Program-made: the position numbers and the translations under genes
Shown here: piece after piece, positions 1 to 32,000 of the stretch
Numbering within the stretch: the stretch's first letter is position 1
Layout of the letters: each line of letters starts with the position of its first letter
Notes under the pieces: generated by a model
Seen by the model: the letters and a program-made list of their open reading frames with translations, nothing else
Database searches by the model: none
Told to the model about the DNA's origin: nothing
DNA from: Nonlabens ponticola
Lineage (GTDB): Bacteria > Bacteroidota > Bacteroidia > Flavobacteriales > Flavobacteriaceae
Assembly (NCBI RefSeq): GCF_003966335.1
Contig: NZ_CP034549.1
Location: 1,260,001 to 1,292,000 of the forward strand
Direction of reading: 5' to 3'
Length of the DNA: 32,000 nucleotides

Positions 1-816
1 TGCTTGGTATAATTTCATGGTCTCCATAGCTTCTTTCACATCATGAACACGCAATATGCTAGCCCCATTGAGTAGGCAGGCCATATGTAGCGCAGTCGTA
101 CCGTTGAGTGCGACGGCAGCATCAGTTCCTAGCGTCTTGTAGATCATGGATTTTCTGGAAACGCCCGCCAATAAAGGTACACCATGAGATAGTAGCAATT
201 CTTGATGGCTAAAGAGTTCAAAGTTTTGAGCTGTGGTTTTGGCAAATCCATAACCTGGATCAATGATAATATCGTGAATGCCGTGACTCCGAGCCATTGC
301 GATACGTTCGGCAAAATAGCGATTGATGTCTATGATGAGATCGTCGTAATCAGTCAGCGTTTTCATGGTTTGCGGCGTTCCACGCATGTGCATCATGATG
401 TAAGGCACCTTATGTTTTCCAACGGTTTCCATCATTTTGCGATCTAGTTGTCCAGCACTTATATCGTTGACAATGTCAATGTTGTGTTGTAGAGCTGTTT
501 TGATTACGCTTTCGCGAAAGCTGTCACAACTAATCATCGAGTCAGGAAAATTCCTTTTGACCAGCTCAATGATCGGGATAACACGTTGCTGCTCAACACT
601 GGCAGAAATATCAGTGCCATCAGGACGGCTGCTGTAACCACCTATGTCGATAAATGTCGCGCCATCGTGCAACATTTTTTCTACCTGCTGCAGCACGTCG
701 CTATCATTCTTAAGTTTGCCACCATCATAAAAAGAATCTGGCGTGACGTTGACGATGCCCATGACGCGTGGCGTGGAAAGGTCAACAAGGCTGCCGCGGC
801 AATTTATGGTGTGCAT
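1..816 (-). CDS. folP: Dihydropteroate synthase, 3' end cut by window edge
   Basis: Not in the ORF track because no stop lies in the window. Reverse-strand translation from ATG (814-816) gives MHTINCRGSLVDLSTPRVMGIVNVTPDSFYDGGK...DIGGYSSRPDG...DPGYGFAKT...AGVSRKSMI...RVHDVKE, which are classic pterin-binding DHPS motifs. The short + strand ORFs at 202-837 are antisense shadows. Confidence 0.9.
   Translation of the reverse strand, partial: MHTINCRGSLVDLSTPRVMGIVNVTPDSFYDGGKLKNDSDVLQQVEKMLHDGATFIDIGGYSSRPDGTDISASVEQQRVIPIIELVKRNFPDSMISCDSFRESVIKTALQHNIDIVNDISAGQLDRKMMETVGKHKVPYIMMHMRGTPQTMKTLTDYDDLIIDINRYFAERIAMARSHGIHDIIIDPGYGFAKTTAQNFELFSHQELLLSHGVPLLAGVSRKSMIYKTLGTDAAVALNGTTALHMACLLNGASILRVHDVKEAMETMKLYQA
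508..521. repeat. GCTTTCGCGAAAGC palindrome, copy 1 (inside folP, read as SFRES)
   Basis: Exact 14/14. Flank on + strand is ATTAC-motif. Confidence 0.95.
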
Positions 817-869
817 GGTCTAGGCAAATTGAAATAGAAAGGCGAAATTTACGCAAAATACAACCGTCC

Positions 870-1406
870 ATGAGTGCTACCAGCCAGCAATATGATGCCG
901 TTATCGCCACCTGCCGCGAGCTTTTTATCAATAAAATGAAAGATTATGGTGCGGCCTGGCGCATCCTGCGATTACCATCGCTCACAGACCAGATTTTCAT
1001 AAAAGCACAACGCATACGAGGCCTGCAAACCCTAGCCGAATCCAAGGTCGATGAAGGACAGGAAAGTGAATTTATAGGCATCATCAACTATAGCATCATG
1101 GCGCTGATCCAGCTAGAAAAAGGCGTGGTAGAACAACCAGATCTTGATGTTGCCACGGCAACCGAATTATACGACCAGCAAATGGCGATCACCAAACAAC
1201 TCATGATGGACAAAAATCACGATTACGGTGAGGCCTGGCGCGGCATGCGTGTGAGTTCGCTAACTGACTTGATCTTGCAAAAACTATTGCGCGTCAAGCA
1301 AATTGAGGACAATGCTGGTAAAACTATTGTAAGTGAAGGCCTGGATGCCAACTATCAGGATATGGTCAACTATGCGGTTTTTGCGATGATACATATGGGT
1401 GCGTGA
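870..1406 (+). CDS. DUF1599-family protein with two tandem copies of the domain
   Basis: ORF 768-1406. I prefer the in-frame ATG at 870 (MSATSQQYDAV) because 768 overlaps the folP start. Internal duplication is visible: KDYGAAWRILRLPSLTDQIFIKAQRIRGL versus HDYGEAWRGMRVSSLTDLILQKLLRVKQI. Divergent folP neighbour, as in many Bacteroidota. Confidence 0.8.
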   Translation: MSATSQQYDAVIATCRELFINKMKDYGAAWRILRLPSLTDQIFIKAQRIRGLQTLAESKVDEGQESEFIGIINYSIMALIQLEKGVVEQPDLDVATATELYDQQMAITKQLMMDKNHDYGEAWRGMRVSSLTDLILQKLLRVKQIEDNAGKTIVSEGLDANYQDMVNYAVFAMIHMGA

Positions 1407-1822
1407 TGAGAAACGGTGTCAAGAATTTCATGATCGCATGTGCGGTAGGCACAATCATTGGCTGCTACTCACCTGACTCTGATTTTGATGGCACATGGTA
1501 TTATGAGGATGCAACCCATTCTATGACTCTTGAATTGAAACAAGAAAAAGATAGCTTGATAGGTCATCACTGTTTAGTAATAGGTAAACAAGGTAAATTC
1601 ATCGATTGTGCTGACGATAATAAAATATCAGTCAAGGGAATTTACAACAAGGATAAACAGGCTTTTGAATTAGAAATAGTAAGCGAGTACTTATATGAGG
1701 ACACTCTTAAAGGTTATTTAAAAGCCGATGTAAAAGATCAGTTGTTATGGCAAACTACGAGTGAAAAGTTAGTTGAAGGAAGATTGCCAAAGCGTTTGAT
1801 ACTTAAGTCAATACAAGAATGA
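1403..1822 (+). CDS. Hypothetical lipoprotein
   Basis: 139-aa ORF. N-terminus FMIACAVGTIIGC has a lipobox-like cysteine. ATGA start/stop overlap with the upstream gene. Low GC. No family recognised. Confidence 0.55.
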   Translation: MMRNGVKNFMIACAVGTIIGCYSPDSDFDGTWYYEDATHSMTLELKQEKDSLIGHHCLVIGKQGKFIDCADDNKISVKGIYNKDKQAFELEIVSEYLYEDTLKGYLKADVKDQLLWQTTSEKLVEGRLPKRLILKSIQE

Positions 1823-2376
1823 TACTGTTGGCTTTAAAAGGATTAAATACAATTTCACCTCTAATTTTGGCTAGAGTTCTTTTAATCAGTCTTATGGTTA
1901 ATTCAGTTGCTGCTCAAGGCATAGTTTCTGATTGGGCTAGAGATTTTGAAGAGGTTATTTCCGCACAAAATAGAATCACAGTTCACAATTACTATATCGA
2001 TGAAATATTGGATTTTGAACGGCATGTACGTTCTATTGACAGATTAGGATTGGAGACCAACACGGTATATTTACAGTTTTTCTCACAAATTAATGCAACC
2101 TTGATTTTGGAATTGAATGGTATACCAATACCCAGTATTGAGGTTGACACGAGAGTAATTAAGGGTAATGGTTTTCCAGACATGATTTGGTATCCCATAA
2201 AAATACCTGAAGGTGAAACGAGTGCTATCTCAAAAGTTTCAAGTGTTGAGTATGGTAGCTTTGAGACTAAATTACGCCACGATAGACCCATGCTGTACTT
2301 AAAGCATGTGGAAGGTGATTGGTATTTAGAGCATACTACAGTGTTCAGGCTCGCACCATTCTTCTTTACTTACTGA
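1819..2376 (+). CDS. Hypothetical secreted or membrane-anchored protein
   Basis: 185-aa ORF. Hydrophobic N-terminus ending SVAAQG. ATGA overlap with the upstream gene. Low GC. No family recognised. Confidence 0.5.
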   Translation: MILLALKGLNTISPLILARVLLISLMVNSVAAQGIVSDWARDFEEVISAQNRITVHNYYIDEILDFERHVRSIDRLGLETNTVYLQFFSQINATLILELNGIPIPSIEVDTRVIKGNGFPDMIWYPIKIPEGETSAISKVSSVEYGSFETKLRHDRPMLYLKHVEGDWYLEHTTVFRLAPFFFTY

Positions 2377-2400
2377 TAATAGTTTAATAGTTTAATAGTT
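2377..2400. repeat. 8-bp tandem repeat TAATAGTT x3
   Basis: Starts directly after the TGA stop at 2374-2376: taatagtt taatagtt taatagtt. Confidence 0.85.
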
Positions 2401-2447
2401 ATAGGTATTATAAGGGTCTAGAATAATCAATTTTTTGAGCTATTCTC

Positions 2448-3002
2448 TCACTTCCACTTAATCCCACAACCCACACTAGGATTTTGAATGGCTGGTAGTG
2501 GTTTGTTACCTAGCAGGGCATCCAGCGCCTCGCGCAAGGACCTACCAGTAAGTGGTATGCCATTTCTAGGACGGCTATCGTCTAGCTGTCCACGATATAC
2601 TAATTCCAGTTTCTCATCAAATAAATAAAAATCTGGCGTGCAGGCTGTATCATATGCTTTCGCGACTTCTTGAGTAGGGTCGTATAAATAGGGAAAAGGA
2701 TAGGCATTGTCATAGGCGACCTTTTGCATCAGGTCTGGACTGTCTTGAGGGTACTTTTCTACATCGTTGCTCGAGATAGCTACAAAACCAAAACCAGTCG
2801 CACGATAGTCGTTAGCCAGCCTTACCAGTTCTTCGTTCACATGAATCACAAATGGACAGTGATTACAAATAAACATGACCACCGTTCCTTTCTCACCACG
2901 CACGTTCTGTAAACTCAATAGTTCTTCACTTACCGTATCCAGCAATTTGAAACCTGGAGCTTTGGTGCCCAGCGGCATCATGGTAGAAGGCGTCAGTGCC
3001 AT
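2448..3002 (-). CDS. Thioredoxin-fold (AhpC/TSA-like) thiol-disulfide oxidoreductase
   Basis: 184 aa. GFKLLD...GTVVMFICNHCPFV has a CxxC motif in thioredoxin-fold context. Length and layout are typical of the family. Confidence 0.8.
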   Translation of the reverse strand: MALTPSTMMPLGTKAPGFKLLDTVSEELLSLQNVRGEKGTVVMFICNHCPFVIHVNEELVRLANDYRATGFGFVAISSNDVEKYPQDSPDLMQKVAYDNAYPFPYLYDPTQEVAKAYDTACTPDFYLFDEKLELVYRGQLDDSRPRNGIPLTGRSLREALDALLGNKPLPAIQNPSVGCGIKWK

Positions 3003-3123
3003 AACAGTCTTTTTCTCAAAGGTAAAAGATGCAATCTTGTTCTAGTCGCTTGACTTTACTAAAATTTTGAAAAGCATGACCAGCACCTCTGTACTAGTCT
3101 GTATTTTTAATAAAAACAGAACC

Positions 3124-3438
3124 ATGACCGACTTTAAAAACGGATACGATACACTTTCTCAAGCCATTGAAGATTTACAGGACAAAGGCTACACCATAGA
3201 TTATGACCTGGTAGAAGATGGACTCAAATCAAAAGATCTCAAGAAAAAATGGAAGGCAGAAGAGCTGGATGTCGTCAAATTTTACCGATTTGAAGGCATG
3301 GCAGATCCTGGTGACAATACTATCCTATATGTGATAGAATGTAACGATGGTAATAAAGGACTATTGGTAGACGCATATGGCGCAGACGTTTATGTATCGC
3401 CTAAAATGATCGAAAAACTAAGAATGAATGACCAATAA
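3124..3438 (+). CDS. Conserved hypothetical small protein
   Basis: ORF 3067-3438 begins at TTG. The ATG at 3124 (MTDFKNGYDTL) is the more plausible start. Function not recognised. Confidence 0.5.
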   Translation: MTDFKNGYDTLSQAIEDLQDKGYTIDYDLVEDGLKSKDLKKKWKAEELDVVKFYRFEGMADPGDNTILYVIECNDGNKGLLVDAYGADVYVSPKMIEKLRMNDQ

Positions 3439-3769
3439 TCTTTCTTGGAGTGACTTTATGAAAATAGACATGCGCATCGGTACCATTATCGATGCGCAAC
3501 TGTTTCCAGATGCTCGCAAACCTGCTTACAAACTGCACATCGATTTTGGTCCAGACATAGGTCATAAAAAAACCAGTGCCCAAATCACAGATCACTACAC
3601 TATTGAGGATCTTATAGGTAAGCAAATCATCGCCGTTGTCAACTTTCCAGAAAAACAAATCGCCAATTTCATGAGCCAGTGCCTAGTGCTAGGCTCCGTT
3701 GATGATCAAGGAAAAGTAATTTTACTGCAGGCTGAACGCACCGCAAACAATGGTGATCGCATCGGGTAA
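3428..3769 (+). CDS. csaA: tRNA-binding (EMAP/CsaA-type) protein
   Basis: 113 aa. MKIDMRIGTIIDAQLFPDARKPAYKLHIDFGPDIGHKKTSAQIT...IIAVVNFPEKQIANFMSQCLVLG closely parallels B. subtilis CsaA as I recall it. Confidence 0.8.
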   Translation: MTNNLSWSDFMKIDMRIGTIIDAQLFPDARKPAYKLHIDFGPDIGHKKTSAQITDHYTIEDLIGKQIIAVVNFPEKQIANFMSQCLVLGSVDDQGKVILLQAERTANNGDRIG

Positions 3770-3781
3770 TTTTTTTAGTCA

Positions 3782-3795
3782 GCTTTCGCGAAAGC
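3782..3795. repeat. GCTTTCGCGAAAGC palindrome, copy 2 (convergent intergenic csaA/M14)
   Basis: Exact 14/14, followed by GTAAT. Confidence 0.95.
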
Positions 3796-3853
3796 GTAAT
3801 AGCACAAACACACTGCACTTTTACAGCCGCATAAATTAATCATTAGTAAAACA

Positions 3854-3878
3854 AATTCAGAGGTCTAAATTCTGAATT
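3854..3878. terminator. AT-rich hairpin between convergent csaA and M14 genes (possible bidirectional terminator)
   Basis: aattcaga-ggtctaaat-tctgaatt, followed by attttg on + and gtttt on -. Confidence 0.35.
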
Positions 3879-3883
3879 ATTTT

Positions 3884-3948
3884 GTCATAAGTCATACGTC
3901 ATACGTCATAAGTCAAACTCCAAGACTCAAGAACTCAAAGACTAAAAC
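3884..3948. repeat. Composite microsatellite: heptamer GTCATAM x5, then an imperfect 8-bp ACTCAARN-like unit x4
   Basis: GTCATAA GTCATAC GTCATAC GTCATAA GTCAAAC (3884-3918), then ACTCCAAG ACTCAAGA ACTCAAAG ACTAAAAC (3917-3948). Ends at the M14 stop codon. Confidence 0.85.
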
Positions 3949-6488
3949 TACATCGCCTTACTGAAGAAAATAGCGTTCATCAACAGCTTGTTGGTTCCAT
4001 ACCAAAAAGCCCTGAAGTTGGTGTTGTCTGTAAAACCGATGACCTCGCCACGGCCGTAGCTGTTATGCTTGAACGGAACGGTGTTTTTCAAGGCCTCTAG
4101 ATTAGGCTTAGAAATATAACCAGCCATAAGCGGCTCGTTAGTGTACTTAATAGGATTGCGATAAGAAACACTATCTGCCTCTACAAACAAGGTCGTGTTG
4201 CGGAACATAGGCAGCTGTTCATCCTTATAACCAAAAGCAATAGGGTGCGAGCGGTCCAGTCTAGTCTCAAAAATAGCACCGCCTATAACTTGAGCGCCGT
4301 TGAAATTGCTGCGCTGCTCAAAAGTCACATCTTTAGCAGGATTTTCGGTTTCCTTAAAAGTCAGCTGCAATAGTTTCTCTCTGGACATCCATCTCAACCC
4401 ATTGCGATATCCTATAAGTGTACCACCAGCTCGAGTCCAAGATTTAAGTTTGCTTACAACATCTTCTTCTGGACCACCATAAGTTGCAGGAAAGATAATG
4501 GTGCTGTACTTGCTCAGGTCATATCGAGATAGGTTTTCCAGCTGCAATTTGGTCACCACCATATCATAGCGTTGGTCCATCAAGTGCCAAATCTCACCAG
4601 CATCGTACGGATTGATTCCGTCGCCCACGACCAGTGCGATGTTAGGTTTATCCAGCGATACAAATGAATTGGATCCCAAATCAATACCAGTCGTCAAACC
4701 CGTAGTTACAGAAACTACTTCTACATTATTGTCATCTGAGAGCTCGTACAATCTCTTGTTAAGCTCTTGAGCATTCATTTTTTGAGCACTTACGGGTATC
4801 ATGATGGTCCCATAATCATAAGACTGGCCAGCAAGATCAAAAGGTTGCATGGCCACCTTGGCTCTGATGCCAGCGTTGAGAATATTGCTCAGCACTTTGG
4901 GTGCGCCATACTCATTCCAGCGCATGAGGTAGGCATATTGTGATACGGGTAGTGCTTTGCGAGCAATCGTATTTCGAGCTGTGTCCAGTTTACCAGTCTC
5001 CTTATCTAGCGATATTGTTCTTCCAGCTTCCGCACCACGGGCGTTTAAGCTGTAATCCATATCAAACGCTAGTGGAAACGTCCAGGCGCTTATGTCATAG
5101 AACAAGCTGTCCTGAAAAGTGGTGATCTTCTGGAACATCGCATCGACCAGCTTGCTTTTGGTTTGTGTTCTAGGAATCATGTAGGCATATCCAGCTTTAT
5201 ACTTCTTGCCATCTATGGTAGCATCGCTTTTAAGTTCCTGCACTTTGATATCGTGTCTTAATAGTATTTCGGCTAGCGCATCAGTACGGCCGCTGTCTGT
5301 ATAATCGCCAAAGATGATGTTCCCGGATTTCTGATTGCTGCGCACCTGATCATAGAAGTCGGCTTGATAATTCATGAGTTTATCACGCATTTGGTAACTG
5401 GCTTCTAGCGTACTCATGGCAGCCGTCAACTGATTGCGTATGGTAAACGGGAAAGTCAGGACGCCATTTACGGAATTCTGTGCGTGTCCTCTAGAGCTCG
5501 CTTGTTCAAAAAGAATCCCAACGCTACCATTAACATCTGGAAAGGTGGATCCTTTACCATAATAAAAGTCATCAAAACTCTCTTCGGTATAATAAAAGGA
5601 ACCAATTTTATCTAGCGCTGCAGCGTGATAATTCCCCATTTCTTTGGTCAGATCTTGATTTATTTGTGGCGTCAATGGATTAGTCCTAGACGGTATTCCT
5701 GGCTGAAAAAAGAAAGAACTATTGGTGCCCATCTCGTGATGATCGGTAAGCACATTAGGCATCCACTGATTAAAACTGGCGATGCGCGCTCGTGATTCTG
5801 GTAATTGTACTGGCAACCAATCGCGGTTCATGTCAAACCAATAGTGGTTGGTACGACCACCAGGCCAGACCTCGTCATATTCACGGTCGTTGCCGTCAGG
5901 ATTGATGTTTTCGCTTTTGTGTTGATTCACCCAACCTGCAAAACGTTGCAGGCCATCTGGATTAAAACTAGGATCTAACAAAATCACTACATCGTCTAGT
6001 TTTTCCAAGGTCTCTGCATCTTGAGAAGCCGCTAGATGATAGGCATAGAGTAGCGCAGCGTTGGATCCACTAGGCTCGTTACCGTGAATGGAAAATCCTT
6101 GATAGATCACTACAGGTGCAGCGTCATTACTTGCGCCCGTGATGCGTTGCTGGCGCTGTTCTTTAATCTGATCGATGCGTGCATGGTTTGCTGGCGATGT
6201 GATGGTCAACAAGTACAGCGGTCTATCTTCATAGGTGGTGCCTCGATTCTCGATCGTTATGCGATCACTAGCATCCGCAAGGGCTAGCATATACTGCGAT
6301 AATTTATCGTGTGTGACATGCCATTTGCCTGGAACATAACCTATAACTTCTGCTGGTGTTGCGATGTTTGGATTGTAATTGTTGCTGGCTGGTAGGTAGT
6401 AATCTAATTGCGGATCAACGGTGACTTGAGCTTGTACCGCTTTCGCGAAAGCTAAAACCATCAAAATCCCTACTATTAAATGTCTCAT
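3948..6488 (-). CDS. Secreted M14-family zinc carboxypeptidase, large multi-domain
   Basis: 846 aa. Signal peptide MRHLIVGILMVLAFAKAVQAQ. HGNEPSG zinc-ligand motif and a downstream HHEMG region typical of M14. Confidence 0.85.
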   Translation of the reverse strand: MRHLIVGILMVLAFAKAVQAQVTVDPQLDYYLPASNNYNPNIATPAEVIGYVPGKWHVTHDKLSQYMLALADASDRITIENRGTTYEDRPLYLLTITSPANHARIDQIKEQRQQRITGASNDAAPVVIYQGFSIHGNEPSGSNAALLYAYHLAASQDAETLEKLDDVVILLDPSFNPDGLQRFAGWVNQHKSENINPDGNDREYDEVWPGGRTNHYWFDMNRDWLPVQLPESRARIASFNQWMPNVLTDHHEMGTNSSFFFQPGIPSRTNPLTPQINQDLTKEMGNYHAAALDKIGSFYYTEESFDDFYYGKGSTFPDVNGSVGILFEQASSRGHAQNSVNGVLTFPFTIRNQLTAAMSTLEASYQMRDKLMNYQADFYDQVRSNQKSGNIIFGDYTDSGRTDALAEILLRHDIKVQELKSDATIDGKKYKAGYAYMIPRTQTKSKLVDAMFQKITTFQDSLFYDISAWTFPLAFDMDYSLNARGAEAGRTISLDKETGKLDTARNTIARKALPVSQYAYLMRWNEYGAPKVLSNILNAGIRAKVAMQPFDLAGQSYDYGTIMIPVSAQKMNAQELNKRLYELSDDNNVEVVSVTTGLTTGIDLGSNSFVSLDKPNIALVVGDGINPYDAGEIWHLMDQRYDMVVTKLQLENLSRYDLSKYSTIIFPATYGGPEEDVVSKLKSWTRAGGTLIGYRNGLRWMSREKLLQLTFKETENPAKDVTFEQRSNFNGAQVIGGAIFETRLDRSHPIAFGYKDEQLPMFRNTTLFVEADSVSYRNPIKYTNEPLMAGYISKPNLEALKNTVPFKHNSYGRGEVIGFTDNTNFRAFWYGTNKLLMNAIFFSKAM
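6439..6452. repeat. GCTTTCGCGAAAGC palindrome, copy 3 (M14 peptidase signal peptide, AFAKA)
   Basis: Exact 14/14. Confidence 0.95.
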
Positions 6489-6515
6489 ATCGTGCTGTTG
6501 AATGGGTTGTAAACT

Positions 6516-6542
6516 AAAAAGCCTTTCTGCATGAGAAAGGCT
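6516..6542 (-). terminator. Rho-independent terminator after the PUR-like gene
   Basis: agcctttct-gcatg-agaaaggct. A T-run follows on the minus strand. Confidence 0.6.
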
Positions 6543-6563
6543 CTTGAATATAATATGTGGTTT

Positions 6564-6950
6564 CTAGATGTCGTCAAAATCAACGTTGGTAAAACTTGCA
6601 GGATGATTAGGTTCTGCTGCTTGATCTGCCGCTGGCGTTGCTGGTTCTTCTTTCTTGAAGTCTGCCTGGTGACGATCTGAAATGACCTCGTCGCCTTTTT
6701 TCTCTATGATAAAGTCGGTCACTTCTTTGAGCGTATCGCCAAATTCTGCAAAGTCCTCTTTGTACAAGTAGATCTTGTGCTTCTTGAAATGAAAGCTGCC
6801 GTCGTCGTTAGTGAACTTCTTGCTTTCAGTGATCGTTAGGTAGTAATCGTCTGCCTTTGTGGATCGCACATCAAAAAAGTAGGTGCGTCGACCTGCTCTT
6901 ACAACTTTGGAAAAAATCTCTTCTTGGTCTTGGTAATCTCTATCGCTCAT
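6564..6950 (-). CDS. PUR-alpha-like DNA/RNA-binding protein (DUF3276)
   Basis: 128 aa. RAGRRTYFFDVRSTKADDYYLTITESKK and FHFKKHKIYLYKEDF are typical of the Bacteroidota PUR-like family. Confidence 0.75.
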   Translation of the reverse strand: MSDRDYQDQEEIFSKVVRAGRRTYFFDVRSTKADDYYLTITESKKFTNDDGSFHFKKHKIYLYKEDFAEFGDTLKEVTDFIIEKKGDEVISDRHQADFKKEEPATPAADQAAEPNHPASFTNVDFDDI

Positions 6951-6976
6951 GGCCGTTAAGTGGGTTAGTAGTGTCT

Positions 6977-7007
6977 CAAAAATAGGGAAAAACTATGAAA
7001 TCCCTAT
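6977..7007 (-). terminator. Putative terminator after the ABC transporter gene
   Basis: ataggga / tccctat 7-bp stem with 12-nt loop. TTTT follows on the minus strand. Confidence 0.45.
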
Positions 7008-8768
7008 CTATGCGATGGGTTGTTGTTCCAGCATTTGATTTGCGTACAACTCTGCATAGAAACCACCATTGTTTACAAGTGATTGATGGTCACCTTGTTC
7101 GATGATTCTACCTTCATCCAATACTATGATCATGTCGGCATTTTTGGCGCTGCTCACACGGTGGCTCACGATGATAGTGGTCGTATCCTGAGTCACCTTT
7201 TTGAGATTGTTCAGTATCTTTTCTTCAGTCTCTGTATCAACGGCACTCAAACAATCGTCAAACAATAGGATTTTAGGTTGCTTAATAATCGCACGCGCAA
7301 TGGAAACGCGTTGTTTTTGACCACCACTTAATGTGATGCCACGTTCACCTAGAACGGTGTCGTATCCAAGGGTGAAATTCTTAATGTTTTTATGCACCAC
7401 TGCATTTTTGGCAGCAGTTTCAATCTCCTCTTGACTGGCATCATTTTTACCAAAGGCGATATTTTTACCTATCGTATCAGAAAACAGAAACGCATCTTGA
7501 GGTACATAACCTATAGCTTGTCGCAAATCGTCAAGATTTACAGACTGGATCGCATCGCCATCGATGGTCACGACACCATCAGTAACGTCATATAATCTAC
7601 CAATTAACTCTAGTACGGTACTTTTACCGCTTCCTGTTTTACCTAAGATCGCGAGTGTTTTTCCTGCCGGCACTTCAAAGCTCAGGTCTTTCAATGCATG
7701 AATATTAGTATCCTCATAAACGAAGTTGACATTCTTAAATTCAATATGACCCGTAACCCGTGATGATTCTGGTACTAGATTTTGAATTTGTGGTTCAATG
7801 TCTAGGAATTGATTGATGCGTTTTTGAGAAGCCTCAGCCTGCTGGATCATGTTAGTCACCCAACCTACAATAGCTACTGGCCAGGTAAGCATATTAACAT
7901 ATATCAGGAATTCTGGAATGGTACCTACTTCAATCTCACCGCTGATCACCTGTCGCCCACCAATGTAAATAACGGCAATATTACTGGCACCTATGAGCAG
8001 CACCATCAAAGGAAAAAATAAGGCCTGCACTCTAGCGAGATCTATATTTTTATCCTTGCTGTCATTTGCTACCTGCGAGAACTGCTGGTTCATCTGCGGC
8101 GCTAGATTATATGCCTTAATTACTGAAATCCCGCTAAAGGCTTCTTGCGATATCGTGTTAAGATTAGAAAGATATTGTTGTACCAGTGTCGATCGCTTGT
8201 GGATCTCACGGCTTACAATGTAGATCGCTATCGATAGGAAAGGCAAAGGTACGATGGTGTAAAGTGCTAGTGTTGGTGCCGTATTGATCATGGCAGGTAT
8301 TACCACCGCAAACAAAGTGATCATATTAATACCATACATAATCGATGGCCCCATGTACATGCGCACTTTAGAGACGTCCTCGCTTATACGATTCATCAAA
8401 TCACCTGTACGGTTGTTTTTATAGAAACCCAATGATAATCGCTGGTATTGCTGATAAATAATATTCTTAAGGTCGTATTCCAGATGGCGTGAAACGACAA
8501 TAATTAGCTGGCGCATGATAAAAGTAAGACCAGCAGCTAGTAATGTCGCGCCCAGAATAATCCCGACAAAAGTGAGTAGCTCGCTGCGCAAGAATTCCAT
8601 GTCAGTCACATCGCCTTGATCATAATCTCTCAGGAGATTGATAATCTTACCTACATATTTAGGAAGCACCAGCGATAGGACGCGCGATATGATGGTAACA
8701 ACGATACCACCTATCAATTGCCATTTATATTTTGCAAATAAACGGTTGAGCTTTTTAAGTTCTTTCAT
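7008..8768 (-). CDS. ABC transporter, fused permease/ATPase (MsbA-like exporter)
   Basis: 586 aa. N-terminal six-TM-type region. Walker A GKTGSGKST, signature LSGGQKQR, Walker B ILLFDD. Confidence 0.9.
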   Translation of the reverse strand: MKELKKLNRLFAKYKWQLIGGIVVTIISRVLSLVLPKYVGKIINLLRDYDQGDVTDMEFLRSELLTFVGIILGATLLAAGLTFIMRQLIIVVSRHLEYDLKNIIYQQYQRLSLGFYKNNRTGDLMNRISEDVSKVRMYMGPSIMYGINMITLFAVVIPAMINTAPTLALYTIVPLPFLSIAIYIVSREIHKRSTLVQQYLSNLNTISQEAFSGISVIKAYNLAPQMNQQFSQVANDSKDKNIDLARVQALFFPLMVLLIGASNIAVIYIGGRQVISGEIEVGTIPEFLIYVNMLTWPVAIVGWVTNMIQQAEASQKRINQFLDIEPQIQNLVPESSRVTGHIEFKNVNFVYEDTNIHALKDLSFEVPAGKTLAILGKTGSGKSTVLELIGRLYDVTDGVVTIDGDAIQSVNLDDLRQAIGYVPQDAFLFSDTIGKNIAFGKNDASQEEIETAAKNAVVHKNIKNFTLGYDTVLGERGITLSGGQKQRVSIARAIIKQPKILLFDDCLSAVDTETEEKILNNLKKVTQDTTTIIVSHRVSSAKNADMIIVLDEGRIIEQGDHQSLVNNGGFYAELYANQMLEQQPIA

Positions 8769-8823
8769 GTAAAATAGCTCGCTGTTTTGAACCTGCGGCG
8801 CGGTGTGATATTAATGATACTGG

Positions 8824-8854
8824 TTGGTCAATTTGTAAAATCAAAGTACTTTTG
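8824..8854 (+). promoter_or_regulatory. Putative Bacteroidota sigma-A promoter for the dehydrogenase gene
   Basis: TTG (8824-8826), 20-nt spacer, TACTTTTG (8847-8854) matching the TAnnTTTG -7 consensus. 40 nt upstream of the ATG. Confidence 0.35.
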
Positions 8855-8894
8855 CCAGCCCTTAATTGGGAACAAAAGAGCTTAAAAAATCATT

Positions 8895-9998
8895 ATGTCT
8901 CAACAACAATTTACGACTCTGGATCAAATAATCAATCAGGATCCCGTATTTGGACAACTGTCCTTTAATGACCATGAACAAGTTGTGTTTTGCAATGACA
9001 AAGATACAGGTTTAAAGGCCATCATAGGAATTCATAATACGGTGTTAGGCCCAGCTTTAGGTGGCACCAGAATGTGGAATTATGACAATGAGTGGTCTGC
9101 ACTCAATGACGCGTTAAGGTTGTCACGTGGGATGACTTATAAAAGTGCGATTACTGGACTTAATCTAGGTGGTGGCAAGGCCGTGATTATAGGCGATGCA
9201 AAAACACAGAAAACGCCAGAAATGATGCGTAAGTTCGGTGAATTTGTGCATTCTTTGAGCGGTAAATACATCACTGCCGAAGACGTAGGAATGACTACAG
9301 AAGACATGGATACCGTGAGAGAAGTCACTCCTTATGTTACAGGAATCTCACAGGAAAAAGGTGGTGCAGGAAATCCATCGCCCATCACGGCCTACGGTGT
9401 TTTTATGGGAATGAAAGCAGCGGCTCAATATAAATTTGGCACTGATGTTCTTGAGGATAAAGTGATTTATGTAGAAGGTATAGGTAATGTAGGTGAGACG
9501 CTGGTCGAGCATTTAACTGAAGAAGGCGCCAAGGTCTTCATCGCAGATATCAATCGCGAACGGCTGGAAGAGGTGAGAGCAAAGTATGGCGCGACCATCT
9601 ATGAAGGATCAGACCTGCATGCAGAGCCTATGGATATCTATGCACCTTGTGCGCTGGGCGCGACTGTCAATGATAATAGCATCAATAAGTTTCAGGCCAG
9701 TGTTATCGCTGGTGCCGCAAACAATCAGTTGGCAGATGAGCATAAGCACGGCATGTTATTGCAGCAGCGTGGTATCGTCTATGCGCCAGATTTCTTGATC
9801 AACGCAGGTGGAATCATCAATGTCTATGCAGAGCTGGAAGGCTATGACCGCAACGAGATCATGCGCAAGACAGAGAATATCTATACCACGACGCTGGAAA
9901 TCTTTAATAAAGCACAGGAAAATGGCGTGACTACACACCTTGCAGCTCTTCAAATCGCCGAGGCTCGTATCAATGCCAGGAGAAAGGACAACCACTAG
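8895..9998 (+). CDS. Leu/Phe/Val (Glu/Leu/Phe/Val family) amino-acid dehydrogenase
   Basis: 367 aa. GPALGGTRMW, LGGGKAVIIGD and GIGNVG Rossmann motifs. Confidence 0.85.
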   Translation: MSQQQFTTLDQIINQDPVFGQLSFNDHEQVVFCNDKDTGLKAIIGIHNTVLGPALGGTRMWNYDNEWSALNDALRLSRGMTYKSAITGLNLGGGKAVIIGDAKTQKTPEMMRKFGEFVHSLSGKYITAEDVGMTTEDMDTVREVTPYVTGISQEKGGAGNPSPITAYGVFMGMKAAAQYKFGTDVLEDKVIYVEGIGNVGETLVEHLTEEGAKVFIADINRERLEEVRAKYGATIYEGSDLHAEPMDIYAPCALGATVNDNSINKFQASVIAGAANNQLADEHKHGMLLQQRGIVYAPDFLINAGGIINVYAELEGYDRNEIMRKTENIYTTTLEIFNKAQENGVTTHLAALQIAEARINARRKDNH

Positions 9999-10021
9999 TC
10001 AATAATGTAGCAACAAGCTTG

Positions 10022-10050
10022 TTGATTGCAGTGGGCTTGTTGTAATTTTG
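10022..10050 (+). promoter_or_regulatory. Putative promoter for nusB
   Basis: TTG (10022-10024), 18-nt spacer, TAATTTTG (10043-10050) matching TAnnTTTG. Its last G is the first base of palindrome copy 4. Confidence 0.4.
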
Positions 10051-10063
10051 CTTTCGCGAAAGC
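10050..10063. repeat. GCTTTCGCGAAAGC palindrome, copy 4 (intergenic, abuts putative nusB -7 box)
   Basis: Exact 14/14. Confidence 0.95.
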
Positions 10064-10109
10064 TGAATCACCAACAGCTTTCAAAACATACCAAAGAAAT
10101 TACGTTCTT

Positions 10110-11048
10110 ATGCTTACTAGACGACAATTGCGCATCAAGGTTATGCAGGCAGTATTTTCATTTCACAGGCAGCGACCTGATGATTTGAAGGATCTTGAGA
10201 AATTCCTGAATTCCAGCATGACGCAAACGTTGACCTTGTTTTTGTACATGGCACAATTACTTGTTCGTTTGCATGAAATAGCGGTAGAAAAACATAAGGC
10301 GGCACAGTCACGCCATTTAGGGTCTCAGGCAGAGAAAAATATCACCAGCGCACTTATCGATAATGTAGTTCTCAAGCAATTAGCAAGTAGCGAGGTGCTC
10401 AAAGAAGCCCTTGCAAAACGTAAGTTGAAACCTTGGGATCTAGACTCAAAATATGTTGAGAACATCTACAACGACATTATCAAGAGTAAGGAATATGTGA
10501 TGTATGCTAGCGAGCCTAGCCCATCCATTAAAAAAGATCAAACTTTCATCACTAACATTTATACTGATGTAATCGCGCCCAGCGACCAACTCATGGATTA
10601 TCTAGAAGATGTGCATATCACATGGATGGACGATTATCCACTAGTAAATACGGCGATGATCATGTTCCTGCGCAAAGTGAAGCCTAACAAAGAGGTGAAG
10701 CTTCCAGAACTAGTTAAGGATACTGATGATATCAAGTTTGCGATGGAGCTATTCCGCAAGACGATCTTGAATCATGATGAGCTGGCTAAAAGAGTAGAAG
10801 GTAAAACGCCTAACTGGGATAAAGATCGTATCGCACAGATAGATAGCGTCCTCATTATGATGGCGCAATGTGAGTTTTTATATTTTCCAACGATACCTGT
10901 TAAGGTAAGTCTCAATGAATATCTAGAGATTTCAAAGGATTATAGCTCACCTAAGAGTAGCGTTTTTATCAACGGTATCCTCGATAATCTCCTCAAACAA
11001 TTTCAAAAGAACGATCAGATCAATAAGATAGGTCGTGGAACAATGTAA
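10110..11048 (+). CDS. nusB: Transcription antitermination factor NusB (long Bacteroidota form)
   Basis: ORF 10026-11048. I prefer ATG 10110 (MLTRRQLRIKVMQAVFSF). C-terminal DKDRIAQIDSVLIMMAQCEFLYF...VSLNEYLEISKDYSSPKSSVFINGILDNL is the NusB signature. Confidence 0.75.
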   Translation: MLTRRQLRIKVMQAVFSFHRQRPDDLKDLEKFLNSSMTQTLTLFLYMAQLLVRLHEIAVEKHKAAQSRHLGSQAEKNITSALIDNVVLKQLASSEVLKEALAKRKLKPWDLDSKYVENIYNDIIKSKEYVMYASEPSPSIKKDQTFITNIYTDVIAPSDQLMDYLEDVHITWMDDYPLVNTAMIMFLRKVKPNKEVKLPELVKDTDDIKFAMELFRKTILNHDELAKRVEGKTPNWDKDRIAQIDSVLIMMAQCEFLYFPTIPVKVSLNEYLEISKDYSSPKSSVFINGILDNLLKQFQKNDQINKIGRGTM

Positions 11049-11062
11049 GTAAAGTACGAGCG

Positions 11063-11093
11063 TTGTAAACAAGTAGCCATTTAAGTATATTTG
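11063..11093 (+). promoter_or_regulatory. Putative promoter for DUF1573-yajC
   Basis: TTG (11063-11065), 20-nt spacer, TATATTTG (11086-11093). 23 nt upstream of the ATG. Confidence 0.4.
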
Positions 11094-11116
11094 AACCCTT
11101 AATTAAACAGCATAAA

Positions 11117-11587
11117 ATGAAAAGATTAGTATTGATAGTTGCAGCAGCAACAGCGACATTATTTACAAGTTGTAACGAGAGCGCATCTGCCAAAATTGAT
11201 GAAGCAAACCTTACAGCAGCAGCACAGCGTGATGCAGTAAAGCAAGATTACCCTGAGATGACTTTTGACGAGACGTCTTATGACTTTGGTACCGTGACTG
11301 AAGGTACAGTAGTAGAACACGAGTACACTTTTACAAACACAGGTTCATCACCACTTGTAATTGTAAATGCAAAAGGTAGCTGTGGTTGTACCGTTCCTAC
11401 ATGGACTAAGGAACCAGTAGCGCCAGGCGAGAAAGGTATGATGCTAGTAAAGTTCAACACCAGCGGTAAGCCAGATGCACAGACTAAAACAGTAACGATC
11501 AAAACCAATACTAAGTCTGGACAAGAGTCTATCACAATCAATGGTTTTGTTACTCCACGCGGTCAAGCGGCAACGCCTAACGCTTAA
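11117..11587 (+). CDS. DUF1573-domain lipoprotein
   Basis: 156 aa. Signal plus lipobox (LFTSC). FDFGTV...HEYTFTNTGSSPLVI...GSCGCTVP is typical of DUF1573. nusB-DUF1573-yajC order is conserved. Confidence 0.75.
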   Translation: MKRLVLIVAAATATLFTSCNESASAKIDEANLTAAAQRDAVKQDYPEMTFDETSYDFGTVTEGTVVEHEYTFTNTGSSPLVIVNAKGSCGCTVPTWTKEPVAPGEKGMMLVKFNTSGKPDAQTKTVTIKTNTKSGQESITINGFVTPRGQAATPNA

Positions 11588-11595
11588 TACATTTC

Positions 11596-11886
11596 ATGGA
11601 ACAGATTTTACAGTTTGCGCCGTACATATTAATTGTACTGGTCTTTTATTTCTTAATCATTAGACCACAATCCAAACGACGCAAAGAAGAAAAACAATTT
11701 GCCGAATCTTTAAAAGTAGGTGATAGAGTCATCACAACCAGCGGTATTCATGGCAAGGTTAATCAGATCAATGCCGAGAAAGGTACCGTAATGGTGGACA
11801 CCAATGCAGGAAAGCTACTTTTTGAAAGATCAGCTATATCAGTTGAGCTTACAAGAAAGCTGCAAGCACCTGCTGAGAAGAAGTAA
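11596..11886 (+). CDS. yajC: Preprotein translocase subunit YajC
   Basis: 96 aa. Single TM, then RPQSKRRKE...LKVGDRVITTSGIHGKV, the YajC motif. Confidence 0.85.
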   Translation: MEQILQFAPYILIVLVFYFLIIRPQSKRRKEEKQFAESLKVGDRVITTSGIHGKVNQINAEKGTVMVDTNAGKLLFERSAISVELTRKLQAPAEKK

Positions 11887-11906
11887 TTCTAAATCAAATA
11901 GTTTTC

Positions 11907-11939
11907 AAAAACCCTCGATATTCGAGGGTTTTTTGTTTT
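11907..11939 (+). terminator. Rho-independent terminator after yajC
   Basis: aaaaaCCCTCGAtatTCGAGGGttttttgtttt. Confidence 0.85.
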
Positions 11940-11980
11940 GCTTTCGAGTTGCCTTCGAGAAACGCCGATTAAGAAGCTAA

Positions 11981-12469
11981 TCAATAATTTTCCCGCATTC
12001 CAGGCAAGTTTTTCCAGCGATCTGACTCGGCAAACTCTTTGAGTAATTGATTGCGACGCTTTAATAAATCAGTCATGTATTTTTTGAGGAAAATGGCATC
12101 TACTAGTGAGCCTAGGATACCTAATGGCGAGTCGTAGTCAAAAATGTCTCGCATTATACATCCATTACTTGAGGTTTCAAAAAAGTGCTCATGTTTGAAT
12201 CTCTTGAAAGCGCCACTTTTCATCTCATCAGCAAAGTAGTGATGAGGTTGCACGGCTATGATTTTGCTGGTAAGTTTTTGGGTGATGCCTAGATGCTTGG
12301 CTTGCCAGGTTACGGTCTCGCCTTGTTGAACCAATCCAGATGTTCTGCCTGCAATGGCTTTCTCATTAGTATGCTCCATCGAGTGCTCGTGCAAATCAAT
12401 ACTACGCGCCAGATCAAAGACTAGTTCAATGGGTGCTTTGATTTCGGTTCTCAGATGAATGCTGGGCAT
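11981..12469 (-). CDS. SRPBCC (START/polyketide-cyclase-like) family protein
   Basis: ORF 11981-12577. I prefer ATG at 12469 (MPSIHLRTEIKAPIELVFDLARSIDLH), which is the usual SRPBCC N-terminus. The upstream extension would overlap the glgE start. Confidence 0.65.
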   Translation of the reverse strand: MPSIHLRTEIKAPIELVFDLARSIDLHEHSMEHTNEKAIAGRTSGLVQQGETVTWQAKHLGITQKLTSKIIAVQPHHYFADEMKSGAFKRFKHEHFFETSSNGCIMRDIFDYDSPLGILGSLVDAIFLKKYMTDLLKRRNQLLKEFAESDRWKNLPGMRENY

Positions 12470-12551
12470 GAAGCTGTGGTCGTTAGGTTGAATGGTTACG
12501 GTGATCGCAATCGCTTTCGTAAAAATAACCCACGAGTAACATGTCATTTCA

Positions 12552-12559
12552 TACATTTG
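12552..12559 (+). promoter_or_regulatory. Putative -7 box for the glgE operon
   Basis: TACATTTG matches TAnnTTTG and ends 16 nt before the glgE ATG. No clear -33 TTG. Confidence 0.35.
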
Positions 12560-12575
12560 AGAAAACCTTACCAAC

Positions 12576-14510
12576 ATGAATCAGGAACGAGTTGTCATTG
12601 AGAACGTCCAGCCGCAAATCAACGCTGGTAGACATCCCATAAAACGCATTAGTCAGGAAACGGTCCATGTGAGCGCAAATGTTTTGGTGGACGGTCACGA
12701 TATCGTTCAGGCCTCTGTCATGTACAAACATGAAAAGGCTCGCAAGTGGCAAGAGAACAGACTTTTAGATCAAGGCAATGACCTTTGGAGTGGTTCTTTC
12801 CAAGTAGAAAAACTGGGTTCTTATGAATATAAACTTGTGGGTTGGGTCGATTACGCACTCAATTGGCAGCATGGAATTTCCCGCAAACTGGCAGATGGTC
12901 AACACGTGAAAAGTGAGTTGCTTGATGGAGTGATTCATTTGGAGCACGCTTTCGCGAAAGCAAACAAAACAGAGTCATCATACCTTAAAAAAACCATCGA
13001 ACTATTTCAAAACGATGCTGACTATGACGCCGCAGTTCAGATAGCCACATCAAGCGAGTTGCACGACATTTTCTACAAATATCCAGCTAGATTATTCCTA
13101 GCCAGCAGCGATAGTTATACGTGTACTGTCGATAGAAAAAAGGCACGATTCTCAACCTGGTATGAGTTTTTCCCACGCAGTGCAGGCAGCAATTATGAGC
13201 ACGGTACATTCAAGGATTGTGAGAAACTGTTGCCATACGTGCAGGAAATGGGTTTTGATACCTTGTATTTTCCACCAGTTCATCCAGTTGGAGACGTAAA
13301 TAGAAAGGGAAAGAACAATACTACGACCGCGCACGGCGACGATGTAGGTTCTTGTTGGGGTATCGGTTCTAAGCATGGTGGTCATATGGCGTTGCATCCA
13401 CATCTGGGTAGTGAGGAAGATTTTAAGGAACTTATCCAGCAAGCCAAATCCTTAGGTATAGAAGTGTCAATGGATTATGCATTACAAGCAGCACCAGATC
13501 ATCCATGGGTAAAGAAACACAAAGCGTGGTTCCGTTGGAGACCTGATGGTACGGTTCAGTATGCAGAAAATCCGCCGAAAAAATATCAGGATATTCTACC
13601 TATTTATTTCGAGACGCCAGACTGGAAAAATCTTTGGAAAGAATTGCTGAAAATCGCTTTGTATTGGGTAGAAGAGTTTGATATCAAAGTATTTAGAGTT
13701 GATAATCCGCATACCAAACCTTTTCATTTTTGGGAATACTTGATAAGCGAGGTCAAGAAAAAGCACAACGATGTGATCTTTCTTGCTGAGGCTTTTACCA
13801 AACCTAAGGTGATGCAGCAGCTTGCCAAGGTAGGCTTCCAGCAATCCTACACTTATTTCACCTGGCGCAACAACAAACACGAGCTCACCGAGTATTTGAC
13901 AGAGCTTACCCAGAATCAAGAACGTGAATACATGCAGCCCAATTTCTGGCCCAACACTCCAGATATCAATCCATGGGCACTGCAGTCGGGAAATGAGAGT
14001 GTGCATTTACAACGCTATGCACTAGCCGCAACTTTAAGTTCCAGTATCGGGATTTATGGGCCTGTTTTTGAGCAAATGATATCGAGTGCCTTGCCAGGCA
14101 AGGAAGAATATCTAGATTCAGAAAAGTTCCAGATTGCTAACTACGACTGGAGTTTACGCAACAAACTCACACTCTTGATCACCAAAATCAATCAAGCGCG
14201 CCATGATTTGCCAGCCTTGCAACAAACCAATAACCTACAGTTTTTGCACAATGATAATGACCAGCTATTGACCTATTATAAGTGGAGTGATAATCATCAA
14301 AGTGAGGTGATCGTGGCGGTAAACTTGGATCCACATTATGAGCAGGAAAGTTGGGTTGCCATGCCACTAGAGCGCATGCAAATAGATGAGCATCATACCT
14401 ACACCGTTAAAGATGTGATCACAGGTAGCAGTTACAACTGGAAAGGCACGCACAATTTTGTAAAACTCAACCCAGTTTTGCCGTTTCACATTTTTGAGGT
14501 GCAGCGATAG
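12576..14510 (+). CDS. glgE: Alpha-1,4-glucan:maltose-1-phosphate maltosyltransferase
   Basis: 644 aa. N-terminus RVVIENVQPQINAGRHPIKR and FRVDNPHTKPFHFWE match GlgE hallmarks (GH13_3). Confidence 0.85.
   Translation: MNQERVVIENVQPQINAGRHPIKRISQETVHVSANVLVDGHDIVQASVMYKHEKARKWQENRLLDQGNDLWSGSFQVEKLGSYEYKLVGWVDYALNWQHGISRKLADGQHVKSELLDGVIHLEHAFAKANKTESSYLKKTIELFQNDADYDAAVQIATSSELHDIFYKYPARLFLASSDSYTCTVDRKKARFSTWYEFFPRSAGSNYEHGTFKDCEKLLPYVQEMGFDTLYFPPVHPVGDVNRKGKNNTTTAHGDDVGSCWGIGSKHGGHMALHPHLGSEEDFKELIQQAKSLGIEVSMDYALQAAPDHPWVKKHKAWFRWRPDGTVQYAENPPKKYQDILPIYFETPDWKNLWKELLKIALYWVEEFDIKVFRVDNPHTKPFHFWEYLISEVKKKHNDVIFLAEAFTKPKVMQQLAKVGFQQSYTYFTWRNNKHELTEYLTELTQNQEREYMQPNFWPNTPDINPWALQSGNESVHLQRYALAATLSSSIGIYGPVFEQMISSALPGKEEYLDSEKFQIANYDWSLRNKLTLLITKINQARHDLPALQQTNNLQFLHNDNDQLLTYYKWSDNHQSEVIVAVNLDPHYEQESWVAMPLERMQIDEHHTYTVKDVITGSSYNWKGTHNFVKLNPVLPFHIFEVQR
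12948..12961. repeat. GCTTTCGCGAAAGC palindrome, copy 5 (inside glgE, AFAKA)
   Basis: Exact 14/14. Confidence 0.95.
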
Positions 14511-14594
14511 ATATAGAAAGCAAATCTGAGGTATTGAAAACCTACAGAATTATTTATATCTTCAAGGACACTACAATCAACCACCTGACCTACC

Positions 14595-16217
14595 ATGTCT
14601 AAAGTAAAACTGACCAATCCCACGCGATGGGAAAACCTGCTGGATGATCCAGCTTTCAAGAAACAATTGACTGAAGATGTACTAGAGAACTATGTGGTCT
14701 CACAACGATGGTACGGTGGCAAGAGTAGTACACTCAAATACCTAGAGATTAGTGAGTTTTTTACCATAGCGCATAAAGGCGATCACTTTTATGGCTTGCT
14801 GCTTGAAGTCAATTTTAAAGAAGCTTTTTACCAGCATTATTTTCTACCGCTAGGCTTTGTGGAGGACAAAAAGGCGGCTGGCGATGGTCTTATTGCGCCA
14901 GTTCAATTAGGTGAGAAGACAGGTTACTTGGTTGATGCTTTATACCTCGATTCCTTTAGAAAAGTTCTCTTTGAAAAAATTATTGAGTCGCATCCTGTAG
15001 AAGGATTGGGTACTATAACTTTTCACGCAGGCGAGCAACTGGAAGAAACGGAGTATATAAGCAGCAGATTCCTGGGTGCAGAGCAATCCAATACCAGCAT
15101 CATTTTTAATGATAAACACATTATCAAATTCTTCCGCAGGATTTATAGCAGTACCAATCCAGATTACCAGATTTGCCGCTACCTGACTGAGCATACCAAC
15201 TTTGACAGATCGCCTACCTATACCGGTTCGATTAATCTAAATATTGTAAAGCGGCACGATATCACGCTGGCATTAATGCAAAAACTGGTGCCCAATGACG
15301 GTGATGGTTGGGAATGGATGTTGGGAGAATTAAAGACTGTTTTTAGCACGCTTTCGCGAAAGCATATTGACCCAAACACCTTGCCAGAAGTACAATTATT
15401 TTCTAGGCTCAAGCTGCGCGAGGTACCGCACGAGATCGTCGACTGGACTGGGCTGGATTTGTTGAAACGCATCAGGACACTTGCGTTGCGCACGGCACAA
15501 TTTCACGTGGCGATAGGAGCAGAGCGCAATGATTTGAAATTTACAGCAGATAAGTACAATGGAGATTATAACGTATGGCTTAAGAATAGGTTGCTGTACA
15601 TGTTCCAAAATCGACTGAATACGGTAGAGAACAACCTACATAAATTGAAAGATGAAGCGCTGGAATTGGCTCAAGAATTATTGGAGCGCAAGAATGAGGT
15701 GCGTGCGCGATTTATAGAATTTGACTGGCACCACATGAAAGGTGAGCGCATTCGTATCCATGGTGATTACCATCTTGGGCAAGTGCTGGTAGATGGCGAG
15801 GATTTTTATTTACTGGATTTTGAAGGCGAGCCTGAAAGTACTATTCGTGATCGCAAGGTGAAGCAAATGCCACAAAAGGATCTTGCAGGAATGTTCCGCA
15901 GTTTTCATTATGCCATTTATTCAACCATTTTTGAGCATCGTGATCAACTAGGTTTACCAATAGAAGATTTGTATAAAGCGGGCGAACTGTTGTACAAGTA
16001 TTTGATTTCCATATTTCTAGACACTTATCTGCATCATGTACATAACAACAACTTAAACATAGGCTACCAGAAAGAGGTCAATTTCTTGTTACAATTTTGT
16101 CTGCTTGAAAAGGCAATTTATGAACTGGGATACGAATTCAATTCTAGACCTAGCTGGGCGATCATACCACTGCGAGGTATTCAAAGCATTATGAATCACA
16201 AGCAGCAAAAAGTCTAA
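14595..16217 (+). CDS. mak: Maltokinase (Mak/Pep2-like, stand-alone, not fused to TreS)
   Basis: 540 aa. IHGDYHLGQVLV...FYLLDFEGEP matches the aminoglycoside-phosphotransferase-like Mak catalytic motifs. Lies between glgE and glgB. Confidence 0.7.
   Translation: MSKVKLTNPTRWENLLDDPAFKKQLTEDVLENYVVSQRWYGGKSSTLKYLEISEFFTIAHKGDHFYGLLLEVNFKEAFYQHYFLPLGFVEDKKAAGDGLIAPVQLGEKTGYLVDALYLDSFRKVLFEKIIESHPVEGLGTITFHAGEQLEETEYISSRFLGAEQSNTSIIFNDKHIIKFFRRIYSSTNPDYQICRYLTEHTNFDRSPTYTGSINLNIVKRHDITLALMQKLVPNDGDGWEWMLGELKTVFSTLSRKHIDPNTLPEVQLFSRLKLREVPHEIVDWTGLDLLKRIRTLALRTAQFHVAIGAERNDLKFTADKYNGDYNVWLKNRLLYMFQNRLNTVENNLHKLKDEALELAQELLERKNEVRARFIEFDWHHMKGERIRIHGDYHLGQVLVDGEDFYLLDFEGEPESTIRDRKVKQMPQKDLAGMFRSFHYAIYSTIFEHRDQLGLPIEDLYKAGELLYKYLISIFLDTYLHHVHNNNLNIGYQKEVNFLLQFCLLEKAIYELGYEFNSRPSWAIIPLRGIQSIMNHKQQKV
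15350..15363. repeat. GCTTTCGCGAAAGC palindrome, copy 6 (inside maltokinase, LSRK)
   Basis: Exact 14/14. Confidence 0.95.
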
Positions 16218-16261
16218 TTTACATATTGCAATCTCTAAAATCTTCAATCAATAAACCAACC

Positions 16262-18160
16262 ATGTCCACCGTACTCACACATTCCCTATTTACTGACTTT
16301 GATATTGACTTGTTCAAAGCAGGCAAGCATTATCGATTGTACGAGAAGTTTGGTTCTCATGTCATCACTAAAGATGGAGTAGAAGGAACCTATTTTGCGG
16401 TTTGGGCACCAAGTGCCAAGGCTGTTTCCGTCATTGGAGATTTCAATTTTTGGGTAGAAGGTGAACACCCATTGCATGTGCGTTGGGATAGTAGCGGTAT
16501 TTGGGAAGGATTTGTTCCTGGAGTCAAGCATGGTGCGACTTACAAATACAAGATTCACAGTTCGCATAACGATATCAAAACAGAGAAAGCCGATCCATAC
16601 GCACGTCGATGCGAGCATCCACCAAAAACCGCTAGCGTGGTTTGGGATTACAAACCCAACTGGACCGACAAAAAGTGGATGCAAAAGCGCGCCAAACACA
16701 ATGCGCTGGATAGCGCTTATTCTGTTTATGAGGTGCATCTGGGCAGCTGGAAACGCAAGATAGAAGAAGACCGCAGCCTGAGTTTTCTAGAATTGGCTGA
16801 CGAGCTCGTGGATTATGCCAAAAAGATGGAATTCACTCATATCGAGTTTATGCCGATTATGGAGTATCCGTATGATCCATCTTGGGGTTATCAGATCACA
16901 GGATACTTTGCGCCTACCTCAAGATTTGGTTATCCAGAAGAATTTGCACAGTTGGTAGATTCCATTCACAATGCAGGATTAGGAGTAATTCTAGATTGGG
17001 TGCCATCACATTTCCCAGAAGATGCGCACGGTCTAGGATTTTTTGACGGTACCGCTTTGTATGAGCATCCAGATCGCAGACGCGGTTATCATCCAGACTG
17101 GAAATCATTGATCTTTAATTATGGTCGTAATGAAGTCAAAAGTTTTTTAATATCCAACGCTCTTTTCTGGCTAGATCAATATCATGTAGATGGCTTGCGA
17201 GTTGACGCAGTGGCCAGCATGTTATTCCTAGATTATTCAAGAGAAGATGGAGAATGGGAACCTAATGTTCACGGTGGTCGTGAAAACCTGGAAGCCATTG
17301 CTTTTATGCGTGAGATGAACGAGGCAGTCTATCTCAATTATCCAGACACGCAAACCATTGCTGAGGAAAGCACCAGCTTTCCTATGGTAAGCAAGCCTAC
17401 CAGCATAGGTGGTCTTGGTTTTGGGATGAAGTGGATGATGGGCTGGATGCACGACACGTTGGAATATTTCAAGAAAGAGCCTATTTATAGACGCCACCAT
17501 CAAAATGATTTGACGTTCTCCATGACTTATGCTTTTACAGAGAATTTTATGTTGCCACTATCGCACGATGAGGTGGTTTACGGTAAGTCCAGTATTATAG
17601 GTCGCATGCCTGGAGACGATTGGCAGAAGTTTGCCAACCTGCGTTTGCTTTACAGCTACATGTTCACGCATCCAGGCGGTAATTTACTGATGATGGGATC
17701 AGAATTTGGCCAGCATGAAGAATGGAAATTTAATGGCAGTCTTGACTGGCATCTAACAGACTTTGAACCACATAAAGGAATTCAAGCGGTACTTACGGAC
17801 TTGAACAAACTTTACAAAAAACAGCCAGAGCTGCACGAGCTACAGTTTGATGCAGCAGGTTTTGAATGGATCTCACATGAGGATGCTGACAATAGTGTGA
17901 TAAGCTATGTGCGTAAAGGCAAAGACTCACATCTCGTCATCGTTTGTAACATGACGCCAGTACCTAGAGAAAATTATCGCATTGGTTTGCCAGAAAATAA
18001 GAACTATAAATTGCTATTCAATAGCGATGAGTCCAAGTACGGTGGTAGCGACTTTAAAGTCAAAAAATCTATCAAATCTCAAGAAGAGTCGTGGCAATAC
18101 CGTGATCAAAGTGGAGTAGTGGACTTACCGCCGTTGGGAGTTTTGGTGTATGGTATTTGA
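16262..18160 (+). CDS. glgB: 1,4-alpha-glucan branching enzyme
   Basis: ORF 16226-18160. ATG 16262 (MSTVLTHSLFTDFDIDLFKAGKHYRLYEKFGSH) preferred. GH13 motifs DWVPSHF, GLRVDAVASM, AEESTSFP, LPLSHDEVV. Confidence 0.92.
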   Translation: MSTVLTHSLFTDFDIDLFKAGKHYRLYEKFGSHVITKDGVEGTYFAVWAPSAKAVSVIGDFNFWVEGEHPLHVRWDSSGIWEGFVPGVKHGATYKYKIHSSHNDIKTEKADPYARRCEHPPKTASVVWDYKPNWTDKKWMQKRAKHNALDSAYSVYEVHLGSWKRKIEEDRSLSFLELADELVDYAKKMEFTHIEFMPIMEYPYDPSWGYQITGYFAPTSRFGYPEEFAQLVDSIHNAGLGVILDWVPSHFPEDAHGLGFFDGTALYEHPDRRRGYHPDWKSLIFNYGRNEVKSFLISNALFWLDQYHVDGLRVDAVASMLFLDYSREDGEWEPNVHGGRENLEAIAFMREMNEAVYLNYPDTQTIAEESTSFPMVSKPTSIGGLGFGMKWMMGWMHDTLEYFKKEPIYRRHHQNDLTFSMTYAFTENFMLPLSHDEVVYGKSSIIGRMPGDDWQKFANLRLLYSYMFTHPGGNLLMMGSEFGQHEEWKFNGSLDWHLTDFEPHKGIQAVLTDLNKLYKKQPELHELQFDAAGFEWISHEDADNSVISYVRKGKDSHLVIVCNMTPVPRENYRIGLPENKNYKLLFNSDESKYGGSDFKVKKSIKSQEESWQYRDQSGVVDLPPLGVLVYGI

Positions 18161-18429
18161 ATCTAGTCTATGACTGACGAAGAGAGCTAATTATGCTTCT
18201 AGATGTTTAGAAAAAATAAGTGATGAGTTGTCGATAGCTTATCAAGACGATGATGGCCTAGGAGAGATCGCTAAAGGAGTAAAAAAATACGTTTGGAAAA
18301 TAGCAGATCTGGCATCTGATAAAGAGAATCAGTTAAAATAATCCACCAACGTTTCCATTACTGCCGTTAAACTTCCCACAATCACAGCTCGATCGCTCAT
18401 CCATCCTCTAACTTGTAAGAAAACAAGAA

Positions 18430-18831
18430 ATGATGAATATTACCTTAAAGCAGGCGGAAGCCTTAATTGAAAAAGCAAAGTCTAAAGCGGTAGAGCTAGA
18501 TACCAAAATGAACATAAGCATCGTCGATGCAGGAGCAAATCAGGTTGCTTTTGTACGTATGGATGGTGCTTGGTTAGGTAGCGCAGACATTGCACTCAAG
18601 AAAGCCAAAACCGCTAGATTTTTTGATATGCCATCTGGTGAGATTGGTAAAATATCACAGCCTGGCGAGTCGCTATTCAATATTGAGCATTCTAATGGTG
18701 GTCTTATTACGTTTCCAGGTGGATTGCCGCTTAAAAATAAGGATGGCGAGATCATAGGCGCAGTTGGCGTAAGCGGCAGTACCGTAGAAAATGATCACGC
18801 AGTGGCTAGCGCAGCAGCACAGGCTATGTAA
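18430..18831 (+). CDS. GlcG/HbpS-family (DUF336) heme-binding protein
   Basis: 133 aa. [34 protein letters not shown]...GGLPL...[21 protein letters not shown] is typical of DUF336. Confidence 0.8.
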
Positions 18832-18855
18832 AATAATTGTTGCTATCAAAATAAT

Positions 18856-18888
18856 AAAAGCTCAGTCTGATAAAGGCTGAGCTTTTTA
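18856..18888 (+). terminator. Rho-independent terminator after the GlcG-like gene
   Basis: aaaAGCTCAGTC-tgataaa-GGCTGAGCTtttt. Confidence 0.75.
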
Positions 18889-18905
18889 TGATTCATAATC
18901 TGTCA

Positions 18906-18938
18906 CAAAAAAACGCGACCATAAAAATATGATCGCGC
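18906..18938 (-). terminator. Putative terminator after the DUF4382 gene
   Basis: cgcgaccat / atgatcgcg stem with one mismatch. A 7-8 nt U-run follows on the minus strand. Confidence 0.5.
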
Positions 18939-18961
18939 TTTGATAAGTTTTTGATCTCTAC

Positions 18962-19828
18962 TTAATCTTGATCAAAGTCCACTAATTCAAGTGTAGTCAC
19001 TGCACCTGTGGAGACCTCTACATCGTTTACTACGATAGTACGAGTTTCTGTAGTGTCATCGTCTTCATCATTATCATTGTCACTACCAGGAACTTCTTGT
19101 TCAAAAGTCACTGTGTAGGTTCCAGCTGGTACACCACTCAGGCGATAATTACCATCTGCATTGGTAAAGGTCGTGATCTCGTCAACACCATTGCTGGCTG
19201 TCACAAGCGTTTGAACATCAATAGGGTTTACAGATCCTGCGATCGCGCCAGACGCAGCCTCAAGCTGTGTGCGTATGACTGGTTTTAATGAAAATCCGCC
19301 ATTACCTTGTCTTACGATCGACTTATCGGCATCAAAATCCAAAACGAAATTGTAAAGAATACCGCTTTCAATCTCTTCGTTTACCTGCAGTTTTAATCCA
19401 GATTGTTGTGCACTAGGTGTTCTCAAAGGGAAAGATTCACCATCAATCACAACCGAATTGTCATCACCTAAAATCAGGCGTATCTGGCTTATTCTACCCG
19501 CAGGAATTTCATCGTCTGCAAGGATCACGTTCTCACCACCAGTAAGTTCCAGTAGGTCATAAACGCCGGTGTTATCCATGTTGATGATAACCGTGTTCTC
19601 ATCTTCATCGATATCGTCAATGTCGTCGCTGTCATTATCATCGTCCACATCTCCATTGTACTTTACCACAATTCCTTGAACATCAACAAAAACATTGTCA
19701 TAATCGCCAGGAGCATCGACCAATTTAAAAGTAACACGCGCGGTGCCATCATTGTTGTCATCATCGCTACAGGAAACAATTCCTATAAACATCAATGGAA
19801 TTAACATCCATTTCAATACATTTTTCAT
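18962..19828 (-). CDS. DUF4382-like lipoprotein with C-terminal carboxypeptidase-regulatory-like domain and poly-acidic tracts
   Basis: ORF 18962-19858. ATG 19828 (MKNVLKWMLIPLMFIGIVSCSDD, lipobox) preferred. TFKLVDAPGDYDNVFVDVQGIVV is the DUF4382 opening. GNYRLSGVPAGTYTVTF is CarboxypepD_reg-like. Confidence 0.6.
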   Translation of the reverse strand: MKNVLKWMLIPLMFIGIVSCSDDDNNDGTARVTFKLVDAPGDYDNVFVDVQGIVVKYNGDVDDDNDSDDIDDIDEDENTVIINMDNTGVYDLLELTGGENVILADDEIPAGRISQIRLILGDDNSVVIDGESFPLRTPSAQQSGLKLQVNEEIESGILYNFVLDFDADKSIVRQGNGGFSLKPVIRTQLEAASGAIAGSVNPIDVQTLVTASNGVDEITTFTNADGNYRLSGVPAGTYTVTFEQEVPGSDNDNDEDDDTTETRTIVVNDVEVSTGAVTTLELVDFDQD

Positions 19829-20014
19829 AATTAGGGTTTTAATTAAAAATTTAGGCAATTCTAAGGGCGAACTGCGCTATCAAGATTCGGCTTAACTTTC
19901 TTTAACTGCGATCTTAACACGTCATTAAACATCAGAAATTAAGATATATTGCTCAATAGCCCGTATTTCTTAGGGTGATAAGCATTTGTTGTATTAGAAT
20001 GATGTTTTTGTTTA

Positions 20015-20028
20015 TGCTTTCGCGAAAG
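20015..20028. repeat. GCTTTCGCGAAAGC palindrome, copy 7 (divergent intergenic DUF4382/GH31)
   Basis: Exact 14/14, followed by GTAAT. Confidence 0.95.
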
Positions 20029-20169
20029 CGTAATTATCGACAAACTGCACCGCAAACCTTTGCGCAACTAGATCACCATCAAGCATGAGAACTAGTGGGA
20101 TTTTATTATTTTACCAAGCACTAGCAGTAGGGTTAATTACTGCTTCAAAATACTGAATATCATCATTTT

Positions 20170-22572
20170 ATGATTACAAATACTGAATTAAATAATCAGG
20201 GAAATGTCTTCCCTGGAAAGTTGACGTCCTTTGATCACACGGTCGATACCTTAATGTTTTCAACAGATAATGGCGTGATACTGCAATTGCAGGTGCTGCG
20301 TGACAGTGTGCTACGTTTTAGGTACGGTGTAGGCGGCAAGATGGAAGATGATTTTTCCTATGCCATCGATCATAGCGGTAATCGTGGTTACAATAAGTTA
20401 GAAGTAAGCGAGCATAAAGATTATTATGAGGTGCAAACCAGTAAGGTGCTGTGCCGCATTTCTAAAGCAGATTTGCGCTCACGCATCTTTGATATAGATG
20501 GCAAGATCATTTGTGAGGATGAGCTAGGCTTTCACTATGAAGAGAGCTATCAATACGGCGGTGAGATCGTCAAGATGTCCAAAAAAGCACAGCCTGGCGA
20601 GAGCTACTACGGCCTAGGCGACAAGCCAGCAGATATGAACATGCGCGCCAAGCGTTTTGAGCTTTGGGGTACTGATCAATATGCTTTTGGAAAACAAACA
20701 GACCCACTTTATAAGAATGTACCATTTTACGTAGGATTGCAGAATAAAACGGCCTACGGTATTTTCTTTGACAATACATTTAGATCCTATTTTGATTTTG
20801 CCCACGAGCGTCATCACGTGACCAGCTTCTGGGCGCAAGGTGGTTCCATGGACTATTATTTTATCTACGGTCCAGATGTGAATAGCGTCGTGAGCGGTTA
20901 TACAGAGTTGACTGGTAAACCCGAGTTGCCACCATTGTGGGCGCTGGGTTATCACCAGTGTAAGTGGAGTTACTATCCTGAAAGCAACGTGAGAGAAATC
21001 GCGGCAAAATTCCGCGAGCTGCAGATTCCTTGTGATGCGATCTATCTGGATATTGATTACATGGATGGATTCCGTTGTTTTACATGGGATAATGATAAGT
21101 TCCCAGATCCTACCAAAATGATTAGCGATTTGCGGGAAGATGGTTTCAAGACCATCGCCATCATCGATCCAGGAATTAAGGTAGATCCAGATTATAGTGT
21201 CTACCAAGAAGCCATGGACAACGATTACTTCTGTAAGCGTGCCGACGGTCCTTACATGAAAGGTAAAGTGTGGCCAGGCCAGTGCTATTTCCCAGATTAC
21301 ACCAATCCTGAAGTGCGTGAATGGTGGGCTGGATTGTTTAAAGGCTTGATTGCTGATAATGGATTATCGGGTATCTGGAATGATATGAACGAGCCTGCGG
21401 TCATGGAAGTGCCTAATAAGACGTTTCCAGACGACGTGCGCCACGATTATGACGGGCATCCTTGCTCGCATAGAAAAGCGCACAACATCTATGGAATGCA
21501 AATGGCACGCGCGACGTATGAAGGCGTGAAGAAATTTATTTACCCTAAGCGCCCTTTTGTAATTACACGATCTGCCTATTCTGGAACGCAGCGTTATACC
21601 AGCAGCTGGTTTGGCGATAATGTAGCGACTTGGGAACACTTGAGCATTGCAAATATCCAGGCACAACGCATGGCGCTATCAGGAATGTCCTTTGCAGGAT
21701 CTGATATTGGTGGCTTTGCAGAACAGCCTACAGGCGAGCTTTTTGCCAGATGGATTGCGCTAGGTGTGTTCCATCCGTTTTGTAGGGTGCATTCCAGTGG
21801 TGATCATGGCGATCAAGAACCATGGACTTTTGACGAGAACGTTACCAACATCACAAGAAAGTTTGTGGAGTTGCGATATAAGTTATTGCCATACCTATAC
21901 ACCACTTTCTGGCAATATGCTGAAGAAGGCACACCAATGCTGAAGTCTCTAGTGATCTATGATCAAGAAGATGCTCAAACACATTACCGCAACGATGAGT
22001 TCATTTTTGGTGATCAGATACTGGTTTGTCCAGTATTGGAGCCTAATGCTAAAGGTCGTCGCATGTACATACCGCGAGGCGAGTGGTACAATTACTGGAC
22101 TCGTGAGACCATCACAGGTGGTCGTGAGGAATGGGTAGATGCAGATATTGACAGCATTCCGCTATTTGTGAAATCTGGTTCAATCATACCGCGTTATCCA
22201 GTGATGCAGTATGTAGGCGAGAAGAAGATTGAGTTCCTGACGCTAGACGTTTATTACACCATAGGCAAAGAAAAGTCCATCGTGTATGAAGATGCTAATG
22301 ATGGTTACGATTATAAGAAAGGCCGTTTCAGTTTACGTAATTTGAAGTTCAAAGGCTCTGAAAAAGAGATGGTGATTTCACAATACAAAGACGGTAAATT
22401 CAAAACGGAATATGAAACACTGCGTTTTAATTTCATCGGTTTGCCATTTGAGATTGATTATGTTGAGGTTGATAATGCAAAAATCCCGCTAGAAGAATTG
22501 AAGTATGATGTCAAGACCCAAACCATGTACATCCACAAAGAATTTAGTGAGTTACATGTGGTAGGGAAATAG
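20170..22572 (+). CDS. GH31 alpha-glucosidase
   Basis: 800 aa. YHQCKWSY, DAIYLDIDYMD and GIWNDMNEP (nucleophile region), FAGSDIGGF. Confidence 0.9.
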   Translation: MITNTELNNQGNVFPGKLTSFDHTVDTLMFSTDNGVILQLQVLRDSVLRFRYGVGGKMEDDFSYAIDHSGNRGYNKLEVSEHKDYYEVQTSKVLCRISKADLRSRIFDIDGKIICEDELGFHYEESYQYGGEIVKMSKKAQPGESYYGLGDKPADMNMRAKRFELWGTDQYAFGKQTDPLYKNVPFYVGLQNKTAYGIFFDNTFRSYFDFAHERHHVTSFWAQGGSMDYYFIYGPDVNSVVSGYTELTGKPELPPLWALGYHQCKWSYYPESNVREIAAKFRELQIPCDAIYLDIDYMDGFRCFTWDNDKFPDPTKMISDLREDGFKTIAIIDPGIKVDPDYSVYQEAMDNDYFCKRADGPYMKGKVWPGQCYFPDYTNPEVREWWAGLFKGLIADNGLSGIWNDMNEPAVMEVPNKTFPDDVRHDYDGHPCSHRKAHNIYGMQMARATYEGVKKFIYPKRPFVITRSAYSGTQRYTSSWFGDNVATWEHLSIANIQAQRMALSGMSFAGSDIGGFAEQPTGELFARWIALGVFHPFCRVHSSGDHGDQEPWTFDENVTNITRKFVELRYKLLPYLYTTFWQYAEEGTPMLKSLVIYDQEDAQTHYRNDEFIFGDQILVCPVLEPNAKGRRMYIPRGEWYNYWTRETITGGREEWVDADIDSIPLFVKSGSIIPRYPVMQYVGEKKIEFLTLDVYYTIGKEKSIVYEDANDGYDYKKGRFSLRNLKFKGSEKEMVISQYKDGKFKTEYETLRFNFIGLPFEIDYVEVDNAKIPLEELKYDVKTQTMYIHKEFSELHVVGK

Positions 22573-22594
22573 TGTTTATCACTATAATGAAATA

Positions 22595-22630
22595 AACCTG
22601 ACTGTTTTAGAGCGGTCAGGTTTTTTGTTT
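22595..22630 (+). terminator. Rho-independent terminator after the GH31 gene
   Basis: CCTGACTG-ttttagag-CGGTCAGGttttttgttt. Confidence 0.8.
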
Positions 22631-22648
22631 TAGTAATTGTTGCTGTTC

Positions 22649-22685
22649 CGCTTTCCTGCCTGCCGGCAGGCAGGCGCGAAAGCGT
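22649..22685. repeat. Split copy of the palindrome carrying a nested 20-bp GC-rich palindrome
   Basis: CGCTTTC-CTGCCTGCCGGCAGGCAGG-CGCGAAAGCG. The inner CCTGCCTGCCGGCAGGCAGG (22655-22674) is itself a perfect palindrome. Followed by TAAAT. Confidence 0.9.
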
Positions 22686-22703
22686 AAATAACCAATAGGT
22701 CAA

Positions 22704-22736
22704 AACAAAAAAGGCGATCCACTGGATCGCCTTTTG
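22704..22736 (-). terminator. Rho-independent terminator after the OMP gene (weakly bidirectional)
   Basis: aaaaaaGGCGATCCactGGATCGCCtttt. The longer U-run is on the minus strand. Confidence 0.75.
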
Positions 22737-22754
22737 ATGTGTTTGAAGTATGTT

Positions 22755-23351
22755 CTAGAATCTCCAACCGAAATTCACGCCACCGCGACCGGTTACCTCT
22801 GGTAGATAATCATCTTCTGGTTCGTCTGCCAGACCTAGATTACGGCCTATTCCCAAATTGATATCGATTAAGAAACCAGAATTGCTTACCCATTTCCAGC
22901 CTATTCCGGCACCGATGGCTGTCTCAAAATAAGACTCACTTGTAGTTGTAGAAAAACCTTGATTGCTGTCGAAGTTGTAATAATCATCCTCAAAAGTGTA
23001 GAATTTCAAAAACCCTTCTGCGTAAAAGCCTTTAGCACCATAGTCCTCTTTAGAGAAGAAGTACTGTCTGTAGTAGGGCGTTAAACTAAAGGTTTCTCTA
23101 TAATCAAGGTCATCCTCATCTGCTATACCGATGTTTAAGTCTGCACCAACACCACTGTAGCGTCCTAGAACATATTCATAACGCGGATTGATCCCTAAAC
23201 CTGCGATACCTGCTACTACGTCTAGGCTAACTTCATGGCGTTTTTGATTATTGAATTCTTCTAGTCTTCTTTCTGAATCAGTTTGGTCCGTATCCTGGGC
23301 AAATGCAGTACCTGCTGCTAGTATTGCAGCTACAAATAATAGTTTCTTCAT
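22755..23351 (-). CDS. Outer-membrane beta-barrel protein
   Basis: 198 aa. Signal peptide MKKLLFVAAILAAGTAFAQ. Alternating aromatic/Gly-rich strands. C-terminal GGVNFGWRF ends in Phe. Confidence 0.6.
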   Translation of the reverse strand: MKKLLFVAAILAAGTAFAQDTDQTDSERRLEEFNNQKRHEVSLDVVAGIAGLGINPRYEYVLGRYSGVGADLNIGIADEDDLDYRETFSLTPYYRQYFFSKEDYGAKGFYAEGFLKFYTFEDDYYNFDSNQGFSTTTSESYFETAIGAGIGWKWVSNSGFLIDINLGIGRNLGLADEPEDDYLPEVTGRGGVNFGWRF

Positions 23352-23454
23352 GATTGATTGGTTTATTCTAAGATGCCGAAGATAAGCAAAGGTTGCATCA
23401 GCTTTAGAATTTACTTACGGATAGTAGATTATCAGAATGAAACAATTCACGCAA

Positions 23455-23820
23455 TTATTGCGACGCTAGTTCTAAATCGATGCACTCTTGAACATATTTT
23501 GCAATCAAAGCCCGATCTAATACTTCACCTTGCTGAAATTTCATCTGTCTTAGCATTTTGGTTTTTCCTGGCTGCGCATTTACAAGTACACCAAATGGGT
23601 CTGACAATAAGCTTCCCTTGTGAAACCAGAGCGCGCAATGATGTTTAAAGGCTACCATTCCTATCAAATTTTTGCCCTTTAAGGTGTAGCACGGCGCGCC
23701 CCATTTAATTTCTGGTACAAGTATCGTGTCTTCCAGGATTTCCCGCATGATGGTAAGCTGTTGTTCCCATTGCGGGTACATAGCGATGTATTCAGTTGTG
23801 TTGGTGGCTTTCGTTTTCAT
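23455..23820 (-). CDS. DUF1801 (YdhG-like) domain protein
   Basis: 121 aa. EIKWGAPCYTLKGKNLIGMVAFKHHCALWF pattern is typical of DUF1801. Confidence 0.6.
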   Translation of the reverse strand: MKTKATNTTEYIAMYPQWEQQLTIMREILEDTILVPEIKWGAPCYTLKGKNLIGMVAFKHHCALWFHKGSLLSDPFGVLVNAQPGKTKMLRQMKFQQGEVLDRALIAKYVQECIDLELASQ

Positions 23821-23828
23821 TGCATAGA

Positions 23829-25061
23829 CTATTTCTTCCGTGCCACCAACTCTGCTATGCGCACGATGACCTTACTGGCTGCGATCATACTTTCTACAGG
23901 CACATATTCATAAGGCCCGTGAAAATTATGTCCACCTGCAAAAATATTGGGACAAGGCAAACCCATATAGCTTAGTTGCGATCCATCAGTACCACCTCGT
24001 ATGGGTTTAATGATGGGTTCAATATCTAGGTCTTTCATGGCCTGTTCTGCAATTTCGACGATGTGCATGACGGGCTCGACCTTTTCTTTCATGTTAAAAT
24101 ATTGATCCTTGATCTCGATGCTTACGGCATCTGTATCATATTGTGCGTTGAGGTCGGCCACTAGCTTGCGCATCATTTCCTTGCGAGCCTCAAAATGATC
24201 CTTGTCATGATCGCGTATGATATAGTGCAATTTGGTTTCCTCAACGGCACCTTCCATATCGTGTAAGTGGAAAAATCCTTGATAGTCCTCTGTATGTTCT
24301 GGTGTTTCCAGTCGTGGCAGCGACCCTATAAACTCTGTCGCAATGTACATTGAATTGATCATCTTGCCTTTGGCATATCCTGGATGTACAATCTTGCCTT
24401 TGACCGTTACTACGGCACCAGCAGCGTTGAAATTCTCATATTCCAGCTCACCTATCTGACTACCGTCCATAGTGTAAGCCCAATCTGCACCAAATTTTGC
24501 CACCTCAAATTTGTGCGCGCCACGACCTATTTCCTCATCTGGTGTAAAGCCTATTTTAATGTCGCCATGCTTGATTTCTGGATGATCCATGAGGTGTTTT
24601 GCCGCTGTCATGATCTCGGTTATTCCAGCCTTATCGTCTGCGGCAAGCAGTGTAGTACCGTCAGTTGTGATGATGGTCTGGCCTTTGTATTGCTTTAAAT
24701 CTTCAAAATAGTCAGGCGATAGGATCAGATCGCTGCCTTTGAGAGGTATATCATCGCCGTCATAGTTTTCTATGATTTGCGGTTTGATGTTAGCACCCGT
24801 AAAGTCTGGCGTGCTGTCAAAATGTGATATAAAACCTATGGTAGGTGCTTCACGATCAAGGTTTGATGGTATAGTCGCCATCACATAGGCATTCTCATCA
24901 ATCGATGCATCACTCAATCCCATGTCCAATAATTCCTGATGCAGCTTGCGCGCAAGATTCCATTGTTTTTCTGTACTAGGCGTGGTATCGCTGGCTGGAT
25001 CAGACTCTGTATCAATGGTGATGTAACTTATAAATCTATCGGTAATCTCTTGGTGTGTCAT
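23829..25061 (-). CDS. pepT: Peptidase T (tripeptide aminopeptidase, M20B)
   Basis: 410 aa. RFISYITIDTESD, GFISHFDSTPD, LLAADDKAGI, FTPDEEIGRGA, MDGS..GELEYENFNAA. Confidence 0.9.
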   Translation of the reverse strand: MTHQEITDRFISYITIDTESDPASDTTPSTEKQWNLARKLHQELLDMGLSDASIDENAYVMATIPSNLDREAPTIGFISHFDSTPDFTGANIKPQIIENYDGDDIPLKGSDLILSPDYFEDLKQYKGQTIITTDGTTLLAADDKAGITEIMTAAKHLMDHPEIKHGDIKIGFTPDEEIGRGAHKFEVAKFGADWAYTMDGSQIGELEYENFNAAGAVVTVKGKIVHPGYAKGKMINSMYIATEFIGSLPRLETPEHTEDYQGFFHLHDMEGAVEETKLHYIIRDHDKDHFEARKEMMRKLVADLNAQYDTDAVSIEIKDQYFNMKEKVEPVMHIVEIAEQAMKDLDIEPIIKPIRGGTDGSQLSYMGLPCPNIFAGGHNFHGPYEYVPVESMIAASKVIVRIAELVARKK

Positions 25062-25169
25062 GATGTGCTATGAAAAATCTCGAATTTTGAATGGTGTCAA
25101 GATAACACTTGCACGTATTTGGACATGCTAGGATCAGCTTAAAATTTGCAGGATGTTGTTGTTGATTAC

Positions 25170-25183
25170 GCTTTCGCGAAAGC
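25170..25183. repeat. GCTTTCGCGAAAGC palindrome, copy 8 (intergenic upstream of pepT)
   Basis: Exact 14/14, preceded by ATTAC. Confidence 0.95.
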
Positions 25184-25207
25184 TAAATAGCCACCAAAAT
25201 TCTAACG

Positions 25208-25618
25208 CTAGAATTGCATATTGCAAGCGAAAGGATTTTCTATCTGTGAAAAAATCGTGTTCTTGCCAGCCTCGTAGAGCGCGCGATTAGTGTACTTGTA
25301 CTTCACAGCATACTGGTCAACCGAGGTAAAATTAATGAGCATATTCTCATACGTTTGCGACAACTGGTCCTGGTAATTGTCGATTTGCATAGGAGAGACT
25401 GAACTTTGTACTGAAAATACTTGTGCATTTACCTTTAATGGATTCCAAAACCTAAGTCTTGAGGTATTGGTTTTCATAGGTTTTGATATTACAGAAGTAG
25501 GTTGATAGGCCACCGTATTGAGTAATAATGACTGAGATTTTTGTGCACTGTTAGACTGATGCTGAGCCAAAGCAAAACTTGCCATGAGGATCGTAAAGAA
25601 TGTGAACGCTACTTTCAT
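25208..25618 (-). CDS. Hypothetical secreted protein
   Basis: 136 aa. Signal peptide MKVAFTFFTILMASFALAQ. No recognised family. Confidence 0.5.
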   Translation of the reverse strand: MKVAFTFFTILMASFALAQHQSNSAQKSQSLLLNTVAYQPTSVISKPMKTNTSRLRFWNPLKVNAQVFSVQSSVSPMQIDNYQDQLSQTYENMLINFTSVDQYAVKYKYTNRALYEAGKNTIFSQIENPFACNMQF

Positions 25619-25636
25619 ACTCTTAAATTAATAAAA

Positions 25637-27064
25637 TTAGTGAACCTCAAGTCCTAATTCTTTCCCTTTTTTGAGCATCAATTCATAGGCCGCATCATGC
25701 TCATTAGGTATATCGCCGTCTAGAATGGCTTCTTTGATAGTTGATTTAATGATACCAATTTCGCGGCACGGCTTCAAACCAAAGGCTTTCATGATTTCCT
25801 CTCCAGAAACTGGCGGCTGGAAGTTGCGCACGTGATCACGCTCCTCAACCTCTACTATCTTGTCGCGCACCTTCTGAAAATTGTTGTGGTATTTCTTGAA
25901 TCTGCGTGGATTTTTGGTGGTAATGTCTGCTTCACACAGCGTCATGAGATCCTCGATATAATCGCCTGCATCATGAACCAATCTGCGCACTGCGCTATCA
26001 GTCGCGCTCTCGTCAATCACCGCAATAGGTCTAGAGGACATGCGCACCATCTTCTGAACAAATTTCATATGCTCATTAAGTGGCATGCGCAATCTCTTGA
26101 ACAGGTGGAAAACCATCTGCGAGCCTTTAAATTCATGACCATGAAAAGTCCAGCCCACTTTCTTGCTGAATCTCTTAGTAGGTGCTTTACCAATATCGTG
26201 CAGTAGTGCTGCCCAGCGTAACCAAAGACTATCAGTTTGTTGTGAGATATTATCGACTACTTCTAGCGTGTGGTAAAAGTTGTCTTTGTGTGTCTGACCT
26301 TCTAATTCCTCGATGCCTTTAAGGGCTGTAAGCTCTGGCAGGATGTGATCCAGCAATCCGCTTTTTTCAAGTAATAGAAACCCTAGCGATGGTTTGTCGC
26401 ACAGCATGATTTTGTGCAGCTCTACATGAATGCGCTCATTGGTGATGATCTTGATGCGGTCAGCGTTCTTCCTGATGCTTTCAAAAGATTCTTCTTCAAT
26501 CCTAAAACCTAATTGACTCGCAAACCTGATTGCGCGCAGCATGCGCAATGGGTCATCGCTGTAGGTGATATCTGGATCTAGTGGCGTGCGTATAATACGA
26601 TCTTTGAGATCTTGCATGCCGTTAAATGGATCTACCAGCTCGCCAAATGTTCCCGGCATTAAAGAAAAAGCCATGGCGTTGATGGTAAAATCCCTGCGAT
26701 TTTGATCGTCTTCTAGCGTGCCGTTTTCAACAATGGGATTGCGACTTTCCTGCTGATAGCTCTCTTTGCGCGCACCTACAAATTCCAGTTCTAGATCGCC
26801 CGTTTTGAGCATGGCGGTACCATAATTTTTAAAGATGCTGATCTTGGTACTTTGATCAAGCAGCTCTTTGGTTTTTTTGGCAAGTTCAATGCCGCTGCCT
26901 ACGGCAACCACATCAATATCTGTTGCCTTTCCTCTTTTCAAAAAGAAATCACGCACAAAACCACCTATCACAAAGCTAGGCATGCGTAACTCGCTAGCCG
27001 CTTTTGATAATATTTGGAATACAGGCGCTTCAAGCGCTTCAGGATATTTGATGGAATCAGACAC
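25637..27064 (-). CDS. cca: CCA-adding tRNA nucleotidyltransferase (PolyA_pol head plus HD domain)
   Basis: 475 aa. GTG start abuts the tsaC stop. FVIGGFVRD...DIDVV, RDFTINAMA, DPLRMLRAIRFA, HD region LLHDIGK. Confidence 0.8.
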   Translation of the reverse strand: MSDSIKYPEALEAPVFQILSKAASELRMPSFVIGGFVRDFFLKRGKATDIDVVAVGSGIELAKKTKELLDQSTKISIFKNYGTAMLKTGDLELEFVGARKESYQQESRNPIVENGTLEDDQNRRDFTINAMAFSLMPGTFGELVDPFNGMQDLKDRIIRTPLDPDITYSDDPLRMLRAIRFASQLGFRIEEESFESIRKNADRIKIITNERIHVELHKIMLCDKPSLGFLLLEKSGLLDHILPELTALKGIEELEGQTHKDNFYHTLEVVDNISQQTDSLWLRWAALLHDIGKAPTKRFSKKVGWTFHGHEFKGSQMVFHLFKRLRMPLNEHMKFVQKMVRMSSRPIAVIDESATDSAVRRLVHDAGDYIEDLMTLCEADITTKNPRRFKKYHNNFQKVRDKIVEVEERDHVRNFQPPVSGEEIMKAFGLKPCREIGIIKSTIKEAILDGDIPNEHDAAYELMLKKGKELGLEVH

Positions 27065-27667
27065 TTACTTTCTGATGATTTTGATGACGCCATCACTGGA
27101 AATCTTCATGATGGAACTAGGCTTGATATCTTTACCAGGTAACGGTAGATCCACAACATAATCTACTTTATTCTTTAGCTCTTCAGAAATATCTGAAAAG
27201 TGAACTGGTGATGGGTCGCCACTGAAGTTAGCGCTAGTAGACACAATAGGCCTGCGCAATCTGCTGATGAGTTTGCGACATAGAGGATCGTTTGTGACTC
27301 TTATTCCGATGGTGTTGTCTGCAGCAACCAAATTTTCTGCCATGCCCTTAGGCCTGTCGTAGATAATAGTCAGTGGTTTCTTGTTTAATTTGAGAACTTC
27401 CCAAGCCATTTCTGGCACTTCTTCAACATATTGATCCAGCATCTGAAAGCTGTCCACCAGTATCAACATTGATTTAGAATGATCTCTCTTCTTGATCTCA
27501 TAGATCTTTTCTACAGCATCATAATTTGTAGCGTCACAGCCTATACCGTAGATGGTGTCTGTAGGATACAGGATCACATTACCCTGTTTCAATTGCTTGA
27601 TGGTTTCCTGCAGCAATTCTTCAGGAACTGGTAGATCTACATCTTGATATTTTTTCTTCTTTGCCAT
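27065..27667 (-). CDS. tsaC: L-threonylcarbamoyladenylate synthase (TsaC/YrdC/Sua5 family)
   Basis: 200 aa. GNVILYPTDTIYGIGCDA, KKRDHSKSMLILV, IGIRV, PIVSTSAN. Confidence 0.85.
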   Translation of the reverse strand: MAKKKKYQDVDLPVPEELLQETIKQLKQGNVILYPTDTIYGIGCDATNYDAVEKIYEIKKRDHSKSMLILVDSFQMLDQYVEEVPEMAWEVLKLNKKPLTIIYDRPKGMAENLVAADNTIGIRVTNDPLCRKLISRLRRPIVSTSANFSGDPSPVHFSDISEELKNKVDYVVDLPLPGKDIKPSSIMKISSDGVIKIIRK

Positions 27668-27737
27668 AGTCTTGCAAAATTAAGGTTTTGAGGGCAACAT
27701 GGCTAGAAGTGCAGTAAAAGTGATTTGATAAATTACT

Positions 27738-27745
27738 CTAGATTT
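27738..27745 (+). promoter_or_regulatory. Putative -7 box for the GT4/GT2 genes
   Basis: TAGATTTG matches TAnnTTTG. It lies only 8 nt before the ATG, so the transcript would be nearly leaderless. Confidence 0.25.
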
Positions 27746-27753
27746 GTGAGCTC

Positions 27754-28818
27754 ATGCATCAGGCTGGAACCATTATCGTTTTGCACAAATCAGGCGAGCC
27801 ATCGCATTATAGAGCTTTGGTGCATGCTGCAAATGCAAATGGTGTCCAGGTTGTTTTTAGAGAGTTCTCTATAATTAGTAAACTCTTCAAGGGAATTATC
27901 AGATTTAATGGATCGATTGTCAAAAAACAGTTGGTCAATCTAACCACGTTGATTTCCTTATGGTTTTCAAAAAACAAATTTGTGGTGTTGGGCATCGCGC
28001 CTTATGACAGCAAGCTCATCAGGATCTTGAAAGTCTTGAAAAATCATCATGTATATTATCATACATCCTGGCCCATTTGGGATGGAACGGATTATCCTAA
28101 ACGTAAAAAGGTCACAAACAAAGTTCTTACTCGCTGGAAGCAGTTTCTAGAAAAGGACGTCGAGCATATTTATACAGTTACTGCAACTGCAAAGGAATCC
28201 TTGCTAGAAAATTATCAAATCACAGCGCCTATCACGGTAGTAGGTCATAGCTATGATCCATCCGTATTTAAGACATCTGATGTTGAACGAATCTATGATG
28301 CCTGTTATGCTGGTAGATTGGTCTCAGAAAAAGGTATTGATGATTTGTTGAAATGGTCGCAGCAGCATCCCGAATTCAAATTTGCTTTCATGGGATCAGG
28401 CGATGATGTGGATGCGGTTAAAACGGCTGCTAATCAAAATGATCATTTGCATTACCTACCTGCATCACAATCTGCGGTTGAGGTGAGTAGATTGTTTCAG
28501 CAATCGGATTACTTGATTTTATATGCGCGCAGGACGCAGCGCTGGCAGGAATTGTTTGGTATGGTCATAATTGAAGCTATGGCTTGCGGTTGTATTCCAA
28601 TAACCACAGATCATGTCGGCCCTAAGGAAATCATAGATCATGCTGTGAACGGATATATATTTGAGGAAGACGTCTTTATCGGCAAATTAGCATCCATTAT
28701 GAAAGATAAACCTAGCGCAGAAATGAAGATCGCCGCCCGGAAAAGAGCCAGCGATTTTGCCATCGAGAGTATTTCAAGTCGATGGATCAATGTAGTCAAA
28801 AACGCTGCTTATGCTTGA
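27754..28818 (+). CDS. Glycosyltransferase, GT4 (Glycos_transf_1) family
   Basis: 354 aa. C-terminal GRLVSEKGID...FGMVIIEAMACGCIPITTD is the E-x7-E-type GT4 motif region. Confidence 0.75.
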   Translation: MHQAGTIIVLHKSGEPSHYRALVHAANANGVQVVFREFSIISKLFKGIIRFNGSIVKKQLVNLTTLISLWFSKNKFVVLGIAPYDSKLIRILKVLKNHHVYYHTSWPIWDGTDYPKRKKVTNKVLTRWKQFLEKDVEHIYTVTATAKESLLENYQITAPITVVGHSYDPSVFKTSDVERIYDACYAGRLVSEKGIDDLLKWSQQHPEFKFAFMGSGDDVDAVKTAANQNDHLHYLPASQSAVEVSRLFQQSDYLILYARRTQRWQELFGMVIIEAMACGCIPITTDHVGPKEIIDHAVNGYIFEEDVFIGKLASIMKDKPSAEMKIAARKRASDFAIESISSRWINVVKNAAYA

Positions 28819-29743
28819 TGTTTCTTGTATCATCGTTAACTACAACACGGCACAATTAACAATTGAAGCCATAAAATCTATCCAAAAGTTTACTAGCGAC
28901 AATCTAGACTATGAGATTGTTGTTGCAGATAACGCCTCCAAATATGAAGACTTTGAGCAATTGAAGACATTAATTGATCAAATTGCCGATTCTAGATTAA
29001 AATTGGTGCGCAGCAGGATAAATACAGGTTTTGGTTCAGGAAATATGCTTGCCGTTTCTCATGCGGCTCCATCTAAATATTATGCCTTTATCAATAGTGA
29101 TGTACTGTTTGTTCAACAGAATACTTTGAAGGATTTGCAGAATTTCATGACTACAAATCCACATATAGGTGTTTGTTCACCACAAATGCTGGGTCCAGAT
29201 AGGAGCTTTAGATCTACCTTAGATCACTATGCCACACCAGCAAGGCAACTACTCAAACGAGGTTTTCTTGAAAAATGGGACAGCACTCGATACCCAAAAC
29301 GCAAGATCAAGTATAATAAACCCATCAAAGCAGATTACATGCAGGGCAGCTTCCTATTTGTCGATGCAGTTGCTTTTAATCAAGTAGGTGGATTTGACCA
29401 GCATTTATTCTTGTATTATGAAGAGAGCGATTTATGCATGCGGCTTAAAAAACTGCTGCAAAAGGACGCTTACCTATATCCACAGCAGGAATATATCCAT
29501 TTGCAAGGTGCCAGCACGACTAAAAACATCGTGATTAAAATGGAGCAAAAAATCAGCCTGCTCTATTTGATCCACAAACATCATGGATTCTTAGCGCATC
29601 GATTTATGTTGTGCTTTTATGTTGTGAAGTACTTCTTTTCTAGTCTTGTAAAACCTAAAAATTGGAGACTTTTTCAACTGCTACTGCGTGGTGCGCCCCT
29701 AAGTGCCTCGCTTTCTCAAAAACAGAAAGTACTAGACCGCTAG
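28811..29743 (+). CDS. Glycosyltransferase family 2
   Basis: 310 aa. SCIIVNYNT...VVADNAS...FINSDV...YYEESDLCMRL motifs. 8-bp overlap with the upstream GT4 gene. Confidence 0.8.
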   Translation: MLDVSCIIVNYNTAQLTIEAIKSIQKFTSDNLDYEIVVADNASKYEDFEQLKTLIDQIADSRLKLVRSRINTGFGSGNMLAVSHAAPSKYYAFINSDVLFVQQNTLKDLQNFMTTNPHIGVCSPQMLGPDRSFRSTLDHYATPARQLLKRGFLEKWDSTRYPKRKIKYNKPIKADYMQGSFLFVDAVAFNQVGGFDQHLFLYYEESDLCMRLKKLLQKDAYLYPQQEYIHLQGASTTKNIVIKMEQKISLLYLIHKHHGFLAHRFMLCFYVVKYFFSSLVKPKNWRLFQLLLRGAPLSASLSQKQKVLDR

Positions 29744-30663
29744 TAACTTATTCCTAAATCTGTAATTTCTTTTTGACCTGCTGGAATTTTTGGCAAGGTG
29801 ATTTTATCACCTAGAATTCTATTATACTCATAAGGCTCAAATTGTCTGCGCGCATCAGATGGATAGAATGTCATCTCGCCAAAAACGATCTTGCCAGCTA
29901 TATTGTAGAAGTCGCAGCGTACGAAGGGCAGGCCATTGGTTAGTTTTTTGGCTAACTCGATCATCTCTTCAAAGTTCTCTGGTCTGGTGGGTATCGCATC
30001 GGTTCGTTCCCTATGGGAATGCTTGAAGATTGTAGGTATCCAGTCCAGGGTCATAAAATCCTTGAAGTAAACTCCATCAACATGCTGATTGACTTGGACA
30101 AAATCTGGCTCACCATTAAAACAATAGAATTTATAATCAATCAAGTCATCCATGCCAGGTTGCACCAGTAGTTTTTCTATCAAAATACGACGCTCGATGT
30201 TTTTGTAGGCCCATTCTAGACCGCGACGCATGTAGTAATCTTCTTTGAGATATTTTCTAAAGAAAGCATTGAATTCTTTGCGGTTTACTTTGCTTTTGTC
30301 TAGAATAATCTTGTTGCGTCCTGCGCTGTGATTGACTTTGGCAACAAATTGATCTGGTAAGTCATCCCAATTAATATCTTCTGGGCGCTTATAGATACCG
30401 TAAACTTCATTCAGGTAGGATTCACCTATCCTTGACTTAACAAACTCGCGCACCTTGACCTTATCAGCGAGTGTTGTGATCATGGGATCGTGCAAGTACA
30501 TCTTCATCCACGTGATCTTTTCATTGATCAATTTAGGATCTTCAAGATCAAGCTCGTGGTTATTATAATACTTATAAAAAGCCTTATAAAAATGCTCTTT
30601 GGACAACAGTGGTGCCCATCTCAAAAACTTAAACCATTTGCGTTGTAGCGTTGCTTTTATCAC
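29740..30663 (-). CDS. TupA-like ATP-grasp family protein (glycan/teichuronopeptide-type amidoligase)
   Basis: 307 aa. GTG start. INEKITWMKMYLHDPMITTLADKVKVREFV, VAKVNHSAG, DYKFYCFNGEP and VRCDFY resemble the ATPgrasp_TupA family. Confidence 0.6.
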   Translation of the reverse strand: MIKATLQRKWFKFLRWAPLLSKEHFYKAFYKYYNNHELDLEDPKLINEKITWMKMYLHDPMITTLADKVKVREFVKSRIGESYLNEVYGIYKRPEDINWDDLPDQFVAKVNHSAGRNKIILDKSKVNRKEFNAFFRKYLKEDYYMRRGLEWAYKNIERRILIEKLLVQPGMDDLIDYKFYCFNGEPDFVQVNQHVDGVYFKDFMTLDWIPTIFKHSHRERTDAIPTRPENFEEMIELAKKLTNGLPFVRCDFYNIAGKIVFGEMTFYPSDARRQFEPYEYNRILGDKITLPKIPAGQKEITDLGISY

Positions 30664-30753
30664 GTCTATCCTTTGATTTGAACAAAAATAGGCAATTGAA
30701 AATTCTAGCCGTCGATGCTTTGTAAGGCGATACCACTTTAGCAGTTAAAACGG

Positions 30754-30761
30754 TAAATTTG
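30754..30761 (+). promoter_or_regulatory. Putative -7 box for the Kdo-kinase-like gene
   Basis: TAAATTTG matches TAnnTTTG, 28 nt before the ATG. Confidence 0.3.
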
Positions 30762-30789
30762 CAGGCAATTCATTTAATGTTGTCGATGT

Positions 30790-31548
30790 ATGTCTATGGT
30801 AGAGAGGTTTGAGAGTATTACGCTTTCGCGAAAGCGTGTTCACCACATTCTACAAAACTTCAAAAAATCGTCTCAACAACTGGGCGACGACCGTAACGCG
30901 ATTAGGATAGTGGAAGATAAAGGCAAAAAACTCGTTGTAAAGTCATTCAAGATTCCAAATGCCGTCAACAAATTGGCCTACCGATTTTTAAGAGATAGCA
31001 AGGCAAAAAGATCCTATGAAAATGCAGTCTATCTACAGCAACATAATATAGGAACCCCAGCACCACTGGCTTATCTAGAGCGTGTCGATACGTTGTCTTT
31101 TAAAGATAGTTATTACATAAGCGAGTACGCTGAGCATGATTATACCTATAGAGAATTGATCAACGATAATACTATAGAAAATAAGGAAGAAGTCCTGAAA
31201 GCCTTTACAGCTTTCATGTTCAAGATGCATGAGGCGCATATTTATTTCCTGGATCATTCACCTGGCAACACGTTAATCAAAAAAGTAGGAGATAGCTATG
31301 AGTTTTTCCTGGTGGATCTCAACCGCATGAAATTCTATGATATACCCTATGAAGATCGATTGAAAAACTTTGAACGCCTGTCACCTAAAAAATGGATGTA
31401 CGACATCATGGGTGCAGAGTATGCTAGACTTTCAGGAAAGGATCCAGCTGAATCTATTGCTACTATGTGGTCTTATACACAGAAGTTTCAAGAGAAATAT
31501 CATCGCAAGAAGCGATTCAAAAAAAAGCTCAAGAGTATATTCTCGTAA
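30790..31548 (+). CDS. Lipopolysaccharide (Kdo/WaaP-type) kinase family protein
   Basis: 252 aa. VKSFKIPNAVNKLAYRFLRDSKAKRSYENA and LDHSPGNTLI...FLVDLNRM are a protein-kinase-like catalytic loop, as in Kdo-domain proteins. Confidence 0.65.
   Translation: MSMVERFESITLSRKRVHHILQNFKKSSQQLGDDRNAIRIVEDKGKKLVVKSFKIPNAVNKLAYRFLRDSKAKRSYENAVYLQQHNIGTPAPLAYLERVDTLSFKDSYYISEYAEHDYTYRELINDNTIENKEEVLKAFTAFMFKMHEAHIYFLDHSPGNTLIKKVGDSYEFFLVDLNRMKFYDIPYEDRLKNFERLSPKKWMYDIMGAEYARLSGKDPAESIATMWSYTQKFQEKYHRKKRFKKKLKSIFS
30822..30835. repeat. GCTTTCGCGAAAGC palindrome, copy 9 (5' end of Kdo-kinase-like CDS, LSRK)
   Basis: Exact 14/14. Extended to 18 bp as ACGCTTTCGCGAAAGCGT, preceded by TT. Confidence 0.95.
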
Positions 31549-32000
31549 TTACTTGAGATTACGCCTGTACAACCACAGCTTTACATAGCGCATAAAAATC
31601 ATGTAACCGCGCAGGTAAGCAATTACAAAACCTACAAAACCATCCAAGAATCCACGTTGTAAAAAATAGTGTTTGAAGAATCCGTAAGTGGGCTTTATAA
31701 GCATATGAAAGGCTGTGATCTTACCTGTTTTCTTATCATAATCCTGTGCCTGTAGGCTGGCATATCGTTGTAGTTTCACAATATGCTTATCAATGTCGTT
31801 ATACTTGTAATGCAAGAATTTTTGATTTAGCGACTCTACGCGGCCATCGGTCACAATCTCTGCATGCACGTGTAGATCTAGGTAGCGACATTTTGATTTT
31901 TTGAAGAATCTAATGACTTTATCATTCTTCCAGCCGCTGTACCGTACTTGTTTGCCCATGAAAAAGTTGCGACGTCCTATCCAGAATCCGGCTAGGTCAT
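31549..32000 (-). CDS. Glycosyltransferase family 2 (KdtX/WaaE-like), C-terminal part, 5' end outside window
   Basis: The reading frame stays open upstream of the listed Met to the window edge (...DLAGFWIGRRNFFMGKQVRYSGW...). C-terminal HYKYNDIDKHIVKLQRYASLQA plus TM helices are typical of LPS-core GT2 enzymes. Confidence 0.55.
   Translation of the reverse strand, partial: DLAGFWIGRRNFFMGKQVRYSGWKNDKVIRFFKKSKCRYLDLHVHAEIVTDGRVESLNQKFLHYKYNDIDKHIVKLQRYASLQAQDYDKKTGKITAFHMLIKPTYGFFKHYFLQRGFLDGFVGFVIAYLRGYMIFMRYVKLWLYRRNLK

Follow-up and report, generated by a model that had tools for sequence, protein, structure and literature searches.

A highly iterated 14- to 16-bp palindrome of Dokdonia and Nonlabens and its possible role as a genome tag

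What maintains a 14-bp perfect palindrome that recurs both inside and between the genes of a Nonlabens chromosome? The palindrome GCTTTCGCGAAAGC is present in nine exact copies in the window analyzed here, a stretch of 32,000 nucleotides of the Nonlabens ponticola chromosome (contig NZ_CP034549.1, positions 1,260,001 to 1,292,000). The expectation from dinucleotide shuffling is 0.01 copy, and none of 100 shuffles reached nine. This agrees with a sequence-only reading of the same DNA, which had excluded chance. That reading had also reported nine exact copies, one of which is now placed at 20016 instead of 20015, and a tenth copy split by an insert, which was recovered at 22651–22684. Its gene assignments (folP, M14 peptidase, GlgE, maltokinase, and a Kdo-kinase-like ORF) were found to be correct. 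Copies with one or two mismatches were absent from the window, and five sites had three mismatches (about 1.5 sites expected at three mismatches or fewer). The core, usually CGCTTTCGCGAAAGCG, is surrounded by a weak, two-fold symmetric consensus of ~46 bp.

Table 1. Copies of the palindrome in the window and state of the orthologous sites.
Feature	Position	Location	Encoded peptide or sequence	Orthologous site
Exact copy	508..521	inside folP, minus-strand CDS running off the window start	...ISCDSFRESV...	motif at the same place in locus L226; adjoining DNA ~69% identical
Exact copy	3782..3795	spacer between convergent tRNA-binding-domain gene (end 3769) and M14 peptidase gene (end 3948)		
Exact copy	6439..6452	signal-peptide codons of M14 peptidase gene, minus strand	AFAKA; MRHLIVGILMVLAFAKA	exact in L239 (3320) and L241 (3431)
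Exact copy	10050..10063	spacer from Leu/Glu-dehydrogenase-family gene to nusB		exact in L239 (6937) and L241 (7099); flanks fully diverged
Exact copy	12948..12961	inside glgE, +372 nt	AFAKA	exact in L241 and L245; one mismatch in L239; absent in L240
Exact copy	15350..15363	inside maltokinase gene, +755 nt	TLSRK	exact, same codons, in L239, L240, and L241
Exact copy	20016..20029	divergent spacer upstream of GH31 glycosidase gene		exact copy in L239 (18684) upstream of GH31, at a similar distance
Split copy	22651..22684	between convergent genes	GCTTT + CCTGCCTGCCGGCAGGCAGG + CGCGAAAGC	
Exact copy	25170..25183	intergenic, both neighboring genes on the minus strand; 109 nt upstream of M20 peptidase start		
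Exact copy	30822..30835	5' edge of Kdo/WaaP-kinase-like ORF, 32 nt past the first ATG		
Extended element, example	25151..25202	plus strand	...TGTTGTTGTTGATTAC / core / TAAATAGCCACCAAAA...	

Distribution and conservation of the palindrome

An 18-mer scan over 185,579 species genomes matched at least 120 tiles, and nearly all the named genomes among the matches listed belonged to Dokdonia or Nonlabens. The clade sample of ~0.94 Mb consisted of the window and 120 tiles of 8 kb, which were chosen because they carry copies. In this sample, the 14-mer and its mismatch neighbors were compared with a third-order Markov model, a count that the sequence-only reading had proposed; exact, one-mismatch, and two-mismatch copies numbered 233, 20, and 14, for 0, 0, and 1 expected, respectively. 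In two outgroup genera, Aureisphaera and Winogradskyella, the syntenic region of 22 kb is free of the motif. Dokdonia and Nonlabens are alike in motif density and in the C/G extension to a 16-mer, and no further iterated 12-mer was detected in the genomes of the two genera that were sampled (~1 Mb). We describe the motif as a highly iterated palindrome specific to the Dokdonia and Nonlabens clade. The number of copies per genome, ~700–900, is an extrapolation from copy-containing 8-kb tiles. Literature searches returned no published description of the motif, and the sequence-only reading had known of none.

Within genes, gap-free alignments place the peptides encoded by the motif (AFAKA, RFRES, and TLSRK) opposite variable segments of outgroup proteins. 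The outgroup GlgE alignment shows variable peptides and no gap at AFAKA, and the maltokinase peptide aligns gap-free with NLSDKG and NLEYKN of the outgroups. At the maltokinase site, the Aureisphaera sequence already matches 8 of the 14 motif positions, and glgB of strain YIK11 contains a lineage-specific 13/14 site. As judged from these alignments, genic copies arise in place by point substitution where the sequence tolerates it. The motif is then held letter-perfect at the DNA level between species: orthologous sites were identical in nine of eleven cases, versus 0.9–3.8% of aligned background 14-mers, and the maltokinase motif codons were identical in four genomes, which is true of only 15.7% of the amino-acid-conserved codons. 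Orthologous intergenic copies share the core alone, their flanks being unrelated. Copy 10050 lies within a TTG-extended ORF, yet is intergenic going by the nusB calls in syntenic loci.

On each strand, the core is preceded on its 5' side by a G/T-rich, C-poor stretch in which T peaks every 3 nt, at positions -4, -7, -10, and -13. Flanks of this kind are present on all copies, to ~19 bp on either side, with one profile for genic and intergenic copies. In the core, variation is nearly confined to position 5/10 and the outer GC, with the TT/AA positions and the TCGCGA at the center almost unchanged. Left and right flanks are as complementary within copies as between copies (1833 versus 1842 ± 29). 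Palindromic double variants numbered 0 of 15, i.e., there was no compensatory double change, and the hairpin formed by the 14-mer is worth just -2.1 kcal/mol (z ~0 in native contexts). Hairpin formation is not the conserved property. The motif has the form of a 12–16-bp duplex palindrome with half-sites suited to a dimer, of the type bound by Noc, ParB, SlmA, or MatP.

The non-coding tenth of the genome holds ~43% of the copies, and ORFs contain about half, with each of the three reading frames represented. This is in keeping with the sequence-only description, according to which genes tolerate the motif and intergenic DNA is enriched in it. Intergenic classes are used in proportion to their share of bases, with no preference for convergent spacers. 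Thus, motif placement is independent of transcription context. Copy 30822 would lie in a divergent spacer if the true start of the ORF is further downstream. The intervals in the window have a CV of 0.33 (P = 7.5e-4), the smallest being 2.4 kb. In the tiles, gaps of less than 1 kb were depleted four-fold (7 versus 29 expected), and gaps of 2–4 kb numbered 57 for 31 expected. Density is held at ~1 copy per 2.4–4.5 kb (about every 3 kb) whatever the gene structure. A host-like density was also found in temperate phage DNA, namely in an HK97-like phage module, in Mu-like contigs, and in integrase-bearing contigs. The Nonlabens phage P12024S (35.7 kb), with recombination genes of its own (ERF and YqaJ), contains no copy. 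Clade restriction, cross-species positions, the ~46-bp consensus, the ~3-kb spacing, and the temperate-phage copies go beyond the claims of the sequence-only reading.

Candidate roles of the palindrome

The motif looks like an undescribed counterpart of cyanobacterial HIP1 and of the uptake sequences of Neisseria and Haemophilus. Both had been named as nearest precedents by the sequence-only reading and stand as such; the third, the Rickettsia palindromic elements, is unsupported because nothing was inserted. HIP1 (GCGATCGC) is a conserved, quasi-periodically distributed motif that increases natural transformation (PMC5861425; bioRxiv 10.1101/2024.09.10.611283; bioRxiv 10.64898/2026.06.24.733823), although its function is still debated (PMC4390886, PMC5861425). 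HIP1 and the motif are both perfect palindromes that are hugely over-represented, here relative to the Markov expectation, lineage-restricted, and located in coding and non-coding DNA. In both, orthologous sites are conserved more strongly than codon effects explain, and the distribution along the chromosome is non-random; in some genomes, HIP1 is also extended by palindromic flanks. In contrast to the 8-bp HIP1, the motif spans 14–16 bp, is ~3–10 times less dense, has a strand-asymmetric flank consensus of ~46 bp, and is regularly spaced between nearest neighbors (~3 kb), whereas the periodicity of HIP1 concerns density over 10–90 kb. HIP1 proper was rejected, since the sequences are unrelated and the motif is found in Bacteroidota, not cyanobacteria.

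The DUS of Neisseriaceae and the USS of Pasteurellaceae occur as hundreds to thousands of exact copies, with a core of ~10 nt and weaker extended flanks, and are shared across related genera. They occupy poorly constrained positions in genes without insertion, are enriched between genes, are more evenly spaced than random, and are found in some resident phages. The motif has the same abundant exact core with weaker flanks within a clade, the same genic origin via substitution at weakly constrained positions, an evener-than-random spacing, and copies in phages. The differences are that known uptake sequences are asymmetric and 9–12 nt long, whereas the motif is palindromic and 14–16 bp long, and that the hosts of DUS and USS are demonstrably competent, the receptor in Neisseria being ComP. 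To our knowledge, no uptake sequence described so far is palindromic, and an exact requirement of 14–16 bp exceeds every known uptake signal or Chi site in length. Natural competence is known in other Flavobacteriales, Riemerella and Elizabethkingia; for Dokdonia and Nonlabens, we are not aware of any report of natural transformation.

On balance, we consider it somewhat probable that the motif belongs to a new genome-tagging system, in which a dimer would read, about every 3 kb, the 16-bp palindrome and ~15 bp of strand-asymmetric, 3-nt-periodic flank on each side, the purpose being either discrimination between resident and foreign DNA or a 3-kb nucleoid unit. If it served discrimination in uptake or recombination, the motif would be the first signal of the uptake or Chi type that is palindromic, and also the first from Bacteroidota; in the alternative branch, it would give the nucleoid a regular architectural unit of 3 kb. 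The narrower proposal, a tag of resident DNA that acts in DNA exchange as a duplex site for a dimeric protein, in the manner of HIP1 or of an uptake signal, is a serious possibility that falls short of being probable. Abundance, clade restriction, in-place origin, DNA-level constraint, spacing, and presence in temperate phages were counted in its favor. According to this proposal, the motif would be the double-stranded binding site of a putative dimeric, sequence-specific DNA-binding protein and would mark chromosome-resident DNA, its most likely role being in DNA exchange, a function established for USS and DUS and suggested for HIP1. Tagged fragments or recombination substrates would be favored in uptake or recombination, the tag would thereby be propagated as well as maintained, and adding another tag nearby would bring diminishing returns.

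The regular spacing and the positional conservation fit a role in chromosome architecture equally well. The sites would then be bound by a nucleoid-associated, ParB/Noc/SlmA/MatP-like, or condensin-related dimer and would organize ~3-kb units or tethering, with no part in DNA exchange. Operators of dimeric helix-turn-helix proteins typically have the geometry of a 14–16-bp palindrome, and the Noc site ATTTCCCGGGAAAT and parS are palindromes of this length. Sites of the Noc/ParB/SlmA/MatP type are 12–16-bp palindromes bound as duplex by dimers, scattered in genes, and active at the level of the chromosome. Architecture also agrees with placement independent of transcription units and with the lack of the motif in phage P12024S; the periodicity of HIP1 has itself been read as architectural (PMC5861425). 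This alternative is nevertheless rather unlikely. The architecture sites known so far are restricted to particular regions, with tens of sites in a genome versus ~700–900 extrapolated copies of the motif, and their sequences are unrelated to it (weak similarity to parS or the Noc site, 3/7 positions per half-site in our own comparison). We know of no 46-bp flank signature at such sites, and architecture alone gives no account of the accumulation of copies in structural genes of temperate phages.

The same phage distribution, including the absence from P12024S with its ERF and YqaJ genes, would fit a bidirectional Chi-like signal, the palindrome being recognized from either side by a resecting helicase-nuclease that switches to RecA loading on the strand 5' of the motif. 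Like the motif, Chi of E. coli has a density of ~1 per 3–5 kb and a G/T-rich context and is present in some phages. The G/T-rich, C-poor 5' flank with T peaks every 3 nt would suit RecA, which prefers G/T and binds triplets, and HIP1 has been suggested to act in a Chi-like manner (bioRxiv 10.1101/2024.09.10.611283). We regard this role as unlikely. Known Chi sites are asymmetric sequences of 5–8 nt, co-oriented with replication and read as single strands by RecBCD or AddAB, and among them a palindrome of 14–16 bp has no precedent. Recognition of a single strand offers no reason for palindromy, and the motif has no orientation because it is a perfect palindrome, so that it lacks the asymmetry and replication-biased orientation by which Chi sites are defined.

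More doubtful still is the view of the motif as a by-product of biased repair with no function of its own, whereby a methyltransferase and a nuclease of the very-short-patch type turn near-matches into the exact palindrome, as in an older model for HIP1 (PMC4390886). The scarcity of one- and two-mismatch neighbors relative to exact copies is consistent with such a process, as are two palindromes contained in the core, TCGCGA and CGCG, of a kind typically recognized by methyltransferases. However, TCGCGA sequences that are not part of the motif show neither avoidance nor enrichment (97 observed versus 103 expected from the Markov model). By our estimate, chance provides well under one 14-mer precursor with a single mismatch per genome, and repair bias alone would therefore be unable to seed hundreds of copies. 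Biased repair predicts neither the regular spacing nor the 46-bp flank consensus, and the long-term positional conservation speaks for selection, as has been argued for HIP1 (PMC5861425).

RNA hairpins, mobile elements, and the split copy

A role in RNA, with a small hairpin serving as terminator, stabilizer, or processing site, is very improbable. A stem of 9 bp can form in the 22-mer TTACGCTTTCGCGAAAGCGTAA (-7.3 kcal/mol as DNA), and copies 3782 and 25170 lie shortly after stop codons. However, no Rfam or tRNA match was obtained, the CGCG of the would-be loop is the best-conserved part, and the location of about half of the copies in coding sequences, in any frame, is at odds with this role, as is the even use of convergent spacers. 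A structured RNA or intrinsic terminator was rejected: there is no covarying stem, and the flanks, whichever strand is read, are rich in U on the 5' side and in A on the 3' side, the reverse polarity of a terminator. No T-run follows the motif, consistent with the lack of a U-tract in the sequence-only reading.

Least probable of all, and already largely refuted, is an origin from mobile miniature elements (REP, MITE, or Rickettsia palindromic elements), whose conserved core the motif would represent: the motif is palindromic, highly repeated, and embedded in a weak extended consensus, but residues are replaced one for one in genes with no change in length relative to outgroup proteins, site positions are stable across species, and terminal repeats, target duplications, and an associated transposase are absent. 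REP/BIME and Rickettsia elements are likewise repeated palindromic sequences, and the latter also occur inside genes; however, they are imperfect palindromes of 30–150 bp spread by insertion, whereas the part shared by copies of the motif is limited to the exact core of 14–16 bp. REP elements, which are extragenic, were rejected in view of the copies inside ORFs, and the whole group in view of the gap-free proteins and core-only shared spacers, which leave no insertion with defined ends. No insertion relative to orthologues was seen, and the earlier view that the motif is neither a CRISPR nor a transposon is upheld.

In the split copy, the arms GCTTT and CGCGAAAGC are parted by the 20-bp perfect palindrome CCTGCCTGCCGGCAGGCAGG, which occurs a single time in ~1 Mb of clade sequence, and the whole folds into a strong hairpin (-16.2 kcal/mol, z = -3.9).

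Copies in the window and across the clade

The palindrome GCTTTCGCGAAAGC occurs in nine exact copies in the 32-kb window, against 0.01 expected from dinucleotide shuffles, in agreement with the exclusion of chance by the sequence-only reading. No copy with one or two mismatches was found in the 32-kb window, and three-mismatch sites were just slightly above chance. The earlier coordinates stood for all but two starts, 20015, which is replaced by 20016, and that of the split copy, which begins at 22651; the assignment of copies to the folP, glgE, maltokinase, M14 peptidase and Kdo-kinase-like genes was correct. In the split copy, the tenth in the window, the inner palindrome CCTGCCTGCCGGCAGGCAGG is seated exactly between the two arms; the resulting hairpin, located between convergent genes, is strong (-16.2 kcal/mol). 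The inner palindrome had no second occurrence in ~1 Mb of clade DNA, and no family was found for it.

Motif copies and neighboring features in the window and at syntenic loci L239 (Nonlabens sp. YIK11) and L240
Feature	Position	Context
Exact motif copies	Window 508, 3782, 6439, 10050, 12948, 15350, 20016, 25170, 30822	
Interior genic copies		folP, glgE, maltokinase
M14 peptidase copy		Inside signal peptide
Kdo-kinase-like copy		Extreme 5' edge of ORF
10050 copy	Window 10050	Intergenic, from nusB gene calls at syntenic loci
Split copy	Window 22651-22684	GCTTT + 20-bp perfect palindrome + CGCGAAAGC
Three-mismatch relative GCTTGCGCGCAAGA	Window 24944-24957	Two inner changes symmetric (T5 to G, A10 to C); single case, near 5' end of M20 peptidase gene
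GlgE-pathway alpha-glucan operon	Window 12576-18160	Complete (glgE, maltokinase, glgB), near GH31 glycosidase; synteny kept across Nonlabens and outgroup Flavobacteriaceae
One-mismatch variant GCTTACGCGAAAGC	L239 10373 and 14207	Same variant at two different sites; encodes AYAKA in place of AFAKA
GIY-YIG protein gene	L239 8895-9206	103 residues; small nuclease gene inserted after yajC, relative to window
DUF1016/YhcG (PD-(D/E)XK-like) gene	L240 13643-14713	Small nuclease gene inserted between maltokinase gene and glgB, relative to window
bpX0-bpX4/bpMoxR cluster	L240 16719-21938	Bacteroidota-type MoxR-associated island downstream of glgB

The 18-mer TTACGCTTTCGCGAAAGC was scanned against 185,579 species, each represented by a single genome, and at least 120 tiles of 8 kb, each picked through one motif match (the seeded copy), were collected. 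Among the matches listed, named records were essentially all Dokdonia or Nonlabens, the others being Flavobacteriaceae MAGs; the exceptions were single matches labelled Polaribacter and Muricauda. The latter two (L202, from an uncultured Polaribacter, and L219, from Muricauda sp. TY007) each carry one copy, inside a gene, in 8 kb of sequence; these could be due to chance, to mis-binning or to DNA acquired horizontally from Dokdonia or Nonlabens. The tiles and the window (~0.94 Mb) together contained 233 exact copies, 20 copies with one mismatch and 14 with two, whereas a third-order Markov model predicts 0, 0 and 1, respectively. This count of the 14-mer and its neighbors bears out the high iteration proposed in the sequence-only reading. 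Beyond the seeded copy, density was equal in Dokdonia and Nonlabens (~0.10-0.13 additional copies per kb), and by extrapolation from the window and tiles we infer several hundred to ~900 copies per genome. Since C precedes the core in ~88% of copies, on the side free of selection bias, the usual core is the 16-mer CGCTTTCGCGAAAGCG. A search for a second iterated 12-mer in the motif-bearing genomes found none, and the syntenic 22 kb of Aureisphaera and of Winogradskyella each contained neither a copy nor an alternative iterated "dialect" word. Seven of the 15 two-mismatch copies (in tiles L138, L144, L157, L189, L197 and others) were the half-site variant GCTTTCGCGAAAAT, which has AT in place of the outer GC on one side; this could be a half-site that is tolerated or one that serves as an alternative.

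Origin, conservation and spacing of the copies

In GlgE, the counterpart of the motif-encoded AFAKA is a variable run of five residues (IIDKA, LLKKA and ILKQA, among others) in ~30 outgroup proteins of equal length, and the alignment needs no gaps. In the maltokinase, the counterparts of TLSRK, likewise in gap-free alignment, are NLSDKG and NLEYKN, and 8 of the 14 positions already match in Aureisphaera DNA at this site. The glgB gene of strain YIK11 harbors a lineage-specific site matching at 13 of 14 positions, the match being far weaker in other genomes, and this may be a copy that is still forming. Approximately 57% of all copies lie within long ORFs, in all three frames (62 copies in frame 0, encoding AFAKA; 39 in frame 1, RFRES; 31 in frame 2, [TS]LSRK), and ~43% in the small non-coding fraction. 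The gap-free alignments, the precursor matches and the use of three frames therefore indicate that copies arise in place, by substitution, where tolerated. Spread as a mobile element, the least probable of the explanations considered, is essentially refuted by the gap-free alignment of genic copies to outgroup GlgE and maltokinase.

To assess conservation, four syntenic loci (L239, L241, L245 and L240) were fetched via GlgE orthologues, a choice independent of the motif. Sites were shared in the M14 peptidase signal peptide, in the Leu-dehydrogenase/nusB spacer, the flanks of which are otherwise unalignable, in GlgE at +372, in the maltokinase at +755 (in the window, L239, L240 and L241, making four genomes) and upstream of GH31. 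Nine of the 11 alignable window sites were identical in the partner genome, versus 0.9-3.8% of all aligned 14-mers. In the maltokinase, codons are identical for 15.7% of the residues conserved in the four genomes; the five motif codons are identical.

With the split copy counted, intervals in the window ranged from 2.4 to 5.7 kb (CV 0.33; P = 7.5e-4 under random placement), and a minimum gap of at least 2.4 kb was obtained in 0 of 20,000 random-placement trials. In the independent tiles, gaps of less than 1 kb between adjacent copies were depleted (7 observed versus 29 expected) and gaps of 2-4 kb were enriched (57 versus 31). This spacing is kept inside long operons and giant genes, as in the glgE-mak region and in an adhesin gene of L240 (2,561 residues), in which 3.3 kb separates the two copies. 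The longest stretch observed without the motif (8 kb) is in the bpX/bpMoxR region of L240. Association with terminators or promoters was rejected: convergent, divergent and tandem spacers each contain the share of intergenic copies expected from their length, and the flanks are T-rich on the 5' side and A-rich on the 3' side, the reverse of a terminator on either strand.

Flanks and probable mode of recognition

The flank profile was built from 194 unbiased half-sites. It shows two-fold symmetry: the ~19 nucleotides 5' of the core on each strand are depleted in C (at most 0.08) and rich in G and T, T peaking at -4, -7, -10 and -13 and G near -6, -9, -12 and -16, and the positions nearest the core are A (-5), T (-3) and A (-2) (half-site consensus ~RGnTKKTKnTKATTAC|GCTTTCG). 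Deep-genic and intergenic copies share this profile, which rules out a coding artefact.

A hairpin or cruciform formed by the flanks was ruled out by a covariation test and by folding energies. Complementarity of the flanks was no higher within a copy (1833) than between copies (1842 ± 29), the 14-mer hairpin is worth merely -2.1 kcal/mol, and native 54-nucleotide contexts fold no better than shuffles. None of the 15 two-mismatch variants preserved the palindrome. One-mismatch variants cluster at position 5/10, the most variable in the clade, and at the outer GC, variation being almost absent from the central TCGCGA and the TT/AA positions. Away from the motif, TCGCGA is as frequent as the Markov model predicts. 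This speaks against a restriction-modification footprint, and TCGCGA avoidance or enrichment of that origin was rejected. Taken together, the covariation, variant spectrum, folding and TCGCGA results point to a motif that a symmetric protein, making extended contacts, reads in double-stranded form; they lend no support to a hairpin, whether of RNA or of DNA. Scans of the motif against Rfam and tRNA models gave no match, and an RNA element is essentially refuted, at a very low probability.

Presence in phages and candidate roles

Nonlabens phage P12024S (35.7 kb), which has ERF and YqaJ recombination genes of its own, contains no copy within two mismatches, compared with the 4-10 predicted from host density. 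The viral 14-mer scan returned mostly chance single matches, and contigs were kept if they combined the flank signature with multiple copies; the 18-mer palindrome was present in just two viral contigs. Several IMG/VR contigs harbor copies with characteristic flanks at host-like density and spacing, including an HK97-like head-tail module (three copies over 12 kb, of which some are within an HNH endonuclease gene and the prohead protease gene), a Mu-like transposable phage with host-type flanks and an integrase-bearing contig. The contrast between P12024S and these contigs therefore indicates that the tag accumulates in chromosome-resident DNA. The motif-bearing Mu-like phage and HK97-like siphovirus group (L040, L023 and L045, from IMGVR_UViG_3300039191_000362, and L089, L114 and L117) probably infect Dokdonia or Nonlabens as temperate phages.

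The motif is thus real, clade-specific, generated in place, positionally conserved, regularly spaced, of duplex type and independent of transcription. To our knowledge, few classes of exact short motifs selected genome-wide are known, namely Chi, USS/DUS, HIP1 and architecture-imparting sequences. What HIP1 does has been debated for thirty years. HIP1 is conserved and quasi-periodic, and is reported to boost natural transformation, uptake-like and Chi-like mechanisms having been proposed (PMC5861425; bioRxiv 10.1101/2024.09.10.611283; bioRxiv 10.64898/2026.06.24.733823). According to the HIP1 literature, comparable HIP1 abundance is unseen outside cyanobacteria. Like HIP1, the motif is conserved at its sites and non-randomly spaced, although it is not HIP1 itself; with USS/DUS it has in common an origin in place, weak flanks, even spacing, sharing within a clade and presence in resident phages. 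Because this set of features matches HIP1 and USS/DUS, the reading ranked first, tentatively, is that the motif may be a tag acting in DNA uptake or recombination. A dimeric DNA-binding protein would sit on the motif, tagging resident DNA. Competence is known elsewhere in Flavobacteriales, outside Dokdonia and Nonlabens. A site imparting chromosome architecture comes second and is rather unlikely. What makes a bidirectional Chi-like signal attractive is the G/T-richness and 3-nucleotide periodicity, on both sides, of the strand 5' of the motif; we consider this reading distinctly less probable. That the motif is a functionless by-product of biased repair appears improbable.

Searches of 8 million full texts and of Rfam found no description of the motif, in line with the sequence-only reading, which knew of none, and the genome papers of N. 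dokdonensis and D. donghaensis do not mention it. We file it, as neither HIP1 nor a known uptake sequence, with the highly iterated, selected short motifs, among which its exact palindrome of 14-16 bp, its asymmetric flank signature of ~46 bp and its regular ~3-kb spacing are unusual. As a highly iterated palindrome independent of HIP1 and from a different phylum, it offers a comparative handle on the role of such motifs. Its length makes each copy unambiguous, and its spacing and 3-nucleotide periodic, strand-asymmetric flanks provide specific predictions for any mechanism to account for. The hosts are cultivable model marine bacteria, Dokdonia being a proteorhodopsin model organism, and because the sites at which the motif is conserved are mapped, they lend themselves readily to precise deletion and to bait experiments. 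If promotion of uptake or recombination proved true, better genetic tools for both genera could follow. In metagenomes, the motif marks the DNA of Dokdonia and Nonlabens and of their temperate phages, and it could be used as a host-assignment marker in viromes.

Follow-up and report, generated by a model that had tools for sequence, protein, structure and literature searches.

How does a perfect 14-bp palindrome come to be written, in frame, into a conserved segment of an enzyme, and what keeps it there? The question is raised by the left end of a stretch of Nonlabens ponticola DNA (contig NZ_CP034549.1, positions 1,260,001 to 1,292,000; the whole 32 kb analysed here, called the window), where a preliminary description, made from the sequence alone, had placed such a palindrome, GCTTTCGCGAAAGC, in frame at 508-521 inside FolP. 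We confirmed that copy and found it to be one of nine perfect copies in the window, against approximately 7e-5 expected from base composition. Dinucleotide shuffles gave 0.12 matches with two mismatches allowed, and none of 100 shuffles reached nine. Versions of GCTTTCGCGAAAGC with one or two mismatches were absent from the 32 kb, and every occurrence of TTCGCGAA in the window falls within a GCTTTCGCGAAAGC copy. The relatives gave 24 perfect copies against six with one mismatch; the complete lack of near-copies in the window is more extreme, and we have no explanation for it. In most relatives the motif is really the 16-mer CGCTTTCGCGAAAGCG. The copies, with the gene that hosts the first and the extended element around it, are as follows.

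1..816, minus strand: folP (dihydropteroate synthase), host gene of copy 1, 272 codons, cut by the left edge of the window
508..521: copy 1, GCTTTCGCGAAAGC inside folP (minus-strand gene), read as S-F-R-E-S, residues 99-103, directly after Asp98
478..551: extended element of copy 1, comprising the core with 30 nt to its left and right, the 5' flank on each strand being G/T-rich and C-poor
3782..3795: copy 2, in the spacer between two convergent genes, 13 nt past the stop codon of the ORF at 3428-3769
6439..6452: copy 3, in the signal peptide of an M14 carboxypeptidase (minus-strand gene, assigned by Pfam), frame AFAKA, residues 13-17
10050..10063: copy 4, intergenic, 52 nt past the stop at 9998 and 47 nt ahead of the likely nusB start at 10110
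12948..12961: copy 5, in glgE (plus-strand gene, Pfam), frame AFAKA, residues 125-129
15350..15363: copy 6, in the maltokinase gene (Mak; plus strand, Pfam), frame LSRK, residues 253-256
20016..20029: copy 7, in the spacer between two divergent genes, 154 nt upstream of a GH31 gene
25170..25183: copy 8, in the spacer between two minus-strand genes (co-directional), 25 nt past a stop codon
30822..30835: copy 9, in a Kdo/WaaP-family kinase-like gene (plus strand, Pfam), frame LSRK, residues 12-15

The motif is favoured between genes, tolerated in all three reading frames and evenly spread. Four of the nine copies lie within the non-coding 7.6% of the window, an enrichment of approximately four-fold (P = 0.003). 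An ORF with a TTG start spans the copy at 10050, but this ORF is over-extended; NusB most likely begins at the ATG at 10110, and the copy is therefore intergenic. Across 10 loci, 44 copies were divided into 18 intergenic copies, 11 read as AFAKA, eight as FRES and seven as LSRK. The spacing was more even than chance both in the window (CV 0.32, P = 0.001) and when the window was left out (CV 0.45, P = 0.0009); the shortest of 34 spacings between copies was 1307 nt, and a density of around one copy per 3.6 kb (approximately 0.28 per kb, or 280 per Mb) held in unrelated loci.

Reading the palindrome directly, we found no stop codon in any frame, as had been claimed, and the three frames said to be in use are indeed all used: AFAKA in the M14 and GlgE proteins, LSRK in the maltokinase and the Kdo-kinase-like protein, and FRES in FolP. 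The over-representation of these peptides had been suggested as a check, and every AFAKA, LSRK and FRES in the proteins of the window proved to be encoded by exactly GCTTTCGCGAAAGC DNA; for annotation, the motif accounts for the recurrence of the three peptides in these proteomes. The intergenic copies, the use of three frames and the single DNA word behind them make it likely that the unit is one of DNA rather than of peptide. Two further ideas were dropped, namely that the motif forces the use of CGC as a rare Arg codon (in the window CGC is in fact used for Arg more than any other codon, at 33%) and that coding copies mark junctions between hydrophobic and polar segments, which was so for 4/5 copies in the window but for 9/16 overall (P = 0.18, with one strand assignment wrong).

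Origin of the coding copies

The folP product matched solved dihydropteroate synthase (DHPS) structures with E = 1.9e-62, and its best match in the genome collection compared was 73% identical. On the minus strand, copy 1 is read within ...MISCD-SFRES-VIKTALQHNIDIVNDISAG, the codons AGC TTT CGC GAA AGC encoding S99-S103, and the residue before it, Asp98, is the putative pterin-binding residue. HMMER alignments to the solved structures were ungapped over the D...NDI stretch (5usw and 3tyu being those shown), and residues 6-271 of FolP aligned to residues 5-270 of the E. coli DHPS chain (1aj0); there is therefore no net indel with respect to E. coli. The preliminary description had counted 20 residues from the conserved Asp to NDI and had given the same count for E. 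coli FolP; the first count held, D98 and N117 being 19 residues apart, or 20 inclusive.

The comparison with orthologues supports the further claim, that the palindrome was imposed by substitution and not by insertion. None of 80 Flavobacteriaceae FolP orthologues has a gap at the motif, and 79 of the 80 are gap-free within 10 codons on either side, the single gap, in L004, lying upstream of the motif. The orthologue-typical GAT ACT TTT AGA AGT GAA GTT GCC (DTFRSEVA) has become GAC AGC TTT CGC GAA AGC GTA ATC (DSFRESVI), codon for codon. The claim that the motif occupies a conserved segment held with a refinement: conserved residues that it overlaps, including the Phe-Arg pair, are spared by codon choice, and identity is altered solely at the two variable positions that follow F-R. 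The Ser99 and Ile105 variants are found in motif-less lineages too. The identical 14-mer occurs at the same folP codons in two relatives (L003 and L004), and a third (L001) has a two-mismatch copy there. The folP case is a clean demonstration that the word can be created by substitution even beside catalytic residues, and the price paid by the protein is small and can be measured.

The other coding copies behaved similarly. In GlgE there were no gaps at the motif in 80 orthologues, all of which were also gap-free within 10 codons on either side; the maltokinase was gap-free at the motif in 61 orthologues and, within 10 codons on either side, in 65/65, and the Kdo-kinase-like protein showed no gap at the motif against approximately 90 homologues without LSRK. 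Since the FolP, GlgE, Mak and Kdo-kinase-like sites are all gap-free, insertion is excluded wherever a coding copy could be scored, and substitution is what produced the motif. An insertion of four to five residues at each coding copy had been named as the result that would refute this view, and none was seen at these four. The M14 copy could not be scored, because it lies within a signal peptide of varying length (AFAKA is present in 66/120 orthologues). A second, independent in-place origin is seen in N. arenilitoris, which has a new copy, without an indel, 600 nt deeper in the Kdo-kinase-like gene. New copies arise in place through point substitutions, where the sequence is already close and the protein tolerant.

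Retention in relatives and flanking composition

A copy, once formed, stays unchanged while divergence at nearby synonymous and intergenic sites approaches saturation. All nine copies of the window are retained at orthologous positions in at least one relative, the synonymous sites of these relatives being near saturation. In a syntenic contig (L199), 5/5 shared copies were identical in position and sequence (10050 corresponding to 6074, 12948 to 10373, 15350 to 13211, 20016 to 17861, and 6439 to the same offset in the M14 gene), whereas identity at four-fold sites between the window and this contig was just 38%. Only 3.5% of other coding 14-mers, taken as controls, were unchanged there, which gives P = 4e-5 for the three coding copies alone. 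The relative L003, which shares the folP copy, also keeps the copy at 3782 (at its positions 470-483) within a spacer that is otherwise scrambled. The copy at 25170 has counterparts in the matching spacer of N. marinus (L281:7264), N. arenilitoris (L282:6879) and probably N. dokdonensis (L279:5254), and that at 30822 has a DNA copy in N. dokdonensis and N. marinus (L279/L281:10030). At the peptide level, AFAKA of the M14 protein is retained in approximately 65 orthologues and LSRK of the Kdo-kinase-like protein in approximately 30. One-mismatch copies likewise persist at orthologous sites in three genomes. We note that several of the conserved sites are not phylogenetically independent.

Three to six copies per 21 kb were present in N. 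dokdonensis, N. marinus, N. arenilitoris, Dokdonia sinensis and uncultured relatives, and no perfect copy was found in 74 other flavobacterial folP loci (1.38 Mb) or in 79 other GlgE loci (approximately 154 loci together). In the loci sampled, the motif is specific to the Nonlabens/Dokdonia clade. A lytic Nonlabens phage (35.7 kb) contained no copy even at two mismatches, where approximately 10 would be expected at the host density. A wider viral scan gave 118 matches, mostly single chance ones in DNA of 52% G+C with normal flanks; nine low-G+C loci with two or three copies resembled flavobacterial proviruses or host fragments, and three of these loci have their copies in common. Any statement of genome-wide abundance rests on around 10 loci (4-32 kb each) together with a few contigs that look like proviruses, and on no complete genome.

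The copies also share a flanking composition. The flanks contain 7.7% C against 20.9 ± 1.75% expected, and the skew is sharply bounded, reaching only 30 nt to either side of the core; the sequence 5' of the core is C-poor and G/T-rich on each strand, and the sequence 3' of it is rich in A and C on both. The flanks are alike in composition and not in sequence. The folP flanks contain 9% C and have been remodelled, the corresponding codons of motif-less orthologues containing 24 ± 4%; in GlgE and Mak, motif-less orthologues are already C-poor around the site. It remains possible that the skew is a mutational footprint instead of a requirement.

An extended hairpin or cruciform was considered and rejected. 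The arms of the same copy (left against the reverse complement of right) matched at 10.17/30 positions, compared with 10.08/30 for arms of different copies, and the 74-nt elements folded with -15.1 kcal/mol, compared with -15.5 for chimeras and -15.0 for random flanks. The 14-mer itself, as single-stranded DNA, gave only -2.1 kcal/mol (z = -0.2), the hairpin energies ranging from -2.1 to -4.5 as DNA. Each strand also carries GCGAAAGC, which may form the 'extraordinarily stable mini-hairpin'.

Candidate explanations

The explanation that we favour, with moderate confidence, is that GCTTTCGCGAAAGC is a lineage-specific, highly iterated palindromic signal at the DNA level, selected as a duplex site for a dimeric protein. 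Binding is inferred, and no reader has been identified; the genes of the window include no DNA-binding, methyltransferase or nuclease gene. A dimeric, sequence-specific reader of duplex DNA is inferred because the dyad symmetry is perfect, the hairpin energy is weak and the arms show no copy-specific pairing. Such a protein would contact or require approximately 30 bp to either side of the core, and this would account for flanks that are C-poor and G/T-rich 5' of the core on each strand and that end sharply. The least certain inference is that the sites would serve a chromosome-wide task needing regularly spaced marks on the cell's own DNA, for which nucleoid or loop organization (as proposed for HIP1) or recognition of self-DNA for uptake or recombination (as for USS/DUS) may be candidates. 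The turnover of sites within the Kdo-kinase-like gene fits selection for a copy somewhere near. The preliminary description had left biased conversion, repair and selection open as the process that writes the motif; the conservation data favour selection or active maintenance and do not exclude a sequence-specific drive. Conservation at orthologous sites would also follow from a drive that corrects near-copies, and selection is not proven.

The strongest rival, which remains possible, is a molecular drive arising from biased DNA uptake, in which the motif is the preferred uptake substrate and copies build up and are restored without any benefit at the individual site. In the USS/DUS systems the copies are likewise clade-specific, indel-free within genes, present in all frames, enriched between genes, even in spacing and conserved across species, with flank variants that differ between species. 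The absence of the motif from the lytic phage is also as expected, and Riemerella columbina, a member of the same order, is naturally competent and prefers its own DNA, although no uptake sequence has yet been defined there (PMC7965970). Against this, known uptake sequences are asymmetric 9-12-mers, present at approximately one per kb with many one-mismatch copies, whereas the present motif is a perfect palindrome, almost four-fold sparser and with few near-copies. Furthermore, competence has not been shown in Nonlabens or Dokdonia, Flavobacterium johnsoniae was not transformable, and no receptor is known.

An unlikely alternative is a neutral mutational ratchet, as in the repair hypothesis proposed for HIP1 by Elhai (PMC4390886), in which a methyltransferase acting on TCGCGA or CGCG, together with biased mismatch or short-patch repair, would generate a site without function. 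In its favour, TCGCGA and CGCG lie in the core, the window has perfect copies without near-copies, and the strand-specific skew over 30 nt could be the footprint of a repair tract. However, all 14-16 positions are invariant, far more than in any methyltransferase site, and outside the motif TCGCGA and CGCG are neither enriched nor depleted in the window (12 TCGCGA, nine of them in the motif; 75 CGCG). Even spacing and site turnover would not be expected of a local mutational process, one-mismatch copies persist at orthologous sites in three genomes, and comparable conservation in HIP1 was taken as selection by Xu et al. (PMC5861425). A methyltransferase link for the full-length GCTTTCGCGAAAGC is implausible.

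Less likely still is an element acting as RNA or peptide, such as a terminator, a hairpin that stabilizes mRNA, a site of processing or a peptide that is favoured. Of the four intergenic copies, three do lie 13-52 nt past a stop codon, and AFAKA is compatible with an Ala-X-Ala signal-peptidase site. However, no T-run follows the stem on either strand, one copy lies between divergent promoters, and a single DNA word underlies three peptides as well as the non-coding copies. The motif does not qualify as an intrinsic terminator, given its A/C-rich 3' flanks, its weak hairpin and the lack of any terminator-like call overlapping a copy, real terminator-like hairpins being found elsewhere. Rfam 15 gave no match at the gathering threshold in the whole window. 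A miniature mobile element, either REP/MITE-like or inserting in frame like the Rickettsia palindromic elements, is all but excluded in spite of the repeated, palindromic and intergenic-enriched character of the motif and its defined extent of approximately 74 bp, because the FolP, GlgE, Mak and Kdo-kinase-like copies show no inserted sequence, short or long (61-90 orthologues each), the flanks share composition only, the arms are not complementary beyond composition and the copies are unclustered. For annotation, this cautions against labelling the motif as a repeat element or a terminator.

Returning to the favoured reading of a selected duplex site, the unusually long invariant core and the bounded flanks predict a footprint of approximately 74 bp and a protein with a distribution specific to Nonlabens/Dokdonia. 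A bolder version, which we regard as slightly less likely than not, is that these bacteria possess a dedicated system for marking their own chromosome, in which a dimer would read the palindrome and its skewed flanks of approximately 30 bp; around 800 evenly spaced marks per chromosome would then serve the uptake or recombination of self-DNA, or anchor nucleoid loops of a few kb. If this were true, no HIP-like or USS-like element would have been described in Bacteroidota before it, and the length of the site should allow direct isolation of its reader, a step that has eluded work on HIP1 for approximately 30 years. In the literature searched, the coverage of which was incomplete, we found neither GCTTTCGCGAAAGC nor its 10-mer core in a relevant context, no HIP in Flavobacteria and no report of a Dokdonia/Nonlabens palindrome. 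The availability of cultured strains and several complete genomes makes pull-down, methylome, Hi-C and transformation experiments practical.

Comparison with known systems

The sites of chromosome-organizing proteins, parS (ParB), NBS (Noc) and matS (MatP), resemble GCTTTCGCGAAAGC in being (near-)perfect palindromes of 13-16 bp that can be intragenic; they are bound by dimers, as is inferred for GCTTTCGCGAAAGC, and parS and NBS share with it the pattern TTTC...GAAA. They number approximately 10-70 per genome and are regionally clustered, whereas several hundred per genome are implied for GCTTTCGCGAAAGC, and membership of the parS/NBS group is rejected, the gap between TTTC and GAAA being 4 bp there and 2 bp here, as read directly. 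REP/BIME, MITEs and the Rickettsia palindromic elements are also repeated palindromic DNA, the last occurring inside ORFs too. These are insertions that enlarge the host sequence, found mostly outside genes and with stems that are imperfect and variable, in contrast to the invariant core of GCTTTCGCGAAAGC, the copies of which add no bases with respect to orthologues, and membership of this group was rejected.

The USS of Pasteurellaceae and the DUS of Neisseriaceae are clade-specific, made by substitution in coding DNA, enriched between genes, evenly spaced and variable between species, with weaker extended flanks. Their genomic signature (clade specificity, substitution within genes, even spacing and absence from foreign DNA) is shared by GCTTTCGCGAAAGC. 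They differ in being non-palindromic, shorter and approximately four times denser, with many one-mismatch copies, and what they do is established by an uptake assay and a receptor, both of which are lacking for Nonlabens/Dokdonia.

HIP1 (GCGATCGC) and the other cyanobacterial HIPs are likewise perfect palindromes, hugely over-represented, genic as well as intergenic, and non-mobile; HIP1 and GCTTTCGCGAAAGC also have in common conservation at orthologous sites, a non-random spatial distribution, palindromic extensions that differ between species and an unexplained function (PMC5861425, PMC4390886), the site conservation of HIP1 being read as selection by Xu et al. (PMC5861425). GCTTTCGCGAAAGC meets the criteria of this class in its over-representation and perfect palindromy, in its occurrence within and between ORFs without insertion (five coding and four intergenic copies, 4/5 of the coding ones indel-free) and in the above-control conservation of its sites between genomes. 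It is not itself HIP1, which is GCGATCGC with GATC and CGATCG as methyltransferase targets, and the two are analogous only. HIP1 is 8 bp long and 15-300-fold enriched, whereas GCTTTCGCGAAAGC is 14-16 bp and approximately 1e5-fold enriched; HIP1 shows a periodicity of 10-90 kb, compared with regular kilobase-scale spacing here; and a 30-nt compositional flank, as here, is not known from HIP1. The density of GCTTTCGCGAAAGC falls at the low end of the HIP1 range. How hyper-abundant genomic words such as HIP1 and the uptake sequences originate and persist is a long-standing question, for which GCTTTCGCGAAAGC provides an independent case in a different phylum, the Bacteroidota rather than the cyanobacteria.

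Sequence, spacing and flanks of the palindrome

The folP gene, on the minus strand (816 to 1), codes for 272 residues of dihydropteroate synthase (E = 1.9e-62 against solved DHPS structures), and positions 508-521 within it read GCTTTCGCGAAAGC, a perfect 14-bp palindrome. The codons concerned, AGC TTT CGC GAA AGC, specify S99 F R E S103, directly after Asp98 and 14 residues ahead of Asn117-Asp-Ile. Nine copies occur in the window (starting at 508, 3782, 6439, 10050, 12948, 15350, 20016, 25170 and 30822), all of them perfect, and no copy with one or two mismatches was found there; shuffled sequence gave 0.12 matches, even with up to two mismatches allowed. Every occurrence of TTCGCGAA in the window falls within a copy. 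The host genes and the three reading frames named in the preliminary description held, the motif being read as AFAKA in the genes for the M14 peptidase and GlgE, as LSRK in those for the maltokinase (Mak) and the Kdo-kinase-like protein, and as FRES in folP.

The ORF at 10026..11048 (TTG start) is too long at its 5' end; the most likely start of the NusB-domain protein is ATG 10110 (MLTRRQLRIKVMQ...), and the copy at 10050 is therefore intergenic. A terminator-like hairpin (10010-10043) lies immediately 5' of this copy. Two half-motifs, at 2656-2669 (GCTTTCGCGA followed by unrelated sequence) and 22670-22683 (unrelated sequence followed by CGCGAAAGCgtaaat), might be decayed or nascent copies.

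The spacing of the window copies is more regular than uniform placement would give (CV 0.32, P = 0.001), with a smallest gap of 2402 nt (P = 0.0002); at five other loci the CV was 0.45 (P = 0.0009), and none of 34 spacings fell below 1307 nt. Four of the nine copies lie in the non-coding 7.6% of the window (P = 0.003), and 18 of 44 copies surveyed were intergenic, the remainder being divided about equally among all three frames.

Around the core, the inner flanks follow a weak symmetric consensus (T.ATTAC-core-GTAAT.A), beyond which the copies share no sequence. On each strand, however, the 30 nt 5' of the core are rich in G and T and poor in C (7.7% C, compared with 20.9 ± 1.75% at random window positions). 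The G-C skew, 0.4-0.6 at 11-30 nt, reaches background by 31-40 nt (88 half-flanks, ten loci), which defines a sharply bounded element of about 74 bp. The folP flanks contain 9% C, compared with 24 ± 4% in orthologues, whereas orthologues of GlgE and Mak are already C-poor at the corresponding sites; the flank composition is thus in part pre-existing and in part remodelled.

Origin of the coding copies

The preliminary description had inferred that the palindrome was imposed on FolP by substitution rather than insertion, and proposed aligning the host proteins with orthologues and scoring indels. This check was run. For folP, 80 Flavobacteriaceae loci were aligned as protein and as codons, and no orthologue (0/80) has a gap at the motif, nor is there a gap from D to NDI against the solved structures. 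The usual sequence, GAT ACT TTT AGA AGT GAA GTT GCC (D-T-F-R-S-E-V-A), is replaced in the window by GAC AGC TTT CGC GAA AGC GTA ATC (D-S-F-R-E-S-V-I). The Phe and Arg are retained under the motif, and changes of identity are confined to the two variable residues after F-R; Ser for Thr and Ile for Ala are also found in lineages without the motif (L034, L046 and L060). There was likewise no gap at the motif among 80 GlgE and 61 maltokinase orthologues, the L-x-x-K of the latter pre-existing in orthologues, and none at the site in the Kdo-kinase-like protein, whose orthologues include about 30 with [ST]LSRK and about 90 without it. The M14 copy is located within a signal peptide, the length of which differs from one orthologue to another.

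The Kdo-kinase-like gene shows a second case of origin in place. Its N-terminal copy (window 30822) is present in N. dokdonensis and N. marinus (L279/L281:10030) but absent from N. arenilitoris, which instead carries a new one, 600 nt further downstream, without any indel: ACG CTT TCG CGA AAG CGT (ATLSRKR; L282:10636), against AGA CTT TCA GGA AAG GAT (ARLSGKD) at window ~31420. Because no indel was found at the scored coding copies, and because of this second origin, substitution rather than insertion is supported for the coding copies that could be scored.

Carriers and retention across species

Within the folP set of 80 loci, the motif is confined to Nonlabens, Dokdonia and two uncultured relatives; the remaining 74 (1.38 Mb) yielded no perfect copies and just one copy with one mismatch. 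Of 80 GlgE metagenome loci, the sole carrier is the closest, contig L199 (80% identity, six copies in 21.9 kb). N. dokdonensis has five copies in 20.8 kb, N. marinus six, and N. arenilitoris three plus two degenerate ones. The C and G at positions -1/+1 are about 90% conserved in relatives (L199, L279, L281, L282 and L023 compared), so that the effective unit there is a 16-mer, but are present at only 9/18 half-sites in the window. Positions -2/+2 vary in a dialect-like manner, being A/T in the window and Dokdonia, and C or T in N. dokdonensis and N. marinus.

L199 is syntenic with the window over 3.9-22.6 kb (protein identity 71-92%) and retains all five window copies of the shared span at exact positions:

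M14 peptidase, offset 36
spacer before nusB
GlgE, offset 372
Mak, offset 755
154-155 nt upstream of the GH31 gene

Identity at four-fold sites is only 38%, and with just 3.5% of the other coding 14-mers left unchanged, chance retention of the three coding copies has P = 4e-5. The spacers surrounding the two intergenic copies are barely alignable. The related folP locus L003 retains the copy in folP and, within a scrambled spacer, the one at 3782, and copies 25170 and 30822 are retained in named Nonlabens species. By analogy with HIP1, for which Xu, Lawrence and Durand (PMC5861425) set out the logic of reading such conservation as selection, retention by selection is the probable explanation; a drive correcting near-copies would look similar and is not excluded.

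Several further observations were made. A one-mismatch copy, GCTTTCGCGgAAGC, occupies one orthologous site in three relatives (L001:3877, L003:12957 and L004:13807) with identical flanks (ggtac...ggaatc; agaatc in L001), and protein constraint on the mismatched base is possible, the reading frame being unchecked. No copy occurs in the lytic Nonlabens phage P12024S (35.7 kb), even when two mismatches are tolerated; low-G+C provirus-like IMG/VR contigs (L102, L116, L133, L158, L166, L169, L188, L194 and L197) have two or three, which bear the C/G extension and are flanked by moderately C-poor sequence. Conceivably, temperate or integrated DNA gains the mark and lytic phage DNA does not. Other genera have repeated words of their own in the 20-kb folP neighbourhood: AAACCTGTTAGGTC five times in a Flavobacterium MAG (L043) and AAACCAAGCATTGG six times in Flavobacterium orientale (L071).

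Among neighbouring genes, a DUF1599 gene (Pfam 'Nucleotide modification associated domain 1'; 870-1406, plus strand) diverges from folP and adjoins it in 78/80 Flavobacteriaceae loci, a strikingly conserved pairing; as this holds with or without the motif, DUF1599 is not linked to the palindrome. Window 12576-22572 holds a GlgE, maltokinase and GlgB cluster (maltose-1-phosphate alpha-glucan pathway) followed by a GH31 glycosidase; this arrangement recurs in many Flavobacteriaceae metagenome contigs. This pathway is best known from actinobacteria. L199:8470-9978 is a partial duplication of the first 63 glgE codons and the upstream polyketide-cyclase-like gene.

Possible function and comparison with known systems

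The motif, then, is a DNA-level one, made in place by substitution at the scored coding copies, retained across species, evenly spaced and clade-specific. We infer that a dimeric protein recognizes it in duplex DNA, with a footprint near 74 bp. Least certain is its role, which might be chromosome organization or self-DNA recognition; this analysis cannot separate the two.

Of the rival explanations, a drive through biased DNA uptake survives best, and we consider it unlikely. A repair ratchet linked to methylation is less likely still. Insertion of a mobile element is all but excluded, as the alignments indicate, and so is a role in RNA or peptide: the arms have no complementarity beyond composition and add no folding energy, the core hairpin is weak, and each occurrence of AFAKA, LSRK and FRES in window proteins is encoded by this exact motif DNA, so that the target is DNA rather than peptide.

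Known identities were also rejected. No copy received a terminator-like call, the 3' flanks are rich in A and C, and sequences that do look like genuine terminators are found elsewhere; no known RNA family matched; a REP, MITE or RPE-type insertion was discarded; and a parS/NBS-type site was ruled out because half-site spacing and copy number differ. The window genes include no methyltransferase, nuclease or obvious DNA-binding gene.

Literature searches found no paper with the motif sequence, and the Nonlabens and Dokdonia genome papers examined do not describe it; the search was incomplete, and prior description is not excluded. Cyanobacterial HIP1 and the USS/DUS uptake sequences are its nearest known counterparts. 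The motif resembles both in behavior but belongs to neither, differing in sequence, length (14-16 bp), phylum, bounded flank skew and regular spacing on the kilobase scale.
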